Virus record (IMG/VR): IMGVR_UViG_3300037346_000580
Span: 1 to 64,000 of that record
From: a virus
Taxonomy: Duplodnaviria; Heunggongvirae; Uroviricota; Caudoviricetes
Direction: 5' to 3' (one strand)
Length of the DNA: 64,000 nucleotides
In this document: in pieces, positions 1-64,000 of the stretch
How positions within the stretch are numbered: the stretch's first letter is position 1
Layout of the letters: each line of letters starts with the position of its first letter
Position numbers and translations under genes: made by a program
The notes under the pieces: generated by a model
Told to the model about the DNA's origin: nothing
Databases searched by the model: none
Seen by the model: the letters and a program-made list of their open reading frames with translations, nothing else

Positions 1-3000
1 TTCCTGATGATCCACTAGTACCTGATGATCCACTGGTTCCTCTAGTTCCCGAAGTTCCTGATGATCCACTAGTACCTGATGATCCGCTAGTTCCTCTAGT
101 TCCCGAAGTTCCTGATGATCCACTAGTTCCTGAAGTACCTGATGATCCACTAGTTCCTGATGATCCACTAGTTCCTGATGATCCACTGGTTCCTCTAGTT
201 CCCGAAGTTCCTGATGATCCACTAGTACCTGATGATCCACTAGTACCTGATGATCCGCTAGTTCCTCTAGTTCCCGAAGTTCCTGATGATCCACTAGTTC
301 CTGAAGTACCTGATGATCCACTAGTTCCTGATGATCCACTAGTTCCTGATGATCCACTGGTTCCTCTAGTTCCCGAAGTTCCTGATGATCCACTAGTACC
401 TGATGATCCACTGGTTCCTCTAGTTCCCGAAGTTCCTGATGATCCACTAGTTCCTGAAGTTCCTGATGATCCACTAGTTCCTGAAGTACCTGATGATCCA
501 CTAGTTCCTGAAGTTCCTGATGATCCACTAGTTCCTGAAGTTCCTGATGATCCACTGGTACCTGATGATCCACTAGTTCCTGATGATCCACTGGTTCCTC
601 TAGTTCCCGAAGTTCCCGATGATCCACTAGTTCCTGAAGTTCCTGATGATCCACTAGTTCCTGAAGTACCTGATGATCCACTAGTTCCTGAAGTACCTGA
701 TGATCCACTAGTTCCCGAAGTACCTGATGATCCACTAGTTCCTGATGATCCACTAGTTCCTGATGATCCACTAGTTCCCGAAGTTCCTGATGATCCACTA
801 GTTCCCGAAGTACCTGATGATCCACTAGTTCCCGAAGTTCCACTAGTTCCTGATGATCCACTAGTTCCTGAAGTTCCTGATGATCCACTAGTTCCTGAAG
901 TTCCTGATGATCCACTAGTTCCTGATGATCCACTAGTTCCTGATGATCCACTGGTTCCTCTAGTTCCCGAAGTTCCTGATGATCCACTAGTTCCTGAAGT
1001 TCCTGATGATCCACTAGTTCCTGAAGTACCTGATGATCCACTAGTTCCTGAAGTTCCTGATGATCCACTAGTTCCTGAAGTTCCTGATGATCCACTGGTA
1101 CCTGATGATCCACTAGTTCCTGATGATCCACTGGTTCCTCTAGTTCCCGAAGTTCCTGATGATCCACTAGTTCCTGAAGTACCTGATGATCCACTAGTTC
1201 CTGAAGTACCTGATGATCCACTAGTTCCTGAAGTACCTGATGATCCACTAGTTCCCGAAGTACCTGATGATCCACTAGTTCCTGATGATCCACTAGTACC
1301 TGATGATCCACTAGTTCCCGAAGTTCCTGATGATCCACTAGTTCCAGAAGTACCTGATGATCCACTAGTTCCTGAAGTTCCTGATGATCCACTAGTTCCC
1401 GAAGTACCTGATGATCCACTAGTACCTGATGATCCACTGGTTCCTCTAGTTCCTGAAGTTCCTGATGATCCACTAGTTCCTGATGATCCACTAGTTCCTG
1501 ATGATCCACTGGTTCCTCTAGTTCCCGAAGTTCCTGATGATCCACTAGTTCCTGAAGTTCCTGATGATCCACTAGTACCTGATGATCCACTAGTTCCCGA
1601 AGTTCCTGATGATCCACTAGTTCCTGAAGTTCCTGATGATCCACTAGTTCCTGAAGTTCCTGATGATCCACTAGTTCCCGAAGTACCTGATGATCCGCTA
1701 GTTCCCGAAGTCCCTGATGATCCACTAGTTCCTGATGATCCACTAGTACCTGATGATCCGCTAGTTCCTCTAGTTCCCGAAGTTCCTGATGATCCACTAG
1801 TTCCTGAAGTACCTGATGATCCGCTAGTTCCTGATGATCCACTAGTTCCTGATGATCCACTAGTTCCTGATGATCCACTAGTTCCTGAAGTTCCTGATGA
1901 TCCACTAGTTCCTGATGATCCACTAGTACCCGAAGTACCTGATGATCCACTAGTTCCTGATGATCCACTAGTACCCGAAGTACCTGATGATCCACTAGTA
2001 CCTGATGATCCGCTAGTTCCCGAAGTTCCTGATGATCCACTAGTTCCTGAAGTTCCTGATGATCCACTAGTTCCTGAAGTTCCACTAGTACCTGATGATC
2101 CGCTAGTTCCCGAAGTTCCTGATGATCCACTAGTTCCTGAAGTTCCTGATGATCCACTAGTTCCTGATGATCCACTAGTACCTGATGATCCACTAGTTCC
2201 TGAAGTTCCTGATGATCCACTAGTTCCTGAAGTTCCTGATGATCCACTGGTACCTGATGATCCACTAGTTCCTGATGATCCACTGGTTCCTCTAGTTCCT
2301 GAAGTTCCTGATGATCCACTAGTTCCTGAAGTTCCTGATGATCCACTAGTTCCTGAAGTTCCTGATGATCCACTAGTTCCTGAAGTACCTGATGATCCAC
2401 TAGTTCCTGATGATCCGCTAGTTCCCGAAGTACCTGATGATCCACTAGTTCCCGAAGTACCTGATGATCCACTAGTTCCTGAAGTACCTGATGATCCACT
2501 AGTTCCTGATGATCCACTAGTACCTGATGATCCACTAGTTCCTGAAGTTCCTGATGATCCACTGGTTCCTCTAGTTCCCGAAGTTCCTGATGATCCACTA
2601 GTTCCTGAAGTTCCTGATGATCCACTAGTTCCTGATGATCCACTAGTTCCTGATGATCCACTAGTTCCTGATGATCCACTAGTTCCTGATGATCCACTAG
2701 TTCCTGATGATCCACTAGTTCCTGATGATCCACTAGTTCCTGAAGTACCTGATGAACCACTAGTTCCTGAAGTTCCTGATGAACCACTAGTTCCTGAAGT
2801 TCCTGATGAACCACTAGTTCCTGAAGTACCTGATGATCCACTAGTTCCTGATGATCCACTAGTTCCTGAAGTACCTGATGATCCACTAGTTCCTGATGAT
2901 CCACTAGTACCTGATGATCCGCTAGTTCCTCTAGTTCCTGAAGTACCTGATGATCCGCTAGTTCCTGATGATCCACTAGTTCCTGATGATCCGCTAGTTC

Positions 3001-3395
3001 CTGATGATCCACTAGTTCCCGAAGTCCCTGATGATCCACTAGTACCTGATGATCCACTGGTACCTGATGATCCACTGGTACCTGATGATCCACTAGTTCC
3101 TGATGATCCACTAGTTCCTGATGATCCACTAGTTCCTGATGATCCACTAGTACCCGAAGTACCTGATGATCCACTAGTACCTGATGATCCGCTAGTTCCC
3201 GAAGTTCCTGATGATCCACCAGTTCCTGAAGTTCCTGATGATCCACTAGTTCCCGAAGTACCTGATGATCCACTAGTTCCCGAAGTTCCACTAGTTCCCG
3301 AAGTTCCACTAGTACCTGATGATCCACTAGTTCCTGAAGTTCCACTAGTTCCTGATGATCCACTAGTTCCCGATGATCCGCTAGTTCCTGATGTA
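1..3395. repeat. Tandem array of 9/18/27-bp units (cctgatgatccactagtt / cctgaagtt variants), about 3.4 kb. Unit length is always a multiple of 9, so the reading frame is preserved throughout.
   Basis: Direct reading. More than 150 near-identical units. Variants fall mostly at codon third positions. There are no unique spacers, so this is not a CRISPR array. Confidence 0.95.
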
Positions 3396-3529
3396 CCGCC
3401 ACCTCCACTTAGATTCGCCAGTAGCCACTGATATCCACTCCAAATCCATAATTGCTGGATTCCGTTATCATTGGATAAAAATGCTTGACCTATTCGGGGA
3501 GATTGTGGATATTGAGCCAATTTGGAAAT
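1..3529 (-). CDS. Collagen-like repeat protein (Gly-X-Y: GTS GSS GTS GTR ...). Partial: the C-terminus lies beyond the window start. The N-terminal non-repeat region reads ...LAQYPQSPRIGQAFLSNDNGIQQLWIWSGYQWLLANLSGGGG. There is no in-frame ATG after the upstream TAA at 3530-3532, so a TTG start at 3518-3520 is possible. The plus-strand frame 0 is also open (PDDPLVPEV repeats) and ends at TGA 3429-3431.
   Basis: Manual translation of both strands. Glycine falls at every third codon for more than 1100 codons on the minus strand. Codon third positions coincide on the two strands, so the coding strand cannot be assigned with certainty. Confidence 0.45.
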   Translation of the reverse strand, partial: MSKLAQYPQSPRIGQAFLSNDNGIQQLWIWSGYQWLLANLSGGGGTSGTSGSSGTSGSSGTSGTSGTSGSSGTSGTSGTSGTSGTSGSSGTSGTSGSSGTSGTGGSSGTSGTSGSSGTSGSSGTSGTSGSSGTSGSSGTSGSSGTSGSSGTSGSSGTSGSSGTSGSSGTSGTSGSSGTSGSSGTSGSSGTSGSSGTSGTRGTSGSSGTSGSSGTSGSSGTSGTSGSSGTSGSSGTSGTSGSSGTSGTSGSSGTSGTSGSSGTSGTSGSSGTSGSSGTSGSSGTSGSSGTSGSSGTSGSSGTSGSSGTSGTSGSSGTSGTRGTSGSSGTSGTSGSSGTSGSSGTSGSSGTSGTSGSSGTSGTSGSSGTSGTSGSSGTSGSSGTSGTSGSSGTSGTSGSSGTSGTSGSSGTSGTRGTSGSSGTSGSSGTSGSSGTSGTSGSSGTSGTSGSSGTSGSSGTSGSSGTSGTSGSSGTSGTSGSSGTSGTSGTSGSSGTSGTSGSSGTSGTSGSSGTSGSSGTSGTSGSSGTSGSSGTSGTSGSSGTSGSSGTSGTSGSSGTSGSSGTSGSSGTSGSSGTSGTSGSSGTSGTRGTSGSSGTSGSSGTSGSSGTSGTSGSSGTSGTSGSSGTSGTSGSSGTSGTSGSSGTSGTSGSSGTSGSSGTSGTSGSSGTSGTRGTSGSSGTSGSSGTSGSSGTSGTRGTSGSSGTSGSSGTSGTSGSSGTSGTSGSSGTSGTSGSSGTSGTSGSSGTSGSSGTSGSSGTSGTSGSSGTSGTSGSSGTSGTSGSSGTSGTSGSSGTSGTRGTSGSSGTSGSSGTSGSSGTSGTSGSSGTSGTSGSSGTSGTSGSSGTSGTSGSSGTSGTRGTSGSSGTSGSSGTSGSSGTSGTSGSSGTSGTSGSSGTSGTSGTSGSSGTSGTSGSSGTSGTSGSSGTSGSSGTSGSSGTSGTSGSSGTSGTSGSSGTSGTSGSSGTSGTSGSSGTSGTRGTSGSSGTSGSSGTSGSSGTSGTSGSSGTSGTSGSSGTSGTSGSSGTSGTSGSSGTSGTRGTSGSSGTSGSSGTSGTRGTSGSSGTSGSSGTSGSSGTSGTSGSSGTSGTRGTSGSSGTSGSSGTSGSSGTSGTRGTSGSSGTSGSSGTSGSSGTSGTSGSSGTSGTRGTSGSSGTSGSSGTSGTRGTSGSSGTSGSSG

Positions 3530-3587
3530 TTAATTTAATCTATATATCGTCATCCGAGTAATTCCATTTAGTGTATAGTTATAAATT

Positions 3588-4760
3588 TTAATGACAATTA
3601 ATGTCATTGTTAATTTTCAACGCTTCTACGACCTCGTAACCTTGGTCTCTACGTTTGTTTTTGGTAAGGTCGTCTAAACTCCTACGACCTTCTTTTAATA
3701 TATTTTGACTTGCTAATTGGTCACGAGAATTTATTGCTCCGCAACTTGCGCAAACCCACTCTCTATCAGAAAGTTTTAACTCTTTATTTTTTACTCCACA
3801 TCCACAAGTTTTTGAAGAAGCATAATAACGGTTAACTTTATGTACTGTTTTACCGTACCAATCTGCTTTGTAAGTTAACATAGCTGTAAACTTTGACCAA
3901 CTTGCATCTGAAATACTCTTTGACATTAACTTACTCTCTAACATATCTTTAACTCCTAAATCCTCTATAAAAATAGTATCATAGTTGTTAATTAGTTGTG
4001 TTGAATAATTGTGTAAAAAGAAATCTCTTTGGTTTGTTGTCTTTTGATAAAGTTTTGCAATTTTTAATTTACATTTATCTCTACGTTTACTTCCTTTTTC
4101 TTTTCTTGCGAAGTGTTGTTGTAATCTTTTTAATTTAGCTTGGTTTTTGCTAAAGAATTTTGGATTACTAATCTCAATGCCATCGGATTGGGTTGAAAAA
4201 ACTTTTACACCTAAATCTAATGCACATTCTTTACCTGTTTTTAATTTATAATTAATTTCTTGTTCCACTAAAACTGAAGCAAAGTATTGACCACTTGAAT
4301 TAACTGAAACAGTTACAGACATAAACTTACCAGCTAAAGGTCTATCTAAAACTATTTTAATTTTGCCTATTTTCTCTAATCTTATTTTACCATCTTTTAT
4401 AGAGAATTTTTGGTTAGGTAGTCTAAAGGACTGTTTACTCTGTTTTTTCTTAAAGTTGGGTCTGCTTATAGTTGACTTTCTTGTTTTATTAAAGTATTGT
4501 TTTTTAAACTCTTTAAAATCTATTTCTTTTTGTTGTAAAATAGAAGCAGAAACTTCTTTTAACCAACTTACCTCTTCTTGGTTTCTGAATTGTGTAGAAG
4601 TGAGGTAAACAGGCTTTGGATTTTTTTCTACATCATAAGAATTAAAAACAGATGTCATATAGTTCCAAAAATATCGTGAACAACCAAAACTTTTACTTAG
4701 TAAAGTTTCTTGTTCTTGATTAGGATATATTCTGAATTTATATGATTTTAATTTATTCAC
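3588..4760 (-). CDS. tnpB: TnpB (OrfB_IS605/Fanzor-like RNA-guided nuclease family), 390 aa.
   Basis: N-terminus YKFRIYPNQEQETLL. RuvC-I ALDLGV, RuvC-II FIEDLG, zinc finger CGCG...CASCG, RuvC-III RDQLASQNI. All catalytic residues are present. Confidence 0.8.
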   Translation of the reverse strand: MNKLKSYKFRIYPNQEQETLLSKSFGCSRYFWNYMTSVFNSYDVEKNPKPVYLTSTQFRNQEEVSWLKEVSASILQQKEIDFKEFKKQYFNKTRKSTISRPNFKKKQSKQSFRLPNQKFSIKDGKIRLEKIGKIKIVLDRPLAGKFMSVTVSVNSSGQYFASVLVEQEINYKLKTGKECALDLGVKVFSTQSDGIEISNPKFFSKNQAKLKRLQQHFARKEKGSKRRDKCKLKIAKLYQKTTNQRDFFLHNYSTQLINNYDTIFIEDLGVKDMLESKLMSKSISDASWSKFTAMLTYKADWYGKTVHKVNRYYASSKTCGCGVKNKELKLSDREWVCASCGAINSRDQLASQNILKEGRRSLDDLTKNKRRDQGYEVVEALKINNDINCH

Positions 4761-5325
4761 CTATTGAATTTTTAATAATTTGTTCTGTTAATCTTTTACT
4801 TCTTCTTCTACCGTATAACCTTGCAACAAATGATGTTATTATAGAAACAAAATCTTGCATTAAATCATCTTCATCATTTGTTTGAGGATTAATTATTTCA
4901 ATTTTTCTTCCTTCTAACGCTAAAAGCTTCTGTATATAGTTTGTTCCAAATCGAGCTAACCTGTCCTTATGTTCTACAACTATAAGATTAATTGTCTTAT
5001 CCAATAAAATAGATTCTAATTTTTTACGTTCATCATTTAATCCTGAACCTATTTCAACAACTACTTTTGAAACATTATAACCTTTGGCATTACAGTAGGA
5101 AATTAACCTTTCTTTTTGTCTATTTAAATTATCTTTATTTTCAGAACTAGACACTCTAGCATAGACAGCAACTTTTAAATTTAGGTGCGCTTCTTCAACA
5201 ATTTCTACAAAAACTCTTCCTGTACTACTTTTAATAATATCTAATTCTCCTTTTGCAATCATTCTCCATAAAGTTCTAACAGAAACCCCTGACATTTTTG
5301 CGTATTTTGATAATTTTACTTTCAT
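4753..5325 (-). CDS. tnpA: IS607-type serine recombinase/transposase TnpA (MerR-like HTH plus resolvase catalytic domain).
   Basis: N-terminal HTH (VSVRTLWRMIAKGEL). Catalytic motif VYARVSSSENKD typical of serine recombinases. Confidence 0.75.
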   Translation of the reverse strand: MKVKLSKYAKMSGVSVRTLWRMIAKGELDIIKSSTGRVFVEIVEEAHLNLKVAVYARVSSSENKDNLNRQKERLISYCNAKGYNVSKVVVEIGSGLNDERKKLESILLDKTINLIVVEHKDRLARFGTNYIQKLLALEGRKIEIINPQTNDEDDLMQDFVSIITSFVARLYGRRRSKRLTEQIIKNSIGE

Positions 5326-5385
5326 ATATTTACTATTTCAATAACTGTGCCAAAGTACTTGATTGTCTCTAATTGTCATTAATTT

Positions 5386-6750
5386 TTATAAACTAATTAA
5401 ATATCTTATATAATTACCAATGCTGTCTTGTGTATTGTTCCAAGATAACCAAGTAGTACCATCTGTTGAATATTCCCAAGTTCCATACGCTGAAGTATCT
5501 ATGGTGTCACTAAAAATAAGTAAATTAGTTGATGAATCAAATAATCTCAGTTTTAAATCCGGTATATTGCCAGACCATGAGCTCACTTGTTGCCATGTAA
5601 ATATTTTGCTAGATGCTGATGATTTTGCAAGAGATGGTAAATAATGAGAATCTTGAGATCCGTCTTCATATATGCAACCAACACCATAAATTCTTGTAGG
5701 TACACAAACTTCACCTAAAATATCAAGTTCAAACATAAATTGAATATATTGTCCAGGTATATTTCCAGATATATCGCCATTTACACCAACTTCGGTCCAT
5801 GAACCGGTGTTATCATCAATACCAGAAGTTCTAAAATAAACTTTGTATGCCTCAGGTTGAAAACCTAGAGCATAAGATCCTAAATATTCTGCGTTATCTA
5901 CATATACTCTATACAGCTTTGTCGCGTCTGTCGTTGGAATCTTAGGCGCTATAATTCTTTGATTTGTTGATGATGCATAAAAAGCATCGGCAGCCATAGG
6001 AAAAGCAAAAAACCAGCTAAATTGTGTTATTGTTGATACCGGAATAGCAAACATATATCCACCCGCAGTCCAGATAGATAACGTGGATTGTGGGAATAAA
6101 CCGTCAGATGCACCTGGTGGGGTAGCTGATAATTTTTTTCTGTTTGTGTTAGTACCTACTATTTTATCAAATGGAATTGAACTAGAAGGATCATAATCAC
6201 CAACATAAACCCCTACTCGCCCTGCTCCTGTAGTTATAAAAATTCTATCCAATGTCTCGCTATAATCTATTTGAGCTAATGAATTTGTCAGTGTAAAAAC
6301 TGCATTGATTCCGCCAGGTGGAATCTCAATCATTGAGTCCGATATCCAACTAGTTGAGGATGCAATTATATCTGATACTTTAACTCGGTAAATTCTAGTA
6401 GATGTAACAAACCATAAGCACTTTACTCCATTAAATGGCCCATGATTTAAGGTAAATATTCTACCATTATTTAATTGAGAAATTAACCCAATTACTACAG
6501 CAGTAGCTGTTTTAAATTCAAATGCGCTTACACTAATTCCACCAACCACTGTCAATGGAGCACGTAAATTAAATTTATGAATTCTAGCATTTACTGTATT
6601 ATCTGCATTTAGAAAATATATGTCATGTCTACCATTATTTACAAAGTCGTCACTTCCTAATCCAGCACCTATTGTATAAAAACCAGTAAATACGGTATGT
6701 GTGCCGGATTGAGAGACATCCTCCTGCCATATCAACTGCCGATGCAGCAT
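5386..6750 (-). CDS. Putative tail fibre / receptor-binding protein (454 aa, rich in S/T/G/N/Y).
   Basis: Composition and length are typical of phage distal fibre domains. It is adjacent to the collagen-like repeat gene. No specific motif was recognised. Confidence 0.4.
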   Translation of the reverse strand: MLHRQLIWQEDVSQSGTHTVFTGFYTIGAGLGSDDFVNNGRHDIYFLNADNTVNARIHKFNLRAPLTVVGGISVSAFEFKTATAVVIGLISQLNNGRIFTLNHGPFNGVKCLWFVTSTRIYRVKVSDIIASSTSWISDSMIEIPPGGINAVFTLTNSLAQIDYSETLDRIFITTGAGRVGVYVGDYDPSSSIPFDKIVGTNTNRKKLSATPPGASDGLFPQSTLSIWTAGGYMFAIPVSTITQFSWFFAFPMAADAFYASSTNQRIIAPKIPTTDATKLYRVYVDNAEYLGSYALGFQPEAYKVYFRTSGIDDNTGSWTEVGVNGDISGNIPGQYIQFMFELDILGEVCVPTRIYGVGCIYEDGSQDSHYLPSLAKSSASSKIFTWQQVSSWSGNIPDLKLRLFDSSTNLLIFSDTIDTSAYGTWEYSTDGTTWLSWNNTQDSIGNYIRYLISL

Positions 6751-6850
6751 CCTGTACTATCTTATATGTTGTCTCCCATTTATAACCATCCTGATCTCCG
6801 AATATCAACGTGTTGTTATCCCATGGGAAATATACTCTATTCTCTGACAT
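6650..6850 (-). CDS. Small ORF (66 aa) overlapping the 5' 100 nt of the fibre-like gene in another frame. It may be the true N-terminus joined by a frameshift at the T-run ggttttta.
   Basis: The ORF starts at the first ATG after a divergent intergenic region. Frame B has a TAG two codons upstream of its ATG at 6750. Confidence 0.35.
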   Translation of the reverse strand: MSENRVYFPWDNNTLIFGDQDGYKWETTYKIVQDAASAVDMAGGCLSIRHTYRIYWFLYNRCWIRK

Positions 6851-6892
6851 TTACTGATTTTTATATCAGATATATATTCAAAAAAATAAATC

Positions 6893-7423
6893 ATGGAATT
6901 TAAAGGCCTAGCAGAAATACTTGATAAATTTACATTTGCCCAAAGAATATTAGCTCTTTTAATGTTACTTATGACCATAGTCCTTATTACACTTGGTCCA
7001 AAATTAATAGATGCATTAACGGTAAGCAATACTGAATGTATAGCAGAAACAAAAAGACAGAGCATAAGAATCTCTTATCTGGGGAAGGTTGTGGATACAC
7101 TTGATATAAAAATAATATCAAATCAGAGAAAGTTTACTAATGAGATAGCAAGAAGGGAATCTGAGTTTATAGCAATGCTGGACGAGCTTAAATTTGATAT
7201 AGATAAATCAAAAACAAAAAGGAACCCAAAAATACATCAGCTGGAGAAAAGAGAATATGATGGTAATGACGTGGTTGGTAGCGGTTCGGATCAACCGTTA
7301 GCAATGGAGAGAATACAAGAACCTGTGAGAGCGGATGAAAATGGGATTAACTCAAAAAAGGTCGATGTTATAGTAAAGAAGATAGAAACACTTAAAAAGA
7401 AAGTTAAAGATGATGCACATTAA
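6893..7423 (+). CDS. Membrane-anchored protein with an N-terminal TM helix (ILALLMLLMTIVLITLG), 176 aa.
   Basis: ORF plus hydrophobic segment. Confidence 0.5.
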   Translation: MEFKGLAEILDKFTFAQRILALLMLLMTIVLITLGPKLIDALTVSNTECIAETKRQSIRISYLGKVVDTLDIKIISNQRKFTNEIARRESEFIAMLDELKFDIDKSKTKRNPKIHQLEKREYDGNDVVGSGSDQPLAMERIQEPVRADENGINSKKVDVIVKKIETLKKKVKDDAH

Positions 7424-8111
7424 AATGTTTGAAAATTTTGAGCGAAATAATTCATTATTTTCTATTTGCGATAAACTTATAGGTGATTCCGATATATGGA
7501 AAAGAAATAGGGACAAGGTAAAGTCACTTGATCCTGATTTTGAACTAAGACAGATAAACGTTCCTGGCGTGGAGGCAAGCTTCGATGCAAATGAATCAAG
7601 ATCAAATAATATAATTATAGAAGTTGGACCAGGTAATGTCGACGATTCCACAATGGCGCACGAGCTTATTCATGCATTGCAGTTTATGGAGAGAGGTGAA
7701 TTAGATATATTTACGCAGGATGCAACAAGGGAGTTTTTAGTATTATCAGATGATAACGTTTGGGAATATTTTATGCTTGCAATCTATATGAGTGATGAAC
7801 TAGAAGCAGAAGCACAAAAGGCGGAGCTTAAATTCGGTTTACAGAAAACCCAAAAGGAAGTGATTGATTGGATAAAAATGAACACCCCTGAAAAAATAGC
7901 TAAACAAATATCCTTATTGGTACCAAATGACAATGAATTTGAACTTGAAAGCTTTGATGAATTTCCGGATCTATGGGTTAGCGTTTATTTAAACTATACA
8001 GATATTGGAATTGATAAATATCTGGAAGAACTAAAGGATAAATCATTATTGGAATTTGTTGCTTATTATTATCTAAAATTTAGCGCATTTATTAAATATA
8101 TGGAATCATAA
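7410..8111 (+). CDS. HExxH zinc-metallopeptidase-like protein (motif MAHELIHALQF).
   Basis: HELIH motif, ImmA/IrrE-like context. It overlaps the upstream gene by 14 nt. Confidence 0.5.
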   Translation: MMHIKMFENFERNNSLFSICDKLIGDSDIWKRNRDKVKSLDPDFELRQINVPGVEASFDANESRSNNIIIEVGPGNVDDSTMAHELIHALQFMERGELDIFTQDATREFLVLSDDNVWEYFMLAIYMSDELEAEAQKAELKFGLQKTQKEVIDWIKMNTPEKIAKQISLLVPNDNEFELESFDEFPDLWVSVYLNYTDIGIDKYLEELKDKSLLEFVAYYYLKFSAFIKYMES

Positions 8112-8143
8112 AAAAAGCCTGAGCATTACACTCAGGCTTTTTT
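8109..8143. terminator. Bidirectional rho-independent terminator (A7-GCCTGAGC...GCTCAGGC-T7) between convergent genes.
   Basis: Perfect 8-bp stem flanked by A-run and T-run. Confidence 0.7.
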
Positions 8144-8155
8144 TATTAACTCCGA

Positions 8156-8866
8156 TTATTTGTTAAACACAACGGTAATAGTAGCACCTGTTCTTTTAGC
8201 AATTCTTGAAAGTGCATCAAAATCTGTTTCTGTTATAGGTTGTACTTCAGAAATTATTTTTTCTTTCTTATCAGCAGGAACAGAAGCAACCTTCTCCACC
8301 ACTGGTAAATTTTTATTTTTAACTTTAGCTGCTCTCATTTTTTCCATCCTCAATAACATAGCAGCTTTCTTGTCATCAACCTTATGATCTTCAATTTTTT
8401 GGGCTGCTGCCTCCAATTTTTTCAATGTTGATTTTCTGATAGTAACTGCTGCTTCAGTTCTGTTTAAAATCATGCCGATAAATTTAGCAGAATTTCCCTG
8501 CGCATATAATGATAATAATTCTTTATCATCCTCACTAGACCATGATGATCTTGGTGACTTAACCTTTACTTGATGCTGGATTGGGGTTCTAGAGATCACT
8601 CTGATCGGTAACTCGTTTCTTTTTTTCTTTTTGTTTGTAGAAATTGATTTAGGAACATCAATTTCCCTACCCTTAGATGATTTCAAACGAACATCAACAT
8701 GCAGTGTATGTTTTCGTGTTGTTACTGCCATAATAGTTCGTCCCAATATTTTTGCAATCTCAGCGCCAGTAGCTCCACCTCTTGCCATTTTGATTAATGT
8801 TGAATCATCCGCAGTTGACCAGCCTCTTCTGTTAGAAGGTGCTTTAGGATTTCTTTTAATTTCCAT
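8156..8866 (-). CDS. DNA-binding protein with two HTH repeats (GATGAEIAKILGRTIMAVTTRKHTL and SAKFIGMILNRTEAAVTIRKSTL).
   Basis: Internal duplicated HTH-like segments. It is basic. It is preceded by the TTAATTG repeat leader and the conserved promoter. Confidence 0.5.
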   Translation of the reverse strand: MEIKRNPKAPSNRRGWSTADDSTLIKMARGGATGAEIAKILGRTIMAVTTRKHTLHVDVRLKSSKGREIDVPKSISTNKKKKRNELPIRVISRTPIQHQVKVKSPRSSWSSEDDKELLSLYAQGNSAKFIGMILNRTEAAVTIRKSTLKKLEAAAQKIEDHKVDDKKAAMLLRMEKMRAAKVKNKNLPVVEKVASVPADKKEKIISEVQPITETDFDALSRIAKRTGATITVVFNK

Positions 8867-8906
8867 ATTTGTTAATTGTTAATTGTTAATTGTTATAATT
8901 ACAATA

Positions 8907-8940
8907 CAAATATATGAAATAATCCCGAGATAAAAAAATT
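8907..8940 (-). promoter_or_regulatory. Conserved phage promoter motif, instance 1. On the minus strand it reads T7-ATCTCGGGATT-N-TTCATATATTTG-TATTGT.
   Basis: One of about 15 copies of CAAATATA(T)G...TTCGAATAAAAAAA (plus-strand reading) lying upstream of minus-strand genes. Confidence 0.55.
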
Positions 8941-8985
8941 ATTTTACATAAAGTTTCACGATATATAGATAAAATATATTAATTT

Positions 8986-9345
8986 ATGGACAATTATATA
9001 AAACTATATTCAGATTTCATTAATGAAGCTGATAAAAAAGGGGAAAGCTTTGAAGATTTTGCAAAAACCAGATTGACTGGAGCTGCGAAAATAGCCGAAG
9101 CTGCTAAAGAGAAGGGCGGTGATGCTCTTCTAACTTATCACCATTTTAGGGTTAAATTACCGGTTTATGAAAAAGCTGGTGGTGGAAATTTTGATCCTGT
9201 TGAAGCAAAGGATGAGATGGAAGCTCTAGTTAAAGCCTTGGTTAAAGGAACTGCTGGTTCTATAAAACTCGAACAGACTGAATTTCAAAAGCTCGTTGGC
9301 CTCATAGAGGTCTTTGGAGAATTACTAATAAGAAAAGGTGCTTAA
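8986..9345 (+). CDS. Hypothetical protein (119 aa).
   Basis: ORF. A GATATATA box lies about 25 nt upstream, as for the other plus-strand genes. Confidence 0.45.
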   Translation: MDNYIKLYSDFINEADKKGESFEDFAKTRLTGAAKIAEAAKEKGGDALLTYHHFRVKLPVYEKAGGGNFDPVEAKDEMEALVKALVKGTAGSIKLEQTEFQKLVGLIEVFGELLIRKGA

Positions 9346-9647
9346 TTAAGCACCTTTTCTGTTTCATTCAATTTGTTGTAATATTTCATCCTAATTGACT
9401 TGTATCCATGCCCCTGATAGAATATTCTATTTCTAATAACATTCTTTGCATCGTTATTATAATTGTCAATATACCAATCTATATTGATGTTTGATTTGGA
9501 TTTGATTTTCCCATTAACCTCGTTGAATACTCCTTCCCCGATCTCCTCGATTTTAAATATTCCTTTCTCACCCCTAATAAATGCATGCTTAGAAGTTATT
9601 CTTAAGTAGCTAACTACATCTTGTCTGTTTTGTTCTTTTGTTTTCAT
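9342..9647 (-). CDS. Hypothetical protein (101 aa).
   Basis: ORF. Confidence 0.4.
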   Translation of the reverse strand: MKTKEQNRQDVVSYLRITSKHAFIRGEKGIFKIEEIGEGVFNEVNGKIKSKSNINIDWYIDNYNNDAKNVIRNRIFYQGHGYKSIRMKYYNKLNETEKVLN

Positions 9648-9664
9648 GATTTTTTTATTTTTAA

Positions 9665-10288
9665 TTAATTATTTTTTAGTATCCATTGATAGAATCCAGG
9701 TTTTATATTGTTGTCTAATTTTTCCCATAGTCCTGACAGCTGGACGGATTCAGTCATGTATATGTTTGACCCCTGGGATTTACCATTTTCATCAAATATC
9801 TCCCATGTGTAATAGACATGCATACCCCTTTCAGTGTCTACCTTTTTATTCTGAAACCATGTCCATCCTTTTCTTGAATTTTCTATCATCTTCTGTTTTG
9901 CATTCTCAAATAACCGATCATTTATTTCCTTGTTTGAATCGAATGCTTCTCTTGCTTGTTTCAATATTCTTCCCTTTCTCTCGTTTCTTTGTTCATCGTT
10001 ACAATAACAAGCAAGTTCAAATTTAAAAAGTTTCTCAATGTCCTCCCATTTTGAATCTCTTGAATATTTATTTTCCACAAACCCATGGACATCTTCACAA
10101 TAAACATCAACCTTATATCCCTCTGCTGAATAAACATATTCACCTTTATCGTTTATGTAGGCATAAGGTCCATCCCAATAACCTTCTTTTTCTATTGCTG
10201 CTACTGGTATTCCTCCCTCCATTCTGATGTGTCCATTACCCTCAGGATCTGCTTCCCGTAACATCTTTATAAATTCGTTCGTTGTCAT
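9665..10288 (-). CDS. Hypothetical protein (207 aa).
   Basis: ORF. Confidence 0.5.
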   Translation of the reverse strand: MTTNEFIKMLREADPEGNGHIRMEGGIPVAAIEKEGYWDGPYAYINDKGEYVYSAEGYKVDVYCEDVHGFVENKYSRDSKWEDIEKLFKFELACYCNDEQRNERKGRILKQAREAFDSNKEINDRLFENAKQKMIENSRKGWTWFQNKKVDTERGMHVYYTWEIFDENGKSQGSNIYMTESVQLSGLWEKLDNNIKPGFYQWILKNN

Positions 10289-10380
10289 AATTTTTAATTT
10301 ATTTTTATTAATTTATTGTTTGTTTCGCTTCATATAAAGCTCGCTGCTTGATTATTTTTATCCTCTTATACAAATGTATC

Positions 10381-10734
10381 TTATACCTCAAATTCATTCT
10401 TTAGTGTCTCGTATTGTTTCTTTCTCTCTGCTTTTTTTGCCTCCTCGTACCTTGCCCTATCTTCCCTTTGTTTTTGTTCCCTTTTGATTCTTTCCTCCTC
10501 CTCCTTGGTCTTTCTAATCTGTATATGCTCATCAAGATCTATTGTTAGATCGTTAGCGTTTATCGTCTCTGATTCATATTCGGTTCCTCCATAGGATACA
10601 CTCCATGAACGGCTGCAGTAAAACTCTCCATCGGATAGAAGTTCTATAGAATCTGGTTTGTAGCCAGTTTTTGCAATAAATATCTGTTCCACTCTGTCGT
10701 GGATTGTGATTAGTTGTTCACCTGTTATTTTCAT
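10381..10734 (-). CDS. Hypothetical protein with a charged coiled-coil C-terminus (117 aa).
   Basis: ORF. The stop overlaps the start of the upstream gene. Confidence 0.45.
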   Translation of the reverse strand: MKITGEQLITIHDRVEQIFIAKTGYKPDSIELLSDGEFYCSRSWSVSYGGTEYESETINANDLTIDLDEHIQIRKTKEEEERIKREQKQREDRARYEEAKKAERKKQYETLKNEFEV

Positions 10735-11159
10735 TATTTTTGTTTTTTAAGTTCTAATTCTTTTACCCTTCCCATTATAATGCCTCTATATTTTTTATGT
10801 AATTCATATGGGATATTCATTACTATATTGTGCCCCTTAGAGAATATGTGGTTTATATAGAGATCAACATGCTCACTTGTGAATTCGGTGAATATTTTAT
10901 TACTTGGTTTATACCAGCTGTCCTCTCTTGCATAAGCATAAACATAATAGAGTTTTCCTGCTTCCTTTTGATATTGAATGTATATTAGTAACAAATCCCA
11001 TAGTTGATCTGGTGTTAATAAACCATGCTCTTCCAGAACAAGCATTGTTGTTGCTAATCTTCCCATCCTGTTGCCTAAATTTGTATGCTTTCCATAGGCT
11101 CTTTTTGTACTCAGCTTTTTAAGAGAGTCAAAGTTTCTTGTTTTTAGAATTCCTTTCAT
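10734..11159 (-). CDS. Hypothetical protein (141 aa).
   Basis: ORF. ATGA overlap with the ORF upstream. Confidence 0.5.
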   Translation of the reverse strand: MKGILKTRNFDSLKKLSTKRAYGKHTNLGNRMGRLATTMLVLEEHGLLTPDQLWDLLLIYIQYQKEAGKLYYVYAYAREDSWYKPSNKIFTEFTSEHVDLYINHIFSKGHNIVMNIPYELHKKYRGIIMGRVKELELKKQK

Positions 11160-11492
11160 GTCGTTTGTAGATTTTTTAGAGATAACGAAAGGTGGGACAA
11201 TGATTTTCTAACCTCTGGATTGCCAAAAAAGCATGCAGAAGTATAGGCGTCAACATCAGGCTCAAAAAACAATGATGCCTGTGTAACGTGTCTGAATTTT
11301 TCGTAAATTTTAATTAAATGTGCTTCTGATTTTGCAGAGAGACAAATTATAGAATTTGTTGTCTCTTTCCATTCTTTGAACTTTGTGGGATGTTCATATG
11401 CAAAATCTGCAAGGCTATGACAAGCCTGTGGTAATTGATAGCCTTCTGAGTGAAGGTCTGCTCTGGTAACTATTACCAGTTTCGTTTCCTGA
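11157..11492 (-). CDS. Candidate PTH2-like peptidyl-tRNA hydrolase ORF of about 110 codons with no in-frame ATG (...KLVIVTRADLHSEGYQLPQACHSLADFA...). Either a non-ATG start or a decayed gene.
   Basis: Manual translation. Pattern V-I-V-x-R-x-DL....G....Q.CHS resembles the PTH2 N-terminal motif. Open from TAG 11493-11495 to a TGA overlapping the ATG at 11159. Confidence 0.3.
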
Positions 11493-11730
11493 AATTTGTT
11501 AATCTAAGTCATTTTCTTAATTTATTTTATTATTATACATTATTTTTTGTTTTTGTTTCATTTTTTATTGGTTATATTCTTCAGGCCTTATACCGTCAGG
11601 GAAAGATAACTTTGCATTTGTTAAATCAATGGAAGAATAAACGTCGGTAATCTCCTTCCTTGTTCTGCTGCTTATATTTAAGCAAACCTCATAAACCCAT
11701 TCATCGAACGCCATATTTAATTTATTTTAG

Positions 11731-11845
11731 TGGTCAGAACAGGATTCGAACCTGTATCTCCAATGTCTTACCAAAGGCGAGTCTACCCGATGCGTAAAGC
11801 AATTCCTCTACCTGACTTAGCTTCTAACAGATTATCAGTTCTGAC
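11731..11845 (-). tRNA. tRNA-like gene A (T-arm ACAGG-TTCGAAT-CCTGT, acceptor 3' strand TTCTGAC). The matching 5' acceptor GTCAGAA lies 115 nt upstream, too far for a canonical tRNA.
   Basis: Reverse complement contains GGTTCGAATCC and an acceptor-stem match. No clean cloverleaf could be built by eye. Confidence 0.4.
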
Positions 11846-11904
11846 GCTTTACACAGCTTAGCTATTTTTGGGTTGCCCCTTACTCTCCGCTATTTGAGTT
11901 TTGT

Positions 11905-11985
11905 GATCCCCACCGGGCTCGAACCGGATACGCTGAGTTTAGAAGTCAGTTTGACGCCATGTCAATTAAGTTTAGGGACCTTTTT
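11905..11985 (-). tRNA. tRNA-like gene B (about 77 nt; 5' GGTCCCT pairs with 3' GGGGATC using two G-U pairs; T-loop TTCGAGC).
   Basis: Acceptor/T-arm complementarity. D and anticodon arms are not convincingly resolved. Confidence 0.4.
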
Positions 11986-12076
11986 CTTTACTTAGTTATT
12001 ATTAAAAATATAACAATGAATATTATTCCTATTATTCCTATTATTGCTTTTCTCATTTTATTTTATTTTTAATTAC

Positions 12077-12118
12077 AAGACAAATATAAGAAATTATTTT
12101 TAAATAAAAAAATAATTT
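12077..12118 (-). promoter_or_regulatory. Conserved promoter motif instance (CAAATATAAG...TAAATAAAAAAA).
   Basis: Motif family member, followed by hairpin terminator 12120-12153. Confidence 0.45.
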
Positions 12119-12119
12119 G

Positions 12120-12153
12120 AAAAAAATCGGGATTTTTCAATCCCGATTTCTCT
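12120..12153. terminator. Hairpin terminator (ATCGGGATT-TTTCA-ATCCCGAT) with a flanking A-run.
   Basis: 8-bp inverted repeat. Confidence 0.55.
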
Positions 12154-12155
12154 AT

Positions 12156-12977
12156 TTATTTAATATCCTCTATACCGCTACCGAATACTTGCTTCGTTTT
12201 TGTTGAGGTGAATCCAGGTTTATAATCAATCCGTGGTCTATTCAAAATTTTATTATATAGATTATTAGGCAAAGTCTGCAGCAATATGTTATTAGCTTTT
12301 GCAATATTTTGTGACTCAACCTCTAGAGCTAAATATCCGGCTCTTTGAGTTTCTACAAATTGTGATAGATCAACATAGAAATTAGAGAAATCCCCATAAG
12401 GTACTGGCTGATTTTCTTGTAGCCATTTCCATGTAAGTTTCTCGCCATCTCGTCTTCCGTCCATGATCAATTTGGTTACCTCTATGAATGTCTCTTTGTT
12501 TTCGATTAGAACATTATGCTTAAGTGTATATGATTTCCACATATTGTCATAATATGCTTCCTTCTCCTGACTTAATTGTGCATAATCATTTTGATATAAT
12601 ACAGTTTGGTTATAGATGACTTTAGTGTCCTTATAAAACCTGCTTGCTCCAATGACTAATAGCAATAGAACCAATAAACCAGCCACACCGCCGAACGGAT
12701 TTTTATCGCCATCTTTAGGTTCTTTGAAATCCCATTCTAAATTCTGATCCAAAGATTTTCTCATTAGAATAACGATATAGACAAATAAGCCTACTAGAAA
12801 AGCAATGTTGAAAGTTGTATGCATTGCTGAAAAACTTAAGGATCCGTTGTCCTTTACTGTGTCACCTGGGAACTGTACCGTCCACATGAAGCCAAATGCC
12901 AAAAGCGAGATGACTGCGCCAATCATCTTGGAGATGAATTCTGACTTACTTAATTTACCTTTTTTAAAGATACTCAT
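12156..12977 (-). CDS. N-terminally membrane-anchored protein (273 aa), paralogous to 19080..19637 (YDNMWKSYT / YDKMWKTIS; WKWLQENQP / MKWVQESNP).
   Basis: ORF, TM helix, shared motifs with the second copy. Confidence 0.55.
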   Translation of the reverse strand: MSIFKKGKLSKSEFISKMIGAVISLLAFGFMWTVQFPGDTVKDNGSLSFSAMHTTFNIAFLVGLFVYIVILMRKSLDQNLEWDFKEPKDGDKNPFGGVAGLLVLLLLVIGASRFYKDTKVIYNQTVLYQNDYAQLSQEKEAYYDNMWKSYTLKHNVLIENKETFIEVTKLIMDGRRDGEKLTWKWLQENQPVPYGDFSNFYVDLSQFVETQRAGYLALEVESQNIAKANNILLQTLPNNLYNKILNRPRIDYKPGFTSTKTKQVFGSGIEDIK

Positions 12978-13003
12978 AGAATTAATTGTTAATTGTTAAT
13001 TGT

Positions 13004-14251
13004 TTATTTTTGATCGTCTTCTGTCCATGTAATAACTGGACAATTCTTTTTATACATACTATGTATTAAATCTCTAACCATTCCAAAGAAATCTGCCATA
13101 TAGATAATACCTTGAACCATTGCTCTGAATACTGGTCCTAACCAGCCGAAAATGAATTTAAAAACTTTTTTCATTCCTTTACCAAATTTATAGACAGGTA
13201 TTTTGGGAAGTTTCGGTGGATTAATCTTACTCATTTGCATAAAAGCCCATTTAAAAAATGGATTTATGATATATTTGAATAACGAAAATATTATAAATGC
13301 AGTAGCTATAAATACAGTTATTCCTAAAAGACCATAGCCTACATATTTCCAATTTATCCACCCGATTGTTTTAATCACTGCAACACTCAATCCCCAGATT
13401 GCAAAGTATGATATGATAACTACTAATCCAATACCAATAATTTTAGATGTTTTAGATTGTTTAAATTCCTCTATCTTAACCGCTCTTGCCCCTATAATTT
13501 TTGATTTCTCCTCCGATTTCCTTTCCTTCATCTCTATTTTTAATCTAAGCTTATTATATCTTACCCTGATTGCTTCGTCATCAATATCACGTTTCGCCCG
13601 GTACCATGCCGATCCTTTATCCTCTATCATGTATCTTTCCTTGTAAGGTAATTCATACTGATATTTTTTAAAGATCTTGCTATTCTTCAGATTATATGCC
13701 TCCTTATCTGTTATTGTTGGCAGCTTATCTAGACAATCTTTAACAAAAGATGCTCTCCTTTTTTCGTCCATTCTTTTTGAATATGTCGAGCAGGATTCAA
13801 TAAAGTTGGTGTCTACTTTTCTCGTCATCTTTACAATTAAAATAATAGGAAAGGTAAGAAATACCACTACCATTATCCAGAAATATGGACACATTGTAGG
13901 GTGGACTTTATGAGGTTCTTTACCAAAAACCCATTTATAAACTTTACAATGCCAAGCATCTTTCTTAAAAGTGTAGAAATTCTTTTTTGGTTTCTGTTCC
14001 TCAGTTACCCCTGGGATATACTTATTCTCCAGACTAATATCATACTCAGGAATTCCCAATTGACATTTACAGATTTTATTCTCTCTGTCAATGTCCCATT
14101 TAGTTGAGACGTAAACTGATTCTACATCTGGATTTTCTTTGATCTGGTCTTTGTCCTGAACCATACCAATTATTACAGTTCTTGACTCGTTCAGAATCAT
14201 TTTCTTTAGATCGTATCCAGATTTGGTGGTGTGCAAATTTAAAATCTTCAT
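13004..14251 (-). CDS. Multi-pass membrane protein (415 aa).
   Basis: ORF. Several hydrophobic helices in the central and C-terminal parts. Confidence 0.55.
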   Translation of the reverse strand: MKILNLHTTKSGYDLKKMILNESRTVIIGMVQDKDQIKENPDVESVYVSTKWDIDRENKICKCQLGIPEYDISLENKYIPGVTEEQKPKKNFYTFKKDAWHCKVYKWVFGKEPHKVHPTMCPYFWIMVVVFLTFPIILIVKMTRKVDTNFIESCSTYSKRMDEKRRASFVKDCLDKLPTITDKEAYNLKNSKIFKKYQYELPYKERYMIEDKGSAWYRAKRDIDDEAIRVRYNKLRLKIEMKERKSEEKSKIIGARAVKIEEFKQSKTSKIIGIGLVVIISYFAIWGLSVAVIKTIGWINWKYVGYGLLGITVFIATAFIIFSLFKYIINPFFKWAFMQMSKINPPKLPKIPVYKFGKGMKKVFKFIFGWLGPVFRAMVQGIIYMADFFGMVRDLIHSMYKKNCPVITWTEDDQK

Positions 14252-14323
14252 TTTTGTTTATTTTTTAATTACATGGAAAATATATAAAACATTTTCGATA
14301 TAAAAAAATTATTTTAATATTTT

Positions 14324-14722
14324 TTATATTATAAAGTGTACATATTTACCTACGTGACTTCTTAGCTCTTTAAATATCGAGTGTCCGTTCTCGTCTGCGA
14401 CATAATCAAATCCTCCATATCCACATGTCCATTCTGAATAGCACCCGGATATCAAATCGGCGTAAAGCATAGAGGCAACAACCTCCGCGCTTTGCTGATC
14501 GAACGATTTTTCCTCCAGCGGTGCTTGCTCAAGTATAACATAACGAACGTGGTATCCTGGACTTTGTTTGGTTGGGTCGTTCCAATAATCTTCCTCACTT
14601 TGATTGAAGAGATCGGTTAGCTTTCCATAAAGAGAAACTCCCCCTATTTCTACATCCTCTATATGCTCACAACAAGTAACATTTACTTTGTCACCCGACA
14701 TTATAAATCCCTTTAATTCCAT
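14324..14722 (-). CDS. Hypothetical protein (132 aa).
   Basis: ORF. Confidence 0.45.
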   Translation of the reverse strand: MELKGFIMSGDKVNVTCCEHIEDVEIGGVSLYGKLTDLFNQSEEDYWNDPTKQSPGYHVRYVILEQAPLEEKSFDQQSAEVVASMLYADLISGCYSEWTCGYGGFDYVADENGHSIFKELRSHVGKYVHFII

Positions 14723-14748
14723 ATTTTTTCCATTATTTCTATTTGTGG

Positions 14749-14973
14749 TTACTCTATTATATGACCATACTTTACGATGAATTCAGATGCACTCATCTGA
14801 TTGAAAGTCTGTGGTGTGAAATCTCTCCAATATCCAGTGGTTGTAGCATAGTCTGCTTTCTCTACAAATTCTTCAACCATTCGGGTATAGTTTGCTATCA
14901 TTATATCAGCAACCTTTCTTTTTTGTTGCTCTGTAGCTTTCTTAAAGTCAACTAAATCTTTTTCCTCTATCAT
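14749..14973 (-). CDS. Hypothetical protein (74 aa).
   Basis: ORF in an operon series with 3-nt spacing. Confidence 0.4.
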   Translation of the reverse strand: MIEEKDLVDFKKATEQQKRKVADIMIANYTRMVEEFVEKADYATTTGYWRDFTPQTFNQMSASEFIVKYGHIIE

Positions 14974-14975
14974 AA

Positions 14976-15542
14976 TTAAACTTTTTCGTCAAAAAATACT
15001 TCAAATTCGTCCCTTGAATAGAAGCCAAAAAGACCAGAACGTAATGTCTCGTTGATTGATGTTATTGACATGGTTCCGCCGAAAGTTCCGCTGTCACCAT
15101 ATCGGTATTTTAATGAAATCCTAGAAAAAGCTCTCTCCCATGATGCTATATCAGTCTTAACCCATGATCCATGTCTATCTACAACCTCATTTGTCTTAAT
15201 GTAATCTCCAAGGTGATGCCAAATGTAGCCTGAAAGTTTAGTAAATTCTTTTCTGCTTACTCTTAATGAAACTTTACGTCTCTTATAGTATGAATCATAT
15301 AATTTTTCTGATTCAGCATCAGATCTATTCTCATCATATTCTACAGGTTTAGGAAATGCACTTGGCTGTGTTTTTTCAATCGAGCTGATAAGGAAAAATT
15401 CTTGTGCTACCTTGGGCATAGCATAAAATCCTCTGGAAGCAGGAGGTGAATGGAACGTTTTTTGCTCCGATGTGTAACCATTCTGTTTCTTGAGATCAAG
15501 ACCACCGAATCTAACAAATATGTTTAGGTTCTTTCCTTTCAT
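14976..15542 (-). CDS. Hypothetical protein (188 aa).
   Basis: ORF. The conserved promoter motif is immediately upstream (15545-15580). Confidence 0.5.
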   Translation of the reverse strand: MKGKNLNIFVRFGGLDLKKQNGYTSEQKTFHSPPASRGFYAMPKVAQEFFLISSIEKTQPSAFPKPVEYDENRSDAESEKLYDSYYKRRKVSLRVSRKEFTKLSGYIWHHLGDYIKTNEVVDRHGSWVKTDIASWERAFSRISLKYRYGDSGTFGGTMSITSINETLRSGLFGFYSRDEFEVFFDEKV

Positions 15543-15544
15543 AT

Positions 15545-15580
15545 TGCAAATATATGAAAAAGAATCGAAATAAAAAAATA
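15545..15580 (-). promoter_or_regulatory. Conserved promoter motif instance (GCAAATATATGAAAAAGAATCGAAATAAAAAAA).
   Basis: Motif family. It lies 3 nt upstream of the ATG at 15542. Confidence 0.55.
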
Positions 15581-15584
15581 AAAT

Positions 15585-15968
15585 TTACCTTATTTTATCC
15601 CATTCTATTAGTGAGGAGTCTGAGATAATATGATCCCTATTCGGGTCATACCTATTTATTCTTGGACCAGTGTATTCATTAGATTCCAGTGTGAATAGAT
15701 CTATTCTTGGACGATGGAATGAATATATAGCTGGATCTTCTATTCTGCAATTGATGCATCTGCCAAAGAGTTTACCGTATAGCATAACATTATTAGGAAC
15801 CGGTATATCACACTTAGCCACACCGTTGCCTTCAACCCAATACTGCACGCATTCAGATCCTCCGCAAAGCTGACATAAAAGATGTTTAGCATAATAAAGT
15901 CTATGATTAATAATGATAGTTTCCTTTAGATCATATCCTCTAGGATCTATGAGTGTGATTTCATTCAT
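15585..15968 (-). CDS. Cys-rich hypothetical protein (127 aa; CQLCGG...C...C.NC).
   Basis: ORF. Possible zinc-binding protein. Confidence 0.45.
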   Translation of the reverse strand: MNEITLIDPRGYDLKETIIINHRLYYAKHLLCQLCGGSECVQYWVEGNGVAKCDIPVPNNVMLYGKLFGRCINCRIEDPAIYSFHRPRIDLFTLESNEYTGPRINRYDPNRDHIISDSSLIEWDKIR

Positions 15969-16242
15969 ATAAATCTTTGGCCAAATCCTTAACCTTATCT
16001 ATTTTATCCTGCGATAATGTATAATATGAATTTCTTAAATTTTTAATCGATTCAGAATATTTTGCTTCATCGAAAGTCATTCCATAATATGGTTCGCTCA
16101 AAGCCATACCAGGAGACAATAGATTGATCTCATCTATTTTATCCTGTGAAAGAGTATGATATGATCTATTTAGAAAATTAATAGCTCCTGAGTATTCAAG
16201 CTGATCAAATGTTCTTTTGCGTGATTTCGGTAATTTAAGCAT
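15961..16242 (-). CDS. Hypothetical protein (93 aa) with an internal duplication (NLRNSYYTLSQDKIDK / FLNRSYHTLSQDKIDE).
   Basis: ORF. Two-fold internal repeat. Confidence 0.4.
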   Translation of the reverse strand: MLKLPKSRKRTFDQLEYSGAINFLNRSYHTLSQDKIDEINLLSPGMALSEPYYGMTFDEAKYSESIKNLRNSYYTLSQDKIDKVKDLAKDLYE

Positions 16243-16851
16243 TTCGTTATGTTTTTGAATGTTATTTAATTATATCAGAAAAATCTGAAAGTTTCCCATT
16301 TTTTTCCAATATATAGAGCAGATAACTCGAATCTCGCGATTTTTTTCCACTAACGACTGAAATTGTGCAAAAAAATTCCACTATGGACACCGATAACCCC
16401 AAAAGAAATGCAAAGAAAAAACATTCAGACTGCTGTTCTGATCCTAGCGACATTCTTCAACCCATTAGGGTTCGACGCTCTTTTTGCATTAGTGATGCAT
16501 TGGACAGGATCTTATTTAATAACAGATGGCATATTTTATTGCCTCTCAGCTTTCTTTTTTGGAATCTATTTTTGGATTTCAGACAAAAAAGTTAGTTTAC
16601 CTAGATTGAAAAGAAAAAGTCAATCCTCAATGGATTGACTTTTCATAATACCTTTTTAAATAACATTTCTAAGCATTCCCTTATATCTGGATCATCAGAC
16701 GATTCGTACAAAACAGATGGGTGCTTACTGTTACATTTCATAAGCACATTATCGACAAACTCATCCCCCCATTTTATTTTTGCCTGATGTATATCCCAGC
16801 CTTTTATAACTATAGCTCCAATCATCTTATTTTTTTATAGATATATATTCC

Positions 16852-17466
16852 ATGATAAACCTAATGAATTTTAAAATGTTTGAATCCTCTGCAGATTCAG
16901 ACTATAGCATGGATGACATTAAAAAACTTCCTGGTTTTATGTTACTTTTAGCAATCGGCTATTATGAAAGCAGCACTAGTGTTATGAAAAATCATATGAC
17001 TATGAGATTATATAACAGCGAACTCAGTATGGAAAAACCTAATGATAATGTCACTGTTTATTCAACGGGTTATGTTAGGAGATTAAGTAAGAGAGGTGGT
17101 CCATGGGGTGATACAGAACCAAGCATTTTTGTGTTGAAAAAATTCTCACCGCTAAACGGTATGCTTACCTGGAACGATCAGTTTTTATATATTTACGAAT
17201 GGACTATTAAGCAATTCAAGAAAAAAGGTATAACCAAATTTAATGATATAGATACTGGGCAATTTATAAATATGAAGAGCATTATAGATTATATGGCTAA
17301 AAAGAATGAAATTGATAAGGCATTGGTATATAAATTATATGAATTGCTAGATGCTAAGGGTAGAAATACTTTCACAAAAAAAATAGGGGTAAATAGAAAA
17401 GATTTTGAGGAAAGAAAAAAGAAATATGATCTTGGTCTGAATATTGTTTCTAAATGGCTAACCTAA
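16852..17466 (+). CDS. Hypothetical protein (204 aa), plus-strand.
   Basis: ORF. Followed by terminator 17468-17496. Confidence 0.5.
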   Translation: MINLMNFKMFESSADSDYSMDDIKKLPGFMLLLAIGYYESSTSVMKNHMTMRLYNSELSMEKPNDNVTVYSTGYVRRLSKRGGPWGDTEPSIFVLKKFSPLNGMLTWNDQFLYIYEWTIKQFKKKGITKFNDIDTGQFINMKSIIDYMAKKNEIDKALVYKLYELLDAKGRNTFTKKIGVNRKDFEERKKKYDLGLNIVSKWLT

Positions 17467-17467
17467 C

Positions 17468-17496
17468 AAAAAATCCAGCATTAAGCTGGATTTTTT
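17468..17496 (+). terminator. Rho-independent terminator (AATCCAGC-ATTA-GCTGGATT then T6).
   Basis: 8-bp stem plus T-run. Confidence 0.7.
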
Positions 17497-17810
17497 ATTG
17501 TCTTCCATTTCAGGTTACTTAAATCATATCTGCAGATAATTATTACTGATGAGCAGCCTAATTTTATATCATCCAATTCGATGGATTCGACTTTTAGATC
17601 CCTCCATTTTTTATTGAATTCCCCCATATCGCTGCCCTCCGTTGATATCATTGGACCCCCTGGTGGATCAAAACTAATAGTTTTTCCATCAAGGCCGATA
17701 CTTTTTCTGCGATATCCTGGAATAAATCCGCTCATCCTAAAATCTAGAAGTCCTAGTCTTTCGAATTTTATCTTGTCTGCATGTCTGTTTATATATATTT
17801 TTTTCTCCAT
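17481..17810 (-). CDS. Hypothetical protein (109 aa).
   Basis: ORF. Confidence 0.4.
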   Translation of the reverse strand: MEKKIYINRHADKIKFERLGLLDFRMSGFIPGYRRKSIGLDGKTISFDPPGGPMISTEGSDMGEFNKKWRDLKVESIELDDIKLGCSSVIIICRYDLSNLKWKTIKNPA

Positions 17811-19024
17811 TAATATCTATAGTTATTACCACCCTTTCCCCTGAACATGTCATTTAGAGGATCGTCATTACCGTCAATATCATTAACAACTGCCCAATAG
17901 CAAATCAATATGGTTATTGCAAGCGTTATGAATAATGTAACCCATTTAGCCCAGGTTGGTGGATCTACCGATATGTAGGAGAATTCGCTAAAGTCTTTTC
18001 TTTTGAATTCTCTATCTACATTATACCAAACTGCATTTGATAACTTTGACGCGTCAAACATCTTATTTGCCATTATATCCTCGCGAACATCTGGAATTAT
18101 TCTTCTAATTGGACTCCAAGTGAATGGTTTAACCCATTGTATCTGTCTAGATTTACTTGATAAACCAACGCATATTACAATTTCGTTATCATTACCTCCG
18201 TCCCAGTAAGCCTCCTGCATATCTGCAGCAACTGATGGCATGTCTTTGAAATATAGGAAATATATTCTTGCGTGTTTCTTTACTCCAAGCTGCCCATTTA
18301 GAAAGGTAGCCCATTGGTTCATGTACCACTTGTCCCTCTTATTTACCCATTTGATGCTATCTAAGCCAAGAACCATTTTCTGGCCATAGCCATCAACATC
18401 GGGATAGTCGAATAGCTTATATTGTTTCTTGTCACTTTCACTTATGATTGGATAATCGAATGCTGTGTGCGCTGCCTGAACCCTATTTTCATAGCTGTTC
18501 GCTGTTGTTGTTGATTCTGCACTTAAAGGTAGAGAATTCCACTTTATTTCATATGCATCCCCATCCTGTCCACATCCACCGTGATATTTTATATCCCTAT
18601 TTAGCTCAATAAATTCTGGTTTGGCCGACCATTTTTTCATTAGTCTATTATACTCAGCCTGTGTGATATTCCAGGTTTGTCCTAAGGAATTCTTAATTTC
18701 CCATTCTGGCCCATTATCGTCACAATATGAGCAATCATAATAAACTGTTCTTCTGCAATTTTTTCCACACGAAACGGTATAGCTACAGGTCCTATGAACC
18801 CAAGTTGTATAGGGCTCATAATATCTTGCTGATACGATTAAAGCCCCGTGATATTCAGTGTCTGTCACCTGTACCTTCTCGACTATGGCCTTAAAGATCG
18901 CTATGAATGATAAACAAGCTAATAGCGGAATTAAAACTTCCCACCAAGTCAATTTCTTTGAGAAAAATTTAAGGAGCACTATGGCGCCTATAATAGGTAT
19001 TAGTAGACATAACCAGATAGACAT
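17810..19024 (-). CDS. Membrane protein with N- and C-terminal TM helices and a large Cys-rich central domain (404 aa).
   Basis: ORF. Hydrophobic termini. Confidence 0.55.
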   Translation of the reverse strand: MSIWLCLLIPIIGAIVLLKFFSKKLTWWEVLIPLLACLSFIAIFKAIVEKVQVTDTEYHGALIVSARYYEPYTTWVHRTCSYTVSCGKNCRRTVYYDCSYCDDNGPEWEIKNSLGQTWNITQAEYNRLMKKWSAKPEFIELNRDIKYHGGCGQDGDAYEIKWNSLPLSAESTTTANSYENRVQAAHTAFDYPIISESDKKQYKLFDYPDVDGYGQKMVLGLDSIKWVNKRDKWYMNQWATFLNGQLGVKKHARIYFLYFKDMPSVAADMQEAYWDGGNDNEIVICVGLSSKSRQIQWVKPFTWSPIRRIIPDVREDIMANKMFDASKLSNAVWYNVDREFKRKDFSEFSYISVDPPTWAKWVTLFITLAITILICYWAVVNDIDGNDDPLNDMFRGKGGNNYRY

Positions 19025-19079
19025 AACTTTTGTTTTTTAGAAGAAAGGCAGACCGAAGCCTGCCTTTGTTTTGTTTTTA

Positions 19080-19637
19080 TTAAAATACTTTTGTATCGTT
19101 GTCCTTGCCAGTTTTTATGACATCGTCAGTTTTATCTGATGTGATTGGCTTATAGACTAATCTAGTCCTACCCATAAAACTTGAAAGTATAAATCCCGAG
19201 GGAAATTTAGTCATTATATTATCATGTGTCAATACAATATCCATAATCATTTTCTCCTGCATAAAGAAACCGTCCCTCTGCCCCTCTATCGTGCGACTAA
19301 GATCCGCATATAAAGCTGATACCTGATCGAAGTTTGCATTAGGATTTGATTCCTGAACCCATTTCATTACTAATCCTTCAGCATCCTTTCTGTTCGACAT
19401 AATGATGTTAACGTTACGAACGAACGAGCTGTCATTTTTGACTGCGATTTGCGATTTTTGAGAAATAGTTTTCCACATCTTGTCATAGAAAGCCGTACGT
19501 TCATCCATTTTTTGTTTGAATCGATTTCTTAAATCCACCTCTTCGTTACTTGTCGATATAACGCTCGAGAATAATCCAAAGATTACAATAAGTACTAAAC
19601 CAATAATACCAAACTTGATAATTTTACTAGTGTCCAT
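19080..19637 (-). CDS. Membrane-anchored protein, paralogue of 12156..12977 (185 aa).
   Basis: ORF, TM helix, shared motifs. Confidence 0.55.
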   Translation of the reverse strand: MDTSKIIKFGIIGLVLIVIFGLFSSVISTSNEEVDLRNRFKQKMDERTAFYDKMWKTISQKSQIAVKNDSSFVRNVNIIMSNRKDAEGLVMKWVQESNPNANFDQVSALYADLSRTIEGQRDGFFMQEKMIMDIVLTHDNIMTKFPSGFILSSFMGRTRLVYKPITSDKTDDVIKTGKDNDTKVF

Positions 19638-19678
19638 TTTTTTAATTTTAATTTTTAATTGTTATTATTTAATTATAT

Positions 19679-19715
19679 GGCAAATATACAAAAAAGATTC
19701 AATATAAAAAAATAT
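19679..19715 (-). promoter_or_regulatory. Conserved promoter motif instance (GGCAAATATACAAAAAAGATTCAATATAAAAAAA).
   Basis: Motif family. Upstream of 19080..19637. Confidence 0.5.
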
Positions 19716-19763
19716 TTATGGAATTATTTCATAAAATTGCTCTATAATAATCAAATAATATAC

Positions 19764-20336
19764 ATGAAGGAATCAGATAAATCAAAGGCCATAACTTTCT
19801 GTGGTGCCCCATCAAGTGGTAAGAGCACTTTGGCAGCCTCAGTTCATTATAGACTTAAGATAGGCAAGAAAAATTCTATATTTGTTGGCGAGGCTGCTAC
19901 TGACTATATAGCAGAATGGGGAATACCAAATACCCCAACGGACCAGCTGATTATATTCTATGAACAACTCGGAAGGGAGAGAATGTATGTTGGTTCTAAG
20001 GATTGGATAATATGTGATTCAAGTACGATCCTGAATTATTTCTACTTTAGATCTCTTTTTGGTAATCAGTTATCACTTAAAGATATTGCAACGATCAGCC
20101 ATATACAGAAAGAGATACTTAAGTCTCTCGGACAATGGCATAAAATTTATTACGTTCCACCCTTCTTGGAGGATGACGAAAATGATGGTATAAGGTTCCA
20201 TAATAGGGATGAAATACTTAGGCTTGATTCAATTATTAAAAATTATCTTGATCTTGAGAGAATACCATACATCGATTTATCTGGTATTCCTATGGATGAA
20301 AGGACTGATTGGGTATTAAAAGATCTACTACACTAG
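19764..20336 (+). CDS. P-loop NTPase of the AAA_28 / NadR ribosylnicotinamide-kinase-like type (Walker A FCGAPSSGKSTLA). Start placed at the ATG at 19764 rather than the TTG at 19659.
   Basis: Walker A motif and overall resemblance to NadR C-terminal kinase-like ATPases. Polynucleotide-kinase-like function is an alternative. Confidence 0.5.
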   Translation: MKESDKSKAITFCGAPSSGKSTLAASVHYRLKIGKKNSIFVGEAATDYIAEWGIPNTPTDQLIIFYEQLGRERMYVGSKDWIICDSSTILNYFYFRSLFGNQLSLKDIATISHIQKEILKSLGQWHKIYYVPPFLEDDENDGIRFHNRDEILRLDSIIKNYLDLERIPYIDLSGIPMDERTDWVLKDLLH

Positions 20337-20560
20337 TTTATAAAACCTTTGGATTTGAACATATTATAGTTTATCTCTATAATTTCACCATCATCCTCGC
20401 TTCTTGCTGATATTAAAAAATCTCCAGGCTCCTCCACTGTATAGGATGTTCCTAAGTATTTTATCTTGTCACCTCTCCTGAGGTTCTTAAATTGATCCAG
20501 TGTAGTGGATCCTATAAACGTTTTTTGTTCGTAGTTCTCGTATATTTCTATATGTTTCAT
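20333..20560 (-). CDS. Hypothetical protein (75 aa).
   Basis: ORF. Confidence 0.4.
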   Translation of the reverse strand: MKHIEIYENYEQKTFIGSTTLDQFKNLRRGDKIKYLGTSYTVEEPGDFLISARSEDDGEIIEINYNMFKSKGFIN

Positions 20561-20562
20561 AA

Positions 20563-21039
20563 TTAGTAAGTTATATCTTTAAACGAATCAAGCACAGCTG
20601 CATTTTCATCCAGGAATTTTCTAAAGTTTCTTTCCATTACTGATTCTCTCCATAATGGGGTTTTTCCATTCTTTGCATTTAATATTATTCTGGGTCCATT
20701 AAGACCTATATTTTTCTTTATGAATGTCTGATCAGCAACTATCGACAATGCCCTGAAGTTACCATCCTGTTTTGCTATTCTATAAGGCTGGAAATCAAGG
20801 TGCGCCATTCTTCCCCCACCAGCTTGTGTTATCTTCTTAATCTTGAATGCATACATTCTTTTTATGCCCTTGACATTAAGCCCTCTAACAAGCAATATTC
20901 CGCCTTCTACCCAGTCTTGCTGGCTAATGGATATATTCTCATTTATGAATGATTTAAAGTTTAGTATGTTTCCCATGATGTATATATTCAAACAAAATAA
21001 AGATATATAATAAAAAAATAAAATCATGTGGAATTTCAT
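20563..21039 (-). CDS. Hypothetical protein (158 aa).
   Basis: ORF. Confidence 0.45.
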   Translation of the reverse strand: MKFHMILFFYYISLFCLNIYIMGNILNFKSFINENISISQQDWVEGGILLVRGLNVKGIKRMYAFKIKKITQAGGGRMAHLDFQPYRIAKQDGNFRALSIVADQTFIKKNIGLNGPRIILNAKNGKTPLWRESVMERNFRKFLDENAAVLDSFKDITY

Positions 21040-21292
21040 AAAAGATATGTTTTCGAATAATAACGAAGTCTCCTCGAAAAGGGTAGCTTCTATGTTTGTG
21101 CTTGTTAATATTGTGATATTAGCTTACATAGCAACTTTCAGATCTAAAGATGGAATAACACCAGAGTTTATGTACGATTCTCTCTGCCTTATAGCTGGTG
21201 GTGGATTAGGTCTAACAGTAATCGAGAAAATATTAGCTTTAAAGTACGATGGAAAAGAAGAAACACCAACAGATACAAATAAAACAGAATAA
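21026..21292 (+). CDS. Small membrane protein (88 aa, two TM segments).
   Basis: ORF. Hydrophobic. Confidence 0.45.
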   Translation: MWNFIKDMFSNNNEVSSKRVASMFVLVNIVILAYIATFRSKDGITPEFMYDSLCLIAGGGLGLTVIEKILALKYDGKEETPTDTNKTE

Positions 21293-21565
21293 ATGAAAAA
21301 TATTAAGACTTACGAGAAATTTAACGATTTTATCGGTGAAAATTGGGATGCAGATATGCAAAAAGAATCATGCATGAGCGAGAAGGCTATACATAAAATG
21401 GGAAAGCTTTGTAAAAATTATCTGATAGATGAGGCTAACGAGTATCACAATGATATGGACGAGGGACATACATATGAAAGATATATAGGTGAATGTCAGA
21501 ATATGTTAATGGAAATGCTTGGCCAACCTGGATATGCTAGTATACAAAAAGTCAACGCGGAATAA
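21293..21565 (+). CDS. Hypothetical protein (90 aa).
   Basis: ORF. Followed by a terminator. Confidence 0.45.
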   Translation: MKNIKTYEKFNDFIGENWDADMQKESCMSEKAIHKMGKLCKNYLIDEANEYHNDMDEGHTYERYIGECQNMLMEMLGQPGYASIQKVNAE

Positions 21566-21598
21566 AAAAAAGCTGAAGAGCAATCTTCAGCTTTTTTT
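21566..21598. terminator. Bidirectional terminator (A8-GCTGAAGA-GCAAT-CTTCAGC-T7).
   Basis: 7-8-bp stem with flanking homopolymers. Confidence 0.7.
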
Positions 21599-22153
21599 AT
21601 TGAATGTTTTATTATAAACGTCTTCTATTGCTATTATTCCATTTTGGTCAATCTCTCTGGTACCTATTCCTGCAAAATTATTAGTTAGTACCGGTGTTTC
21701 ACATTCAATCCAAAATAGGGATGAGTATTTAAACCATCTTCTAGCTAATTGGCAGAAAACAAAAACGTTAATTCCTTTGTCTATTGCCATCTGAACTGCC
21801 CATCCAGTTCCTCCACTTACCCTATTATTTTCTATTCTCGATATTGCAAAAACCGAATCTGAATTTGCAACCTGAAACCAATTTCTCCTCAATAAACTAT
21901 TAATATACGAATTTCTCGTCGGGTAGCTTCTTTTTAAGCTCTTATTTGCTTTTATTAAATCTAAATCTATTACTTTACTGAGTTCTTCAGTCATTCTTAT
22001 TGATGCATTACCTTTTGGCGTTTTATATCCCTCTATAAAGTAATGATTAAATTCGGTTATACCAAAACGTCTTCCAATAATTTCCCAAGTGATGTCCGCT
22101 CCAATTGCTCCTCCCGAATGTAGTACATATTGATCATTCGTCATTTCTGTCAT
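21587..22153 (-). CDS. SLOG / DprA(Smf)-like Rossmann-fold protein (LHSGGAIGADITWE ... GTGWAVQMAIDKGINVFVF).
   Basis: SGGAxGxD and GTxxxxxxA...vfv motifs of the DprA/LOG-like SLOG superfamily. Confidence 0.5.
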   Translation of the reverse strand: MTEMTNDQYVLHSGGAIGADITWEIIGRRFGITEFNHYFIEGYKTPKGNASIRMTEELSKVIDLDLIKANKSLKRSYPTRNSYINSLLRRNWFQVANSDSVFAISRIENNRVSGGTGWAVQMAIDKGINVFVFCQLARRWFKYSSLFWIECETPVLTNNFAGIGTREIDQNGIIAIEDVYNKTFNKKS

Positions 22154-22610
22154 CCTGTGGTTTTAATTGACAATCCCCAACTGCTATGGATTTTTTATTT
22201 TTATAGTAAACCCTATGTACATCAGCAAGGAATGATACCTCATCGGGTCCAAGAAATTCCATCATCATTCTTAATACTGACGGGAGAACTTCAGTTTCGT
22301 GGAAAACCAATTTCATTTCTTTGTAACCGTTTTTCTTTCCTTCCTCCCAATCCTCTGGATCTTTGATGTTACTTTCGTGTGTATGTGTCTTATGTTGATA
22401 TATTGGTCCATCATAGTAGCTAAATTCGCTTATTTCTCCAACTATACCATCCAGCTCCTTAACATCTGAATAAAACTGATCTGAACCTTTTTCTTCTATA
22501 TACTTTTTGAATTCTGAAAGTATCTCAGGAAGTCCCATTTCATGTATTTTAAATTCGTTGGGATTGTGACCTATTTTATCCCAGAGTATGGATGAATATA
22601 AACTTACCAT
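22134..22610 (-). CDS. Hypothetical protein (158 aa).
   Basis: ORF. Confidence 0.45.
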   Translation of the reverse strand: MVSLYSSILWDKIGHNPNEFKIHEMGLPEILSEFKKYIEEKGSDQFYSDVKELDGIVGEISEFSYYDGPIYQHKTHTHESNIKDPEDWEEGKKNGYKEMKLVFHETEVLPSVLRMMMEFLGPDEVSFLADVHRVYYKNKKSIAVGDCQLKPQDDRNDE

Positions 22611-23500
22611 TATTTTTTTCTTTTAAAGTACTTGTCTATAATATATGTAATTATATTATGTTTTTTCTCAGTACCTGTTATTGTTATATAATTTTTTGAT
22701 GCATTTGGCGTGTGCACTAATCCATATCTTAAACTTAATATGGTTTCCGTCATAGTAACTAGTGATGCGTAATCAGACCTATCCATTCTTGTGTATTGTG
22801 GACCTTCGGTATGCTCGACTAGATATACACCTTCATTCGAGCTAGTAGTATCCCTTCCTATAACAATCCTTTTATCTGTCCATTTAAGTGAAGGATTTAT
22901 GAGTATATCCAAATTATCACCATATGTTCCACATTTATAGATACCCATGCTAGTAGATGAATCATGTTCAACTGCATTGAAATCGTTATCATCCGCAAAG
23001 CTGTGCAATAGACCAGGACTGATTATAATGAATTTTGCTGGACCCATTCTTGATGTTGTCGCTATGATATTAGATAGCAATCTAATTTTTCTAATGAGTG
23101 CTTTTGATTCTGATATATCAACCATTGGTATGTACCCAGTCCACTTATTGGCAAACAGTTGTAATTTTGTCCATAACTTTCTGTTGGATTCATATCCAAG
23201 CAATTTAATTTTCTTGTAAATCTGTTTTTCCTGTGACGTTATCAATTCGTTAGATAATGCAGATTCGACCATTTCTATAGCATTTATTCCATGGAGGGCA
23301 CCAAGATCACGGATTTGCTCATGGCTAATTTTAGATTTTACCTGATGCCTTTCAAGATGGACATTTTTACTTCTTGTTGTTATCCCGATTTCAGCGGTTT
23401 CTCCCGGCTGTGTCCCGATTAGTTCGGTTGATAGATAAGTTAAAACCCCATGCCCTGATTCTATCTGTGATACAGATATATGTTTTTTAATTTCGCTCAT
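22610..23500 (-). CDS. Hypothetical protein (296 aa).
   Basis: ORF. Confidence 0.5.
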   Translation of the reverse strand: MSEIKKHISVSQIESGHGVLTYLSTELIGTQPGETAEIGITTRSKNVHLERHQVKSKISHEQIRDLGALHGINAIEMVESALSNELITSQEKQIYKKIKLLGYESNRKLWTKLQLFANKWTGYIPMVDISESKALIRKIRLLSNIIATTSRMGPAKFIIISPGLLHSFADDNDFNAVEHDSSTSMGIYKCGTYGDNLDILINPSLKWTDKRIVIGRDTTSSNEGVYLVEHTEGPQYTRMDRSDYASLVTMTETILSLRYGLVHTPNASKNYITITGTEKKHNIITYIIDKYFKRKK

Positions 23501-23519
23501 TTTTATTTAATTTTTCCAG

Positions 23520-24035
23520 TTATCTTTTGTATCTTCCCACTTTATTTATTTTTGTAAGCAAAGCACCAAATGCTGAATCTATGTCCTTATATTGTTGCAT
23601 TCCGTATCTGGAGCAAATTACATCGACATTTCCCTTTCTATAGAAGCCATCAGGACAGCAAACTATAACGGAATTTCCCCTATCTTTACACATTCCTATC
23701 TCCATAAGTGTTATTGGGCTTTTAGAATCTGGTAGAATATTGAAAAAAATTATATCAGAATCCTCAATATTATCAAGTTCCCAATTAACTTGTTCATTGA
23801 ATTGTGGATTAGACTGCTCCTGTACCCAGGAGGAATCCCATGAATTTCTTCTCGGATTAAAAAGATCTATATTATCGAAAAATCCAATTGTTTCATCTAT
23901 AGCCTTTAATCTATTATGGATTTCAGTTTGCCAATCCACAGAATTTCCCATTTCTATGGTTCCACCCAGAAATATTGATATTCCATCCTCCGTTTGTGAT
24001 AACGTTTCGTTATCTGGTTTTATGAGTGTTATCAT
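23520..24035 (-). CDS. Nucleoside 2-deoxyribosyltransferase-fold protein (NDT/DNPH1-like; FLGGTIEMG...IIFFNILPDSKSPITLMEIGMCKDRG).
   Basis: GG...G N-terminal motif and the D/E-containing 'GT..E.G' C-terminal signature of the NDT fold. Confidence 0.5.
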   Translation of the reverse strand: MITLIKPDNETLSQTEDGISIFLGGTIEMGNSVDWQTEIHNRLKAIDETIGFFDNIDLFNPRRNSWDSSWVQEQSNPQFNEQVNWELDNIEDSDIIFFNILPDSKSPITLMEIGMCKDRGNSVIVCCPDGFYRKGNVDVICSRYGMQQYKDIDSAFGALLTKINKVGRYKR

Positions 24036-24080
24036 ATTAATTATTTAGAATTTATACATAACAAAGCTATTTTGTTTCAT

Positions 24081-24108
24081 AAAAAACCCCGTGATAAATC
24101 ACGGGGTT
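24081..24108 (-). terminator. Hairpin terminator (CCCCGTGA-TAAA-TCACGGGG) downstream of the SPFH gene.
   Basis: 8-bp GC-rich stem followed by a T-run on the minus strand. Confidence 0.7.
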
Positions 24109-24126
24109 TGCATATATATGAAGTAA

Positions 24127-26055
24127 TTATTTATTACCTTTTTTAGGTCCTTCCTGTGTTATTGAAGATCCGGTTGAGTCAGGGGTTTCTTTAGAGATAA
24201 CTGTTTCTTTTGTCTCTGAATTTCTCCTAGCAGTAACCTGGTTTAATAATTCCATTCCAAGTAGTCCTGAGATTGGTCCATTAGATCCATCTCCTCCACC
24301 AGTAATAAGGATTTCAGGAATAATCTTAATGTTATTGATACCGATTGACTCGACAACTTTAAGTTGACCGAAGTTATCAGCACCCATCGCTTGAACCTGC
24401 TTCTCATAAGCTTCCGCAGTTGCCTTACCAATTGCTTCAATCTTGGATGCTTCAGCATCACCTGTTAATTTGATCTGTGTAGCTTCAGCCTTTGCCATCA
24501 ATTCTTTTGCTTTTGCATCTGCTCCAGCTTTAATTTCAATTGCCTTTGCTTCCCCCTCTGATCTCTTAACCTCAGCTTCAGCTTTTCTTTGAGAAATCTC
24601 AACGGATTGTTGTGCACTTACCATTTCTCCCTGCATATTAGCCAAAGCTTTTGCTGATTCCAATGTTTTACGCTGATCCTGTGCTTTTTTCTGGGTTTCA
24701 AATGTTACCTCTTCCTCCTGAGCAATCTTACGATCTGTTAATGTTTTCATTAATGATTCTGGAGGAACTATATCACCAATCAAAGTATCTACTGCATGAA
24801 CATTATATTCATCCAAAACTTTGGATATGCTATCCTTGGCTGAATTTTGACGTTGTTGTCTTGTTGATAAGAAGGCAATAACATCGGAATCTTGAGCGGA
24901 GTTACGGAAATAATTTCCAATAGTTGGCTCCAATACCTGTGATACTAAATTAGACATTGATCCGAATCTGGCAATAACCTTAGGTGCCTCAGTGGAAGGT
25001 ATATGTATAATTTGTGATACATCAAGATTGAATGGAAATCCATCTTTAGATCTGACAGTAATAGTACTTAAATTCTTATCTAAATTGTGCGACTCTGATC
25101 TTGCATTAGCCCAATTAAGAACTAAATTTGTAGTAGGAACTATCTCGATTTTTTGTGTGTATGGATTGATTGCATATTTACCCGGATCCAATGGTGTTAT
25201 ACAAACCCCCTTCTGTCCTTTTTTAACGATGTTACCGTGTTTAAATGTCTCACCAGTGGTATCTACCCCTTCGTCTCCAACGTAAGAAATAACAACACCA
25301 ACGTGACCGATTGGAATCTGTGTCATTTCCTGTTTTTCTATCTCTATAGCCCAAGGATTGATTGAATATGAACCTGCCTGAATAACTTGAATTTGTAGAC
25401 CTCTTTGACCACCATTTTCTAAAAATCTGTCAAAGTCCTGGAAGTTATTATGCTCCTCTATTACTGAACCAGCGATTGAACCCAAACTAAGTGGGGTACC
25501 ATCCAATGCTGTTATCACACCAACCATACCATCTTCAATATAAGTAATATCAGCATCATAAATTTCAAAGAGATGCCTATTTATACGATATACACCATTA
25601 TTAAGATATCCTACCTGCTTACCACGTTGGCCACCATTAGTTAGGAATTCCCTGGCTGATTGATAATTATCCGAATCAACATGTCTTGCTAGAATGGATC
25701 CAGTTGGTAACTGAACTCCGTCTTTAGCTGTTATTAGACCTATTTTTCCCTTACCTATAACTATTAGTGGGGATTGCTCGATTGTGAATTGCCAAGCCCA
25801 GTAACCCCAATATAAACCTGGTGCTAATGTGTCTGCTTGAAATCCAGGTTCACCATTGAGAGCAATAATCTTTCCGTCAGGAAGTGTTTTGTTTGCTCCA
25901 AAGAGCACGAATTTTTTGGTAACTAAACCAATCTTATCCTCCGGGATAATTACCATCCCGAAAAACATTCGAAGAGTAAATTTGTAAAATAGTAATGCTA
26001 AAATTGGAATGATCCACCAAGCATAACCTAATAAATGTGCAATTTGTTCCTGCAT
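24127..26055 (-). CDS. SPFH/band-7 (flotillin/YqiK-like) membrane protein with a long Ala/Lys/Glu-rich coiled-coil C-terminus (642 aa).
   Basis: N-terminal TM helix, SPFH-like core, and flotillin-type EA-repeat region (KAEAEVKRSEGEAKAIEIKAGADAKAKE...). Confidence 0.6.
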   Translation of the reverse strand: MQEQIAHLLGYAWWIIPILALLFYKFTLRMFFGMVIIPEDKIGLVTKKFVLFGANKTLPDGKIIALNGEPGFQADTLAPGLYWGYWAWQFTIEQSPLIVIGKGKIGLITAKDGVQLPTGSILARHVDSDNYQSAREFLTNGGQRGKQVGYLNNGVYRINRHLFEIYDADITYIEDGMVGVITALDGTPLSLGSIAGSVIEEHNNFQDFDRFLENGGQRGLQIQVIQAGSYSINPWAIEIEKQEMTQIPIGHVGVVISYVGDEGVDTTGETFKHGNIVKKGQKGVCITPLDPGKYAINPYTQKIEIVPTTNLVLNWANARSESHNLDKNLSTITVRSKDGFPFNLDVSQIIHIPSTEAPKVIARFGSMSNLVSQVLEPTIGNYFRNSAQDSDVIAFLSTRQQRQNSAKDSISKVLDEYNVHAVDTLIGDIVPPESLMKTLTDRKIAQEEEVTFETQKKAQDQRKTLESAKALANMQGEMVSAQQSVEISQRKAEAEVKRSEGEAKAIEIKAGADAKAKELMAKAEATQIKLTGDAEASKIEAIGKATAEAYEKQVQAMGADNFGQLKVVESIGINNIKIIPEILITGGGDGSNGPISGLLGMELLNQVTARRNSETKETVISKETPDSTGSSITQEGPKKGNK

Positions 26056-26086
26056 TTTTTAAGTGTTAATTGTTAATATTATTGAA

Positions 26087-26125
26087 TGCAAATATATGGA
26101 ATCATTTCGAATTAAAAAAATAAAT
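26087..26125 (-). promoter_or_regulatory. Conserved promoter motif instance (TGCAAATATATGGAATCATTTCGAATTAAAAAAA).
   Basis: Motif family. About 30 nt upstream of the ATG at 26055. Confidence 0.55.
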
Positions 26126-26128
26126 CAC

Positions 26129-26159
26129 AAAAAAAATCCGAAATATATTTCGGATTTTT
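26129..26159. terminator. Bidirectional terminator (A8-TCCGAAATATATTTCGGA-T5).
   Basis: Perfect palindrome with flanking homopolymers. Confidence 0.65.
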
Positions 26160-26303
26160 AATTAGTATGTTCCCCAGTCAGGGATTGTTATTATCTTCTT
26201 TTCCTTAGGCCCTTTAACCCTTATTTTTTTAGGAAATTCAACATCTTCGTCTATATTGCTTATAAATGATCTGAACGTTTTTATATTCTCAAAGGTTTTC
26301 ATT

Positions 26304-27050
26304 TTATGTAATTATTTTTGCTGCTACATTCTCAACGAATGCTCTCATATCTTCTGTAGATATTTTATCTACTGAATCTTCCATACTATGACACAGAAAA
26401 AGAATTTTAAAATCCAAGAATGTTCCATCAGAACAAACAACTGGGGTTTTTTCTTCTGTTGGTGGTAATGGATTTATAACAACTGAGTCAATTCCATTTT
26501 TTCTAAAAATAACGGAATCATTGAATGGTGTTCTGACTATCGGGCAATCAAACATCGATTGTATATGATCAGTTAATGGCCCTGGGTAGTCCCCAAGAAA
26601 GAAATCTTCCCCGCCTCTACCTGTTAGTTCAAAATTAAGAACCCATTTAATCTCACCAAAGTCACCTGCATTTATTCTTTCACTTAGATGCTGTGATCCA
26701 AATCCACCATATTCCTCTCCGTCGAGTATGGATACATTTATGCTTGGAACCAATTTCTTAAGAGCGATTGCATTAATAACAGAACAACTGTTATCGTTTG
26801 CATTATCAGATTTAGGATTAACTATATCGTGATGTGCTACAACAAATTGATTTGAATTGCCTATCAGATTGACGTTGAATCCGTCAGTTGTATCATTAAC
26901 AGGAAATTTGTCAATTTCATATTCTATTCCCTCTTTATCTAAAAGATTCACTATGAACTCCAGCCTTGGTGTAAGGTCTTTTCCGTTAACGAAAACAGGT
27001 CCTAAATTTTTGGCTGCGCATAGCCCATAAATTTCATTGTATATACTCAT
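26304..27050 (-). CDS. M28-family zinc peptidase-like protein (VAHHD ... DNANDNSCSV ... EEYGGFGS).
   Basis: H-x-D, D(N/D)xSG and EE motifs in the order typical of M28 aminopeptidases. Confidence 0.5.
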   Translation of the reverse strand: MSIYNEIYGLCAAKNLGPVFVNGKDLTPRLEFIVNLLDKEGIEYEIDKFPVNDTTDGFNVNLIGNSNQFVVAHHDIVNPKSDNANDNSCSVINAIALKKLVPSINVSILDGEEYGGFGSQHLSERINAGDFGEIKWVLNFELTGRGGEDFFLGDYPGPLTDHIQSMFDCPIVRTPFNDSVIFRKNGIDSVVINPLPPTEEKTPVVCSDGTFLDFKILFLCHSMEDSVDKISTEDMRAFVENVAAKIIT

Positions 27051-27067
27051 CAGTTTATTTAATTTAA

Positions 27068-28078
27068 CTATATATCATCCCCGTGCTCATCTTCATCGTA
27101 ACCATAATATTGCTTCATTTTAGCTATTGATGGTTCCAAAGATTCGTTTATTTTTTTCCAGCCTTCCCAATTGAAGTGCTGAGATCCATATTGGGATCTT
27201 TGCAGTTTAAAGCACATTCCTGACATTGCAGAAGTTAATCTTGCAGTTTCTATTAGCCATTCAAAATCTGATTCCTCTCTTAAACATGATGCAATCAGAA
27301 CCACAGCATATTCACTCTTCATGCTTTTCATTAAATGAATACCTGATCCATACATAGCATCAATAAGTTTCTCTGAGAAATCATTGCTTTCACGATCACC
27401 TTTTCCAACCTCGATGAATTTGACTATGCCTTTTCTTATGGTGTCGGTATACTCTTTTTGCCATGTCGCTTCGTAACTGTCTTTCCTTCCCTCCGCAGAG
27501 AAATCCTGATCAATCAGTGTGTCATAAACAGGAGCATGTATATAGGTAACTGTTAGATCCTTGCATATATCAAGTATAAAACATGGTAGTTTATCATCAA
27601 CCCCCTTAAGTTTCCAATAATTATCTGATTCTCCGTCTTTTCCTTTCAAGCCGTATGTATACCATCGATCGTCGGTTGTTATATCCATCAAGCTAGCGAA
27701 TGGGATTCCACATAAAATTCCCTCCATTAGGTTTACACGCTTCTGAGTTTCCTCATCGTCAGATGGAACAACGTCACCGCAGTCATTATACTTTCCTCTG
27801 ATAGCAGGACCAAATGGAACGTAATCTGACATAGCACCTTCGTTGGAAACCTCCATGCCTTTATGGTCCATTCGATTACCCCAGCTTTTTGTTGTTTGCT
27901 CCCATGCCTCCAGGGCTTTTTCTAATCCTTCCTTTTTTGCTTGTTTAAGAAACGATGAAACCATATATCCGCTTCCTTCTTGTGCGATCCTTCTTGGTAA
28001 CATGAATTGAACTACTAGTTCCTGTCCATCAACTATAGTCTGATTAGTAATTGAACATAAGGTGTAAAAACTTCCCAT
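27068..28078 (-). CDS. Hypothetical protein (336 aa).
   Basis: ORF. Confidence 0.5.
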   Translation of the reverse strand: MGSFYTLCSITNQTIVDGQELVVQFMLPRRIAQEGSGYMVSSFLKQAKKEGLEKALEAWEQTTKSWGNRMDHKGMEVSNEGAMSDYVPFGPAIRGKYNDCGDVVPSDDEETQKRVNLMEGILCGIPFASLMDITTDDRWYTYGLKGKDGESDNYWKLKGVDDKLPCFILDICKDLTVTYIHAPVYDTLIDQDFSAEGRKDSYEATWQKEYTDTIRKGIVKFIEVGKGDRESNDFSEKLIDAMYGSGIHLMKSMKSEYAVVLIASCLREESDFEWLIETARLTSAMSGMCFKLQRSQYGSQHFNWEGWKKINESLEPSIAKMKQYYGYDEDEHGDDI

Positions 28079-28488
28079 TATTTTTTTAATTTTATTAAAT
28101 TAAGTGCTTTTATTATTCCAGCCTCCAATGCTTCCTCATAGGTTTTAAATTCCTGAAGTTTTGACTGGATCTCAGAAAACCCAAAGATCTGTGCTTTTTG
28201 TTTCATGGAGTAATCAAAAAGGATGACTTCACCATCCTCTATGGAAGAAACAGTAACATATATTCTATGTTCATCTCTTAACCATTTTTGAATAAGAGAT
28301 TGTGTGGGCGCACAATAGCTAATATTTGATCTGTCCTTTAGATCACTATTATTGGTACATTTTACTGCTCCCATAAGGGAAAGTTGCCATTTATAATCCC
28401 AATAATACCTGCCATCGCATGGTATTTTAAATCCTTTATCCCTTGCTAATTTAGCAGTTTCAAATAATATTACATCATCTCTCATCAT
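28078..28488 (-). CDS. Member A of the 'ETAKLA-KGF ... LIQKWLREVHNI ... YEEALE' small-protein family (136 aa).
   Basis: Shared motifs with 28485..28925, 51617..52066, 62027..62452 and the N-terminus of 62449..63084. Confidence 0.6.
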   Translation of the reverse strand: MMRDDVILFETAKLARDKGFKIPCDGRYYWDYKWQLSLMGAVKCTNNSDLKDRSNISYCAPTQSLIQKWLRDEHRIYVTVSSIEDGEVILFDYSMKQKAQIFGFSEIQSKLQEFKTYEEALEAGIIKALNLIKLKK

Positions 28489-28925
28489 ATCAATTTTAGT
28501 GCTTCGAGCAAACCTACTTCCATAGCTTCTTCGTATGAATTCATTTTTTCAAAAACATTTTGGCTTTTAAAGAAGAAAATATTATTTTTATTTTCAGGGA
28601 TAAATTCATAAACCTGAGCATAATAATTACCTATGTTACTTATATTCATAGTAATATGGATATTATGAATTTCTCTTAACCATTTTTGAAGTAGTGCTTG
28701 CGATGGTGCTTGTGTTGCATTCCCGCCTGCATCATATGATTCTTGAGCACCACAGCTGCAAATATTAACATCTCTAGCATCACAGTAGCATGAATATATC
28801 TCTACTAATTCATCCTTGGAATCAAAATATTGGATCTGCCTTATATTAAATCCTTTCTTGCTAGCTAGTTTAGCGGTCTCTAATTTTATTGCCTCTTCGT
28901 ACATTTCCATTTCTTTATCCCACAA
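28485..28925 (-). CDS. Member B of the same family (146 aa), in tandem with member A.
   Basis: ETAKLASKKGF ... LLQKWLREIHNIHI ... SYEEAMEVGLLEALKLI. Confidence 0.6.
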   Translation of the reverse strand: MWDKEMEMYEEAIKLETAKLASKKGFNIRQIQYFDSKDELVEIYSCYCDARDVNICSCGAQESYDAGGNATQAPSQALLQKWLREIHNIHITMNISNIGNYYAQVYEFIPENKNNIFFFKSQNVFEKMNSYEEAMEVGLLEALKLI

Positions 28926-28954
28926 ATATATAAAATTCTTTCGAATAAAAAAAA
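28921..28954 (-). promoter_or_regulatory. Conserved promoter motif instance (CACAAATATATAAAATTCTTTCGAATAAAAAAAA), fused to terminator hairpin 28947-28980.
   Basis: Motif family. Confidence 0.5.
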
Positions 28955-29000
28955 TCCTGAATGATATATTCAGGATTTTTGATCTATATTTTCTGGTGCA

Positions 29001-30749
29001 TTATTGAATTTTTAAACGTTCTCTAATCTCAGTTAGACTCACCTGATTGTGGAATTTACCATCCTCGTAGATTAAAACCAATAATCCAGATTCTTCTTGT
29101 TCCTTGGTACATTCAGTATTTACTTCCAATTGATCTTTCCCGTCATACTTGATCTCATAAGGTAAAGCATCAGGTCTGTTATTAAAGACCTGACAGAAAC
29201 CTTTTAATGATTTTTTAGTACCGTTGTCTGTTATTGGATCTTTATAGATATTATATTCGGTTGTAATATAATCAGTTTGTCCATCAGGATCAACACCTGC
29301 AAATTCTTTAGTTGAAAACCAAGAACCCTTAGCCGCATATCCAGCAGAGTCCCGGGTTAGCATAACATATGTATAAGAGCCAACACCAACCACTATGTTC
29401 GTAGATGCAAATATTTTAGATGCTAATCTTGTATAGATAGCAATTTGTCTTTCCAAGTTGATTGAATCTCCATAGATTGCTCCAATGTGTGGATCTAATA
29501 CTTTAAATCCTTGTTCATTAATAGTACCACCAAAAATGTTCCAAAGTAATTCTATTACCCCTTTAAATTCAGATTCATTTATAATTTTATCACCAAATTT
29601 ATGAACATTATTTCCATAGATTTTATTATGTAAATCCTTAAAATCCTTTACCCTATCACTTAAGCTAGGGTTTGAATTAATGCCACAGATAATATCTACC
29701 GGGTCCCCTGAGTCGGGACGAATTACCAATTTCCCATCTCTTGCAAGAATTTCTTTCTTAAGTCTTGGCAGAATGTGTGTGATGACTTTCCATAAATCCA
29801 TTGTATCAGAAACCACTGAAAGTATTCCCTTAGGAAATTTTTTCAACCAATCACGAAGATTGAGTAACTCTGCAATTGCTAGATAGTCTGGGTTATCAAT
29901 GGATCCATCGGAAGGAGAATCAGATTCATAGTATTTTAGAATTTCATGGTTTAGTAAACCTGATTTTAATTTTTTCTCATAGAAGAAAATACCAGTACAA
30001 GTCACACTGTGTTCTGAAGCATTAACACTATAAACTGGAACATCATTTTCGTCAAAATCATAATAGTATCTTGATGCTGGGATAACATTTAGTGTGTCAC
30101 TACCTGAATTACTCATTGCGTGTCCTAATCCAACTGCGATTGAAGTAAATGGATTACCACCTCTGCTGTGGAAATCGTGACACATGAAATCAGCTAGCCA
30201 AAGATTTTCTGGATCTGTTTTAGTAACCCACTCAACAGCATTCTGTTTGAATCTATGTGCAATAGTAGCAGCTGTAGGTAATTGCCAAGCTAATTTAGAC
30301 ACCAGTGTTTCTAAATAAAGCCCAAGCCAAGCATAGCCATCAACTGTATTGATCCCTGTCATATGTGGGATATTTGGTTTTGTGAATGTTCCTTCAGGGA
30401 TGGCCTTGATTTTAACTGGAAGGTAACCAAGTTTATGTAGTTCGGAGAAGTGGCCAGCTTCATAATCCATCATAAGATACTTTGACATATCTCTACCGAA
30501 TCTTTCTGCCACCTCAACTGGTTGGTCAAAGAATAACTCCTGGAAGTTACTATGAATGTATCTCCATACCAACTGTTCTCCTGCTGACATAATGCCATCA
30601 ATTGATGGGTGCATATATTTTATGCTTCTGGGAATCCAGGTCCAATACTCAATCGATGTGTTTTCAGCCAACATTGCTTTGTGACCAACTTTGTAACCAT
30701 CCGATTCGTAGAGAGGGTTGATTTTAAACGTCTTGTTTAATTTTTCCAT
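29001..30749 (-). CDS. nadV: Nicotinamide phosphoribosyltransferase (NAMPT/NadV) family enzyme, 582 aa. Could alternatively be the ADPR-PP-utilising Namat variant.
   Basis: SDGYKVGH near the N-terminus (the DSYK(V)TH motif) and HSRGGNPFTSIAVGLGHAMSNSGSDT (the GSRG...GTDT motif of NAMPT). Confidence 0.75.
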   Translation of the reverse strand: MEKLNKTFKINPLYESDGYKVGHKAMLAENTSIEYWTWIPRSIKYMHPSIDGIMSAGEQLVWRYIHSNFQELFFDQPVEVAERFGRDMSKYLMMDYEAGHFSELHKLGYLPVKIKAIPEGTFTKPNIPHMTGINTVDGYAWLGLYLETLVSKLAWQLPTAATIAHRFKQNAVEWVTKTDPENLWLADFMCHDFHSRGGNPFTSIAVGLGHAMSNSGSDTLNVIPASRYYYDFDENDVPVYSVNASEHSVTCTGIFFYEKKLKSGLLNHEILKYYESDSPSDGSIDNPDYLAIAELLNLRDWLKKFPKGILSVVSDTMDLWKVITHILPRLKKEILARDGKLVIRPDSGDPVDIICGINSNPSLSDRVKDFKDLHNKIYGNNVHKFGDKIINESEFKGVIELLWNIFGGTINEQGFKVLDPHIGAIYGDSINLERQIAIYTRLASKIFASTNIVVGVGSYTYVMLTRDSAGYAAKGSWFSTKEFAGVDPDGQTDYITTEYNIYKDPITDNGTKKSLKGFCQVFNNRPDALPYEIKYDGKDQLEVNTECTKEQEESGLLVLIYEDGKFHNQVSLTEIRERLKIQ

Positions 30750-30763
30750 TTTTATTAATTATT

Positions 30764-31222
30764 TTATTTTTCCTCAATTATTTCTAAATCTTCAGCACTG
30801 AATTCAAAAATGGTCTCCCTATCAACGAAGGTTGATTTATTATCTTTAAACCATTTTATAAATTTTCTTCTATAGTAAGCAGTGTACGGATCTATAGAAA
30901 ATATTCCACTGTGTATGTAACTCATCCCATCACCGAGTAATCTTATTGAATCTATATTCTCGTTCTCGTTCCCGTCTTTGTACATAAATACAATCGATAA
31001 ATTTGTGAATTTTGGGATGCTTGAAAATTTACCAACAAGATCTTTTCTGGAGAAGTGATAAAATCCGGATGATTGCCAGTTGAATTTATATTCACCGCTG
31101 GTAAGAAGATCATAATTTTCTTTGTATTTGTAGAAGTTCCTGCAGTTTATTAATGTTCCTACTAGGACCATTAATAAAAATGCAAAGATCGTGCTAAATA
31201 TAATTGCTGCTGGTAATGTCAT
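30764..31222 (-). CDS. N-terminally membrane-anchored protein (152 aa), paralogue of 31224..31616.
   Basis: TM helix. Shared C-terminal motif IRLLGDGMSYIHSGIFSIDPYTAYYRRKFIK. Confidence 0.5.
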   Translation of the reverse strand: MTLPAAIIFSTIFAFLLMVLVGTLINCRNFYKYKENYDLLTSGEYKFNWQSSGFYHFSRKDLVGKFSSIPKFTNLSIVFMYKDGNENENIDSIRLLGDGMSYIHSGIFSIDPYTAYYRRKFIKWFKDNKSTFVDRETIFEFSAEDLEIIEEK

Positions 31223-31223
31223 A

Positions 31224-31616
31224 TTAAAGTGATTTTATATTGTCGTTTCGATTTTCCTTCATTACCTTTCTAATTTTATTTTTCCAGTAGAGAGTATATG
31301 GATCCAGATATATGAATGATGCTTTATGAATGTATTTATTTTTACCTAATAGCTTTATTGATCCCTCACCATTATCAAAGAATAATATTTCATCATCGTT
31401 GAATGCGTTGTCACCAGGTCTTCTAAAATGGACGAGGTTACTGTACTTGCTAAGATATTCATTATAAACATAATCACCCACTAATAAGGCATTGTATGTT
31501 AATTTATAGGATGGATAATTGTCTCGGAGCGTTAGAAATGCGGCAAAACCAAAAATGAATAGGAAAGATCCCATTGCTATTAATACTGAATAAATTAAAG
31601 AAATTGTTGTTGACAT
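31224..31616 (-). CDS. N-terminally membrane-anchored protein (130 aa), paralogue of 30764..31222.
   Basis: IKLLGKNKYIHKASFIYLDPYTLYWKNKIRK. Confidence 0.5.
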   Translation of the reverse strand: MSTTISLIYSVLIAMGSFLFIFGFAAFLTLRDNYPSYKLTYNALLVGDYVYNEYLSKYSNLVHFRRPGDNAFNDDEILFFDNGEGSIKLLGKNKYIHKASFIYLDPYTLYWKNKIRKVMKENRNDNIKSL

Positions 31617-31693
31617 GTTTATATTTGTTGATTATAAATTAATTCTCTATCGTTTGGCTGGATTATTGCTTTTTTCATTGTACTTTTAATTAT

Positions 31694-31747
31694 AGGGTAA
31701 ATATAAACAAAAATTCCGAATAAAAAAAATTTATTCGGAATTTTTTA
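31694..31747 (-). promoter_or_regulatory. Conserved promoter motif (variant GTAAATATAAAC) fused to bidirectional hairpin terminator TTCCGAATAAA-A5-TTTATTCGGAA.
   Basis: Motif family plus perfect inverted repeat. Confidence 0.5.
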
Positions 31748-31748
31748 T

Positions 31749-32081
31749 CTAACAATCGATATATCTTATTTCGATCCCATTTTTAACCGCATATTCTATC
31801 TCTTCTGCAACCCCTCTTGAGTGATTCCAACCCTCCATCTTGCAGACATGTAGTTCGTCACATTTATTGAGAAACGTCAAACAAAAGTTTTGCCAGAATA
31901 CCCAGTCTGTTGGCATAGATTTAAACCCCACTAGTGTGTGTCCATATGTTATGGGTGAAAAAGCTACGTGTCCTTCTGAACATAAATCCGCTGCTATTTC
32001 TGATATTTTTTCAAAGTTTTCTTCTCGCTTCTTATCATCTGGATGACTATACGGGGAAGCTAGGTAAATTATTTTACTCAT
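31749..32081 (-). CDS. Second nucleoside 2-deoxyribosyltransferase-fold (DUF4406/NDT-like) protein (IIYLASPYSH ... EGHVAFSP).
   Basis: YLA(G/S)PYS N-terminal signature of the NDT-like fold. Confidence 0.45.
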   Translation of the reverse strand: MSKIIYLASPYSHPDDKKREENFEKISEIAADLCSEGHVAFSPITYGHTLVGFKSMPTDWVFWQNFCLTFLNKCDELHVCKMEGWNHSRGVAEEIEYAVKNGIEIRYIDC

Positions 32082-32411
32082 TTAAAAATCCATTAAATTA
32101 TCTAATTCTTTAAGTGTCATGAAGTTCGGTGTCTCATTTTCAATCTGGATCCTTGCATATGTTGTGTATGTTGGATACCCTGTATGCCCACACCCTCCTA
32201 TAGGATCTTCCAATTCCTCCAATGTATATGTCACCCATAAATCGGAATCATTTCTATTGGAATATTCGTATATAAGTTCAATGTCATTTTTGTCGGATGG
32301 ATGTATTTGATATAGTGATTTTTGGCATACCACATCTATATCGTTACATTTCCCACAACATGATATAACACACCACATAAAACCATCTTTTTTGATAAGA
32401 CCTCTTAGCAT
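32082..32411 (-). CDS. Cys-rich hypothetical protein (109 aa).
   Basis: ORF. Confidence 0.4.
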   Translation of the reverse strand: MLRGLIKKDGFMWCVISCCGKCNDIDVVCQKSLYQIHPSDKNDIELIYEYSNRNDSDLWVTYTLEELEDPIGGCGHTGYPTYTTYARIQIENETPNFMTLKELDNLMDF

Positions 32412-32680
32412 TTGTAAAGACCACCATCTTCATCCCTCCCCGGGAATCCATTATTTTTCCCTGTGAATCCTGGATTAACTTCGAAATTGTGTTCTTTGCC
32501 AAGATCCGCTAACGAAGGATTGGTTTTTTTTGGTTGTTCCGCCTCATGTTCAAAAAGACCATTTAGTTTTTTCTTAATAGTATTTGTTTGATCAACTGTT
32601 AGGCTGTCACCTGCAGCTGCAAGAAATCCATCCAACCAAACTACGAATGTTTGAAGCTTATTCATCGTCTCCGTCTTCAA
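32405..32680 (-). CDS. Small protein (91 aa), paralogue of 32873..33109 (FVVWLDGFL... / FCFWLQGFF...).
   Basis: Shared N-terminal motif. Confidence 0.4.
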   Translation of the reverse strand: MKTETMNKLQTFVVWLDGFLAAAGDSLTVDQTNTIKKKLNGLFEHEAEQPKKTNPSLADLGKEHNFEVNPGFTGKNNGFPGRDEDGGLYKC

Positions 32681-32861
32681 AAATTATACCCTCGTTATCT
32701 ATTAGAATGTCGTCAGCTATATCAGCAAGCACCTCAGGTGCTTCAATAAGAGCATCATCATCCTGCATAATCATCTCGCCAATTCCATGCTTTTCGAAAT
32801 ATGCTGTCAATTTATTAATTGCAGCTTCCTTCTTTTCTGGTGTCCAAACTACTTTAATCAT
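32658..32861 (-). CDS. Small acidic protein (67 aa).
   Basis: ORF. Confidence 0.35.
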   Translation of the reverse strand: MIKVVWTPEKKEAAINKLTAYFEKHGIGEMIMQDDDALIEAPEVLADIADDILIDNEGIIFEDGDDE

Positions 32862-32872
32862 TTTGATTTATT

Positions 32873-33109
32873 TTAACATTTTACTAATATGTTTCCTGGG
32901 TTATCCCTTTTTTTCTTTGGTGTACCGTCATGGATAGCTTGCATTTCGTCCTGCACGGCAGCATCATCTGAATATGATGGATCTATCTCATGATAGAAAA
33001 CCAATTTTAAATGATTCTTAATTATTTCCACCTGTCTAGGAGTTAATTGCTCGGTTTCTGACAGTTCAAAAAATCCCTGTAACCAGAAACAAAATTCTAC
33101 TGATTTCAT
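32873..33109 (-). CDS. Small protein (78 aa), paralogue of 32405..32680.
   Basis: Shared motif. Confidence 0.4.
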   Translation of the reverse strand: MKSVEFCFWLQGFFELSETEQLTPRQVEIIKNHLKLVFYHEIDPSYSDDAAVQDEMQAIHDGTPKKKRDNPGNILVKC

Positions 33110-33164
33110 TATTTTAAAATTTTAAAAATTATGCCACTATTAATTTTTTTACATCACCTATCAT

Positions 33165-33854
33165 TTATTTTTCTCTATTTTCTTTATTAATAATTGCTCG
33201 TGCATTTTTTAAAAGATTTAACATTTCTTCTGAAACAATTTCAGTATGTTCATATTTTTTAGTAATACTATTCCATCTTGTATTTTCGGTATAATAATTC
33301 CGAAATTTATGACATTTTAATAATGCAATGTGCCAATCTAAATCTTTACTTAAATAAATTAAATGCTTTTTATAAAAAACAATAACCTGTGCAAATTCAC
33401 TTTTATTAAACTTACATTCATTCATACGCATTAACACTCTTTTTTTGAGTTCTCTTGCTGGTGCAGTATCCTTTTCTTGATGATTAGAATACATTCTAAT
33501 TACATCAACTATAGAACTTTCTGTAGTATCTAAGTCATTAAGAATGGACTTTAATTGTAAATTTCTTTGATTCTCAAGTTTTTCAGCTAATTCTATAAAT
33601 TCAGTATAGCCAGTCTCCTGTATTTCCATCAGAAGATCTACAATAAGCACATCAACATTTAACTCCTTACAGCATTTTATTGCATTTTCTTCAGTCAATT
33701 GAACTCCTGTCTCAATAAGATCCAGTGCTCTATCGAATCCTTTTTCTGTTATTATAGGTCCACCTTCTATGAACCCTCCCTCCCTCAATTTGTTACACCA
33801 GTAAACAAATAGGATTGCTTGATCCTTAAGATTCTCGAAGCTCATTCTTAACAA
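33165..33854 (-). CDS. Hypothetical protein (229 aa).
   Basis: ORF. Confidence 0.5.
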   Translation of the reverse strand: MLRMSFENLKDQAILFVYWCNKLREGGFIEGGPIITEKGFDRALDLIETGVQLTEENAIKCCKELNVDVLIVDLLMEIQETGYTEFIELAEKLENQRNLQLKSILNDLDTTESSIVDVIRMYSNHQEKDTAPARELKKRVLMRMNECKFNKSEFAQVIVFYKKHLIYLSKDLDWHIALLKCHKFRNYYTENTRWNSITKKYEHTEIVSEEMLNLLKNARAIINKENREK

Positions 33855-34302
33855 GTGTTAATGCTTGACCTAATAAATTTAGGCCCAGCCAATATGATGG
33901 ATTCTCTACATTTTCTGCATTCTCATCAAGGCCAATACCCCAAATTTTATCAAATGGTGATGCCTCAACGAAAAATCTATTACCTGTCAATAACATTTCT
34001 TTCTTTAAGCCCTCGTTCTGTGAGAATTTTGCAAGATTTCCCTCGTATACAATGGCCAAGCAATTTGCTTCCCATACTCCTTTATCAAAATTTTTGATCA
34101 TCCTGCCAAACTTTTTTTGTTCTTTTGGATTTTTCTCCTCCATGATCTTTTCAGCAATATCATCATCACCGAATAACAATGCTTTTTGGTGCATCATATA
34201 TTGCTCGCATGAATTATATTCTATTCTACCAATGGTCATATTTGATTTATGCCATTGTGAGTAAATCCCATTCCAGAAAAATACGTATTTATCTGTTGTC
34301 AT
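33826..34302 (-). CDS. NADAR (DUF1768/YbiA-like) domain protein, a putative ADP-ribosyl / N-glycoside hydrolase.
   Basis: FFWNGIYSQWH ... EQYMMHQKALLFGD ... LLTGNRFFVEASPFDKIWGIG matches the NADAR signature (FxW...SNW, EQYxMxxKA, LxxTGxxxLVExSPxDxxWGxG). Confidence 0.7.
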   Translation of the reverse strand: MTTDKYVFFWNGIYSQWHKSNMTIGRIEYNSCEQYMMHQKALLFGDDDIAEKIMEEKNPKEQKKFGRMIKNFDKGVWEANCLAIVYEGNLAKFSQNEGLKKEMLLTGNRFFVEASPFDKIWGIGLDENAENVENPSYWLGLNLLGQALTLVKNELRES

Positions 34303-34690
34303 ATTTTAAGTATATTTTAGTGTAATATTCATCCGGATTAGAAAGATCCTCGAATATTGCGGTTTCTATTTTAACTTTTTTGAGGTCACATTTTAAAGAC
34401 TCGCATTTTTTCATGATTGAGCTTAATTTTGAATCCTTAATTTCTATTCTCTGCATAACCTCGTATTGAATTAGTAATAAAAGGTTAGCCACGTTCCCTC
34501 TCGTTGGTCTGAATTCATTTTAACATCGGACCATCCGGCTGAGATGTATCTAGTTTTCAATAAATTAAAATGCTTACTATTCATTCCTAATGGAACATCT
34601 AGGTTGATGGTCTCACCCTTCTCTATTGAATTTTTGGATAGTTTTTCGTCCAATTTAAACTCAAAATCCTCGACCTCCCTGATGAATGCT

Positions 34691-35797
34691 TTATTTAGAT
34701 ATTCCGGTGATATTGCCATGGCTTGGTCCGTATTTATGAGTTTGATCGTTTATCATTGTAATTGTTCCTGTTGTTAGAGTTTTTAAGGTCTCCTTAAAAA
34801 CTTGTATAGCCGCCGCTACGTCATCTTTATGAACCATCTCTACTGTAGTATGCATATACTTCAATGGGCTAGCTATGATTGCCGTAGGGATGTTTTCAAG
34901 AAAGAATGAAACTGTGTCGTTACCATAAGAGCCAACTGATAGTTGCATAGGGATTTCTTTTTTCTTAGCAGCCTCCCTCACAATACCAATTAAATCCTTG
35001 TGGTTTTGTGACGAGTACTCGATAACCGGACCTGCACCTCCTTTAATGTCACCAGATTTTGCTTTGTTCATCTTGGGTGAATTTGTATTGTGTGTCACGT
35101 CATGCACCAATGCGATGTCAGGTCTTATCGTCTGTGCAATCAATCTGGCTCCAAACAAACCAACTTCTTCTTGTACTGCGTTAACCACATAAAGATCGAA
35201 AGGTAGAGTTGTTCCCTCCTCTTTAAGTTCCCTAACAACCTCTGCAATGATGTATCCACCAATCTTATTATCCAGTGATCTACCGACATAATATTTACCC
35301 ATCTCGAAAAATTGCTGATCAAAGGTAACACAGTTACCAACTTCGATACCCATTTTTAAAACTTTCTTTGCTGAATCGACTCCAAGATCAATCCAAAGTT
35401 CATGAACTTCCGGACCCATCTCAACTCCTTTTTCTCTTACGTGAATAGCAGGCCATCCAAAAACTCCAGGTACTTTTTTATCTGTATGAGTATGAACTAT
35501 AACTGTCATCGAAGGTGCAATCATGTTGTCCGATCCTCCGTTAGTTTTAACCCTTACCATACCATTTGCTTCAATTTCAGTAACGATCCAGGAAATCTCA
35601 TCGCAATGGGCTTCGAGTACAACTTTTTTATCGCCTGTCCCTTTGATGAGTCCGTATGCTGTTCCATAAGCATCCACCCTTATTTCATTAACGATGGGTC
35701 TAACATAGTCAACCCATACCTTTTGTCCTTCAATTTCATTTCCAACTGGTGAAAATGCATTTAAGTAATCTTTTAAAAACTGTTTATTTTTTTCCAT
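34691..35797 (-). CDS. M42-family metallopeptidase (glutamyl aminopeptidase / FrvX-YsdC-like).
   Basis: Overall similarity to M42 aminopeptidases (HCDEIS, SLDNKIGG, HTTVE near the C-terminus), 368 aa. Confidence 0.55.
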   Translation of the reverse strand: MEKNKQFLKDYLNAFSPVGNEIEGQKVWVDYVRPIVNEIRVDAYGTAYGLIKGTGDKKVVLEAHCDEISWIVTEIEANGMVRVKTNGGSDNMIAPSMTVIVHTHTDKKVPGVFGWPAIHVREKGVEMGPEVHELWIDLGVDSAKKVLKMGIEVGNCVTFDQQFFEMGKYYVGRSLDNKIGGYIIAEVVRELKEEGTTLPFDLYVVNAVQEEVGLFGARLIAQTIRPDIALVHDVTHNTNSPKMNKAKSGDIKGGAGPVIEYSSQNHKDLIGIVREAAKKKEIPMQLSVGSYGNDTVSFFLENIPTAIIASPLKYMHTTVEMVHKDDVAAAIQVFKETLKTLTTGTITMINDQTHKYGPSHGNITGISK

Positions 35798-35799
35798 TT

Positions 35800-36003
35800 T
35801 TATCCTATTTCGTATTCTTTAAATATTTTTTCTATGTGAGATTCTAAAGCATCCATTGCTTTCTTGGCTTTCTTGCAAAGCTCCTTTAATTCCGGATCCT
35901 CTTCACCTTTGTAACCATAATGCTGAACCCAGTAACCAAGTCCCTCGTTGTCGATTTCTGCAAATAATTGCTCTGCTTCATCTTCATTTAATAATATTGA
36001 CAT
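35800..36003 (-). CDS. Small acidic protein (67 aa).
   Basis: ORF. Confidence 0.35.
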   Translation of the reverse strand: MSILLNEDEAEQLFAEIDNEGLGYWVQHYGYKGEEDPELKELCKKAKKAMDALESHIEKIFKEYEIG

Positions 36004-36185
36004 ATATTAGATTTTAGCTTTTAATATTCTTTTCTTTTAGTTCTAAATCCCCATTTGTACTGTGCCATCCATTCCACACCATAGTCGTCTATATAGAGAT
36101 TTACTGGCACCCCGTTACACACATCAGTAAATAATGAGCATTGGTATTTCATGGTCAATCTGCTTATAATTCTTTCTACCATTAT

Positions 36186-36785
36186 TTATTTTCCATATAT
36201 TACGATTGTTACCTTGCAATCTTTTAGTTCATCCTGAATTATTCTTCTAACCACATTAAAATCTCCACCTGCCAAACCGCAGCCAATCTGGGGTAACCCA
36301 ACATGTCTACCTTTGAATTGATGATTTATTTTCCTCATGCATAGTCTAAGTGCATCATAATCAAGGGGTCTAGCTGTTCCTCCCTCGTGATTTAAACCAA
36401 ATCCGTACTGAGTATATGAATTAACAACAGCTAAATCAAATTCGGCTATATCAAATTCGTTAGTTCCACTTGTGTATGTATTGACTTTCCAATCAATCTG
36501 ACCAAGTTTATTGTAATCACCTCTTTTACCCATGCCAATTTCCAATGGAAACTTATCACAGCCAAAAGCCTTAGCCATCTGTGGTGCTATCCCTGCTCCC
36601 ATCGTTGAAAAACAGTTGCAGCCGTGCGAGATTACCTGGAATTTTCCATGTTTTGCCATGGCTACCAGATCGCCAACAACCTCTCTGTATGCCGGATGTA
36701 TAGGTTCGTTCCTTGAATCCTCATGCAAACAGTACTTGTTGCATTCACCATCACAATACATGCAACCTCTAGCTCCCTTGCCCAT
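36186..36785 (-). CDS. Macro-domain protein of the TARG1/OARD1 type (ADP-ribose glycohydrolase-like) with an N-terminal Cys cluster.
   Basis: ISHGCNCFSTMGAGIA resembles the HCISEDCRMGAGIA core of TARG1-type macro domains. GLAGGDF C-terminal glycine loop. Confidence 0.55.
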   Translation of the reverse strand: MGKGARGCMYCDGECNKYCLHEDSRNEPIHPAYREVVGDLVAMAKHGKFQVISHGCNCFSTMGAGIAPQMAKAFGCDKFPLEIGMGKRGDYNKLGQIDWKVNTYTSGTNEFDIAEFDLAVVNSYTQYGFGLNHEGGTARPLDYDALRLCMRKINHQFKGRHVGLPQIGCGLAGGDFNVVRRIIQDELKDCKVTIVIYGK

Positions 36786-37090
36786 TATTTAATATCTTCT
36801 GATTTAGTTGTCCCATTCTTGCTGATGTGAACAACTATATTATCTAGTGTTTCCTTTGTCCCCTCCTTGTAGCCCTTCTGTCTTGAATTAGCAGATATAC
36901 AGGCAACCCCGATTGATAATAAAAACCAACCTATTGCATTTAGAGGAGAATGCATCTTAATATTAAAAGGGAAGAACGAGATCTCAGTATCTCCGATGAA
37001 TAGGAATCCCATTATTAATACCAATCCTATGATTATAATTTCTAACATGTTTTTCATTTTATTTGATTTTGTAAATGTACAAAGTGTCAA
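36785..37090 (-). CDS. Small membrane protein (101 aa).
   Basis: ORF. Two hydrophobic helices. Confidence 0.4.
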   Translation of the reverse strand: MTLCTFTKSNKMKNMLEIIIIGLVLIMGFLFIGDTEISFFPFNIKMHSPLNAIGWFLLSIGVACISANSRQKGYKEGTKETLDNIVVHISKNGTTKSEDIK

Positions 37091-37271
37091 CCTTTTTACC
37101 GTCTGTTGTTAATTTAGTCATTGGTTCTATTCTGGTTTTAGACTCGATATAACCGTTGTCGTCCCAGATAGTTTTGCCGATAAAAACACCAATGCTTATC
37201 GCAAGAGCAAAAACAAAAATTATAACTATTGCCATTCCTGTGAATAGGCCTTCCGCTGGATTTCCCATCAT
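37059..37271 (-). CDS. Small membrane protein (70 aa).
   Basis: ORF. One TM helix. Confidence 0.35.
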   Translation of the reverse strand: MMGNPAEGLFTGMAIVIIFVFALAISIGVFIGKTIWDDNGYIESKTRIEPMTKLTTDGKKVDTLYIYKIK

Positions 37272-37273
37272 GT

Positions 37274-38179
37274 TTATATTACTTTAAATTGTTTAAGTTT
37301 ATGAAGCTCGTTATCATTTTTTAATGAAAATTCTGGATTGCTAATATCAACATAACTGTTTGTTGTGTAAATACAATCAAAATGGTCATTCAGTGGTTTT
37401 AACCCTGCTGAGAATATCCCATGTGTTACAACCAGAAATATTTTACCTGTTGCTCCCATTACTCTAGCTGCTTTAGCAATCTCAATAAAGGTTCTTCCGC
37501 CGTCACAAATATCATCCAGTATGAATAAGTCCTTATCTAGATCCTCTTTTTTTAAAGGCACCTCTGTGTGGGTAATTTTACCAGTTTTAACGTCACGATG
37601 TTTGGAGGCTATGATAACGTCGTTTTTGTATTCGATGCTCTCTGCAACATCATAAACCTTTTTGAGAGCTCCTGCATCGGGAGAAATTAAACGCATCTTT
37701 GAGTAATCGGATGACCCGTTATTGAAATAGTCTGTAAAGACAAATGTGATTAATCCTCCAGTATATTGGGTTAACTTTTTGAAGTTTCCGATACAAGCCT
37801 CAGACACGTCTGAGTGCGGATCAAGTATTGTTACCTTGGAAAATCCTTGTGAGTTAATAATAGGAGCAAGAACCTCCTTAATATAATTAACACTACCTGT
37901 TTCAAATTTCCTGTCAGATCTTGCACCTAATAAATAGCTTATCTCGAGTGATGTTTCTTTAACCCCAAGCTCCCTAAGAGCTTTATTTGCACAAACGATA
38001 AGTTCAAGATCCAGAAATGAATCTATTCTTGATTTTATTGACACTGACTCAATTTTCTCAAACATATCATATTTAAGAACTTCTCCCTCTAATATTGTGA
38101 TCGACTGCTGTCCATCAGGAAATTTGGAGACTTTAAATTTGATACTGTAGTTGCACGGTTCTGAAAGATTTAATATCAT
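37274..38179 (-). CDS. prs: Ribose-phosphate pyrophosphokinase (PRPP synthetase) family protein. Could be the ADPR-pyrophosphate synthetase (Adps) variant.
   Basis: FPDGQ, ILDPHSD, ISPDAGALK and the PRPP-binding motif ILDDICDGGRTF align with E. coli Prs FSDGE, VDLHAEQ, VSPDIGGV and LVDDMIDTGGTL. Confidence 0.75.
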   Translation of the reverse strand: MILNLSEPCNYSIKFKVSKFPDGQQSITILEGEVLKYDMFEKIESVSIKSRIDSFLDLELIVCANKALRELGVKETSLEISYLLGARSDRKFETGSVNYIKEVLAPIINSQGFSKVTILDPHSDVSEACIGNFKKLTQYTGGLITFVFTDYFNNGSSDYSKMRLISPDAGALKKVYDVAESIEYKNDVIIASKHRDVKTGKITHTEVPLKKEDLDKDLFILDDICDGGRTFIEIAKAARVMGATGKIFLVVTHGIFSAGLKPLNDHFDCIYTTNSYVDISNPEFSLKNDNELHKLKQFKVI

Positions 38180-38246
38180 TATTTTTGTTTTTTAGCCCAT
38201 TCTATAGTGGGACAATATTTATAATATGTTGCTTTTGTAAATTCAA

Positions 38247-38993
38247 TTATGAGTTTATATTATTCCAAAATTCATTTTTAATTAATCTCCCGTTGATCGG
38301 ACTGTACATCTCGCTAACTTTAAGAGCATCTGAAAACTCCTCTATCGTGCAGCCTCTCTCGGCGTATGGATTATTAAATCTTCCATATATGTCATCACTG
38401 CCGAAATGTGGGGTTTCTAGAATCTCCATTGGATTATACATATCAACCACACCCCCCTTTATTGAATATTCAATGATAGCCTCGAGTGATGTATCATCTT
38501 CTCCAGCTTCCTGATTCATTAATTGTACCTTCATTTCAAGGAATGGAAATGCATCCGCTATTTTTACACAATCCTCATAGACATCCTGTACACTTGGATA
38601 TTTACCAATGTTATAATTACTGGACCCTATTATACCGTCCCAGTTGCACCATCCGTGTGGTCCTCCAACCCACGAGGAAACTATTCTGGAATTGCTTAAA
38701 TAATTAAGATTCAAAACACCATATTTTTCAGCTTCTTTTTCTTTAAAATGCCAGGCATCGTTAAAATCCAGATTGTGTTTTTCTTTGATTGCATCTATAA
38801 GATCACTCCATGATGCATCTATACCATAGATTAATTTATTAATCTGTTTTTCGAATTCCCTGTCGTTTGAACAGAAGCTAAATCGATCCGTCATTATATT
38901 TATAGCCATCGCCTGTTGTTTAGTAACAGGTTTACCAACAACAACTAGTGCTGGCCATTTAGGAAGTCCCTTATTGAATAATTCTTCGTTCAT
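38247..38993 (-). CDS. Hypothetical protein (248 aa).
   Basis: ORF. Conserved promoter immediately upstream. Confidence 0.5.
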   Translation of the reverse strand: MNEELFNKGLPKWPALVVVGKPVTKQQAMAINIMTDRFSFCSNDREFEKQINKLIYGIDASWSDLIDAIKEKHNLDFNDAWHFKEKEAEKYGVLNLNYLSNSRIVSSWVGGPHGWCNWDGIIGSSNYNIGKYPSVQDVYEDCVKIADAFPFLEMKVQLMNQEAGEDDTSLEAIIEYSIKGGVVDMYNPMEILETPHFGSDDIYGRFNNPYAERGCTIEEFSDALKVSEMYSPINGRLIKNEFWNNINS

Positions 38994-39007
38994 ATCATTA
39001 AATTATA

Positions 39008-39060
39008 TGCAAATATAAAAAAAAGATTCGGAATAAAAAAATTTATTCCGAATCTTTTTT
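39008..39060 (-). promoter_or_regulatory. Conserved promoter motif (TGCAAATATAAAAAAAAGATTCGGAATAAAAAAA) fused to hairpin terminator GATTCGGAATAAA/TTTATTCCGAATC.
   Basis: Motif family plus 13-bp inverted repeat. Confidence 0.55.
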
Positions 39061-39279
39061 GCTTTTTTCCCAAAGTTCCTTAAAGTGGTTGTTACCTAGT
39101 GGTGTGGATGTGATTATCGCCTTGCCCTCAGATCCCTCAATTTTTGGTAATGCCTTCTCGTATAATATTGGATCTATTGTATTAATATAATTTTTTCTAA
39201 AATAATCAATTGAATCTATGCATTTCTTTAGCTCCTTTTTGATTTCCTTTTTCTTGTGATTCTCGTTATATTGTCCCAT
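39043..39279 (-). CDS. Small basic protein (78 aa).
   Basis: ORF. Confidence 0.35.
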   Translation of the reverse strand: MGQYNENHKKKEIKKELKKCIDSIDYFRKNYINTIDPILYEKALPKIEGSEGKAIITSTPLGNNHFKELWEKSKKDSE

Positions 39280-39640
39280 TTACTTCCAATATAATTTTAA
39301 AAGTGAACCATAGCTGAATATAATGTAGTATTTGATCAAACCCAACAACAACAAATCCATTATGATAATCTCCCTTATCCCAGAAAGGCTTACCAACTCT
39401 GCTTGTGATGAAGTCCGTGATCCAGTGGCAAACGAAGGTAATAGTAGCAAAAGCTACTGCTTGTCTAAAGTATCCAAAATAAAACCAGGAAGCAATTAAC
39501 CATATTAATGAATAAACAGCAACATGATATGTTAACCATTTAGGATCTGTGCTTTTTCCCTTCGCTTGATCTTCAGTTTGTAATGCGAAATCAGCAAGAA
39601 AATGTATTAGCAAAATGAAAATGAATATTTTATCTGTCAT
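39266..39640 (-). CDS. Integral membrane protein (124 aa, DUF3307-like).
   Basis: ORF. Three to four TM helices. Confidence 0.45.
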   Translation of the reverse strand: MTDKIFIFILLIHFLADFALQTEDQAKGKSTDPKWLTYHVAVYSLIWLIASWFYFGYFRQAVAFATITFVCHWITDFITSRVGKPFWDKGDYHNGFVVVGFDQILHYIQLWFTFKIILEVNGTI

Positions 39641-39660
39641 ATTTTCTATTTTATTTTTTT

Positions 39661-40101
39661 CTATTTTATTTTTTTCCAGGAAACATTCAAAAAGTCCTCG
39701 TGATATTGAACTATATCGATACTCATAACTTTTTCGATTTTTACCTCCTTTGTCACAGGATCGAGATTTCCAGCAATTGTTGGTCTAATTATACCCATTG
39801 CGGACTCTACTATAAATCTGGCAGATTTACCCTCACTAGTATTCATAAACTCCACACTAACAACAAGAAAATCATCTGTAATTTCCACACCCTTTATTTG
39901 ATGTGTTACTCTTGAAAGATCCAATGAATTTTTTACTTGATATTGATAGTCTTCATGCATAATCTCCCCACCACAGAATCCACTTTTCATTGCTTCGTCT
40001 ATACAGGATTTCATTTTTTCTATAGATTCCCTGGTGTAGATATTTCCAACCAAATTTGGTTTATCTGCTTGTGCTATTGCGATTTTCATGATGCTACACA
40101 A
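39661..40101 (-). CDS. Hypothetical protein (146 aa).
   Basis: ORF. Confidence 0.45.
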   Translation of the reverse strand: MCSIMKIAIAQADKPNLVGNIYTRESIEKMKSCIDEAMKSGFCGGEIMHEDYQYQVKNSLDLSRVTHQIKGVEITDDFLVVSVEFMNTSEGKSARFIVESAMGIIRPTIAGNLDPVTKEVKIEKVMSIDIVQYHEDFLNVSWKKIK

Positions 40102-40352
40102 AATTTGTTTGTTATCTGTCTAGTTAAAATTGCCGAATCCTCTTCAGGTCTGGATTTTATATCCAAAGATGTGCTTTCCCCATAAGCAAAAGCTTTTATG
40201 ATCGTTTCACCATAACCATCGACCTCGGTTCTGAAGTCAACAAATCCCGCACCGTCTATTCTCCCCATTCCTCTGGCCATAGTTGAATGTGTTATGGCCG
40301 CAGAGAAAATAATTGCACTCCCATCCGCTATGATATATTTAGGTTTATACAT
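40086..40352 (-). CDS. Hypothetical protein (88 aa).
   Basis: ORF. Confidence 0.4.
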   Translation of the reverse strand: MYKPKYIIADGSAIIFSAAITHSTMARGMGRIDGAGFVDFRTEVDGYGETIIKAFAYGESTSLDIKSRPEEDSAILTRQITNKFCVAS

Positions 40353-40695
40353 TTTCTAATATTTTATTTATTGAGATTATTTTTTCCTTGATTGATTTAC
40401 ATGCTGTTAGATAGCCATTAATTGCTTCCTCTGACCAGCCTACAAAGGAATCAGACTCCAGAATATTGGCATATTCTAATAATGACATTGCATCTTTTTC
40501 TGCATTCTCCTTAATTCCATAAGTTATTGAAGCTTTCTTATTTATATCATAATTCTCATCAATGATTCTACTAAAAACATTGAGTTCACCAGTGCCCATC
40601 CATTTTTTGGATACGAAATAATAAGTTTCTCCAAATTTTATATTGACTCCATCACTTGTAGTGAATAGAATTTCGTCAGATTTTTTGCTACTCAT
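40345..40695 (-). CDS. Hypothetical protein (116 aa).
   Basis: ORF. Confidence 0.4.
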   Translation of the reverse strand: MSSKKSDEILFTTSDGVNIKFGETYYFVSKKWMGTGELNVFSRIIDENYDINKKASITYGIKENAEKDAMSLLEYANILESDSFVGWSEEAINGYLTACKSIKEKIISINKILENV

Positions 40696-40957
40696 CTTTT
40701 TGGTATTTGTCTAAAAATTTTTGTATCATTGATGATACACTTGCTGATTTACCAATAATCATATTTAACTGACCATCCTGTGGACCGACAGTGTTATTAA
40801 GTGCTTCGTGCATTCTTTCCCTGAGAGACATATTACCTACTCTTTCTTCCTCTGCTCTGTTCTCAAGGTCAATAAACTCCTTCCATTCGGGAGAAGCCAC
40901 AATTTCATTTATGTTATTGTACTTCATCTTCTTCCAATTTAAGTGATTTAATTTCAA
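40688..40957 (-). CDS. Hypothetical protein (89 aa).
   Basis: ORF. Confidence 0.4.
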   Translation of the reverse strand: MKLNHLNWKKMKYNNINEIVASPEWKEFIDLENRAEEERVGNMSLRERMHEALNNTVGPQDGQLNMIIGKSASVSSMIQKFLDKYQKDE

Positions 40958-41753
40958 ATTCTGGAATCATAATATCCATAAATTCTCTCTCCTGCGTGAA
41001 TATAGGTGTTGGAATCATTTGCCATTTAAGTCTTTCAACTTGGCCATCTCTACCTTCAACCATTGTAGGTACCTTAGCGATAATACCACCTCTTTTTTCT
41101 CTAAAGTGGTAGTCGTTCCAATTGATACCTTTTTTGAAGATCATTTCCTGCATATCCTTCTCCTTCTTGCCATTCAATTCACTTTGTGAATAAAGACTTT
41201 GAGCAACCGATTGGATTGAGTTCCTAGTCCCGTCTTGTTGTCTGAATATGAAATAGTTCTCAACCTCGCTTTTCTGAGAAATCTGAAATACCCTAGAGTC
41301 AAATTCAGCTTTTTTAATTCCTTTTAGTTTTTCTATCCATAAAGGTGTTATTGTTTTAATACCACTATTAAACTTTTCTCTGATGTATCTGTCAACCCTT
41401 AATTCGTTGAATTTTGATGTCGCCATGGAAGCTGCAACTGAAGCCATCTTCTGAAGGTTCCCATCGAACCACATCTGTGTGTCTCTTTCTTCAAAATCAG
41501 TAATTAGTATAGAAATCTCATCTGATTGACAATATCCAAATTTTGCTCCCTGTATATTTTTACAAAGGTATGCTGTTGTTTCATTCATGTCTGAAATTAA
41601 GCCCTCATCAAATGGTGACACTAGACCTTTTGTATAGGTATGGAAAGCTTTCCCATCAATTCTAATTAATGTATATGTTCTGCGTGGAACATAGTATCTA
41701 AAACGGTCTTCATAGAATTCCTTCATACGATCACCAAGGCTGAAATTTTTCAT
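40914..41753 (-). CDS. Thg1-like protein (tRNA-His guanylyltransferase family; 3'-5' nucleotide addition / tRNA 5'-end repair).
   Basis: YTLIRIDGKAFHTYTKG (the RIDGxxFHxF motif), GYCQSDEISIL (the QSDE motif) and VAASMATSKF are the signature blocks of Thg1/TLPs. Confidence 0.7.
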   Translation of the reverse strand: MKNFSLGDRMKEFYEDRFRYYVPRRTYTLIRIDGKAFHTYTKGLVSPFDEGLISDMNETTAYLCKNIQGAKFGYCQSDEISILITDFEERDTQMWFDGNLQKMASVAASMATSKFNELRVDRYIREKFNSGIKTITPLWIEKLKGIKKAEFDSRVFQISQKSEVENYFIFRQQDGTRNSIQSVAQSLYSQSELNGKKEKDMQEMIFKKGINWNDYHFREKRGGIIAKVPTMVEGRDGQVERLKWQMIPTPIFTQEREFMDIMIPEFEIKSLKLEEDEVQ

Positions 41754-42068
41754 ATCTTTATTTAATTTACATCGTCCAGGTAGTTTTTCCTGATCCTGGA
41801 AGGCCGACAGTTATATGTAGTTTTTGGTTACTCATCTTTTCCTATGAATATGAATGGGTATTTTGTTTTTATTTTTTCTATATCCTCTTCAGCCCTATTA
41901 AGGGTGATCCTCGTGATATTCTTTGGCATCTAACTTTTTTGAATATATTACTCTCAGTAGATCCCTTATAATCTCCTCCTGCGATTCAAAACTGTAATTA
42001 GCCATTGTTGGATAAATTCTTTCCGCTGCTTCGTGGATATCTATTTTTTGAGAAGTATTTTCCATGGA

Positions 42069-42299
42069 TTATCGGTTTTCATCGGGGAAGAACTTTTCAA
42101 ATAAAATTCCAAATGCACCATGTTCTGTTACGTCAGACTTTCCGGTTGATATCTCTCTTGCTGTTACCGAGATGATTCTCCATCCATTTTTTAGCACAGC
42201 ATCAACTTCCTCCTGTGCACTAATTTTACCACTTGAGGTAATTAAAAATTTTTGTTTAGTTACTGCCATTTTATTTGGGTTTATAATGAAAAAATACAT
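42069..42299 (-). CDS. Hypothetical protein (76 aa).
   Basis: ORF. Confidence 0.4.
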   Translation of the reverse strand: MYFFIINPNKMAVTKQKFLITSSGKISAQEEVDAVLKNGWRIISVTAREISTGKSDVTEHGAFGILFEKFFPDENR

Positions 42300-42712
42300 T
42301 CTTTTTTTGGATTAAATATCCTCAATACCGTGCCTTGTCCGAATATCCAATTGAAGTAGTGACCTCTGTACTTAATAGTCCCACCTCCGAAATTTGCATC
42401 GAATTCATCTAGTTGTTTGTTATATTGTCGACCCCCAATTTCGGCGGCATCAAATACGAAATACATTAGATTTCTTGGATGTGGCATATAGCCTTTAGCA
42501 TAGCATCTATCCTCGTAGGCTCTATCATGCCTAGCTATTTCTTTTGCTAATTTAGATTCAAATTCCTCGCGTGGCAAGTCATTGATATACTCAAATGCTC
42601 TAAGCTTTCTCTCTTCCACTCTTTTCAATTTGGCTTTCATTCTTTCCATGGAGGCTTTCCCCTCCGGTGTTTTCATAAAAGCTCTCATTTCATCTAGCAT
42701 CTCTTTTGACAT
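42281..42712 (-). CDS. Hypothetical protein (143 aa).
   Basis: ORF. Promoter motif upstream (42733-42775). Confidence 0.45.
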   Translation of the reverse strand: MSKEMLDEMRAFMKTPEGKASMERMKAKLKRVEERKLRAFEYINDLPREEFESKLAKEIARHDRAYEDRCYAKGYMPHPRNLMYFVFDAAEIGGRQYNKQLDEFDANFGGGTIKYRGHYFNWIFGQGTVLRIFNPKKECIFSL

Positions 42713-42784
42713 GATCAGTTTGTTAAATTATATTGCAAATGTATGGATTTAATTCGAGATATAAAAATTTATTTGGAATTATTT

Positions 42785-43432
42785 TTACCAGCCGTGTCCT
42801 TGGTTACCATTGTCCTCCGACATTCCTATGTAGGTGTTATTAACAAGATTAAAATGGTAGTAGGTGTTCCTTGTCTGGCTTGGTCCCCTGTTGTTATGCC
42901 AAGGAGTCCACTCATATGCAAATTGAACTGTTAGCTTATCATTTCCATTCCTTTTATATTTGATTTCTAGCGAGTAGTGTTGATGACCACTTCTTTCGCC
43001 ATAGTTCAGCTGGATCAGTTTCTTATTTTTGGTATCGACTATGTACCTCTTGTCCCAGGTAAATTTCAGGTTACTTAGAAGTTTATCGTATTTAGCTTTA
43101 GTTATTTTATCCATCTGAAAACTATATTGAATATCCCTTTTACCCTCCTCCCATGACCTTTCGTTCTCCCTTAGATATTGCTGAAGGCTTTTGCAGTCGT
43201 CGTCCTTGAATTGTTGAAACCACTTTTCATGCTCATCGACAGGTATATATTCAAGAATCTCCTTACCCGACTTGGTAAAAGATTCGAAAAATTTCTCCTG
43301 ATAGTTTTCAAGATTTTTCTTAATCAGCTCAAATACATCCAGTTGCATTTGCAATGTTTGCATATTTAGAAGCTCTGTGAAGTCTGCAGGTGACTTGAGA
43401 AGCTTTACCTTTACTGTTTTCTTTTCTACCAT
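42785..43432 (-). CDS. Member 1 of a tandem three-paralogue family (215 aa).
   Basis: VKVKLLKSPADFTELLNMQ ... NLENYQEKFFESFTKS is shared with the next gene. Confidence 0.5.
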   Translation of the reverse strand: MVEKKTVKVKLLKSPADFTELLNMQTLQMQLDVFELIKKNLENYQEKFFESFTKSGKEILEYIPVDEHEKWFQQFKDDDCKSLQQYLRENERSWEEGKRDIQYSFQMDKITKAKYDKLLSNLKFTWDKRYIVDTKNKKLIQLNYGERSGHQHYSLEIKYKRNGNDKLTVQFAYEWTPWHNNRGPSQTRNTYYHFNLVNNTYIGMSEDNGNQGHGW

Positions 43433-43953
43433 TTTTTTACCTGTCCCTTGTCCATGTAGCTATAATCGCTACAATCTATTAATTCGTTTGTATCAAATCT
43501 GAATGACATTCTAATATCTTTTTTGAGCTCGTCGAAATAAGTTGCCCTGTAGTATACTTGCGTATTTATTTTAATAGTCCTCTTATCACTTGCTATTAGA
43601 ATATTATCTTTCATCTTGAACTTAAGCCCCGCCAGATCATCTATTTCCATCATCCTTTTGTCTTTATGGTTGACCACCCAATTTTTTGCGGATTCCCTGA
43701 ACTTTTTAATGTGCTCCGGATAAGTAAAATCATAATCATAGCAGTTGAATATTTCATATTCTCCAATATCCTCGGGTGGTATGCATTTTATTACCTCATC
43801 TGAAGTCTTAATGAAGGATCGGATAAAGTCCATCTGATACTTTCTCAAATTACTCTTCAAATGATCCAATACTGACATCTGAGTCTTTAGATCCTGGAGA
43901 TCTAATAAATCGTTAAAATCAGCAGGGGCCTTAATTAAGTTTACTTTTACCAT
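43426..43953 (-). CDS. Member 2 of the tandem paralogue family (175 aa).
   Basis: VKVNLIKAPADFNDLLDLQ ... NLRKYQMDFIRSFIKTS. Confidence 0.5.
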   Translation of the reverse strand: MVKVNLIKAPADFNDLLDLQDLKTQMSVLDHLKSNLRKYQMDFIRSFIKTSDEVIKCIPPEDIGEYEIFNCYDYDFTYPEHIKKFRESAKNWVVNHKDKRMMEIDDLAGLKFKMKDNILIASDKRTIKINTQVYYRATYFDELKKDIRMSFRFDTNELIDCSDYSYMDKGQVKKW

Positions 43954-44591
43954 CCTTCTTCTGTGCTTTCAGATTTTAATGTTGTCATATCAATTGTACA
44001 TTTCATATGATAATTATGCACATACGGGTAGATCATATCTGCCGGATGATTTCTCGTGAATTCGTTATAGGGATCGAAAAACCGGTGTCTCCTATATTTT
44101 ATTACGAGCTTATTTAATTTATAATCTATTCCTATCTCTGGATCAATATTCGAGGGTATAAAAAACATGGTTTTATTTTGAAAATCAACAAATATCGAAC
44201 AGGGCTCAGAATCATCAAAGATTGTATTTCTAAAAGGATCCATTTTTTTCTGTGTCTTACAAAACCAAGTCATGCAATGTTCAACGCCTCTCACCCTCAA
44301 TATCATCGAAATGATTTCGGATGCGGTTTTCATCATTTTATATTGACCGAATTCGACGTTTAATAGCGAAAATTTATAAATGTCATCTGGTGATATAATA
44401 CCATCCAGATCTGACAGTTTATCAAGCCTAAACATGCTACATTTAATAAACCCATCAACGTAGTTGTCTATATTATCCGATATTTTATTGATCTTTTTTT
44501 TAAGTTCTTTTCTTCTCTTAAACTCATCCCCTAATGCAAGGAGATTTGTAATTGAGTGAAAATCAAATTCTATGTCTAAGTTTGTCTTCAT
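43947..44591 (-). CDS. Member 3 (more divergent) of the tandem paralogue family (214 aa).
   Basis: Similar architecture. 7-nt overlaps between successive genes. Confidence 0.45.
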   Translation of the reverse strand: MKTNLDIEFDFHSITNLLALGDEFKRRKELKKKINKISDNIDNYVDGFIKCSMFRLDKLSDLDGIISPDDIYKFSLLNVEFGQYKMMKTASEIISMILRVRGVEHCMTWFCKTQKKMDPFRNTIFDDSEPCSIFVDFQNKTMFFIPSNIDPEIGIDYKLNKLVIKYRRHRFFDPYNEFTRNHPADMIYPYVHNYHMKCTIDMTTLKSESTEEGW

Positions 44592-44609
44592 GGAAATTAA
44601 TTAATGGTT

Positions 44610-44640
44610 AAAAAAAAGCTGCATCAGTGATGCAGCTTTT
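44610..44640. terminator. Bidirectional terminator (A8-GCTGCATC-AGTG-ATGCAGC-T4).
   Basis: Inverted repeat with A-run and T-run. Confidence 0.65.
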
Positions 44641-44659
44641 TACATATATTATCCTATGA

Positions 44660-45055
44660 TTAACTAAGTTCTTCCTCGATTTTCAATGTTGATAGAACAT
44701 CATCGATGTCACACATTTCTAAATCAAATTTATCATCTTTGGAAAGATTTTTTCTAAGAGTTTTTCTTGCTACCTTAAGTTTAGCAAGTCTAGTTTCGGA
44801 TCTAAGCTCGTCTAAACGATTTTTGATATCTTGTGCCCAGACAGAGATTGGAAAGCCCATGAATGTAGCTTCCTCATCCAAATCTTCTTCAGTAAGACCT
44901 AATTCCTTCGCAGCTTCACCCAGACCTTCCTTTTGCTCGTTAATAACCTTCTGCGCTTTAACTACTTGTTTAATGGTTGATAATTCTGCTACATATCCAA
45001 CTGCTGGGATATACTTTGATGCCGTTGCATAAGTTGTCTTTGGTGTAGATTCCAA
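44660..45055 (-). CDS. Hypothetical protein (131 aa).
   Basis: ORF. Confidence 0.45.
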   Translation of the reverse strand: MESTPKTTYATASKYIPAVGYVAELSTIKQVVKAQKVINEQKEGLGEAAKELGLTEEDLDEEATFMGFPISVWAQDIKNRLDELRSETRLAKLKVARKTLRKNLSKDDKFDLEMCDIDDVLSTLKIEEELS

Positions 45056-45175
45056 TGTTGTAATTTCTTTTTCTACTGCTTTGAAGTTTTGTAAAACCTG
45101 ATCTCTTTTTGTTATTTTGTTATGTTTTTTTAAATTAACAATACAAATATATAAAAAAGTTTCGAATAAAAAAAA

Positions 45176-45484
45176 TTATTTTGATTTATTTTCCAAATTA
45201 GGAAATTCTAGATACTCTTTGATCCCTAATATCTCTTTTATCGCTCTTATCTTTTCACCACTTGGATCTGTTATACTAAGTAGTCCTACACTTGAGCAGA
45301 CGCTTTTTGTTTCTTCGCCCATTCCCCACCCTGATGAAAAAACCTCAGCATCCCTGCCAACAATTTCCTCAAATTTTTCTCTAACAGCCCATCTTAACGG
45401 AAAGTCTGCTCCGTGATGTAATTCACTTCTCTTAACTGGACCTATTACACAGTTCCAATACTCATTTTTTTCTTCACTATCCAT
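45176..45484 (-). CDS. Hypothetical protein (102 aa).
   Basis: ORF. Confidence 0.4.
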   Translation of the reverse strand: MDSEEKNEYWNCVIGPVKRSELHHGADFPLRWAVREKFEEIVGRDAEVFSSGWGMGEETKSVCSSVGLLSITDPSGEKIRAIKEILGIKEYLEFPNLENKSK

Positions 45485-45968
45485 TTAATATTCTTATTGC
45501 TCTATTAGTACACTCGTTTGTTAACCCATATCCTATATCAACACAATCTGGATGATTAATGTTATTCGATGTTCTTACAAAATTACACCTCTGATCTGGT
45601 AAGAAATCGTCATCGTCATCAAGAATAACATATTTTTGAATTTGTGGATTTTCATCCAGCCAATATTCAATTTCATGACCTCTCTCAATTCTAGTAGTTA
45701 ATTGCAATAACCTCTCATTGAAGAGATATGTGCAATCGGGTGTTACGTCTATAATATCCCCTGGTAGACCTCTTTTTTCCCACATCTCCCTCATTTTTTC
45801 CAATCCTGCATATCTCCAAGTTGATGATATAACAATTTTGGCTTCGGTTTCGTCTATAATTCTTTTAAGATTGTCAACGAAGTGACTGTGAAATTGGCTT
45901 CCAAATTCATCATGGTCGTGGGAATAAACATTCAGTACCCCATCAATATCAAGAAATATTATTTTCAT
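45477..45968 (-). CDS. HAD-superfamily phosphatase-like protein (motif I FLDIDGVLN).
   Basis: DxDGV motif at the N-terminus plus VISSTW (motif II-like). Confidence 0.5.
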   Translation of the reverse strand: MKIIFLDIDGVLNVYSHDHDEFGSQFHSHFVDNLKRIIDETEAKIVISSTWRYAGLEKMREMWEKRGLPGDIIDVTPDCTYLFNERLLQLTTRIERGHEIEYWLDENPQIQKYVILDDDDDFLPDQRCNFVRTSNNINHPDCVDIGYGLTNECTNRAIRILNG

Positions 45969-45971
45969 AAT

Positions 45972-46349
45972 TTAATTTTGATTTACAACCTCTAAACCTA
46001 TGAAGTTTTCATAATCTAAGTTTATCTTAAACCAATATTCATAACCTCCGTCATGGATTCCTCCTTCATTAGAATACCCAGTATCTTCCCAGAAATAGAT
46101 GGTGATAACGTCGGCATTAACAGTTATTTCATTGTCCTCACCAACTTCAAAATCCAGAAATAACTCATCGTGATTTTCGTTGGTTATGAAATGGTAAAGA
46201 GATTTCGCTTCCTCCGTGTCACCCTCTATGTCCTCGATGAATTGAATGTACTCATCAAGTGTTGGATAATCCTTCAGTGTGTTTTTTCTTATCTCGTGGT
46301 ATAGACCACTAAAGTCGAAGAAGTTCTTCAACATATCAGATTCTGTCAT
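45972..46349 (-). CDS. Acidic hypothetical protein (125 aa).
   Basis: ORF. Confidence 0.4.
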   Translation of the reverse strand: MTESDMLKNFFDFSGLYHEIRKNTLKDYPTLDEYIQFIEDIEGDTEEAKSLYHFITNENHDELFLDFEVGEDNEITVNADVITIYFWEDTGYSNEGGIHDGGYEYWFKINLDYENFIGLEVVNQN

Positions 46350-46422
46350 AATTTCTTTTTTTAAAACGTGCTCCGGTTAGTTTAAAATGTGTAGAACACG
46401 TTTATATTGTTACTAATTCTTC

Positions 46423-46869
46423 CTAAAATGGAAGATCTTCACCTACATATGCACTCATTTTGCTAACCACAATGCCTTCTGTTCTTAATTGTAATTTATT
46501 TCCGTGGTATTCTCTATTTATGTGCGATATAGCAATATCAAAACTTATATTGTGATATGCCATTAGAAACCCAACCGGAGAGGTTCCTCCGAAACCGCAT
46601 TCGAAGCATTTGAACCTTCTTTTCTGATCATTTATATATAAATGCGAATCGTTATGAGTTAATGTTCTACATAATGGACATCTACCCACATAATGACCCG
46701 ATTTTAACCTCCTTAGTGGAACGTAGGTTGAAACGACAGTGGAAATATTGGTATTTTTAAAAAGCTCGTTTAAATCGCTCTGATTGAAGTACCAATAACT
46801 CTTAACCCTATCCTTTTTCCTTCGTCCCCATATGTACCTTCTTGGTCTCTTATATTTTTTTGTTAACAT
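46423..46869 (-). CDS. Stand-alone DnaG-type CHC2 zinc-finger domain protein (CPLC...HND...CFECG).
   Basis: C-x2-C ... H ... C-x2-C spacing typical of the primase zinc-binding domain. No TOPRIM domain follows. Confidence 0.5.
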   Translation of the reverse strand: MLTKKYKRPRRYIWGRRKKDRVKSYWYFNQSDLNELFKNTNISTVVSTYVPLRRLKSGHYVGRCPLCRTLTHNDSHLYINDQKRRFKCFECGFGGTSPVGFLMAYHNISFDIAISHINREYHGNKLQLRTEGIVVSKMSAYVGEDLPF

Positions 46870-47269
46870 GTCTGTTCCAATTATAATATACTACGGTTCC
46901 GTTAATGTACTCCTTCCATGTTTTTTTCCATGGACCGGAGAATAATATGGTCATGCAACCAGTTCCGTTTCCTATTTTGTGATATGAATCTCTAGGAAAA
47001 TATTGAATGATATTTTTTCTCGTTCTAATAGCATATTCTCCGCTCTCTTCATTGATCAGAATGTATTCATCGTATTGTCCGAAGAGTTTCAATGAAATGG
47101 CATTGAAAGCATGTGTATGAAATCTGTCCTGAGACCCATTACTTTTATGAAAATAGAAGAAAATAATGGAGAATAACCATTTGCACTCAAAAACAACAAA
47201 TTGTGAAACTATCTGATCACCAAATGTAAATCTATTATAGACCAAGAATGATATTGCTTTCCCTTTCAT
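46850..47269 (-). CDS. Hypothetical protein (139 aa).
   Basis: ORF. Confidence 0.45.
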   Translation of the reverse strand: MKGKAISFLVYNRFTFGDQIVSQFVVFECKWLFSIIFFYFHKSNGSQDRFHTHAFNAISLKLFGQYDEYILINEESGEYAIRTRKNIIQYFPRDSYHKIGNGTGCMTILFSGPWKKTWKEYINGTVVYYNWNRHVNKKI

Positions 47270-47619
47270 TATTTAAAATAAATTGTTTCTGGAAATCCAC
47301 CGAATACAAACTTCGTAACGTCACAAAGCCACATATCAATATCATATCGGATCCCCATATATTTTTCCATTCTGTACCATGCGCCTTCACCAAGCTCCCA
47401 GTTTTCAAGCCTACCTAAATAAAGAAACTCCATGAAATTTGCACCTTCAAAATCCTCATCTGACAGTGTAACATAAATTGTCGTGTCGCCTTGAGATAAT
47501 AGATCCAAGAATGTGTCCGCGCCAGCAACCATCTGAAGATCCGCTTTGGTTCCTTCCCACTCAGGCAAATCTACGAACCAACCTGTCTCATCCTTGTAAA
47601 ATTTAAAAAGTCTTCTCAT
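47269..47619 (-). CDS. Hypothetical protein (116 aa).
   Basis: ORF. Confidence 0.45.
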   Translation of the reverse strand: MRRLFKFYKDETGWFVDLPEWEGTKADLQMVAGADTFLDLLSQGDTTIYVTLSDEDFEGANFMEFLYLGRLENWELGEGAWYRMEKYMGIRYDIDMWLCDVTKFVFGGFPETIYFK

Positions 47620-47629
47620 TATAAAAGTT

Positions 47630-47839
47630 TTAGTGCCTCCCTTATTCCCTCAGTTAAGCATTCTCTCATATCTCTCGTTGAGTATGAGTTATATTTTTGC
47701 ATATATCCAAAATCTCCGTGTAAATTTACCTCTGATCCGTGGTCTTCCCATATTCTAACATGTAGATCAAGATACCCATCGTCACCCCTGAATGTTTCAA
47801 TTAGGATGCTGCATTTTTTTTCTAACCAATTAATAACCT
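47630..47839 (-). pseudogene. Truncated, ATG-less sixth copy of the ETAKLA/LQKWLRE/YEEALE family. It reads (L)VRKKCSILIETFRGDDGYLDLHVRIWEDHGSEVNLHGDFGYMQKYNSYSTRDMRECLTEGIREALKLL and covers only the C-terminal half.
   Basis: Manual translation. C-terminal SYSTRDMRECLTEGIREALKLL matches the family's SYEEALExGLxEALKLI. There is no ATG; the only candidate start is a TTG. Confidence 0.35.
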
Positions 47840-47887
47840 GTGACAGTAAGAGGAGCTAAGCAGCAGGGACAAAGTATATGGCTCATT

Positions 47888-48427
47888 CTAAGATTCCTCT
47901 GTTTCTAATTCAACATTTTCAACAAGAAAACTTCTCATGAAATTAAAGAGTTCATCTTTACCATGGCTGATACATTGATGCAGGATGGAATCAAGATGCC
48001 CTGAAATTGAAGTTCTCTGGTGTATTTGACTTTTTCTTCTAAGCTTTGATAACTCCTCGCCAAGTTTTAAATATTCGGGGTCGTCAATATCTAAATCCTC
48101 AAGATTCATTTCTCTTCTAATTCTACTTCTTAAAAATAGAATAGTATTTATTCTTTTAGATTCTTCCTGAGTTATTAGTGATTCTGAGAAACATAAAGAA
48201 TCGCTGAAGTAATCGCACTGTCTTAGTGCTTTGTGAAAATTAATAAACCACCAGTTGTCTTCTGGAAATCGTTTATACTCATCAACTATATGTTCCAGAA
48301 AATCAGGATCCCCAAAATGCAGAATAGTAAAGAGATTCCAATATATAAAAAGATTAGGTTCATTGTTGCTTTTTTTCCTTAAAGCTTCCAAGAAATTCTC
48401 CTCTGTAGTTTGTCTTTTATTTTCCAT
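47888..48427 (-). CDS. Hypothetical protein (179 aa).
   Basis: ORF. Confidence 0.45.
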   Translation of the reverse strand: MENKRQTTEENFLEALRKKSNNEPNLFIYWNLFTILHFGDPDFLEHIVDEYKRFPEDNWWFINFHKALRQCDYFSDSLCFSESLITQEESKRINTILFLRSRIRREMNLEDLDIDDPEYLKLGEELSKLRRKSQIHQRTSISGHLDSILHQCISHGKDELFNFMRSFLVENVELETEES

Positions 48428-48638
48428 CCCTCAGATTTTCATATTGTTTGATCATACCACTCATATTAAAAAATATAAAGGTTAATACTATTGCTCCTAT
48501 AGAAATCAAACATTCGAACTCAATAAATCTTGTGTCTGCCTGATAAAATAAAAATCCAGAAACAAACCAGAATATCACTGCAAATATCCCCGAATCTCTT
48601 TTAAATTTCTTAGCTTCTTTTAATTGTTCTGTTGTCAT
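48417..48638 (-). CDS. Small membrane protein (73 aa).
   Basis: ORF. Two TM helices. Confidence 0.4.
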   Translation of the reverse strand: MTTEQLKEAKKFKRDSGIFAVIFWFVSGFLFYQADTRFIEFECLISIGAIVLTFIFFNMSGMIKQYENLRDGK

Positions 48639-48902
48639 ATATTATGTTTAAATTAAAAATCCGAATCATTACACAAATATATGGTAATAATTCGGATTAA
48701 AAAAATAACAATAACAATTATTTTAAAATTGTTTTTTAAATTTTACAGAATAGCTTAGTTCTCCTATCTAAATTGGTTGTTTTATCTTTCGATTTTTCTC
48801 GAGGTGTAGTGCAGCAGCCCACTGCAGTTCTCTCCTTACCTAACTATCACCAATGCGTCTATTCCATAAAATCCTGTTCATTCACCACAAAGAACATATT
48901 TC

Positions 48903-49052
48903 ATTTTGTGGTCAGTGCAGGGCTCGAACCTGCAAGGATTTAAAGATATAATCTCCTACTACTTGTGTCTGTAGTATGTCCACCACGTTTCCCCATTAAA
49001 CACACTTTTAGGTACTATGCAGCATGTAAACCATTCCATCAACTGACCATCC
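48903..49052 (-). tRNA. tRNA-like element C. The 3' half is canonical (GCAGG-TTCGAGC-CCTGC, then ACTGACC-A). The matching 5' acceptor GGTCAGT plus a D-arm-like segment lie 150 nt upstream. Possibly an intron/insert-containing tRNA or a small tmRNA-like RNA.
   Basis: Perfect 7-bp acceptor complementarity across a 150-nt span. The internal segment contains TAG-TAG. Confidence 0.35.
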
Positions 49053-49290
49053 ATGAATCAAAAAATTTCGGCCTCGGCTAAAAATATCATCACACATTAA
49101 AACTTTTTTGAATGGTTCAGGTATCTAAATAGATTTAACTATTCTGTATCTACATATCATTAAAGCAGTAACTTTTTTAAGGTTCAAAATCCGAACTGCA
49201 ACTCATTTGGTCCTTAATCCACTTAAGCAGATTTCTAGGTTCATTCCTAGCACAATGTAGATACTACATATAATTGTCATCGTCGATTTT

Positions 49291-49383
49291 GTGGAGAAGA
49301 GAGGGCTCGAACCTCTGCAAGCCGCTAAGCTGTTCCTAAACCTTCCTCTGGATTCGAACCAGACTTCCATCCATAGCTTCTCC
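49291..49383 (-). tRNA. tRNA-like element D (93 nt). Perfect 7-bp acceptor GGAGAAG/CTTCTCC, T-arm AGAGG-TTCGAGC-CCTCT, and an additional internal hairpin TCTGG-TTCGAAT-CCAGA (anticodon-like loop with CGA). Class-II-like length.
   Basis: Manual reverse complement and stem pairing. Confidence 0.45.
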
Positions 49384-49396
49384 TTTTTTAATTTGT

Positions 49397-49456
49397 AGGG
49401 ATAGAAGGAATCGAACCTCCGCTATAAAGCTCTACCACTAAGCTACATCCCGATAT
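49397..49456 (-). tRNA. tRNA-like element E (about 60 nt). Acceptor, canonical D-arm TA-GCTT-AGTGGTA-GAGC and T-arm GGAGG-TTCGATT-CCTTC are present, but only 8 nt sit where the anticodon arm should be. An anticodon-arm-less mini-tRNA.
   Basis: Manual reverse complement. The D-arm and T-arm are textbook; the anticodon stem-loop is missing. Confidence 0.4.
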
Positions 49457-49457
49457 A

Positions 49458-49706
49458 TTAACAATCACCGTTGCATGGTGATTGACATGTTCCCCATACC
49501 TCATAAGAGCATTTCTGTGAATATCCCGTTGGTGAATCCGGGTCAGACCAAGATCCTCCGTTTCTTACGCTACATAAAGGAATTCCCAATGCATTTGCCT
49601 CTATAGAAAGCTTTCGGTATATTCCGAATCTTTGCTTTTTTCTAGCAATCATTCTTCTAAGACCTTCTGCCTTATATTCAGCCTCCTTTGTTTTATCCTT
49701 TGCCAT
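49458..49706 (-). CDS. Small Cys-rich basic protein (82 aa).
   Basis: ORF. Promoter motif upstream (49725-49760). Confidence 0.4.
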   Translation of the reverse strand: MAKDKTKEAEYKAEGLRRMIARKKQRFGIYRKLSIEANALGIPLCSVRNGGSWSDPDSPTGYSQKCSYEVWGTCQSPCNGDC

Positions 49707-49774
49707 GTTCCTTATTAATTACATTGCAAATATATGAAATCCTTTCGAAATAAAAAAATAAAATCATAAAAAAA

Positions 49775-49972
49775 TTATTTTTTTAATCCAGCTATCATTG
49801 ATTCAGCTGATAGCTTTCTGGCCTCCTCCATTTCGAGTGCTGATAGAAATTTATCCAGAGTTAAATCGCAATATTCATCAATCCAGTCACCTATAAAGTA
49901 TAAATTTCTAGTACCCTTAAGAACACCAAATAGAATTGGGTCCTTCGCTTTCTCCACCTCCGCTTTTGTCAT
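49775..49972 (-). CDS. Hypothetical protein (65 aa).
   Basis: ORF. Confidence 0.35.
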   Translation of the reverse strand: MTKAEVEKAKDPILFGVLKGTRNLYFIGDWIDEYCDLTLDKFLSALEMEEARKLSAESMIAGLKK

Positions 49973-50227
49973 CTTAGTTGAGTTGTCATGCTTATCGAAA
50001 TGTAAGATAACATAGTTATCAAATAATTCTGATGTGTCATAACTTCATATTAACTATCATGAAATAGTCCATCACCATCCTCCATTATCTTCACGTCACA
50101 TGGTCCTTCGACAACATCACCTACATTGGTCCAGCCTATCCCATCTGGATCTGTCATGATGACTATCTTATCACCATCGATTTTTTCCAATATCTTAATT
50201 AAATCTCTTACTGTCATTTTATTTATA

Positions 50228-50524
50228 TTATTGCGGTTCTGTTGATCCTATTCCTCCAATTAAATCTCCACCAGTCCAGACTGTGATTATTTGACCTTCT
50301 ATAAATCTTTCACGTGTTCTGTTACGCACCATTATGATCGTATCATCACCTTGTTTATTCCTTGTTTTTAAGCTCGCTGCTCCATCCCAGTTGCTTACCC
50401 TTATTACTCTACCTACATATTTATTTGGCTCCGTATGGAGCGCTATAATAAGCAATATTGATAATATAGGGACTCCGATAAAGACAAGTAATGGTAATAT
50501 AATGTCTTTTAATGCTTCTTTCAT
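50228..50524 (-). CDS. Membrane-anchored hypothetical protein (98 aa).
   Basis: ORF. TM helix. Confidence 0.4.
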   Translation of the reverse strand: MKEALKDIILPLLVFIGVPILSILLIIALHTEPNKYVGRVIRVSNWDGAASLKTRNKQGDDTIIMVRNRTRERFIEGQIITVWTGGDLIGGIGSTEPQ

Positions 50525-50976
50525 TACATGTTTCTTTTGGTGTCTCTGTCTATGTCTTTCTCCTTTATGCTTTGTCTTTTATCATATGTCTTCTTGCCTC
50601 TTGCCAGAGCTATATCCAACTTGATTAATCCTTTCTCGGTAGTAAAGATCCTGAATGGTACTATGGTCATTCCTCTGTCCATTTCATTCTGTAGTTTTCT
50701 AAGCTCGCTCCTATTCAGCAGTAATCTTCTCTCCCTGTTAGGTTCATGAGAATATATGGATGATATCGGGGTTATGTTTAGATTTTTCAGAAAAAGTTCC
50801 TTGCCATTGAAATAACAGTATGAATCTACGAAGGAAACCCTGCCGTCACGAATAGCCTTTACTTCAGATCCCAGTAATTGCATACCAGCAGTTAGAGTTC
50901 TGATGAACTCATAATCAAACTTTGCTTTTCTGTTGTTTATATTAACTTTATTTATCATTATTCCTCTTCTATCCAT
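50524..50976 (-). CDS. smpB: SsrA-binding protein SmpB (trans-translation factor).
   Basis: NRKAKFDYEFI ... AGMQLLGSEVKAIRDG ... DSY ... RRLLLNRSEL ... ARGKKTYDKRQSIKEKD aligns along the full length with bacterial SmpB (NRKARHEY ... GWEVKSLRAG ... DSY ... RKLLL ... KGKKQHDKR). Confidence 0.85.
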   Translation of the reverse strand: MDRRGIMINKVNINNRKAKFDYEFIRTLTAGMQLLGSEVKAIRDGRVSFVDSYCYFNGKELFLKNLNITPISSIYSHEPNRERRLLLNRSELRKLQNEMDRGMTIVPFRIFTTEKGLIKLDIALARGKKTYDKRQSIKEKDIDRDTKRNM

Positions 50977-51209
50977 GCTGCAGCAGTTCGTGTACCGCTT
51001 TCAACACAAGTTAAACCCATATCAGCTTGAACATAACAATTTGGATGCTCTGCAACAAGTTCCTCAAATTTCTTATCTGAAACACAAAGAACAATTATGA
51101 TGGAATCTGTAGGTGTAATCCCAAGATTCTTAACCGCATGGGCAACCTGAGAAGCCACTTTACCCTCGGGCATCTTTAAATTTCTTTTATAAATCGCTTT
51201 TATTTTCAT
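50958..51209 (-). CDS. PTH2-type (archaeal/eukaryotic-like) peptidyl-tRNA hydrolase, short form (83 aa).
   Basis: NLKMPEGKVASQVAHA matches the PTH2 motif DLKMGKGKIAAQCSHA. C-terminal DMGLTCVESGTRTAAA resembles the DAGRT...G..TV block. Confidence 0.55.
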   Translation of the reverse strand: MKIKAIYKRNLKMPEGKVASQVAHAVKNLGITPTDSIIIVLCVSDKKFEELVAEHPNCYVQADMGLTCVESGTRTAAAWIEEE

Positions 51210-51426
51210 TTTTTAATTTTTCAAATTTAACTTCCTCTAATGTTACAATGTTGTGAAAATTACTTTCCAATATAGATGCAAATACACATGATATGAGGTT
51301 AGTATCATACCAATTTTCCGGTGCAAGACTCTTTATATTGTGACTAATATCAGGATTTTCCGCAATGCTATTTAGATATTCCTGATAGTATCGGTCAAGC
51401 TTTTTTTCGTCTATTCTTATCATCAA
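51187..51426 (-). CDS. Hypothetical protein (79 aa).
   Basis: ORF. Confidence 0.35.
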   Translation of the reverse strand: MMIRIDEKKLDRYYQEYLNSIAENPDISHNIKSLAPENWYDTNLISCVFASILESNFHNIVTLEEVKFEKLKNENKSDL

Positions 51427-51616
51427 TCAATCTTTATAAGTTCGCTTGCTCTCTGAAAACATCTTCACGATGGCCATCTAACATCAACCTCATCATCATC
51501 AATCTCAAATGGTGGTTCTACAACCTCACCCAGACCTTCGCCTGCTCCCCAACTATCGAAATCAGAAGGTATCCATGTTTTCTTATTTTTTATTACCTTG
51601 TCACCTATTTCAAATT

Positions 51617-52066
51617 TCATACTGTGATCATTTTAAGTGCTTCTGCAAGTCCGAATTCCAATGCCTCCTCGTACGTTCGCCAATCACTATATTCGTCATA
51701 CCATCTATTAGCATTTAGATTGCCTTCGTTATCAAGTTGACGCATAAATCCCCAACTTGTATAATAATTAATATATTTACCATCTGCTGATAGATCATGA
51801 GAGGCATCAACATAAATGTTATGAACTTCTCTTAACCATTTCTGAAGTAATCCTTGTGTAGGAGCTTCAGCTATAAAATGAGTATATTCATCTTCACTAC
51901 ATCTACCTAAAATTCTTGGTAGTTGATGTGGAAATAAGCAATCACCGCCCCTACCCATTTCTAAAGTGTGTTCTTCTGTTTCAAAATAAGCTTCTTCACA
52001 AAGTACATCAAATCTTTTTTCTTTAGCTAATATAGCTGTTTCTAGAGTTATTCTGTTTTCTTTCAT
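51617..52066 (-). CDS. Member C of the ETAKLA/LQKWLRE/YEEALE family (149 aa).
   Basis: LETAILAKEKRF ... APTQGLLQKWLREVHNIYV ... TYEEALEFGLAEALKMI. Confidence 0.6.
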   Translation of the reverse strand: MKENRITLETAILAKEKRFDVLCEEAYFETEEHTLEMGRGGDCLFPHQLPRILGRCSEDEYTHFIAEAPTQGLLQKWLREVHNIYVDASHDLSADGKYINYYTSWGFMRQLDNEGNLNANRWYDEYSDWRTYEEALEFGLAEALKMITV

Positions 52067-52818
52067 GCTCTTAATCTTTCCATTAGTTTGTCTCTTTCCT
52101 TTATATAATCTCTAGTATCAAAATCTTCATCAAGCATTATTCTAAAATCCTCCCAAATATAATTAACACATCCGAAATCTTCTATTTTTTGGGTTTCCTT
52201 CAACTGCAAAGCAAAATGTAATATTCTCAGAGCGTGAAATATACCTTTCTTTGCACGATCCCTGAATCCATCCCTTGCCTGCATATCAGCAGTGTGCCAC
52301 GAAGCAGAAACTTTGGAGATGATCTTTTTTGTCATCACCTTATTGTCCCACTTTTGTACCTTGAAAGGCCAGGTACTTTTAATAACATCTCCTGGATTCA
52401 ATGACAGGCATTCTAGTGCACTGATATCATAGTTATTTATGGCATCAGTAAATCCACTTCGTGAATAAAGAATCCCCTGGATGTTTCGATTGTCGCTGGA
52501 TATTGCATTCTGTTTAAAAGCACCGCTCTTTAACATTGCTCCTTTGGTAACTATGATGTAATCATGATCTGAATTATGATCAGCAGTTCCATAGATTCGA
52601 CTACCATATCTGTATATGTTTAGCACTGGCTCGTCTATCTTCAGATCTCTGAGAATTTTATGGACTGCAGCTTCCGAATATCCATTCTTAATGTCATCTA
52701 TATAGGCTTGTCTTTCTTCAATATCCTCCTGGGTCAATTTCTCAGGTTCGTCCGAACCTAGAGAGTCAATAGGATTCCATGAATCCAGCATTTTTTGAAA
52801 ATCCGATTTACTATTCAT
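52063..52818 (-). CDS. Pol-beta-superfamily minimal nucleotidyltransferase (motif YGSRIYGTADHNSDHDYIIV), 251 aa.
   Basis: GS-x9-DxD NTase signature. Immediately downstream of the CCA-adding head-domain gene with a 1-nt overlap. Confidence 0.5.
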   Translation of the reverse strand: MNSKSDFQKMLDSWNPIDSLGSDEPEKLTQEDIEERQAYIDDIKNGYSEAAVHKILRDLKIDEPVLNIYRYGSRIYGTADHNSDHDYIIVTKGAMLKSGAFKQNAISSDNRNIQGILYSRSGFTDAINNYDISALECLSLNPGDVIKSTWPFKVQKWDNKVMTKKIISKVSASWHTADMQARDGFRDRAKKGIFHALRILHFALQLKETQKIEDFGCVNYIWEDFRIMLDEDFDTRDYIKERDKLMERLRA

Positions 52819-53555
52819 TATAATTCAAATGTTGGTTTTAGCCAAAGCCCATTTTTAATCAATACCTTTAATAACTTGCCATCCATGTGATCATCACAAT
52901 CTGTAAGCAGTCTCATGGATCTAAGAGTGTCATGCTTCATCATTTTTGATATCTCTTCCCTGATTCTTTCACCACTAACTGTTAGATCTAATTTTTCAAC
53001 AAGCTCGGGTTGCTTCATAGCTTCCCAGATATCGTCACACATAACAAGATCTTTTGTTATAATAAATCTCATGGCCCTTAATAATCTCAAGGGATCATCC
53101 ATAAATGTTATCATTGGATCCCTGGGTGTTCTTAGAACACCAACTCTAAGATCATCCACACCATCAAACAGGTCTATAAGATCTCCTTCCTCGTCTACAG
53201 CCATTGCATTAATAGTAAAGTCTCTTCTGATTAAATCATCCTCAAGAGTTCCAAGTTCTAATCTGGGTCTTCTCGTTCCTTCGATGTACCCAACTTCTTT
53301 TCTTGCCATAACAAAATCTGCTACGAGTTTCTCGTTTGGATCACCTTTAGGAAATCTTGCTCTGATTGTGTACATATCTGGCACTCTAAGAAAGATCTCA
53401 AATCCATTCTCGGTCATCCAAGCATCCATGCCCTGAAATCCCTCCTCCACTGTTTGGCTTAGATCATCTAGCACGAAAGTGAAGTCTATGTCCTTAGAAT
53501 CAATCCCAAGTATAGCATCACGAACGCAACCTCCGACCTTGTATAATTTTGGCAT
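52818..53555 (-). CDS. tRNA nucleotidyltransferase (CCA-adding enzyme / poly(A) polymerase head-domain family), 245 aa.
   Basis: LYKVGGCVRDAILGIDSKDIDF is the GGxVRDxxLG...DxD head motif. RRDFTINAMA matches the downstream RRDFTINA block of class II CCA enzymes. Confidence 0.7.
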   Translation of the reverse strand: MPKLYKVGGCVRDAILGIDSKDIDFTFVLDDLSQTVEEGFQGMDAWMTENGFEIFLRVPDMYTIRARFPKGDPNEKLVADFVMARKEVGYIEGTRRPRLELGTLEDDLIRRDFTINAMAVDEEGDLIDLFDGVDDLRVGVLRTPRDPMITFMDDPLRLLRAMRFIITKDLVMCDDIWEAMKQPELVEKLDLTVSGERIREEISKMMKHDTLRSMRLLTDCDDHMDGKLLKVLIKNGLWLKPTFEL

Positions 53556-53560
53556 AATTT

Positions 53561-53806
53561 CTATTCTATTATTACGTTTCCGTTATTATTATCTACTGAT
53601 TGCCATCCGTTATTTGGATCCCTTAGTATAATGTCTCCTCTGGATAGGGATTCTTTGAATGTAATAATATCAGGATCTCCACAGTCGCATCGGTTTGTGT
53701 GTCCACAATAGCAAAGTTTCTCTCCGTCCATGTTGGCTGAGCTTTCTCTGAGATCTAACCATTCTTTATATTTCTTATCCATGTGCAATTTATTATTATA
53801 TTGCAA
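53561..53806 (-). CDS. Small Cys-rich protein (81 aa).
   Basis: ORF. Promoter motif upstream. Confidence 0.4.
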   Translation of the reverse strand: MQYNNKLHMDKKYKEWLDLRESSANMDGEKLCYCGHTNRCDCGDPDIITFKESLSRGDIILRDPNNGWQSVDNNNGNVIIE

Positions 53807-53865
53807 ATATAAGAAAAATATTCGAACAAAAAAAATAACCTTAATGTGAATTAAGGTTATTTTTA
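53801..53865 (-). promoter_or_regulatory. Conserved promoter motif (TTGCAAATATAAGAAAAATATTCGAACAAAAAAAA) fused to hairpin terminator AACCTTAATGTGAATTAAGGTT.
   Basis: Motif family plus inverted repeat. Confidence 0.5.
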
Positions 53866-53883
53866 AATAAAAATATTAGGGTT

Positions 53884-54267
53884 TTACATTATCATATTTT
53901 TAACTCTAAACATCTGCCTGTTCATTGGCTCGTTCATATCAAATATTATTCTTGATACACCCTTACCCGGCTCAAATTTCCAAGTCATTTCATTTATTCC
54001 CAATGAGCTTTCAAGTATCTTTGCTATCTCGTCAATATAATAACTTATTCTATTTGGAACTGCTCCGTTATAAGCTTTAGACCACCACTCCACAATAAAC
54101 TCAGTATCAGAAAGAGGTTCAGCTACAATGTCAGCTTCCATTGACCTATCGTCAAAGGCCTTGTCAAAGTCAACTCTAAATTTTTTATTCTCTAGATAAT
54201 CCCTTAGGAGATCAAGATTATGCTCGGATTCTTCGTTCCATTCCTCGTAGATTTTTACATTTCCCAT
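53884..54267 (-). CDS. Hypothetical protein (127 aa).
   Basis: ORF. Confidence 0.45.
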   Translation of the reverse strand: MGNVKIYEEWNEESEHNLDLLRDYLENKKFRVDFDKAFDDRSMEADIVAEPLSDTEFIVEWWSKAYNGAVPNRISYYIDEIAKILESSLGINEMTWKFEPGKGVSRIIFDMNEPMNRQMFRVKNMIM

Positions 54268-55115
54268 TATATAAATTTCAGACTATTTTTAACCCTTTTT
54301 AAAGCTTTGATTTGTTTCGAAAGACCTGAGGTTATCTTTAGATCTTTTCCACCCATATTAGAAAACCATAGATCTTTTGCCTCGTCGGAAAAATCATTAA
54401 CAGCACTCTCTAGAGATGGATCCTCTTCCATAGCCCTTGCGATCATAACCATTACTGTATCATCATCAAACTTATATTCATTAGCAATGGCGTCTAGATT
54501 TCCATCAACCAGATCAGAAACCAGAGATTGATATGTTTCATCAACCTGCTCCGCCATTATTTTTTTAAGATTTGGAAATCTCCTTATATCTGCATTAAAA
54601 ATATAATTTGCATCTTTAATAGCATCGATTATTAATTCAATCGTTCTGGTGAATATATTTTTAAGATCTCCCATGTGAATTGTATTGTATGAAACGTCAA
54701 CTTCTATATTTTTACCGATATCTGAGAATTTACGCTTGACGTCATTATCATTAGTATAATATCTTAGCCTCTCGTCGAATAAAAAATTAATTACTATTCT
54801 ATCGTCAATTAAATCGGGAATTATGTGGCATTCTGTGTTTTTTTCAAGATCTCTAACTTTAATTATAAATTCCCTCGGTAAATTGAAATTTATTCTCATA
54901 CTTTTTGGATTATTATCCTTCTTATATCCCCTAGTTAGACTGATTGCAGATATACCTTTATTAAATGATAATTGGTGGTTTCTTTGGTTTCTATAATCTT
55001 CCCATTTTTTGATCATCGGTATTTCTGAGAATGCACCTTCTATCTCATAATATGCACTATAATCTATCTCCTCGTTGATGGCCCAATCTTTAAATTTTTT
55101 CGTCAACATTATCAA
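54267..55115 (-). CDS. Hypothetical protein (282 aa).
   Basis: ORF. Confidence 0.5.
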   Translation of the reverse strand: MIMLTKKFKDWAINEEIDYSAYYEIEGAFSEIPMIKKWEDYRNQRNHQLSFNKGISAISLTRGYKKDNNPKSMRINFNLPREFIIKVRDLEKNTECHIIPDLIDDRIVINFLFDERLRYYTNDNDVKRKFSDIGKNIEVDVSYNTIHMGDLKNIFTRTIELIIDAIKDANYIFNADIRRFPNLKKIMAEQVDETYQSLVSDLVDGNLDAIANEYKFDDDTVMVMIARAMEEDPSLESAVNDFSDEAKDLWFSNMGGKDLKITSGLSKQIKALKRVKNSLKFI

Positions 55116-55527
55116 TCTTAATTTTTTTCTTCCCTGTTGGTCTTGGTTTTTTTACCCTAGGTTCCTCCTCAGATTTTATATAAACCACTGTATTTACAGC
55201 TTCCTCGCTGATGGGTTTTAATTTATGGTAAAGAGCTGCTATCTCGTCGAAAGTTAGATTACTCTTTTTACCATTTATATCAACAGTACACGAAACTACA
55301 TTTCCCTCCACGTATCCCTTTAAAGAATCCACTCTATCGAAGCTTCTTGAAAAAACTCCATCCTCCTCGAATTCTTTATTTGTATAATAACATGTTTTAT
55401 ATGTTAATAGTTTTCTAACTGTTTCTAAACTTAAATCAAATTTTAACTTTCTATCCGCAGCACTTTGATGTATTTTTATCATCTTTCTAGCAACCTCAAG
55501 GTCACTAATTTCTTGTTTTTTATTCAT
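55090..55527 (-). CDS. Hypothetical protein with a degenerate HNH-like segment (SFDRVDSLKGYVEGNVVSCTVDINGKKSN), 145 aa.
   Basis: ORF. Weak resemblance to the HNH nuclease core; the first His appears replaced. Confidence 0.35.
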   Translation of the reverse strand: MNKKQEISDLEVARKMIKIHQSAADRKLKFDLSLETVRKLLTYKTCYYTNKEFEEDGVFSRSFDRVDSLKGYVEGNVVSCTVDINGKKSNLTFDEIAALYHKLKPISEEAVNTVVYIKSEEEPRVKKPRPTGKKKIKIDNVDEKI

Positions 55528-55533
55528 TTAATC

Positions 55534-56271
55534 TTAATTTCTGTGTATTACTTCTATATCCTCAACATCAGTATCCCCAATAGGTATTTTAAGTGACGCG
55601 GTGTAACTCATTGAATCTGAGGCATCACCACAGTTAGCATCCTCCCACGTGTAATACTGATTATTATCATTTCCTTCATAGGATATTTCAAAATTACCGT
55701 GTGCTATCTCATTTCCATTCCAAAATACAATTACTAATTTATCATCACTAGTTGTTTTTGACCAATATATGGAATCTATATCAGTATTAAATCTTAATAT
55801 CCCGAATGTTGGTGGCCACCATCCCTTTAACTCATCCGGAATAAAATAGAAACATATTGTTTTTCCTGAATTACATCTGATTAATATACCTCTACCATAT
55901 TCGCCATTTCTATACGATGGTCGTCTAAGATTAATCTTATCCATCAGGTCTAGAGCTTTTTTCTCCTTGTCAGAAACAATCGGACAATATGCTTCAGGTA
56001 AATATCCCTTATCTTTTAATAATTTAAAAAGTTCGTTATAAACCTCATTGTTTGGTTTATGTGTTATATCAGATAATTTGAGATAAGATCCGGTGAAATT
56101 TGTTTTATCCCTACTATATTTTGCATAATGTCCATATTTATCACACTCAACCTGGTCCATTATATTTGGATTTATACTTTCGAAGTATTCATCAACAGTT
56201 TTATACACTTCCGTCTCCGTTGGTGCGATTTTCACATGATCCTCAATAATTGAATATGTTTCGTTTTTCAT
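55534..56271 (-). CDS. Hypothetical protein (245 aa).
   Basis: ORF. Confidence 0.5.
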   Translation of the reverse strand: MKNETYSIIEDHVKIAPTETEVYKTVDEYFESINPNIMDQVECDKYGHYAKYSRDKTNFTGSYLKLSDITHKPNNEVYNELFKLLKDKGYLPEAYCPIVSDKEKKALDLMDKINLRRPSYRNGEYGRGILIRCNSGKTICFYFIPDELKGWWPPTFGILRFNTDIDSIYWSKTTSDDKLVIVFWNGNEIAHGNFEISYEGNDNNQYYTWEDANCGDASDSMSYTASLKIPIGDTDVEDIEVIHRN

Positions 56272-56303
56272 TTATGTACTTTTCTTTCACTATATATCTA
56301 AAC

Positions 56304-56335
56304 AAAAAAAAAGGACCAGTTGCTCTGGTCCTTTT
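56304..56335. terminator. Bidirectional terminator (A9-GGACCAG-TTGCT-CTGGTCC-T4).
   Basis: 7-bp GC-rich stem with an A-run and a T-run. Confidence 0.65.
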
Positions 56336-56352
56336 AGCATCAATATTTTTTA

Positions 56353-56889
56353 TTAGAATCTATAGTTCACACCAAAGCTAGGCGTATTAAATGGATTAGT
56401 AACTCCACTAAATCCAATTTTTGTTGTACTGTCACCATTCTTAACAGATTTATATGACGCTAAATCAGCTACAGATAAAGTTAAAGATAAGTTTTTAGTA
56501 ACAAAATAATTAGCACCCAATCCTAAATTAGCACTTAGAGTTTTCGTATCGCCTTCTTTATTACTATTTAATCCTAATTGAGAATGTACATTAAAATGCT
56601 CACCGATTCTTAAAAAGTAACATCTAGCGAATGCGCCGAAACCAAAAGAGTCTGTTGTTACACCAGCAGTTTTTGTGCTTTGTGTATTAAGAGAAACACC
56701 AAGAGCAAATTTGTCTGTCACAAAGTGACCAGCTGTTGGATTGAAATCGAATGTTTTTGTATCATCTGAGGATACGAATTTAACAGTACCTTCTACAAAA
56801 GTATCGCCTTTAGAAAATGTTTGAGCAAAGCTCGTTTGCATTGCGATTAAAGCAATTGCGACAAATAAAATTTTTTTCATTTTTTTCAA
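56353..56889 (-). CDS. Outer-membrane beta-barrel protein (OmpA/opacity-like porin family) with a Bacteroidetes-type signal peptide.
   Basis: MKKMKKILFVAIALIAMQTSFAQ signal peptide. Alternating amphipathic strands. C-terminal ...GVNYRF with terminal Phe. Confidence 0.6.
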   Translation of the reverse strand: MKKMKKILFVAIALIAMQTSFAQTFSKGDTFVEGTVKFVSSDDTKTFDFNPTAGHFVTDKFALGVSLNTQSTKTAGVTTDSFGFGAFARCYFLRIGEHFNVHSQLGLNSNKEGDTKTLSANLGLGANYFVTKNLSLTLSVADLASYKSVKNGDSTTKIGFSGVTNPFNTPSFGVNYRF

Positions 56890-56957
56890 ATTTTGATTTT
56901 CCTACTCTGTTAACGGTTTTCGGATTTCACCGTATGTTATATTATATGCTGAATTAA

Positions 56958-57164
56958 TCAGAAAGTTTCAGTATCGTCGAGAAATCTAACAGTCTTCCAA
57001 TCTATATTAGTAATATGCTCAAGCAATTTCTCCAATGCATTAACTCTGTTTCTAAGATCATCAACGGTACCTGTTAGTGAATTTATATCATCGGATTTAT
57101 AGGAGCTATAATGTTTTAGAGCCTCTATATCTTGGCTGATCGTCCCTATTTTATCCTGTGCCAT
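56958..57164 (-). CDS. Small coiled-coil protein (68 aa).
   Basis: ORF. Confidence 0.35.
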   Translation of the reverse strand: MAQDKIGTISQDIEALKHYSSYKSDDINSLTGTVDDLRNRVNALEKLLEHITNIDWKTVRFLDDTETF

Positions 57165-57565
57165 ACAAAATCATTGTTATCAAATAATATACTGTCTCTT
57201 TGCGGGTTGTGAGATATCACTGTCTCTGCTATTGGCGGGGCTGGTATCATTCTTCTTTCCCATCCGTAATTAACCTCCGTAAAATTTGGACGGTATACAG
57301 TATCAATCTCAACTGAATTCTCCTTTATTCTGTGATTACTACACCTCATTAAAATCTTTCCCGTAATCGGAAGAAGATATGAATTATCCATATGGATATC
57401 ATGGATATCAAATCCATCATCCCCTTTGAATCTGATCTGAGATATATCTCTGCTATCACATTTTTCACATTTATCACACATAAATAGTGCTTTCCTCCCA
57501 TACCAAACCATTAGATATGATTCCAAATATGATGGATCTGTCAATGCGTACATCACTCTTTTCAC
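57146..57565 (-). CDS. Cys-rich hypothetical protein (139 aa).
   Basis: ORF. CDKCEKCD motif. Confidence 0.45.
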   Translation of the reverse strand: MKRVMYALTDPSYLESYLMVWYGRKALFMCDKCEKCDSRDISQIRFKGDDGFDIHDIHMDNSYLLPITGKILMRCSNHRIKENSVEIDTVYRPNFTEVNYGWERRMIPAPPIAETVISHNPQRDSILFDNNDFVWHRIK

Positions 57566-58698
57566 TCTTTCTCCTTAAGTAAGAAATTATTGGATATAAC
57601 CTTGAAGCTTGTTTTTCTATCCAAACTTCTGATAACATATCCTTCTCTCTCCGCTGACTGGTTTAGTGTTGATTTTCCTTCCGCAAACTTTAGAATTTCA
57701 TCTATTGTTTCAGGAAGCTCAAAGTTCTCGTCAATAATAGGAACTGTATCTAAGCCAAGAGACTTTGCAATCAGATTAAAATGCTCAAAATCAAAATATT
57801 CCTGTGAATCTATATTAAAAGCATTATAAACCTTTAGAGCTTGTCCCTTTACTTTGTAAGGATTCCCCTGTATACCCTCTCCTATAATTTCCCCCTGAAT
57901 TGCAAAATTACCTCCCATATCAAGCATATTTACTTCGATGTCAAGATTTTTTGCAACCTTCCAGAAGGTGTTCTCCTTCTTGGCTCTTTCTACACCATCG
58001 TCACATATAATCATTCCTTCAACAAAATCCTCGGGACGACAAAGATCCAAATTTCTAGAGCATACCCCGAATTCTCCATTATACACATAAAATGTAGATG
58101 ATGTACCATCAAGTTTTTCAGTGACGTAGAATTTTTTATCTTTCATCTTGTCGTAATTCTTTGCAAGATTTTGAATTCTTTCCTCGTCAGTTTTAGGTAT
58201 AAAACTTGGAAAGTTACCCTTAGCAACTCCTGCTAGTTCTGCTGGAATTGGTGGATCCCATTTGATGATACCAAGGAGATGTGTTACGTCTGCTCCTTCT
58301 TCTATAACTAAAGCACCATCATAAGGGCCCAATTGATAAATGGGTCCATCCGGTGTTTGTAGGTGACCAAGTTTCTGATCCTCATACTCACCTTCCAGTA
58401 TGGAAAGAGGTAAAATAAGTCCCTGTGAAACCTGACCTCTAAGTTTAATTGTTCTCAAACGGAATCCCTCCTGATCTAACATCTTTCTATATGAGCTTTT
58501 TCTAAGGAATTCGAATTCTTCCCTGATTGGCAAGAATGAATCGACCTCACAGTAGATAACGAAATCTCCAGTTTTAAATCCATTGTCTTTCCCAGTAACT
58601 AGTTTCCATCCATCAACAACTGCCATTTCTATAAGATCCGCTCCCTCTATCGGTTGGATATCTGAGATCTTTCGGATACTCGCAAGTTTTCTTTCCAT
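57562..58698 (-). CDS. ATP-dependent RNA ligase (RNA_ligase/Rnl family, DRB0094-like).
   Basis: N-terminal RKLASIRKISDIQPIEGADLIEMAVVDGWKLV OB-like segment. Nucleotidyltransferase motif I YVTEKLDGTS (KxDG). Confidence 0.7.
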   Translation of the reverse strand: MERKLASIRKISDIQPIEGADLIEMAVVDGWKLVTGKDNGFKTGDFVIYCEVDSFLPIREEFEFLRKSSYRKMLDQEGFRLRTIKLRGQVSQGLILPLSILEGEYEDQKLGHLQTPDGPIYQLGPYDGALVIEEGADVTHLLGIIKWDPPIPAELAGVAKGNFPSFIPKTDEERIQNLAKNYDKMKDKKFYVTEKLDGTSSTFYVYNGEFGVCSRNLDLCRPEDFVEGMIICDDGVERAKKENTFWKVAKNLDIEVNMLDMGGNFAIQGEIIGEGIQGNPYKVKGQALKVYNAFNIDSQEYFDFEHFNLIAKSLGLDTVPIIDENFELPETIDEILKFAEGKSTLNQSAEREGYVIRSLDRKTSFKVISNNFLLKEKE

Positions 58699-58699
58699 T

Positions 58700-58876
58700 T
58701 TATTTTTCCTTTTTGTTTTGTTCTATTTCTTTAAGAAGCGCTTCAAGCTCCTCTATACCTTGATACACTTTCTTTCTCTCCCTCCCTGAAAGATCATCCT
58801 CCCAAATACCACTATTATCAAGTTCGTCGAGAGAAACCCTGATAGCCAAAGCCATATTTTTTGTTATTTTTGCCTT
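58700..58876 (-). CDS. Small ORF (58 aa, MKAKITKNMALAIRVSLDELDNSGIWEDD...), below the ORF-track threshold.
   Basis: Manual translation. Tightly packed behind the ligase gene. Confidence 0.3.
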   Translation of the reverse strand, partial: KAKITKNMALAIRVSLDELDNSGIWEDDLSGRERKKVYQGIEELEALLKEIEQNKKEK

Positions 58877-58879
58877 CAT

Positions 58880-59032
58880 ATTATTGAACTTCTTCCGTTA
58901 CTACCCATTGTGCTAATTCCTCTAAATATTGTCTACCTGTCACCACCCATATCAATAGTGATGGAATTATAGTAAAAATCAGGGTTGCTAACAATAGGAT
59001 TCCCACCATAAGTCTAGTTAATCTAGTTACCA
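58880..59032 (-). CDS. Small single-TM protein (about 50 aa, MVTRLTRLMVGILLLATLIFTIIPSLLIWVV...).
   Basis: Manual translation. Hydrophobic core. Confidence 0.3.
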
Positions 59033-59035
59033 TAT

Positions 59036-59182
59036 TATTTTTTATCTTTTATAGTTTCTATCTGTTGTTCCAGCTTCCTAACCTTATCTCTCTCCGAATG
59101 AAATGCCATGCAATACATAACAGCACACATTAATGCCATTATAAATAGAAATATAAATTGATTTTTCTTTTTGTCTTCCATC
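59036..59182 (-). CDS. Small single-TM protein (about 48 aa, MEDKKKNQFIFLFIMALMCAVMYCMAF...).
   Basis: Manual translation. Hydrophobic core. Confidence 0.3.
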
Positions 59183-59183
59183 T

Positions 59184-59456
59184 TTATTTTTTTAGAAATT
59201 CTTCGATCTTCCCAAATTTTGGGCCATCTTCCGGATTTAATATCATTTCGTCAAATGCACCATATCTGCATTGTCTGCCAAAAATATAGCTGATACCATA
59301 CTTAACCCTCTGCCAAAATGCTCTTTTAGTTAGGTGTATACGGATATAAACAGTTGGGTACATTTTATCCTCTATATGATCTTCTGCATAGAATATCATC
59401 ATCATATGATCTGCACTATTACAGTCACAAATTAATAGGTCTTTTTCTTGCGTCAT
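59184..59456 (-). CDS. Hypothetical protein (90 aa).
   Basis: ORF. Confidence 0.4.
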   Translation of the reverse strand: MTQEKDLLICDCNSADHMMMIFYAEDHIEDKMYPTVYIRIHLTKRAFWQRVKYGISYIFGRQCRYGAFDEMILNPEDGPKFGKIEEFLKK

Positions 59457-59466
59457 TTTATAATTT

Positions 59467-60336
59467 TTAAATGTGGCAATCGTAAAGCGATATCACGGTT
59501 TCTTCCGGGAGACTGTCTAATAGATCATTAAATTCTCTGTTCCAATCAGATTGCTCTTTTTCATCAGATGTTATTCCCCACCAACCCATTTCACCTTTCT
59601 CATACCAAACACCATCCTTGATAACTGCGAAGGAAGAGATTGCTGCATCACTGCATTTTTTGCTGTATTCCTCTCTCGTCATTTTGAAATCCTCCAGGTT
59701 TAAGAAAGAATTTTTATATTCATTTTTGGAGTTCCATTCCTTTAATCTGGTTGGTGCTATTTGGGAGTTATAGAAATCTCTGGCCAATTCAATTTCTCCA
59801 GAGAACAGGTTTTGTCTGACGTATGTCCAGTCGTGCATCTCTTTTATCGAATCACCTACTATGGAGATTACCTCGTCATATTTCTCTTCACCTTCCTTAG
59901 CTGCATTGGTTCTCATGGGCCCAAAATCAATGTCACATTTTCTAGCTGAGTCAACATATCCAGCTTCCGGTTCGCTTGAAAATAGACCACGTCTTCCTAC
60001 ATTTCCTTCCGACCCTGCTTTAAGTTTAAAGTGTCCACTCCATCTACCTCCTAATTGGTAATAATCCCATTTTTTATTTGGATTTTCCCAGTACCCATAC
60101 TTTCCTGTTTCCTCATCCTTCTTGTAACCGTGATAATCAGCAGCATAAGCCTCGATGTCATTGTTATATTGACCTCTGGTTTCCTGATCTTCCTCTCCCC
60201 ATTCCTTGTTGATGTAATCGGTTTCGTCACTGAATTCCATATATTCTCCCGGGCAATTTCCCATGTTGTTCTCCTGAAAAGGAGCCAATTGTTTCTCGGC
60301 GTCCTCCCCGAAAACCATAACTGTAAAATGACTCAT
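59467..60336 (-). CDS. Hypothetical protein (289 aa).
   Basis: ORF. Confidence 0.5.
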   Translation of the reverse strand: MSHFTVMVFGEDAEKQLAPFQENNMGNCPGEYMEFSDETDYINKEWGEEDQETRGQYNNDIEAYAADYHGYKKDEETGKYGYWENPNKKWDYYQLGGRWSGHFKLKAGSEGNVGRRGLFSSEPEAGYVDSARKCDIDFGPMRTNAAKEGEEKYDEVISIVGDSIKEMHDWTYVRQNLFSGEIELARDFYNSQIAPTRLKEWNSKNEYKNSFLNLEDFKMTREEYSKKCSDAAISSFAVIKDGVWYEKGEMGWWGITSDEKEQSDWNREFNDLLDSLPEETVISLYDCHI

Positions 60337-60731
60337 TATTTTCTGTATTTAATATCGCCAGAACCAGTTTTAACTGATCCGGTGATTGTTGTTGTTTTTA
60401 CGTCTCCTGATCCAGTTTGAACGTCACCATTTATAATTTCGCATTCAATATCACCAGACCCTGTTTGTGCACCATTATTGATATTAGAACAGTTTATATC
60501 CCCGCTCCCGGTTTTTGCTTTGTTAACATTTCCATTAATCTCGATCTTATCGCAGTAATCAACATCAAGAGATTCTAAGTTTCCTGTGACTGAGATTGTA
60601 ATCGTCTTTGAATCCTTGTGGTCCGATGTTACATCCTTCCCGTCTATAATAATTTTATTCCCACTTATTGTGATAGATCTTCCGACATAATCACTATTGT
60701 TTATTCTTATCATGCTTCCTGTTTTTTCCAT
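60336..60731 (-). CDS. DUF2807 (GIN-domain) like beta-helical repeat protein with repeated TGSGDI motifs.
   Basis: Six copies of (K/Q)TGSGD(I/V) at a regular 12-14 residue spacing. Confidence 0.45.
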   Translation of the reverse strand: MEKTGSMIRINNSDYVGRSITISGNKIIIDGKDVTSDHKDSKTITISVTGNLESLDVDYCDKIEINGNVNKAKTGSGDINCSNINNGAQTGSGDIECEIINGDVQTGSGDVKTTTITGSVKTGSGDIKYRK

Positions 60732-61498
60732 TTTATATTTTGACTCATTTTAAGGCTAAGATTCTCCATTTTTTCCTTTCCCTTATTAAGCTTCTCCTCC
60801 ATCTTATTATACTCGATCATCTGCTTCCCTAGAATTGATGAGTATTTCAAATCGATCTGTTCCTCTGTGAGATACTTATCATCCAATTGAAAAATCTGTG
60901 CTGGTGTAAATTTTCCAGATTTTATTCTTGTTTTTATTCCCTCCTCTATTTCCTCCTCCGTTGGATCAAATAGAATATCCGAATGTGATTCTACATAATC
61001 ACTGCTTGAGGTGTAATCATCATAAATTTTATATGACCACCTTTTTTCCTCCCCAGTTACCAGATTTATATCGATTGTCATATTCAATCCTCTTGCATTT
61101 CCATCTCTCCTCGTAGGTATTATTCGATCCTTCGTAAACACAACAAGTTCCTTACATGTTAGAAATTGGCTCCTGTCTATTAGGAGTCTATCGAGATCGC
61201 TTTTTTTCTTTGAATTAATTAAAAGCTCATTCTTTATATGATTTAGCTCCTTTCTTTTTTCCGAAATCTCCTTATCTAAATCAGAAAGCTTTTGTCTATT
61301 CACCTCGATAGATTTATCATAAATCGGTTGAACGGATTCAAAGATTTCATTGACCACTATTTGAATACCTGAAGGATCCTCATAATTATCACCCTCGTAT
61401 CCTGCGTAATACATATAGGATTCAACCAAGAATCTATTATCACTTATTTTTTCAATAAGCCTTACCTTTTCTCCGTTTTTAAGATAGAAGTCTTTCAT
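60710..61498 (-). CDS. Coiled-coil hypothetical protein (262 aa).
   Basis: ORF. Promoter motif upstream (61513-61548). Confidence 0.5.
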   Translation of the reverse strand: MKDFYLKNGEKVRLIEKISDNRFLVESYMYYAGYEGDNYEDPSGIQIVVNEIFESVQPIYDKSIEVNRQKLSDLDKEISEKRKELNHIKNELLINSKKKSDLDRLLIDRSQFLTCKELVVFTKDRIIPTRRDGNARGLNMTIDINLVTGEEKRWSYKIYDDYTSSSDYVESHSDILFDPTEEEIEEGIKTRIKSGKFTPAQIFQLDDKYLTEEQIDLKYSSILGKQMIEYNKMEEKLNKGKEKMENLSLKMSQNIKWKKQEA

Positions 61499-61512
61499 TG
61501 CTTTATTTTATT

Positions 61513-61548
61513 ATGCAAATATAAATAAAAAAATCGAGATAAAAAAAT
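61513..61548 (-). promoter_or_regulatory. Conserved promoter motif instance (ATGCAAATATAAATAAAAAAATCGAGATAAAAAAA).
   Basis: Motif family. Confidence 0.5.
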
Positions 61549-61554
61549 AAAATC

Positions 61555-62040
61555 TTAATTAATTCGATAAGCCACTGGTGAAACCTCGTATCTATATCCC
61601 CAATCTTTCTTTAGCTGGACATTTTCAAATATGCCGTTGAATTCTATATTCTTAACAGTTCCATTCGAATAGATAACTTTTAATGTACCAGTCTCAGGAA
61701 TCACCTTAAGATCAAAACACCAATTTTCATACTTGTCTAGAATATTGGTTAAAATGTATATTTTAACCTTGTCTTCAGATGCTCTATTTCCATCCCTGTT
61801 AACATATCTATTATTTCCATAGTCATCACCAACTATTAATTCATTTACGTCATCTCCCCAAATATGATATTCTGTCTTTCTATTAGGTCCATAAACAACC
61901 ATGTGCATACCCTTACCCTTTATATGCTTTTGTCTTCCAAAAAGCCAAACACCATCACCTATATGTACTTCTTTAAGACCCCCATTTAAAGCTCTTCTGA
62001 TGTAACCTCTAAACTGTGTTAATTCTTCAAATTTTCTCAT
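61555..62040 (-). CDS. Hypothetical protein (161 aa).
   Basis: ORF. Confidence 0.45.
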   Translation of the reverse strand: MRKFEELTQFRGYIRRALNGGLKEVHIGDGVWLFGRQKHIKGKGMHMVVYGPNRKTEYHIWGDDVNELIVGDDYGNNRYVNRDGNRASEDKVKIYILTNILDKYENWCFDLKVIPETGTLKVIYSNGTVKNIEFNGIFENVQLKKDWGYRYEVSPVAYRIN

Positions 62041-62452
62041 TATCTATAAAATTTAATCCTTCTATTAATCCTTTTTCCAATGCTTCCTCATAGGATTTAA
62101 AATCTGCGAAATTGGTAAATTCCGGGAATTTAAGTTCCGCAATTGAGAATGTTTTGGTTTTAATCTTGTTCCAATTAGAGGATCTAACGATCCATCTTGT
62201 TTTGTCCTGATAATGCACTTCTGAATCCCTGGTTACCTCGACGGTTATATTATGAACTTCTCTAAGCCATCTTTGTAATAAAGATTGCGTTGGTGCCTTA
62301 AGTTCACCGTATATAGGTTCGTCATAATTGGACGTACCTAATGTTATCTCGCCGTTATCGTTTGCCCAGAAATAAGCATCACCAACCAGGATTTTAAATC
62401 CTTTCTCCTTCGCTAATTGAGCTGTCTCATATTTTATTATTTCTTCGGTCAT
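62027..62452 (-). CDS. Member D of the ETAKLA/LQKWLRE/YEEALE family (141 aa).
   Basis: YETAQLAKEKGF ... APTQSLLQRWLREVHNITV ... SYEEALEKGLIEGLNFI. Confidence 0.6.
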   Translation of the reverse strand: MTEEIIKYETAQLAKEKGFKILVGDAYFWANDNGEITLGTSNYDEPIYGELKAPTQSLLQRWLREVHNITVEVTRDSEVHYQDKTRWIVRSSNWNKIKTKTFSIAELKFPEFTNFADFKSYEEALEKGLIEGLNFIDNEKI

Positions 62453-63084
62453 TCTATAAATTTTCTAACAATTGGTTTATCTTTATCATCTTTCCATATA
62501 ACCTCATATGTTCCATATTTGGTGTTATATGTTTCCTTATATCCCTCCTCTGTTGTTTCATTATCATCAGGTAAAGTCGAGCCTATTGATAATAAAAAAT
62601 CCTCCTTTTCTATAGGATTTATTAGGACTCTCCAGCTTCCTTTGTCCAAATCGCTCTTGATCCCAACAATTTCAATTATCTTATTGAGACATGACAGTGA
62701 CTCTATGCTTCTATCCCAATTTGGAAGTCCTCTATTTGGTGTTGCAAATCCAAGATCATAAACCACTCTAAATTCTTCCTGTCTTATCTCCTTGATCAAG
62801 CTCATATATCCTATACCGTCGCCCCACAGGGTTGTTTCAGCGAATATACCATAATTATCAAGAAACCAATCAAAAGCTTGTTGCCAAAGTGGTGCTGTAC
62901 AAACCAGCTCACTTATGCTATTAACTTTTAAATTATCTAAATTTTTAGTATATGCTGATGAAAAATCATCAACATCGAAATAAAAAAATTCTTGGTCTTT
63001 AGTATAATAAGCATAACATTTTTCATCAAACCCTAATTCTTTAAGTTTCAATGCTTGTTCGTAAGGTATAAATTGTTTATTCAT
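62449..63084 (-). CDS. Protein (211 aa) whose N-terminal 60 aa resemble the family's N-terminal module (YEQALKLKELGF ... APLWQQAFDWF) fused to a distinct C-terminal domain.
   Basis: Partial motif sharing with family members A-D. Confidence 0.5.
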   Translation of the reverse strand: MNKQFIPYEQALKLKELGFDEKCYAYYTKDQEFFYFDVDDFSSAYTKNLDNLKVNSISELVCTAPLWQQAFDWFLDNYGIFAETTLWGDGIGYMSLIKEIRQEEFRVVYDLGFATPNRGLPNWDRSIESLSCLNKIIEIVGIKSDLDKGSWRVLINPIEKEDFLLSIGSTLPDDNETTEEGYKETYNTKYGTYEVIWKDDKDKPIVRKFIE

Positions 63085-63175
63085 GATGTTCTATATTTTG
63101 AAATTCAACTTGTTCCACGAATAGTGGATATTTTTTGAGATCATCAGCAAACGCAACGCAGAGTCTATCTATAAT

Positions 63176-63559
63176 TTACATATTTTCATAGAAATTGCCG
63201 TCAATATAAACATAGGATCCAAGAGGTGTAAATATTCTAAATCCTCTAGTCAGAGGAATTATATTATAGACTTCACCATCCGCTTCTCTAAGAAGATATA
63301 TTGCAAGATTTAAGGAAAGATCATAACCAATTTGTTTATAGTTATTAGATGCCTTAGTCGCTAACATAGCCCCTTCCTCATTTCTTTTTATAAAATAAAG
63401 ATAGCCATACTTTGAGTCCTTGAAACAATCCCTTCCTCCATAGTAAACCTCTCCCTCGTAGAGGTATATAGGTGTTCCATTATTTAGGCTCGTGCTCATA
63501 TGTCCGCCAGATGCGTACAGCATGTTGCAAAATTTTTCAAAATCCCTACTCATCTTCAT
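63176..63559 (-). CDS. Hypothetical protein (127 aa).
   Basis: ORF. Confidence 0.45.
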   Translation of the reverse strand: MKMSRDFEKFCNMLYASGGHMSTSLNNGTPIYLYEGEVYYGGRDCFKDSKYGYLYFIKRNEEGAMLATKASNNYKQIGYDLSLNLAIYLLREADGEVYNIIPLTRGFRIFTPLGSYVYIDGNFYENM

Positions 63560-63941
63560 CCTCTGATTCGTTCATATAATCACCAAATTTTTCTCTCATC
63601 TCCTCGTCCACTCTCCTGCGTATTTCTTTAACATCTTTTTTGTACTGTTCCGGAGTTTTATTAGGATCGTGGAATGTTCCATCGTTGAACATAAATTTAC
63701 CATCCACTAAAGGATGCGATCCGATTTTTTCTAGCTTTTCCGGGTCATCAACCAATTCTCCATTCTCGTTTACTGATTTCATAAAACCATTTGTTACTCT
63801 GTCATGTAAGCCATGACAAGAATAACCGCAACATATGATAGTGTTGCACATGACATGGTCTGACACTTTAGAAACCCAAGCATGACAATATGTTGGTTTC
63901 TCTTCTATTTTTGGTGTTTTTAATTCTATCATTTTATTCAA
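63546..63941 (-). CDS. Cys/His-rich hypothetical protein (131 aa) with an acidic C-terminus.
   Basis: ORF. Confidence 0.45.
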   Translation of the reverse strand: MNKMIELKTPKIEEKPTYCHAWVSKVSDHVMCNTIICCGYSCHGLHDRVTNGFMKSVNENGELVDDPEKLEKIGSHPLVDGKFMFNDGTFHDPNKTPEQYKKDVKEIRRRVDEEMREKFGDYMNESEDEDE

Positions 63942-64000
63942 AATATGACATTTCTGTATTATAGAGTTCGCATATTCTTTCTTTTGTCAGAATATGTAAG

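What the first reader, a model, noticed from the sequence alone, without database searches (positions are those of the whole stretch)
1..3529. More than 3.4 kb of perfect triplet-periodic repeat, open on both strands; minus-strand Gly-X-Y collagen-like protein without an ATG start
The array is built from 9-nt modules and reads GTS/GSS/GTR (Gly every third residue for more than 1100 codons) on the minus strand. On the plus strand it reads PDDPLV/PEV (Pro every third residue) and ends cleanly at TGA 3429-3431. Codon third positions coincide on the two strands, so codon-bias arguments fail. D-to-E-type variants (gat to gaa) are silent only in the minus reading, which mildly favours the collagen-like gene. 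That frame has no ATG; the first sense codons are ATT...TTG and then the IS element follows. It is either a huge collagen-like fibre protein disrupted or re-started by the IS, or a plus-strand Pro-rich repeat protein.
Basis: seen in the sequence. Interest (0 to 1): 0.55.

Follow-up and report, generated by a model that had tools for sequence, protein, structure and literature searches.

The report
Giant collagen-like phage fibre gene
The repeat is the 5' part of an intact minus-strand gene for a very long collagen-like fibre protein of a large phage; it starts at a conserved TTG codon, the neighbouring insertion element does not break it, and the open plus-strand frame is a by-product.

Summary
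Window 5..3406 encodes 378 uninterrupted Gly-X-Y triplets on the minus strand (GTS 223, GSS 138, GTR 15) and runs off the window edge. The minus strand is the coding strand. The frame continues into a 38-codon N-terminal module that evolves under purifying selection among three orthologous genes (11-14 synonymous against 2-3 non-synonymous codon differences). This module heads many collagen-like phage fibre proteins. The missing ATG is explained: TTG 3520..3518 aligns with Met1 of homologues ("MA-x-F/Y-P-x-x-P-x-IGQAF") and is conserved in two relatives that have no insertion element nearby. Those relatives also share a 28-nt leader and an in-frame TAA 12 nt upstream. The IS607-type element (about 3576..5400) interrupts the 3' end of the gene upstream, not the collagen gene. 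The open plus-strand frame is automatic, because a G/T/S/R-only protein cannot create antisense stops in that frame; it is equally open in all but one of 22 collagen segments of seven related genes (a single stop in one short segment). The most likely product is a trimeric, probably glycosylated, collagen-like virion fibre at least 0.32 µm long if extended. The kind is known; the length and the proline-free composition are extreme. The repeat copy number is unverified.

The parts
2..3520 (-). Collagen-like fibre gene, 5' part. It is open at its 3' end: it runs off the window start, so its C-terminal domains are not in the window.
   Evidence: Single open frame from TTG 3520. Pfam Collagen E=5.5e-155. 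PHROG tail-fibre families and phrog_3420 match from profile position 5. Orthologues L021 (1832 aa, complete) and L022.
3518..3520 (-). TTG start codon
   Evidence: It is the only canonical start codon in the frame. It aligns with Met1 of P0121, P0122 and P0123, with L190/L191, which have ATG-GCT-CAA there, and with P0290, P0295 and P0320. TTG is conserved at the same place in L021 and L022.
3407..3517 (-). N-terminal non-collagen module (AQYPQSPRIGQAFLSNDNGIQQLWIWSGYQWLLANLS). Proposed role: trimerisation and registration module, possibly foldon-like.
   Evidence: Codon differences among window, L021 and L022 are 11/2, 13/3 and 14/3 (synonymous/non-synonymous). A profile of the module finds 2347 representative proteins at E<=1e-3; the module precedes collagen runs and often occurs several times per protein. 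AF2 predicts an extended segment plus a beta-hairpin, pLDDT 83-91. Similarity to the foldon is marginal.
5..3406 (-). Uninterrupted Gly-X-Y array of 378 triplets: GTS 223, GSS 138, GTR 15, GGG 1, GTG 1
   Evidence: Arg occurs only at Y, always in the context GTS-GTR-GTS-GSS, as in L021.
3521..3548 (-). Conserved 28-nt leader upstream of the start, containing the in-frame stop TAA at 3530..3532. Possible promoter or leader motif ACGATATATAGATTAAAT.
   Evidence: Conserved in window, L021 and L022, whereas the sequence further upstream is unrelated. The same motif, with one mismatch, lies 10 nt upstream of ATG 8986.
3..3431 (+). Antisense open frame (PDDPLV/PEV...PPPPLRFASSH*). By-product, not a gene.
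   Evidence: The antisense frame that shares wobble positions has 0 stops in 21 of 22 collagen segments of seven related genes, with one stop in one short L028 segment. In the non-repeat part it has stops and mostly non-synonymous differences. No Pfam match.
3576..5400 (-). IS607-family insertion element, adjacent to the gene and not part of it. TnpB is at 3588..4760 and the serine-recombinase TnpA at 4753..5325.
   Evidence: Pfam OrfB_IS605, Cas12f1-like_TNB, HTH_OrfB and Resolvase. Inverted repeats at 3579-3600 and 5370-5391. Homology to the 790-aa family stops exactly at 5401. The ends are approximate, to within about 3 nt.
5386..6750 (-). Upstream 454-aa cassette gene whose 3' end is cut by the IS. 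The remnant of its end lies at about 3549..3575.
   Evidence: 288 homologues, mostly 700-795 aa, end in ...GNYIRYTATS..VRALLTQA; the window ORF ends ...GNYIRYLISL*.

Best explanation
Window 2..3520 (minus strand) is the 5' part of an intact gene for a collagen-like virion fibre of a large T4-like (jumbo-type) phage, probably from fresh water. Translation starts at TTG 3520..3518.

Proposed mechanism. A 38-residue N-terminal module comes first. I infer that it brings three chains together in register and/or anchors the fibre to the virion. It is followed by at least 378 uninterrupted Gly-X-Y triplets made only of Gly, Thr and Ser, with occasional Arg at Y. I infer that these fold into a homotrimeric collagen-type triple helix, about 0.32 µm long if fully extended, and that Ser/Thr are probably O-glycosylated. 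By analogy with the complete orthologue L021, the missing C-terminal part should carry globular binding domains.

Origin of the array. It grew by duplication of blocks of 9-nt units. Close relatives whose N-terminal module is 35-36 of 38 residues identical have first collagen segments of only about 70-100 triplets.

Other features. The plus-strand frame and the second minus-strand frame are compositional by-products. The IS607 element sits in the neighbouring upstream gene and leaves the fibre gene, its start codon and its conserved leader untouched.

Shown: the coding strand, the start codon, the family, the position of the IS, and the by-product nature of the antisense frame. Inferred: trimer and triple helix, glycosylation, location on the virion, adhesion function, and the true repeat number.
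For: Coding strand.
- Pfam Collagen E=5.5e-155 on the minus frame; nothing on the plus frame.
- 18 DNA 9-mers collapse to 5 peptide triplets. Ser at Y is encoded by both AGY and TCN codon families, which read as Leu versus Glu on the plus strand.
- N-terminal 38 codons: 11/2, 13/3 and 14/3 synonymous/non-synonymous codon differences among window, L021 and L022. All antisense frames there have stops or mostly non-synonymous changes.
- Nearly all neighbouring genes are on the minus strand, and GC skew is negative throughout.

Start codon.
- TTG aligns with Met1 of P0121-P0123, of L190/L191 and of P0290, P0295 and P0320.
- TTG, a TAA at -12 and a 28-nt leader are conserved in L021 and L022.

Fibre identity.
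- PHROG tail-fibre families match.
- L190 has the same N-terminal module plus collagen plus Peptidase_S74, the intramolecular chaperone of trimeric fibres, E=1.9e-14.
- L021 shows alternating collagen stalks and globular domains.
- Domains homologous to the L021 C-terminus co-occur with Collagen and S74.

Glycosylation. A 1273-aa GT4 + GT9/TibC-like + methyltransferase protein lies two genes downstream in L021, after a 191-aa ORF.

Triple helix.
- Zero interruptions in 378 triplets.
- The Gly-X-Y register is kept in diverged segments of L021.
- Arg occurs only at Y, in the same context, in the window and L021, and only at Y in five other arrays.

IS position.

By-product frame: 0 antisense stops in 21 of 22 related collagen segments, and one stop in one short L028 segment.

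Independent assembly: Logan contig L001 is identical to window 3344..16750.
Against: - Nothing here shows expression, a trimer, a triple helix or a place on the virion.
- The composition (no Pro, almost no charged residues) is unlike characterised bacterial and viral collagens. In PMC3368898 Table 4, viruses have 22% Pro and 35% Asp/Glu at X. It resembles flexible Gly/Ser linkers, so the stability of a triple helix is uncertain.
- Repeat copy number is unverified. The Logan assembly stops 62 nt into the array. The array contains exact internal repeats up to 218 nt. The window starts inside the array.
- The C-terminal end of this gene was not found, so intactness of the whole ORF is not shown.
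- Within this array the Gly wobble before Ser is almost invariant (GGA 134, GGT 3) but is variable before Thr (GGA 183, GGT 54). Taken alone this would fit plus-strand D/E conservation. Related arrays vary freely at this site, so I attribute it to recent amplification of one unit.
- The IS lies only about 28 nt upstream of the conserved leader and could still alter transcription.
Confidence: 0.85

Rival explanations
1. The plus strand is coding: a Pro-rich repeat protein (PDDPLV/PEV)n that ends at TGA 3429-3431.
For: - The frame is open for more than 1140 codons and ends cleanly.
- 15 AGT-to-AGA changes are silent only in this reading.
- The Gly wobble before Ser is nearly invariant in this array, which keeps Asp.
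Against: - No family match.
- The frame would read against almost all neighbouring genes.
- It is open by necessity, because antisense stops in it need Tyr, His or Gln codons on the sense strand. It is stop-free in 21 of 22 collagen segments of seven related genes (one stop in one short L028 segment). In L021 it is chopped up wherever globular domains interrupt the collagen.
- In relatives the D/E position toggles freely.
- Its last 12 codons overlap a region where substitutions are synonymous only in the minus frame.
- Leu, Glu and Asp alternate at one position in the plus reading, where the minus reading always has Ser.
Confidence: 0.02
2. The collagen gene is a pseudogene or a 5'-truncated remnant: the IS607 insertion removed its true start, or it is re-started from the IS.
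For: There is no ATG. The IS ends about 56 nt upstream of the first start codon. The frame is continuous with the remnant of the upstream gene, apart from one TAA.
Against: - L021 and L022 have no IS, have unrelated upstream genes (LamG; a 428-aa ORF), and have the same TTG, the same TAA at -12 and the same 28-nt leader.
- Homologues begin at exactly this residue with Met.
- The IS breakpoints lie inside the 454-aa gene.
Confidence: 0.03
3. The gene is real, but the array length is an assembly artefact. The true array would be much shorter (collapsed or expanded cycles in a de Bruijn graph) or simply of unknown length.
For: The Logan assembly of SRR12911269 breaks 62 nt into the array. The window begins inside the array. 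Only 43% of 55-mer positions carry a unique 55-mer. The closest relatives have 70-116 triplets per segment.
Against: - 90% of 127-mers and 100% of 250-mers are unique, so paired or long reads could resolve the array.
- The array has an orderly, non-cyclic mosaic of variants.
- Independent contigs from other samples carry 957-1273 uninterrupted triplets of the same type.
Confidence: 0.2
4. The G/T/S array is translated but is not a triple helix. It would be a disordered, heavily O-glycosylated, mucin-like spacer or brush.
For: There is no Pro and almost no charged residues. The composition is that of flexible Gly-Ser linkers. A large glycosyltransferase gene lies two genes downstream of the orthologue.
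Against: - Strict Gly every third residue over 1134 residues.
- The same register is kept in diverged segments of L021 and of 147 family representatives with varied X and Y residues.
- Arg is confined to Y.
- Family members end in the S74 chaperone typical of trimeric fibres.
- The array is preceded by a module that elsewhere always precedes collagen runs.
Confidence: 0.15

Closest known systems
Prophage and phage collagen-like tail-fibre proteins, such as E. coli O157 EPclA/EPclB (PMC3368898), and the PHROG tail-fibre families phrog_5073, 6320 and 8745
   Same: A phage-encoded protein with a non-collagen N-terminal part, a Gly-X-Y stalk and globular or chaperone C-terminal domains. EPclA is an experimentally shown trimer with a collagen CD signal.
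   Different: EPcl stalks are short (whole molecule about 60 nm) and rich in Pro and charged residues. Their flanking domains are PfN, PCoil and PfC. Here the stalk has at least 378 triplets, has no Pro or acidic residues, and is headed by a different N-terminal module.
Bacillus BclA and other Bcl exosporium collagen-like proteins
   Same: Thr-rich, glycosylated collagen-like filaments in which the number of repeats sets the filament length. The collagen-like regions reported span 27-1158 residues (PMC8968730), so this array (at least 1134 residues) is at the top of that range.
   Different: BclA uses GPT-type triplets with Pro at X, is a bacterial spore protein and has a C1q-like C-terminal domain. 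No sequence relationship exists outside the Gly-X-Y pattern.
SPP1 gp12 collagen-like capsid decoration protein (cited in PMC7602432)
   Same: A small phage collagen-like trimer on the virion surface. It is comparable in size to the 102-aa family member P0121.
   Different: gp12 has only a few Gly-X-Y repeats. No homology was tested or seen here. The location of the present protein on the virion is unknown.
T4 fibritin foldon
   Same: The first half of the N-terminal module (YPQSPRIGQAFLSND) resembles the foldon (IPEAPRDGQAYVRKDG). AF2 predicts the same order of an extended segment followed by a beta-hairpin. From my own knowledge, foldon is the classic tag used to trimerise engineered collagen peptides.
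   Different: Statistics are marginal: E=0.051 and 0.38 against the PDB, hhalign probability 72-75% over 14-16 columns. The module is longer, with an extra strand. It lies N-terminal to collagen, not C-terminal to a coiled coil. There was no structural hit.
Hairy jumbo phages (Tenacibaculum phage PTm1/PTm5 head fibres; Atu_ph07, CBB and Y3 whiskers), described in PMC7824862 and PMC13282480
   Same: Large myovirus-type phages with long flexible appendages thought to aid adsorption. PTm1 is among the few cultured phages with a detectable, distant match to this window's gp23-like ORF.
   Different: No gene-to-fibre assignment links those appendages to collagen-like proteins in the texts read. The relationship to PTm1 is very distant (22% identity).

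Membership tests
Collagen triple-helix repeat proteins (Pfam PF01391) | Gly at every third residue over many consecutive triplets, scoring above the family's gathering threshold | tested here: met
   378 of 378 triplets. PF01391 scores 503.7 bits against a cut-off of 27.2, E=5.5e-155.
Collagen triple-helix repeat proteins (Pfam PF01391) | Three chains actually form a triple helix | not testable with these tools
   This needs CD, melting or EM of the protein. Indirect support: the register is conserved in diverged relatives, Arg occurs only at Y, and a trimer chaperone domain is present in family member L190.
Phage tail-fibre / virion-fibre proteins with collagen-like stalks | Encoded in a phage genome | tested here: met
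   The window has a gp23-like ORF and T4-type auxiliary genes. Relatives of the neighbouring gene lie next to gp13, sheath, gp23 and prohead-protease genes. Distant matches go to huge phages and to Tenacibaculum phage PTm1.
Phage tail-fibre / virion-fibre proteins with collagen-like stalks | Non-collagen terminal domains for attachment and for receptor binding or trimerisation | tested here: inconclusive
   The N-terminal module is present and conserved. The C-terminus is outside the window and was not recovered. Orthologue L021 has four globular domains, and L190 has Peptidase_S74.
Phage tail-fibre / virion-fibre proteins with collagen-like stalks | Presence in the virion | not testable with these tools
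   This needs virion proteomics or immuno-EM.
N-terminal 'MA-x-F/Y-P-x-x-P-x-x-G-Q/D-x-F/Y ... W-x-G-x-x-W' module family (phrog_3420-like) | The module lies at the very N-terminus, or directly before a collagen run, with invariant P5, P8, G29 and W32 | tested here: met
   Alignments A2, A4 and A5. phrog_3420 matches residues 3-113 to profile positions 5-111. 2347 representatives at E<=1e-3.
T4 fibritin foldon | Significant sequence or structure similarity to the 27-residue foldon | tested here: inconclusive
   1rfo_A scores E=0.051 with the narrow profile and 0.38 with the broad profile. hhalign probability is 72-75% over 14-16 columns. Foldseek finds nothing below E=2.
IS607-family insertion sequence (the neighbouring element) | A serine-recombinase TnpA followed by TnpB (OrfB_IS605 plus a zinc-ribbon TNB domain) in an element of about 1.7-2.5 kb | tested here: met
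   Resolvase E=5.2e-19. OrfB_IS605, Cas12f1-like_TNB and HTH_OrfB at E=1e-14 to 6e-23. The element is about 1825 bp between inverted repeats.

The most novel reading that the evidence does not exclude
A freshwater jumbo-type phage carries filaments made of a proline-free, charge-free (Gly-Thr-Ser / Gly-Ser-Ser)n collagen triple helix. The filament would be at least 0.32 µm long, longer than vertebrate type I collagen and than the phage's own tail fibres. Sister arrays in other metagenomic contigs reach about 1 µm (about 3600-3800 residues). On this reading the helix is nucleated by a natural foldon-like module and stabilised by O-glycosylation and sparse Arg at Y, and its length changes several-fold between near-identical phages through repeat expansion. 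That would be a new regime of triple-helix stabilisation and a natural 'foldon-collagen' design.
Probability: 0.3. Interest if true: 0.6.

Novelty: new member of a known kind. Interest (0 to 1): 0.35.

Why it matters
The strand, the start codon and the role of the IS are all explained by a non-ATG (TTG) start, an IS in the neighbouring gene and an unavoidable antisense open frame. This is useful as a worked example for annotating low-complexity triplet repeats.

Two things remain of interest.
- Collagen-like stalks made only of Gly, Thr, Ser and occasional Arg, with hundreds to more than a thousand uninterrupted triplets, occur in uncultured freshwater phages. This one is about 2.5 times longer than the longest run among 147 family representatives. 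If such stalks fold as triple helices they would extend what is known about collagen stability and about how far phage appendages reach.
- The short module that precedes each collagen run is a candidate natural trimerisation and registration domain, possibly related to the T4 foldon.

Tried and rejected
- Near-identity DNA search of 3400..9400 against the phage collection found nothing. A protein search with the N-terminal module against phages also found nothing.
- Exact-pattern scans of IMG/VR with the junction and with the repeat consensus found nothing. A related-loci scan of IMG/VR with the 454-aa protein found nothing.
- I could not recover the window's own source contig beyond base 1, nor the 3' end of the gene. 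The metagenome scan returned 16 other loci but not the source. A search with the L021 C-terminal domain gave no orthologue from the same sample.
- Classical synonymous/non-synonymous counting inside the array was rejected as a discriminator. Wobble positions coincide on the two strands, variants are amplified by block duplication, and the two informative classes point in opposite directions (3 D/E units against 15 S/R units).
- Read-through or fusion with the upstream gene (same frame, a single TAA) was rejected. The TAA is conserved in L021 and L022, which have unrelated upstream genes.
- TnpB relatives did not identify the host. The best cellular match is 53% (a Methylococcaceae MAG), and the best viral matches are 70%.
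- Rfam found nothing in 1..7000.
- Sigma-70-type promoter and terminator scans were at background level.
- Foldon homology gave marginal sequence statistics and no structural match. I keep it as a lead only.
- A PDB search with a profile that included collagen columns was swamped by animal collagens.


Full report
**1. The observation**

The region is a real tandem array. TRF reports it at 1..3393 with periods 18, 27 and 180.

Translation shows three open frames across it:
- plus frame 3, reading PDDPLV/PEV;
- a minus frame reading G-T-S / G-S-S;
- a second minus frame reading ELVDHQ.

In the Gly frame, which starts after the TAA at 3532..3530, 378 of 378 consecutive triplets begin with Gly. 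They run from 3406 down to 5, and the array continues off the window edge.

It is built from 18 different 9-mers that encode only five peptide triplets: GTS 223, GSS 138, GTR 15, GGG 1 and GTG 1. GSS units are always single and are separated by one to three GTS/GTR units.

The wobble positions of the two frames coincide, since both fall on coordinates congruent to 2 mod 3.

The three GAT-to-GAA variants exist. So do 15 AGT-to-AGA changes that are silent only on the plus strand. That argument therefore does not discriminate between the strands.

**2. Genomic setting**

The window has about 34% GC and a negative GC skew throughout. Almost all long ORFs are on the minus strand.

It encodes a gp23-like ORF, NAPRTase, a PRPP-synthetase-like protein, a Thg1-like protein, an RNA ligase, an M42 peptidase and an SPFH protein.

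The gp23-like ORF matches only huge uncultured phages (LR7565xx) and Tenacibaculum phage PTm1, and only distantly.

A Logan contig from run SRR12911269 is identical to window 3344..16750 and stops 62 nt into the array.

**3. Which strand codes**

(a) Pfam Collagen matches the minus frame at E=5.5e-155. The plus frame matches nothing.

(b) Ser at the Y position is encoded by both the AGY and the TCN codon families. These are one amino acid on the minus strand, but Leu versus Glu on the plus strand.

(c) The minus frame continues upstream of the repeat into a 38-codon non-repeat module. A metagenome scan with a 27-mer from the array recovered two orthologues, L021 (Ga0247722_10000120) and L022, whose module is 35-36 of 38 residues identical.
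- Codon differences among the three genes are 11, 13 and 14 synonymous against 2, 3 and 3 non-synonymous in the minus frame.
- Every antisense frame there has stops or mainly non-synonymous changes.

(d) The antisense frame that shares wobble positions can only acquire a stop where the sense strand has a Tyr, His or Gln codon. A G/T/S/R protein therefore leaves it open automatically.
- It has no stop in the window array and in 21 of 22 collagen segments of seven related genes; one short L028 segment has a single stop.
- In L021 it is broken wherever globular domains interrupt the collagen.

(e) One pattern could suggest plus-strand constraint. In this array the Gly wobble before Ser is GGA 134 against GGT 3, but before Thr it is GGA 183 against GGT 54. 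This pattern is absent from relatives (for example A 470, T 186, C 83, G 19 in L019). It most likely reflects recent amplification of one unit.

**4. The start codon**

The only canonical start in the frame is TTG 3520..3518.

Database homologues of the module begin exactly there with Met:
- P0121 MARFPDNPKIGQAF..., P0122 MAEFPQNPRIGQAF... and P0123 MARFPQAPKIGQAF...;
- L190/L191 from IMG/VR, which read ATG-GCT-CAA, MAQFPSNPRIGQAF;
- P0290, P0295 and P0320.

The window reads (TTG)AQYPQSPRIGQAF.

L021 and L022 also use TTG at this position. All three genes share a 28-nt leader, GATATATAGATTAAATTAAA-TT-CAAA. The leader contains an in-frame TAA 12 nt upstream of the start. Beyond the leader the three sequences are unrelated.

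phrog_3420 aligns residues 3-113 to profile positions 5-111.

The absence of an ATG is therefore explained, and an N-terminal extension or fusion is excluded.

**5. The IS element**

TnpB (3588..4760) and a serine-recombinase TnpA (4753..5325) define an IS607-type element. It has inverted repeats at 3579-3600 and 5370-5391.

The 454-aa ORF upstream (5386..6750) belongs to a family of 700-795-aa proteins that end ...GNYIRYTATS..VRALLTQA. Homology to the window stops exactly at 5401, after GNYIRY, and the ORF then runs into the IS as LISL*.

The IS therefore cuts the last 15-19 codons of that gene. It ends about 56 nt before the fibre gene's TTG and about 28 nt before the conserved leader.

Flank comparison with L021:
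- L021 1..875 matches window 7732..6858 at 90% nucleotide identity.
- L021 from 2868 onward matches window from 3548 downward.
- Between these points L021 carries a LamG protein and an 88-aa gene.
- L022 carries yet other genes there, and neither relative has an IS.

The segment 3549..6857 is therefore a variable cassette slot.

**6. What the protein is**

L021's complete product (1832 aa) has the N-terminal module, then collagen segments of about 80-116 triplets separated by globular domains of about 140-170 residues, then a 437-residue C-terminal region. It matches PHROG tail-fibre families.

Parts of its C-terminal region recur in proteins that carry Collagen plus Peptidase_S74.

L190 has the same N-terminal module and 245 triplets, and ends in Peptidase_S74 (E=1.9e-14). 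This is the intramolecular chaperone of trimeric phage fibres and spikes.

Two genes downstream of the L021 gene, after a 191-aa ORF, lies a 1273-aa protein with GT4, GT9/TibC-like and methyltransferase domains. This points to glycosylation of the Ser/Thr-rich stalk.

In the window array Arg occurs only at Y, always in the context GTS-GTR-GTS-GSS. L021 has the same context, and five other arrays also confine Arg to Y. From my own knowledge, Arg at Y is the most helix-stabilising non-imino residue.

I therefore take the product to be a homotrimeric collagen-type fibre. At 0.286 nm per residue, 1134 residues would span about 324 nm.

**7. The N-terminal module**

A profile of the module finds 2347 cluster representatives at E<=1e-3.

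In 147 of them there are 207 copies of the module, usually several per protein and each placed just before a collagen run. Only 7 copies are N-terminal.

It resembles the T4 fibritin foldon: PQSPRIGQAFLSND against PEAPRDGQAYVRKD. The tests were as follows.
- The narrow profile's foldon-region matches in the PDB are all to foldon-containing chains; the isolated foldon 1rfo_A scores E=0.051.
- hhalign gives 72-75% probability over 14-16 columns.
- A broader profile lowers the foldon hit to E=0.38.
- AF2 predicts an extended segment, then a hairpin and a third strand, with pLDDT 83-91.
- Foldseek finds nothing significant.

This is a lead, not a result.

**8. How unusual it is**

Collagen-like phage fibres are known (PMC3368898; SPP1 gp12 in PMC7602432). 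Bacillus Bcl collagen regions of 27-1158 residues are on record (PMC8968730).

Among the 147 representatives of this module family, the longest uninterrupted run has a median of 19 triplets and a maximum of 153. The window has at least 378.

Three freshwater contigs (L014, L019, L029) carry 957-1273 uninterrupted triplets of the same G-S/T-S type. One of these ORFs is at least 4093 aa long.

The composition (X = Thr or Ser in nearly all triplets, Y = Ser in about 96%) is far from that tabulated for viral collagens: 22% Pro and 35% Asp/Glu at X (PMC3368898).

**9. Caveats**

- The copy number is unverified. The array has exact internal repeats up to 218 nt, and 90% of its 127-mers are unique. 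One assembler stopped at its edge.
- The gene's 3' end was not recovered.
- Expression, trimerisation, glycosylation and location on the virion are all inferred.

**10. Verdict**

The collagen reading is right. The IS-disruption idea and the plus-strand alternative are wrong.

This is a new, extreme member of a known kind of phage fibre protein.

Noticed in passing
window 3549..6857; L021 876..2867; L022 (stored orientation) 2376..5387: The segment just upstream of the fibre gene is a replaceable cassette slot. The flanks are about 90% identical between the window and L021. The content differs: a 454-aa beta-rich protein plus IS607 in the window, a LamG protein plus an 88-aa gene in L021, and a 428-aa ORF plus a 570-aa ORF (weak F5/8 type C hit) in L022. 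All look like possible binding proteins, so they may be exchangeable partners of the fibre.
   Followed up: partly
window 5386..6750 (-): The 454-aa ORF corresponds only to the C-terminal ~57% (from about residue 340 of 795) of a conserved 700-795-aa family. That family lies next to neck, sheath and capsid genes in T4-like jumbo-phage contigs. The N-terminal ~340 residues are nowhere in the window. The AF2 model (pLDDT 86.5) is all-beta, and its best PDB matches are podovirus tail nozzle proteins, weakly (T7 6r21_a, E=4.4e-5, TM 0.26).
   Followed up: partly
window ~3576..5400: An IS607-type element (serine recombinase plus TnpB) is inserted 15-19 codons before the end of the 454-aa gene. It has 22-nt imperfect inverted repeats at 3579-3600 and 5370-5391. 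TnpB relatives reach 70% identity in IMG/VR viral contigs but only 53% in cellular genomes. No Rfam RNA was detected, and the omega-RNA guide was not analysed.
   Followed up: partly
window 3533..3548 (-) and 8960..8975 (+): The 16-mer GATATATAGAT[T/A]AAAT, preceded by AC in both cases, lies 12 nt upstream of TTG 3520 and 10 nt upstream of ATG 8986. It is conserved upstream of the fibre gene in L021, and with two mismatches in L022. It may be a phage promoter or leader element.
   Followed up: partly
L021 9174..12995: A 1273-aa multidomain protein (GT4 glycosyltransferase, GT9/TibC-like heptosyltransferase, methyltransferase) lies two genes downstream of the orthologous collagen-like gene, after a 191-aa ORF. 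It is a candidate fibre-glycosylating enzyme. No homologue is present in the window.
   Followed up: partly
L019 3..12284; L029 1..11663; L014 1..8858: Freshwater metagenome contigs carry giant ORFs with 1199, 1273 and 957 uninterrupted Gly-(Ser/Thr)-(Ser/Ala) triplets. L019 is at least 4093 aa and has a 495-residue non-collagen C-terminus with no Pfam match. All run into contig ends.
   Followed up: partly
L009 4908..5216 (P0121) and L190 10001..13234: In related small phages the same gene slot, after an endolysin/CHAP gene and a small DUF3008-like gene, holds a fibre gene with the same N-terminal module. It is 102 aa in one phage and 1077 aa in another, where it has a Peptidase_S74 end. This is a ten-fold length difference at one locus.
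   Followed up: partly
proteins P0180, P0184, P0217, P0240 and others: The roughly 35-residue module 'FPxSPxxG(D/Q)x(F/Y)...(Y/W)x(W/Y)xGxxW' is repeated up to 8 times in the proteins examined locally, each copy before a short collagen run. It has no Pfam model. Weak sequence matches go to the foldon, to designed 'Cake' propellers and to a coronavirus S2 hairpin.
   Followed up: partly
window 22610..23500 (-): A 296-aa ORF matches only the C-terminal two thirds of the Gp23 major-capsid-protein profile (positions 129-367 of 376). It could be a truncated or divergent capsid or vertex paralogue.
   Followed up: no

Follow-up and report, generated by a model that had tools for sequence, protein, structure and literature searches.

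A probably autonomous IS607-family insertion sequence with an ISDra2-like TnpB and a right-end omega-RNA, interrupting a phage gene near its 3' end

Results

The window analysed here, the first 64,000 nt of IMG/VR virus record IMGVR_UViG_3300037346_000580, is phage DNA, as shown by the presence of NAMPT, PRPP synthetase, RNA ligase and a major-head-like protein; it derives from an uncultured phage that probably infects Bacteroidota. Near its start lie, all on the minus strand, a structural-type gene that now reads as 454 codons, an element of 1826 bp (~3575-5400) carrying tnpA and tnpB, and a giant collagen-like gene.

The gene tnpA (4753-5325, minus strand) encodes an IS607-family serine transposase of 190 aa with an N-terminal HTH and the catalytic motif YARVSS. 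The protein scores 180.5 bits against NCBIfam NF033518, the IS607 transposase equivalog (cutoff 110), and matches Pfam Resolvase (5e-19), with a weak match to HTH_17 (17.5 bits, under the cutoff); YARVSS is conserved in the alignment with the catalytic domain of IS1535 TnpA (PDB 6dgb, 4.7e-30). Directly downstream on the same strand, as in the copies L081, L001, L164 and L259, lies tnpB (3588-4760, minus strand, 390 aa, GTG start), which overlaps tnpA by 8 nt (4753-4760). Its product comprises the Pfam domains OrfB_IS605, Cas12f1-like_TNB and HTH_OrfB_IS605, and its top NCBIfam model is IS200/IS605-type TnpB (346 bits, under the cutoff of 425), with just 143 bits against IS607_TnpB. The RuvC residues D182, E266 and D347 align with D191, E278 and D361 of ISDra2 TnpB and are invariant across 121 TnpB homologues, and so are the zinc cysteines C319, C321, C337 and C340. 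A preliminary description of this locus had proposed an IS607-type element with intact, overlapping genes and a complete set of RuvC acidic residues, and the family assignments, full-length open reading frames and alignments bear this out. As to the CxxC...CxxC zinc finger that it also described, the four cysteines hold and the spacing of the first pair does not, C319-x-C321 giving CxC...CxxC. We infer that TnpB is an apparently intact RNA-guided nuclease with nuclease activity.

At 3575-3698 (minus strand), RNAalifold on 8 sequences gave a structured RNA of 124 nt with three stem-loops and an enclosing helix; it lies mostly within the tnpB 3' end and stops at the right tip of the element. The covariance model R1 matches at the tnpB 3' end in 30 loci; 93% of cells are paired, compared with 72% after shuffling and 35-45% with slid partners, a figure somewhat inflated by fitting the covariation alignment to the model, and both sides have changed in 23 of the 28 R1 pairs. 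The fold has a z-score of -3.25, and L164 keeps the scaffold though its open reading frame stops upstream of it. On the basis of this covariation and position, the RNA is the omega-RNA (reRNA) scaffold. A guide RNA at the tnpB 3' end, for which covariance-model prediction had been suggested, therefore agrees with the covariation found here, whereas the earlier coordinates, 3440-3590, fall mostly in the flank. The predicted guide of TnpB is the flank that directly follows the right end (3574-3555, minus strand; ACACTAAATGGAATTACTCG, found once in the window), a guide length of 16-20 nt being assumed by analogy with ISDra2 and ISXfa1. Scanned against Rfam at E <= 5, the interval 3000-5800 gave no match to RAGATH-18, to a group I intron or to any other family, and an IMG/VR search with the omega-RNA core motif returned the L001/L002 contigs only. 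A scan for sigma-70 promoters and terminators gave nothing above chance, this promoter type being probably wrong for the host.

The ends of the element were mapped from alignments with the copies L081 (90% DNA identity), L259, L001 and L164. The five homologous copies measure 1813-1856 bp and lie in phage-like, unrelated contexts, with no mutual flank similarity at E < 1e-3. Homology between them starts 5-9 nt inside the left tip and reaches the final base of the right tip, AACTAT, which is invariant and beyond which the sequence diverges totally in every copy. In all five, TAT both precedes the left tip and closes the right tip, without further duplication, and this sharing leaves an uncertainty of up to 3 nt at either end. 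The span of 3440-5385 given earlier is replaced by ~3575-5400, and 3440-3574 is phage DNA. A subterminal inverted repeat joins a left arm of 22 nt (5370-5391, 9 nt from the tip), 91% complementary to 3579-3600, with that right arm, which lies 4 nt from its tip and overlaps the last omega-RNA hairpin. The arm carries the motif TTTATAAAAA.TAATGACAA at a fixed position in 5/5 copies, and the left arm is a probable TnpA binding site. In the left flank, the pentamer GATAT (5401-5405, minus strand) is a putative TAM and target core. The left flanks of the independent copies read GATAT, GATAT, AATAT, GGTAT and AGTAT, and those of solo-tnpB relatives AATAT, AATAT and GATAT; RRTAT as the TAM is suggested by these eight left flanks only. 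A second assembly (L246), which may share a sample with the present record, has identical junctions at 100% identity. In P0101 (17 contigs), examined for new insertion sites, the same genes flank tnpB at all 10 places shown.

The gene upstream of the element (5401-6750, minus strand) corresponds by homology to residues 341-778 of a phage protein family of ~800 aa. Its present open reading frame (5386-6750, 454 aa) finishes with an IS-encoded end, LISL followed by a stop. DNA homology to L245 and L244, whose loci are without the IS, covers 6714-5401 only and stops exactly at 5401, and the C-terminus is uninterrupted in 115 homologues. Past the right end of the element, homology resumes as T-LNGIT-RMTIYRLN followed by a stop, similar to the family C-terminus. 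This displaced 3' tail (3530-3574, minus strand; TLNGITRMTIYRLN plus TAA) brings back both the NGIT motif and the invariant T that follows NYIRY, with a distance of 8 residues to the stop as in the family, and it scores a modest +4.4 bits against the HMM of the family C-terminus, compared with -0.9 bits for the alternative junction. By homology, then, the insertion cuts off the last 14 codons of the upstream structural-type gene, and it is this gene that the IS interrupts at its 3' end, instead of the collagen-like gene, which had been suggested as a possibly disrupted tail-fibre gene. Since ~340 N-terminal aa were already absent, the gene may be a remnant, and the insertion perhaps without consequence.

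Relatives lacking the IS had been proposed as a comparison; they were found for the interrupted gene, which is uninterrupted in its relatives, and not as an IS-free allele of this phage. In IMG/VR, an exact search for the empty site with the right flank gave no match, and a search with the 454-aa protein gave no relatives. Because such an allele was absent from these searches, the empty site was reconstructed, as ...AAGATAT/ACACTAAATGGAATTACTCG, reading ...AGATAT-ACACTAAATGG... across the junction and ...GGTAATTATATAAGATAT/ACACTAAATGGAATTACTCGG... for the present phage. The predicted circle junction is AACTAT/TTAATTAG, or ...AAATTTATAACTAT/TTAATTAGTTTATAAAAA... in its longer form. At the reconstructed empty sites of L081, L001 and L164, the insertions are intergenic or at gene ends.

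The giant collagen-like gene of G-T/S-S triplets (1-3520, minus strand) runs off the window start, with an open frame of 1173 codons and a tandem array at 1-3393. Its TTG start codon (3520-3518) lies 54 nt downstream of the right end of the element. Residues 1-41 (MAQYPQSPRIGQAFL...WIWSGYQW) align with residues 1-41 of the homologues P0242-P0244, and P0248 and P0255 show a similar N-terminal alignment. As the alignment extends to residue 1 of the homologues, the N-terminus is complete, and by this measure the 5' end of the gene is intact, contrary to the earlier suggestion that the IS might have taken or broken it. When the element was compared with deposited phages by blastn, the repeat region alone matched, in megaphage LR756501; the megaphage repeat protein was rejected as a guide to the start of the gene, having a different N-terminal domain of 215 aa.

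Discussion

The locus most probably holds an autonomous IS607-family insertion sequence (~3575-5400, minus strand) with a serine TnpA, an ISDra2-like TnpB and a right-end omega-RNA, inserted in the 3' end of a structural-type gene. The present copy and L081, L259, L001 and L164 support a mobile element over ancestral genes in a fixed context, in line with the preliminary description. Because these five copies occupy unrelated sites, mobility is seen across metagenomes rather than within one genome, the 64-kb window holding one copy only. Direct support exists for the genes and their catalytic residues, for the ends and the RNA structure, and for both the independent insertion sites and the disruption of the host gene; that the element is active in cleavage, homing and transposition is what we infer from its sequence.

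IS607 elements are known to cross over at matching dinucleotides and to produce a guide RNA extending beyond their right end (PMC10711439). In the present case, TnpA would cross over at an AT/TA core within TAT, which would insert the element 14 codons before the stop of the host gene. Transcription through tnpB would then yield an RNA whose scaffold (3698-3575) might bind TnpB, as judged from studies of ISDra2, ISXfa1 and GstIS, and whose 3' extension (3574-~3555) might guide the protein to IS-free copies of the site next to an RRTAT-like TAM. Such a copy, in a co-infecting phage or left after excision, would be cleaved and repaired from the IS-bearing copy, so that the element would be retained or spread. 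The right tip itself reads ACTAT, with C at -4 in place of the flank purine, and this difference may shield the occupied site from cleavage.

We think it unlikely that the element is a fixed relic, no longer mobile, with TnpA or the ends inactive and TnpB and its omega-RNA persisting by homing or drift. Losses of this kind are found among its relatives: L258, L260 (with a tnpA remnant) and L247 (with a 39-aa remnant) have lost tnpA and kept tnpB and the RNA, and the L247 remnant is shared by at least 10 contigs, at a single site. Also, the window has a single copy. Against a relic, however, tnpA is full length and above the equivalog cutoff, the ends and inverted repeats are conserved in comparison with the four other full copies, and the 90%-identical L081 copy is at a different site. 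It is less probable again, and in our judgment quite improbable, that the left boundary falls after TTTAT(A), at 5388/5387. Such a boundary would make TTTAT the TAM and would place the IS between genes or at the very end of the upstream one, with LISLYTKWNYSDDDI and a stop as the natural tail of that gene. ISDra2-like TnpBs typically have T-rich TAMs, and in every copy TTTAT does precede the strongly conserved portion of the left end, with TATA or TATG at both junctions in three copies. This four-base junction match, which seemingly favours such a boundary, is nevertheless contradicted by L164, where it is broken. Furthermore, ATGTTTA precedes TTTAT in both L258 and L259, at different sites, so that the left end extends upstream of TTTAT; TTAT lies within the inverted-repeat arm; pairwise homology between copies begins at 5-9 nt from the favoured tip; and host-gene DNA homology stops at 5401, with the bit scores of the two tails pointing the same way. 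A boundary at TTTAT would also leave unexplained why every copy has an RRTAT pentamer at a constant offset.

Two further readings are very unlikely: tnpA and tnpB as ancestral genes of the phage that have become domesticated, or a junction created by chimeric assembly with host DNA. TnpB homologues are common in phage genomes, and inactivated derivatives such as TldR exist, but here the catalytic triad is intact, the ends are sharp in five unrelated contexts, the relatives of the interrupted gene are uninterrupted and the host gene resumes precisely past the element. The second assembly repeats the junctions, and close relatives are all in phage-like contigs, with identity of at most 53% in species-representative genomes. 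We give almost no weight to an IStron, in which a group I intron combined with the IS607 element would splice out of the host mRNA and restore the interrupted gene. The element does sit within coding sequence, and IStrons of the IS607 family with TnpB have been described (10.1101/2023.11.20.567912). The Rfam scan of 3000-5800 at E <= 5 was empty, however, which argues that there is no group I intron, and the 1.83 kb are filled by tnpA, tnpB and the ends.

It is possible, though doubtful, that the lineage of this element is essentially phage-resident and spreads among co-infecting phages by RNA-guided homing, so that the transposase is dispensable and repeatedly lost and only TnpB with its omega-RNA is maintained. 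TnpB relatives at 65-91% identity are phage-like in 8/8 contexts examined, the top match in 185,579 species-representative genomes has 53% identity, and in three lineages without tnpA both the RNA and the catalytic triad are preserved. Were this true, TnpB would be a reprogrammable phage homing endonuclease, possibly a weapon against IS-free competitor phages. The locus offers a data point on how RNA-guided transposon nucleases persist in virulent-type phages, in which co-infection would make homing especially effective. It also offers a well-delimited natural TnpB system, with the protein, a covarying scaffold of 124 nt, a guide position and RRTAT as a candidate TAM. For annotation, the collagen-like gene is corrected to a complete one with a TTG start, and the gene hit by the transposon to the upstream one.

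Members of the IS607 family (IS607 of H. pylori, IS1535 and ISXfa1) share with the present element a serine-recombinase TnpA with an N-terminal HTH, an overlapping tnpB, target duplication limited to a short core common to the flank and the right tip, and an omega-RNA or reRNA that crosses the right end (PMC10711439). The canonical core of the family is GG (PMC10711439), whereas here it would be AT/TA within TAT; in addition, the present element lies in a large phage, shows a distinct subterminal inverted repeat of 22 nt, encodes a TnpB closer to the IS200/IS605 type than to IS607_TnpB (346 and 143 bits), and has an omega-RNA that is neither RAGATH-18 nor another Rfam family. Among natural solved structures, the best match is ISDra2 TnpB-omega RNA (PDB 8exa, 8h1j; 1.8e-64), which is alike in the D-E-D triad, the zinc-finger positions, a scaffold over the 3' end of the open reading frame and a guide taken from the right flank. 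ISDra2 differs in its partner, a Y1 HUH enzyme instead of a serine recombinase, in its first cysteine pair, which is CxC here, and in its TAM, TTGAT as against the predicted RRTAT.

Deposited phage records contain TnpB in 382 cases and IS607-type TnpA in 37; phages are thus already known to carry such elements, and no new kind of system is revealed. Thermus phage TMA, Microcystis phage LMM01, Clostridium phage c-st, Nodularia phages and Chryseobacterium phage MA9V-2 carry the same gene types, although these annotated copies reach at most 44% identity in TnpB and 48% in TnpA; the present lineage is known from metagenomic phage-like contigs only. The homing endonuclease genes of T-even phages might be functional analogues, being selfish nuclease genes that, during co-infection, cleave alleles lacking the element and spread via recombinational repair; they differ in that the present nuclease would be RNA-guided, reprogrammed at each insertion site and accompanied by a transposase. 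TldR, a group of phage-encoded, nuclease-dead TnpB derivatives, likewise combines a TnpB-family protein with a guide RNA in a phage; the present TnpB retains an intact RuvC triad, and its predicted guide matches its own flank, whereas that of TldR matches a host promoter.

Genes and predicted guide RNA of the element

The insertion sequence (IS) carries two genes on the minus strand, tnpA (4753-5325; Pfam Resolvase) and tnpB (3588-4760, GTG start; Pfam HTH_OrfB_IS605, OrfB_IS605 and Cas12f1-like_TNB), which overlap by 8 nt, as the preliminary description had it. The IS607-type assignment made there is confirmed by TnpA, an NCBIfam IS607-transposase equivalog (180.5 bits; cutoff 110) whose catalytic domain matches the solved structures of this domain in IS1535 and ISC1926 TnpA and keeps YARVSS. 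Among NCBIfam models, TnpB fits the generic RNA-guided TnpB model and scores 346 bits with the IS200/IS605-type TnpB model, below its cutoff of 425, versus 143 bits with IS607_TnpB. Its 355-residue alignment with ISDra2 TnpB (1.8e-64) places D182, E266 and D347 opposite D191, E278 and D361. All of 121 homologues (at least 64% identity) retain these residues and C319, C321, C337 and C340, which upholds the reported catalytic triad and zinc cysteines, except that the first two cysteines are spaced CxC instead of CxxC.

The omega-RNA, the guide-RNA scaffold of TnpB, covers the 124 nt leading up to the right tip (3698-3575, minus strand), and its DNA is conserved even where the ORF stops earlier, as in contig L164. 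RNAalifold resolved eight sequences into three stem-loops plus an enclosing helix, and 8 of the 28 pairs carry compensatory changes. The covariance model derived from these eight matched 30 loci at full length, in each case on the coding strand at the tnpB 3' end; it matched every searched relative, down to ~48% protein identity, and the window once. In the 30-locus alignment, 93.3% of cells were paired, a value somewhat inflated by fitting the alignment to the model, versus 71.8% in shuffled alignments and 35-45% with slid partners; both sides had changed in 23 of 28 pairs, and none of 500 shuffles reached the observed values. The window sequence alone gives the same fold (z-score -3.25), and no Rfam family matched it. 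A guide RNA had been proposed at about 3440-3590; the scaffold does lie at the 3' end of tnpB and shows covariation, but at 3698-3575. By analogy with ISDra2 and ISXfa1, the predicted guide would be the flank following the right tip, ACACTAAATGGAATTACTCG (3574-3555, minus strand), which occurs once in the window.

Ends of the element and the interrupted gene

The closest TnpB (91%) lies on Logan contig L081 in another phage-like context, beside RNA ligase, PARP and RlaP genes, and other full copies occur on L001/L002 and L164/L165 (TnpB identity ~70%) and on L259 (77%). All copies share the right tip ...AAATTTA(T/G)AACTAT, which ends at 3575 (minus strand) in the window and beyond which the sequences are unrelated. 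Alignments among the five copies, 1813-1856 bp long, start 5-9 nt inside the left tip and reach the last base, and no similarity was found between the 1-kb flanks of the copies. The left end could follow either TAT at 5401 or TTTAT at 5388. We favour 5401, because the homology of the upstream host gene to its relatives, in DNA and in protein, halts exactly there, because ATGTTTA precedes TTTAT in both L258 and L259 although these lie at different sites, and because TTAT falls within the subterminal inverted repeat, whose 22-nt arms (5370-5391 and 3579-3600) are 91% complementary. The pentamers preceding the left tip, of RRTAT type, argue for the same end: GATAT, GATAT, AATAT, GGTAT and AGTAT in the five full copies, and AATAT, AATAT and GATAT in relatives with tnpB alone. 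The element therefore extends over ~3575-5400 (1826 bp). TAT stands at both junctions, as would be expected if the element crossed over at matching dinucleotides in the IS607 manner (PMC10711439), but with AT/TA as the core in place of the GG of the IS607 type. A second assembly, L246, has identical junctions and may come from the same sample.

Upstream lies a 454-aa ORF (5386-6750, minus strand; homology 5401-6714) that shares 74-77% identity with residues 341-778 of a family of conserved phage proteins ~800 aa long, in which no Pfam domain was found. In 115 homologues the family ends in NYIRYT...(N/G)(G/N/L)ITVRALLTQA and a stop codon, whereas the ORF reads NYIRY and then LISL and a stop supplied by the IS. 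Directly after the right end, the sequence at 3574-3530 (minus strand) reads TLNGITRMTIYRLN before its stop codon, bringing back the invariant T, the NGIT motif and an equal distance to the stop, and an HMM of family tails scores this junction at +4.4 bits versus -0.9 bits for the alternative. Thus, the IS interrupts the 454-aa gene 14 codons before its stop. Relatives with the full gene, L244 and L245, are without the IS; IMG/VR searches with the 454-aa protein and the exact right flank found no IS-free allele of the window phage. Since the N-terminal ~340 residues of the family are absent from the entire 64-kb window, and no other L244 gene has a counterpart in it, the 454-aa gene may be a remnant or an exchanged C-terminal module. 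Alternatively, it may be flanking DNA that was co-converted with the IS.

The collagen-like gene

It had been suggested that the IS disrupted the 5' end of the giant collagen-like gene, which lacks an ATG. We found no such truncation. The ORF (minus strand, in the frame of G-T/S-S triplet repeats) opens past the TAA at 3532-3530, has its first start codon, TTG, at 3520 and runs for 1173 open codons to the window edge, with the tandem array of triplet repeats at 1-3393. An exhaustive HMMER search with its first 41 residues aligned residues 1-41 of proteins P0242-P0244 with query residues 1-41 (73-78% identity; P0243 begins MSQFPQSPRIGQAFL...WIWSGYQWLLANIG), and the remoter homologues P0248 and P0255 likewise start at residue 1; the 5' end is therefore complete. 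The right end of the IS lies 54 nt upstream of the start, and a polar or read-through effect on transcription of the gene is possible. In the reconstructed IS-free site (3518-3574, minus strand), the interrupted gene's tail and the collagen-like gene share one reading frame, with nothing but TAA, three codons and the TTG start between them. A 735-kb megaphage (L257, LR756501.1 95065-113175) encodes a 2816-aa protein (7830-16280, minus strand) that has the same G-T/S-S repeats; its 215-aa N-terminal domain differs, however, and globular inserts lie within the protein.

Distribution and possible mode of spread

All eight examined contexts of TnpB relatives (65-91% identity) are phage-like, with portal, SSB, exonuclease, RNR and methyltransferase genes among the neighbours. 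In bacteria and archaea, at one genome per species, the best TnpB match was 53%, in a pattern-seeded search that could miss some relatives and whose identical patterns found 65-74% relatives in metagenomes. Three related lineages on phage-like contigs (L247-L256, e.g. L247 2389-3680; L260 ~3870-5182; L258 ~3985-5176; TnpB identity 65-75%) have lost tnpA, of which a 39-aa or C-terminal remnant or nothing is left, and have kept tnpB with its catalytic triad, the omega-RNA scaffold and the AACTAT tip. The genes flanking tnpB in the L247-type copy did not vary across the 10 places listed, among 17 contigs. Deposited phage records contain TnpB in 382 cases and IS607-type TnpA in 37, for example in Thermus phage TMA, Microcystis phage LMM01, Clostridium phage c-st and Nodularia phages, and experimental work has characterised the guide RNAs of IS607 TnpB (PMC10711439). 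The element is therefore of an already known type, well preserved, and its main value lies in the corrected local annotation and in a TnpB system that is ready to test.

Most likely, TnpA would carry the element as double-stranded DNA, with crossover at the TAT core, and TnpB with its omega-RNA would bind the IS-free site at an RRTAT-type target motif (TAM) beside the guide match. Cleavage of that site would favour repair from an IS-bearing genome, which in phages could work during co-infection, akin to a homing endonuclease gene. The right tip, ACTAT (3575-3579), has C at position -4, where the left-flank pentamers of the five full copies and three solo-tnpB relatives (5401-5405 in the window) have a purine. 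This C could shield the occupied site from cleavage, and the difference may let TnpB tell empty from occupied sites.

The surrounding genome

The window is phage DNA, with NAMPT, PRPP synthetase, RNA ligase and a head-protein-like ORF among small genes densely packed on one strand. The scarcity of Shine-Dalgarno-like motifs (4 of 54 genes), the A-rich leaders and the TAnnTTTGC-like motifs upstream of some genes suggest a Bacteroidota-type host. Two to three tandem copies of the heptad AATTAAC (8871-8891, 12981-13008 and 26065-26078, minus strand) abut the ATG of genes 8156-8866, 12156-12977 and 24127-26055 on the upstream side; with six matches against 0.15 expected, the heptad may serve the phage as a promoter or regulatory motif. 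At 11730-11817 (minus strand), ARAGORN reported a tRNA-Asp of 88 nt whose anticodon, ATC, is unusual; either the call may be false or the tRNA atypical.

Follow-up and report, generated by a model that had tools for sequence, protein, structure and literature searches.

A conserved 44-nt intergenic cassette as the probable principal promoter of one region of a Bacteroidota huge phage

Closest described promoter systems

In T4-type phages, promoter-early stem-loop (PeSL) elements occur as dozens of near-identical intergenic repeats in which a strong promoter of the host-sigma consensus is joined to an A/T-rich upstream region and to a stem-loop terminator, the latter at variable positions with respect to the promoter (Arbiol et al., 2010, PMC2839356; Comeau et al., 2014, PMC4122927). 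The early "uber" promoters of T4 contain UP, -35, TGn and -10 elements, i.e., they add further conserved positions to the host consensus and form a uniform, very strong class that captures the host polymerase (Hinton, 2010, PMC2988021). Promoters of the Bacteroidota sigma-A (sigma-ABfr) instead consist of a -33 TTTG and a -7 TAnnTTTG element (Baez et al., 2019, PMC6847099, and references therein). Promoters of Flavobacterium have only a weak -33 element or none, and A/T-rich tracts near -18 and -28 belong to their normal features (PMC6847099).

The window analyzed here, i.e., the whole stretch of 64,000 nt from IMG/VR record IMGVR_UViG_3300037346_000580, contains a 44-nt cassette in 15 copies which is best read as a Bacteroidota analogue of the T4 early promoters and the PeSL cassettes. 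As in PeSL, a promoter with an A/T-rich upstream part is repeated, here in all 15 copies, and is accompanied by a stable stem-loop in six of them. The cassettes lie mainly in a mosaic region that holds small ORFans and accessory genes, comparable to the hyperplastic regions of T4, and for at least one indel between related genomes the junction falls within two cassettes. A gp23-family capsid-like gene is also present in this phage. However, the promoter belongs to the -33/-7 type of Bacteroidota and not to sigma-70 -35/-10, the hairpins, instead of polyG/polyC, are A/T-rich and have T-tails, a Shine-Dalgarno part is missing, and the rigid T7 run and CG core have no PeSL counterpart. The likeness to T4 early promoters lies in the host consensus with added conserved positions and in the uniformity of the class, while the host sigma type differs and the -33 element lacks the G of the host. 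Early timing of the cassettes is suggested by gene content and the T4 analogy only.

The cassette shares with Bacteroidota sigma-A promoters the -7 octamer, the predicted 4-5 nt to the start, the A/T tracts near -18 and -28, and leaders that are A-rich and lack Shine-Dalgarno sequences, but host promoters have neither an invariant A-T7-A at -37..-29 nor a CG at -25/-24. Details on phage-derived strong Bacteroides promoters used as tools are reportedly given by Whitaker and colleagues (2017). One phage-derived strong promoter that serves in this way in Bacteroides is PBfP1E6, as cited in PMC11554821. The T4 middle promoters, with MotA box, -10 element and sigma appropriation, are similar in architecture only: a phage box at fixed spacing replaces the upstream host element next to a host-type downstream element, but the box sequence differs, the spacing is 9 bp rather than 12 bp, and a MotA or AsiA homologue is not known from this phage. 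Collectively, the cassette is real and strongly conserved, and probably a lineage-specific version of an already known kind of phage promoter.

Sequence, geometry and placement of the cassette

An earlier sequence-only reading of this DNA had listed about 15 intergenic copies of a composite element. All of its sites exist, and there are exactly 15, all on the minus strand, in intergenic DNA (about 7% of the window) and in the orientation of the next ORF (Table 1). The ungapped alignment reads A-T7-A-T-Y-T-C-G-A-A-N4-TTTYA-TATATTTG-CA-nTRTAAT on the minus strand, with invariant or near-invariant columns. The copies score 39.6-55 bits against the cassette PWM (25.3-51.8 bits when each is left out), while the runner-up site in 128 kb, both strands included, reaches 8.1 bits and the best site in 100 Markov shuffles 11.2 bits, i.e., the frequency is above chance. 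An independent repeat finder returned the cassette as its top three direct-repeat families, with all 15 copies among them.

The geometry is stricter than first described. A variable spacer of 8-12 nt had been proposed, but the T7 run and TATATTTG stand in one constant register in every copy. The proposed TTCGAA box is exact in only 5 of 15 cassettes and is not enriched in the window (20 observed, 20.4 expected), whereas its C (13/15) and G (14/15) are conserved; what is conserved in the box is in fact a YCGR dinucleotide core, held at a rigid 9 bp from the -7 box. The assignment of the core to the Bacteroidota sigma-A -7 element holds, as TAnnTTTG is exact in 13 cassettes (TATATTTG, n=12; TACATTTG, n=1) and the remaining two deviate at the final G only. 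Numbered as in Baez et al. (2019; PMC6847099), the T-run covers -36..-30 within A-T7-A at -37..-29, the TTCGAA box -27..-22 with CG at -25/-24, and TTTYA -17..-13. The box is thus not a canonically spaced -33 element, as the first description had stated, but that description failed to notice that it is the invariant T7 run that fills the -33 position. The -33 TTTG, expected about 19 nt upstream of the -7 box, is replaced by TTTT without a G in all 15 cassettes. Conservation continues upstream as an A/T-rich stretch to about -54 and 3' of TATATTTG as C-A-n-T-R-T-A-A-T. The predicted +1 is a purine in 13 of 15 cassettes, at a position that is 97-100% conserved at orthologous sites.

A location 15-35 nt before the ATG had been claimed. 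The cassettes are indeed close to start codons, but in 12 copies the ATG follows the G of TTTG at 4-43 nt, with exceptions at 12088, 31705 and 45151. At 12088 the next ORF (22 aa) begins after 24 nt; at 31705 a 19-aa ORF begins after 18 nt and a 130-aa gene after 81 nt. The genes behind the cassettes are mostly ORFans, together with accessory metabolism or RNA-repair genes, and 9 of the 10 first downstream genes scanned have no Pfam match. In tRNA arrays of relatives, the cassette lies 33-35 nt before tRNA genes (L009, 2809 to tRNA-Arg at 2844; L016, 667 to a tRNA at 700). Since it precedes tRNA genes in relatives and tRNA-like genes in the window, it is a transcription signal and not a translation signal. 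The coincidence of ATG and predicted start at cassette 4 predicts a leaderless mRNA.

Even though some copies are fused to a terminator, the idea of a single reused cassette that punctuates all transcription units with a perfect bidirectional terminator was overstated. A convincing upstream hairpin accompanies six cassettes, five that satisfy the terminator tool's definition of an intrinsic terminator, a G+C-containing hairpin with a T-run behind it, and one with an A/T-rich hairpin; perfect bidirectional palindromes are found at only two (31705 and 39017). The nine cassettes without a stable hairpin keep all conserved bases, and the terminator is therefore an optional add-on rather than the identity of the repeat.

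Table 1. Positions of the cassettes, associated hairpins and GATATATA motifs in the window (plus-strand coordinates; the first T is that of the minus-strand read).
Feature	Positions	Strand	First T of TATATTTG	Context
Cassette 1	8897..8940	-	8914	AATTTTTTTATCTCGGGATTATTTCATATATTTGTATTGTAATT; precedes gene 8156-8866; divergent from GATATATA at 8960
Cassette 2	12071..12114	-	12088	Degenerate box TTTAAAAA
Cassette 2, upstream hairpin	12120-12153			Separate terminator, directly upstream
Cassette 2, downstream	11988-12056; 11731-11817			22-aa hydrophobic ORF; tRNA-like gene
Cassette 3	14267..14310	-	14284	-7 box TATATTTT; precedes gene 13004-14251
Cassette 4	15537..15580	-	15554	ATG of gene 14976-15542 coincides with predicted start site
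Cassette 5	19671..19714	-	19688	Box ATTGAA; degenerate inverted repeat upstream; precedes gene 19080-19637
Cassette 6	26079..26122	-	26096	Separate terminator hairpin 26132-26159 upstream; precedes SPFH-domain gene 24127-26055
Cassette 7	28913..28956	-	28930	Own T-run is T-tail of terminator hairpin 28950-28980; precedes gene 28485-28910
Cassette 8	31688..31731	-	31705	-7 box TATATTTA; downstream 19-aa ORF, then gene 31224-31616
Cassette 8, palindrome	31709-31745			Perfect; loop is T-run, 3' arm is box
Cassette 9	39000..39043	-	39017	Perfect 19-bp bidirectional palindrome 39019-39060 including box; precedes gene 38247-38993
Cassette 10	42726..42769	-	42743	TACATTTG; precedes gene 42281-42712; one partner of relatives' recombination junction
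Cassette 11	45134..45177	-	45151	Precedes ORF 44660-45055, start codon uncertain; other junction partner
Cassette 12	48664..48707	-	48681	Precedes 73-aa ORF starting 48638
Cassette 13	49717..49760	-	49734	Closest to consensus; precedes 82-aa ORF 49458-49706, then tRNA 49396-49452
Cassette 14	53794..53837	-	53811	Own T-run is T-tail of A/T-rich hairpin 53831-53864; precedes 73-aa ORF starting 53782
Cassette 15	61506..61549	-	61523	Precedes gene 60710-61498
GATATATA	6869..6876	+		16 nt before ATG of gene 6893-7423
GATATATA	8960..8967	+		18 nt before ATG of gene 8986-9345
GATATATA	16840..16847	+		4 nt before ATG of gene 16852-17466
GATATATA	21002..21009	+		16 nt before ATG of gene 21026-21292
GATATATA(G)	27069..27076	-		18 nt before ATG of gene 26304-27050 (M28-peptidase-like); overlaps stop codon of upstream gene
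GATATATA(G)	56291..56298	-		19 nt before ATG of gene 55534-56271; directly after terminator hairpin 56309-56335
GATATATA(G)	3541..3548	-		Shortly upstream of giant collagen-like-repeat ORF leaving the left end of the window

Conservation and recombination among related phages

The phage has huge-phage kin at about 75-80% nucleotide identity among IMG/VR contigs of 430-434 kb. Their syntenic region carries 18 (C434), 15 (C430) and 13 (C80) cassettes, on one strand throughout. At orthologous sites the T-run reaches an identity of 0.99, CG of 1.00 and the -7 box of 0.97, compared with 0.66-0.80 for the flanks, coding sequence included. As judged from these alignments, purifying selection acts on the cassette. 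Beyond these relatives the exact pattern is virtually missing from 185,579 genomes of bacteria and archaea: only 14 matches occur in 596 Gb of bacterial genomes, and the sole genome with several of them is a mis-binned phage relative. The suggestion that the motif is phage-specific therefore stands, at the level of this lineage. In more distant relatives the T7 and CG sub-elements change independently, with TCGR retained and T7 lost in L036 and L037 and the reverse, T7 retained and CG lost, in L018. The box thus differs by phage clade while the -7 box is constant, and such independent change might fit co-evolution with phage proteins.

The region is highly mosaic, with 20-27 indels of at least 250 nt per comparison between relatives, many of which are homing-endonuclease insertions. 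A single clean recombination junction between two cassettes was identified. The copy at L024:3884 joins, as a chimera, the flank upstream of copy 45151 to the flank downstream of copy 42743, and the intervening 2.4-kb module is absent. Several further indels begin 16-45 nt from a cassette. However, the 71 gaps between relatives are not clearly enriched at cassette-bearing junctions, as about 21% of them touch a cassette compared with about 15% of gene junctions that carry one. In PeSL, indels between close relatives have their junctions in the cassettes.

Recognition of the cassette and a second motif

The 15 elements are probably the principal promoters of this region of an uncultivated, approximately 430-kb Bacteroidota huge phage, read by a host-type RNA polymerase (RNAP) and equipped with lineage-specific upstream elements. 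From the motif we infer promoter activity, the start site and recognition by unmodified host holoenzyme. RNAP with the Bacteroidota-type primary sigma factor, sigma-A, would read TATATTTG as the -7 element (T-12 A-11 .. T-8 T-7 T-6 G-5) and start 4-5 nt after the octamer, on the conserved purine of T-R-T-A-A-T; the -7 geometry agrees with that of Flavobacterium promoters (Baez et al., 2019, PMC6847099). A-T7-A would occupy the place of the weak host -33 element and, together with the A/T-rich stretch, C-G and TTTYA, would make unusually strong, uniform "uber-promoters" like the early promoters of T4. With them the phage would capture polymerase and have short units of accessory genes and tRNAs transcribed. 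Where a terminator hairpin is fused upstream (6/15), the unit would therefore be insulated from read-through and then restarted, with the T-run doubling as terminator tail in two cassettes and the box forming the 3' arm of the palindrome in two others. Because more than 40 nt are common to the copies, the cassettes may also act as recombination points at which gene modules are added or deleted.

A Bacteroidota host is supported by several observations. Sigma-70-type -35/-10 matches are not enriched, a Shine-Dalgarno-like core is found in only 6 of 117 ORFs, the leaders are A-rich, and a phage-specific protein has its closest cultured homologues in Tenacibaculum jumbo phages and Prevotella Lak phages. 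Additionally, intergenic regions of Tenacibaculum phage PTm1 show a hairpin, a T-rich stretch and TATATTTG(C/T)A in a like arrangement.

Host promoters have no known counterpart of the invariant CG at -25/-24, which could require a phage-encoded factor. In an activator-dependent, "middle-type" promoter, host sigma-A would bind the -7 box and a phage activator the A-T7-A and YCGR box near -25, replacing the -33 contact in the manner of MotA/AsiA at T4 middle promoters, where the MotA box lies 12 +/- 1 bp from -10. The rigid placement of a phage-lineage box where the host TTTG is missing, its full CG conservation, its variation among clades next to a constant -7 box and its near absence from bacterial genomes all agree with this, as does the typical presence of tRNA and nucleotide-metabolism genes among the middle genes of T4 (PMC2988021). 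We nevertheless regard it as rather unlikely, since the intergenic regions of the window hold no other abundant host-like class that could be early, the window's ORFs (about 15% of the genome) include no activator, AsiA-like or MotA-like match, and with a weak Flavobacterium -33 element and normal A/T tracts near -18 and -28 the host polymerase alone may suffice.

There is only a slim chance that the cassettes are promoters of a phage RNAP or of a phage sigma factor paralogous to sigma-A, whose -7 likeness would reflect shared sigma ancestry. Some huge phages do encode sigma-70 family and AsiA-like proteins (Al-Shayeb et al., 2020, PMC7162821), and the information in the motif is far above what a host promoter requires. 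Yet the octamer is the exact host-phylum consensus in 13 of 15 cassettes, and a cultured Tenacibaculum jumbo phage has the TATATTTG core without the extra upstream part. The search for a phage sigma factor or RNAP modifier that the sequence-only reading had proposed gave no Pfam or PHROG match, nor one to an RNAP domain, among window ORFs of at least 140 aa (about 15% of the genome). Moreover, some promoters must act before any phage protein is made, and the cassette is the only abundant class in the window. It is highly improbable that the copies are not promoters at all but plain terminators or recombination and mobility sites, such as PeSL-type mini-circle junctions or recombinase targets, with their position in front of genes as a by-product. 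The clean junction, the indels that begin near copies and the six terminator hairpins would fit, but the hairpin-free majority keeps every conserved base, conservation peaks on the -7 octamer and predicted start rather than on a symmetric recombinase-type core, the copies are always oriented like the downstream gene or tRNA, and indel boundaries are not clearly over-represented at cassettes.

Apart from the cassette, a second motif, GATATATA, lies 4-22 nt before start codons. It had been described as a plus-strand feature about 25 nt upstream of genes; it is present at the four plus-strand genes named, but 4-18 nt before their ATG, and it precedes minus-strand genes as well (Table 1). GATATATA is a real second signal and may represent a separate, late-like promoter class.

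A uniform cassette on the gene strand

A sequence-only reading had proposed about 15 copies of a composite intergenic element, and gap-free alignment of the minus-strand sites on the octamer TATATTTG, matrix scores and an independent repeat finder confirm exactly 15 in the window. The 15-copy alignment gives a 44-nt consensus, A-T7-A-T-(T/C)-T-C-G-A-A-N4-T-T-T-(C/T)-A-TATATTTG-C-A-n-T-R-T-A-A-T. The A with its seven Ts, the two Ts preceding the octamer and the T-A-A at 6-8 bases past it are invariant or nearly so. Within the octamer, TA and TTT are found in all 15 copies and G in 13, and the box between T-run and octamer has its C in 13 and its G in 14. A 44-column weight matrix scores the sites at 39.6-55 bits (25.3-51.8 bits when each is left out in turn), while elsewhere in the window, with both strands considered, the best score is 8.1 bits and the maximum over 100 first-order Markov shuffles is 11.2 bits, which sets the motif apart from chance composition. 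The repeat finder, applied to 5400-64000 and thus without the 9-nt coding repeat at 1-3400, returned the cassette as its three largest direct-repeat families, jointly holding all 15 copies. Every copy is on the minus strand, within the approximately 4.5 kb (7%) of intergenic DNA defined by a simple ORF tiling of the window. Logan contig SRR12911269_8876, which is identical to the window, continues for 3.3 kb past its right end and has two further, somewhat diverged cassettes there.

Several details of the initial description had to be revised. The distance from T-run to octamer is fixed in the aligned copies and does not vary over 8-12 nt; the box region is conserved as a YCGR core, but exact TTCGAA is present in only five of 15 copies; and the octamer G lies 4-43 nt from the ATG in 12 copies, not 15-35 nt. 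Copies are named by the plus-strand coordinate of the octamer's first T. At copy 12088 a 22-aa ORF begins 24 nt downstream, at copy 31705 a 19-aa ORF follows after 18 nt and a 130-aa gene at 81 nt, and at copy 45151 the downstream ORF has an uncertain start codon. The two tiny first ORFs are alike at the start and could encode small membrane peptides or be upstream ORFs. The suggestion that one promoter-terminator cassette is reused throughout holds for six copies with hairpins, whereas the nine others lack a stable hairpin. A repeated minus-strand leader, (TTAACAA)n / AACAATTAACAATTAAC, abuts four start codons, three of them behind cassette copies, and this A-rich sequence may enhance translation. 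Cassette 28930 is immediately followed by two tandem members of a four-member family of ~140-aa paralogues, a pair that the 434-kb relative lacks.

Cassettes also precede tRNA genes. In relatives with arrays of 18-20 tRNAs in 14 kb, they stand 33-35 nt ahead of the first base of a tRNA gene, a placement that argues for a transcription signal. Behind two window cassettes comes first a small ORF, then a tRNA or tRNA-like gene. A tRNA 3'-end-like sequence (GGTTCGA.CC...CCACAAAAT) recurs five times in the window; only two stretches in these regions score as tRNA, and they could be tRNAs that are degenerate, truncated or interrupted by an intron.

Features of the window and its relatives (window coordinates unless a contig is named)
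Feature	Position	Strand	Remark
Separate terminator hairpin upstream of cassette	copies 12088, 26096
Hairpin with the cassette's own T-run as T-tail	copies 28930, 53811
Perfect palindrome, T-run as loop and box as 3' arm	copies 31705, 39017
Tiny first ORF	11988-12056	minus	MRKAIIGIIGIIFIVIFLIITK, 22 aa, hydrophobic
Tiny first ORF	31619-31678	minus	MKKAIIQPNDRELIYNQQI, 19 aa
(TTAACAA)n / AACAATTAACAATTAAC leader	8867-8900, 12984-13017, 19636-19669, 26054-26087	minus
~140-aa paralogue family	28078-28488, 28485-28925, 51617-52066, 62027-62452		DNA segments 60-80% identical
Cassette before tRNA	L009 2809		tRNA-Arg at 2844
Cassette before tRNA	L016 667		tRNA at 700
tRNA 3'-end-like copies	11725-11990, 48903-49452	minus
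tRNA-like	11731-11817	minus	28.9 bits; ARAGORN: 88-nt tRNA, anticodon atc
tRNA-like	49396-49452	minus	40.9 bits; only 57 nt
GATATATA before ATG	6869, 8960, 16840, 21002	plus
GATATATA before ATG	27069-27076, 56291-56298	minus
GATATATA	3541-3548	minus	just 5' of collagen-like giant ORF, probable start TTG
GATATATA, intragenic	21480
Homing-endonuclease-type inserts	C434 51812, 86640; C80 28046, 49087, 68997, 78935
Collagen-like ORF	1-3520	minus	>1,170 codons, runs off left end
TnpB-like transposase	3588-4760	minus	phrog_506; IS607-like pair (3588-5325)
Serine-recombinase TnpA	4753-5325	minus	Resolvase domain; IS607-like pair
Gp23-like gene	22610-23500	minus	296 aa; Pfam E = 1e-14; phrog_138
DUF805b RNA motif (Rfam)	56899-56933	minus	36.5 bits; gathering threshold 35.6

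Putative promoter geometry and candidate readers

According to Baez et al. 2019 (PMC6847099), the Flavobacterium johnsoniae -7 element reads T-12 A-11 H H T-8 T-7 T-6 G-5 and lies 4-5 nt from the start site; A/T-rich tracts occur near -18 and -28, and there is hardly a trace of a -33 motif. On this numbering the cassette octamer is a perfect fit, in agreement with the assignment of the core to the Bacteroidota sigma-A -7 element from sequence alone. Transcription is predicted to begin at the purine of T-R-T-A-A-T, conserved in 13 of 15 copies, and TTTYA occupies -17..-13. The YCGR box falls at -27..-22, i.e., away from the -33 position as had been observed, while the T7 run covers -36..-30, the site of the expected -33 TTTG, minus its G. 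Sigma-70 -35/-10 promoters can be ruled out, as their matches in the window are at or below shuffle expectation. TRTAAT 3' of the -7 box is too near for a sensible -35 if taken as a separate -10, and suits the start-site region. A restriction- or methylation-type site is likewise rejected, since TTCGAA is neither enriched nor avoided in the window (20 seen, 20.4 expected); TCGA was seen 153 times against 169 expected and is found in nine of 15 cassette copies. The ATG of gene 14976-15542 lies exactly on the predicted start of cassette 15537-15580 (TATATTTGCAATATG), which implies a leaderless mRNA, and Tenacibaculum phage PTm1 shows the same arrangement (L054, 1087; TATATTTGCAGTATG).

We consider it probable that the cassettes are very strong, uniform phage promoters whose -7 box is read by a host-type sigma-A holoenzyme. 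Lineage-specific upstream elements would accompany the -7 box, often with fusion to an upstream intrinsic terminator. Written in Bacteroidota promoter grammar, such promoters would correspond in function to the T4 early "uber" promoters (PMC2988021) and to the promoter/stem-loop (PeSL) cassettes of T4-type phages (PMC2839356, PMC4122927).

The upstream part raises the question of what reads the T7 run and CG core, given a polymerase with poorly understood upstream promoter recognition. The T7 run takes the place of the -33 TTTG. In the main rival reading, which we regard as unlikely, the T7/CG part would be the site of a phage-encoded activator standing in for the absent -33 contact, as in T4 middle promoters. 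Similarly doubtful is a reading in which the host polymerase does not recognise the invariant A-T7-A or the CG core near -25 and a phage-encoded factor, replacing the host -33 contact, does so instead. If true, this would be the Bacteroidota counterpart of T4 sigma appropriation; with the separate GATATATA class, it would make this the first huge-phage lineage with a decipherable multi-stage transcription programme on the unusual polymerase of sigma-ABfr, the Bacteroidota primary sigma. The cassette would become surprising only with a phage factor as reader of the upstream part. Service by a phage sigma or polymerase is less probable still: the core is of host type, and Pfam and PHROG scans of about 60 ORFs of the window, which covers about 15% of the genome, found no sigma, RNAP or anti-sigma domain. 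A non-promoter role seems very improbable. Host-type reading of the -7 box remains our preferred explanation.

Conservation and exchange among relatives

The exact pattern TTTTTTTATNTCGA-N10-TATATTTG occurs in 24 stretches in IMG/VR. A 434,509-bp contig accounts for eight of them and a contig of 430,120 bp for three, with every copy on the same strand. These two contigs and one of 79.9 kb (C434, C430 and C80) share synteny with the window, their nucleotide identity to it being about 75-80%. Composites of 57-71 kb were made for each of the three from overlapping pieces without sequence conflict, and in these the weight matrix finds 18, 15 and 13 cassettes, respectively, all on the gene strand. 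Orthologous copies in the same position relative to the downstream gene exist for 13 window cassettes. Measured against the window, identity in these orthologues reaches 0.99 for the T-run segment, 0.97 for the octamer and 1.00 for the C and G of the box; the two expected start positions have 0.97-1.00, and the flanks, coding sequence included, have 0.66-0.80. This difference reflects purifying selection on precisely the columns that define the family.

Among 185,579 bacterial and archaeal genomes the exact pattern was found in 14 stretches, eleven of them single hits, over half of these in Bacteroidota MAGs; with so few and mostly single matches, a general host promoter architecture is ruled out. 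The other three are on contigs of one "uncultured bacterium" bin and are 85-88% identical to the window. This bin, SRR6231146_bin.88 (GenBank CALAYS01; L040, L042, L050), is a GTDB species-representative MAG, and the identity indicates that it is partly mis-binned huge-phage DNA. Intergenic sites of phage PTm1 combine a hairpin, a T-rich stretch and TATATTTG(C/T)A without the A-T7-A...YCGR part. The -7 fit, the PTm1 core sites and the rarity in bacterial genomes together show a host-type core with an upstream part specific to this phage lineage, in line with the phage-specific promoter class proposed from sequence. Contigs L036 and L037 (about 72% protein identity) have ATTTYCAWGTATCGRG-N8-TTATATTTGTCTTATAAAT, in which the TCGR register is kept and T7 is missing. 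Conversely, A-T7-A and the -7 box persist without CG in seven copies spread over 15 kb of the 154-kb contig L018. The T7 and CG sub-elements thus evolve independently of a constant -7 box.

The cassette region is highly mosaic, with 20-27 indels of at least 250 nt per pairwise comparison. One clean cassette-by-cassette exchange was found, at a single copy (L024:3884) in the 430-kb contig. Its upstream flank aligns with that of window copy 45151; at the A-rich segment immediately 5' of the T-run the match switches to copy 42743 and continues into the gene downstream of the latter. The contig lacks the four-gene, 2.4-kb module that separates these two window copies. The 79.9-kb contig has the same topology. 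Several further indels start 16-45 nt from a cassette (e.g., 28914, 31663, 14326, 19731 and 49762). However, about 21% of the 71 gaps tested touch a cassette, compared to about 15% of gene junctions that carry one, so there is no clear general enrichment of indels at cassettes and our claim of PeSL-style shuffling is kept modest. The cassettes extend the T4 idea of a promoter-terminator cassette as a recombination module to another promoter grammar and host phylum. Free-standing genes of homing-endonuclease or similar type make up many of the remaining insertions in relatives (GIY-YIG with NUMOD3, SegE-like GIY-YIG, LAGLIDADG-like and TnsA-like nuclease), each with its own GATATATA.

To our knowledge, huge Bacteroidota phages are represented by metagenomes only and their gene regulation is uncharted; our literature search found no account of their promoters or of the cassette motif. 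Phage consensus promoters with terminator cassettes are already well known as a type of element. The novelty is the grammar, in which a sigma-ABfr -7 box is combined with an invariant A-T7-A (-37..-29) and a CG (-25/-24). As a 44-nt signal of 25-52 bits, the cassette flags putative transcription-unit starts with next to no false positives, and allows 430-kb genomes to be divided into units and temporal classes from sequence only. The cassettes are also candidate very strong, compact promoter/insulator parts for engineering of Flavobacteriia and Bacteroidia.

The second motif and the phage genome

The count of GATATATA in the window (eight, 6.2 expected) is uninformative by itself, and it is the positions that are informative. 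Six of the eight copies lie 4-19 nt ahead of an ATG that opens an ORF of 40 aa or more, and only one copy is intragenic. The same holds in the three relatives: behind 23 of 25 copies, an ORF of this minimum length opens with ATG after 4-22 nt. The extended form in window and relatives is GATATATA(G/A/T), 4-22 nt ahead of start codons. The motif had been described about 25 nt upstream of plus-strand genes; it is present at the four sites, but at 4-18 nt, and minus-strand genes have it too. Plus-strand genes never have the main cassette, and GATATATA is the only signal before them; it is likewise the only one ahead of the homing-endonuclease inserts and of the giant collagen-like ORF. The T4 late promoter is TATAAATA, and T4 late genes are on the opposite strand. 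By this analogy, and with a structural-looking collagen-repeat protein and homing-endonuclease genes behind the motif, GATATATA plausibly represents a separate, late-like class of promoters.

The window (34% G+C, nearly all genes on the minus strand) is part of an uncultivated ~430-kb phage with a Bacteroidota host. This follows from the syntenic 430-434 kb contigs, the lack of a sigma-70 excess, the Shine-Dalgarno-like core in only six of 117 window ORFs, whose leaders are A-rich, and the homologues of phage-specific protein 17810-19024, of which the closest cultured ones are from Tenacibaculum jumbo phages PTm1, PTm5 and pT24 (32-34%), with Prevotella Lak megaphages at 29%. A near-identity search with 20 kb of the window gave no match among cultured and deposited phages. 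The window encodes NAMPT, PRPP synthetase, RNA ligase, Thg1, SmpB, a CCA/poly(A)-polymerase-head protein, M42 peptidase, NADAR, a nucleoside deoxyribosyltransferase-like protein and numerous ORFans. The similarity of the Gp23-like gene to the T4 Gp23 major-capsid family covers the family's C-terminal two thirds, and the gene is surrounded by accessory metabolic genes, not a structural module.

The left end has 43-46% G+C because of the collagen-like G-X-Y repeat ORF of the phage, and host DNA or a prophage border is thus ruled out. This ORF consists nearly entirely of G-T/S-S triplets with a 9-nt DNA period, which swamps repeat finders. An IS607-like pair also resides within the phage genome, and the DUF805b RNA motif sits in the intergenic leader of an OMP beta-barrel-like gene (56353-56889).
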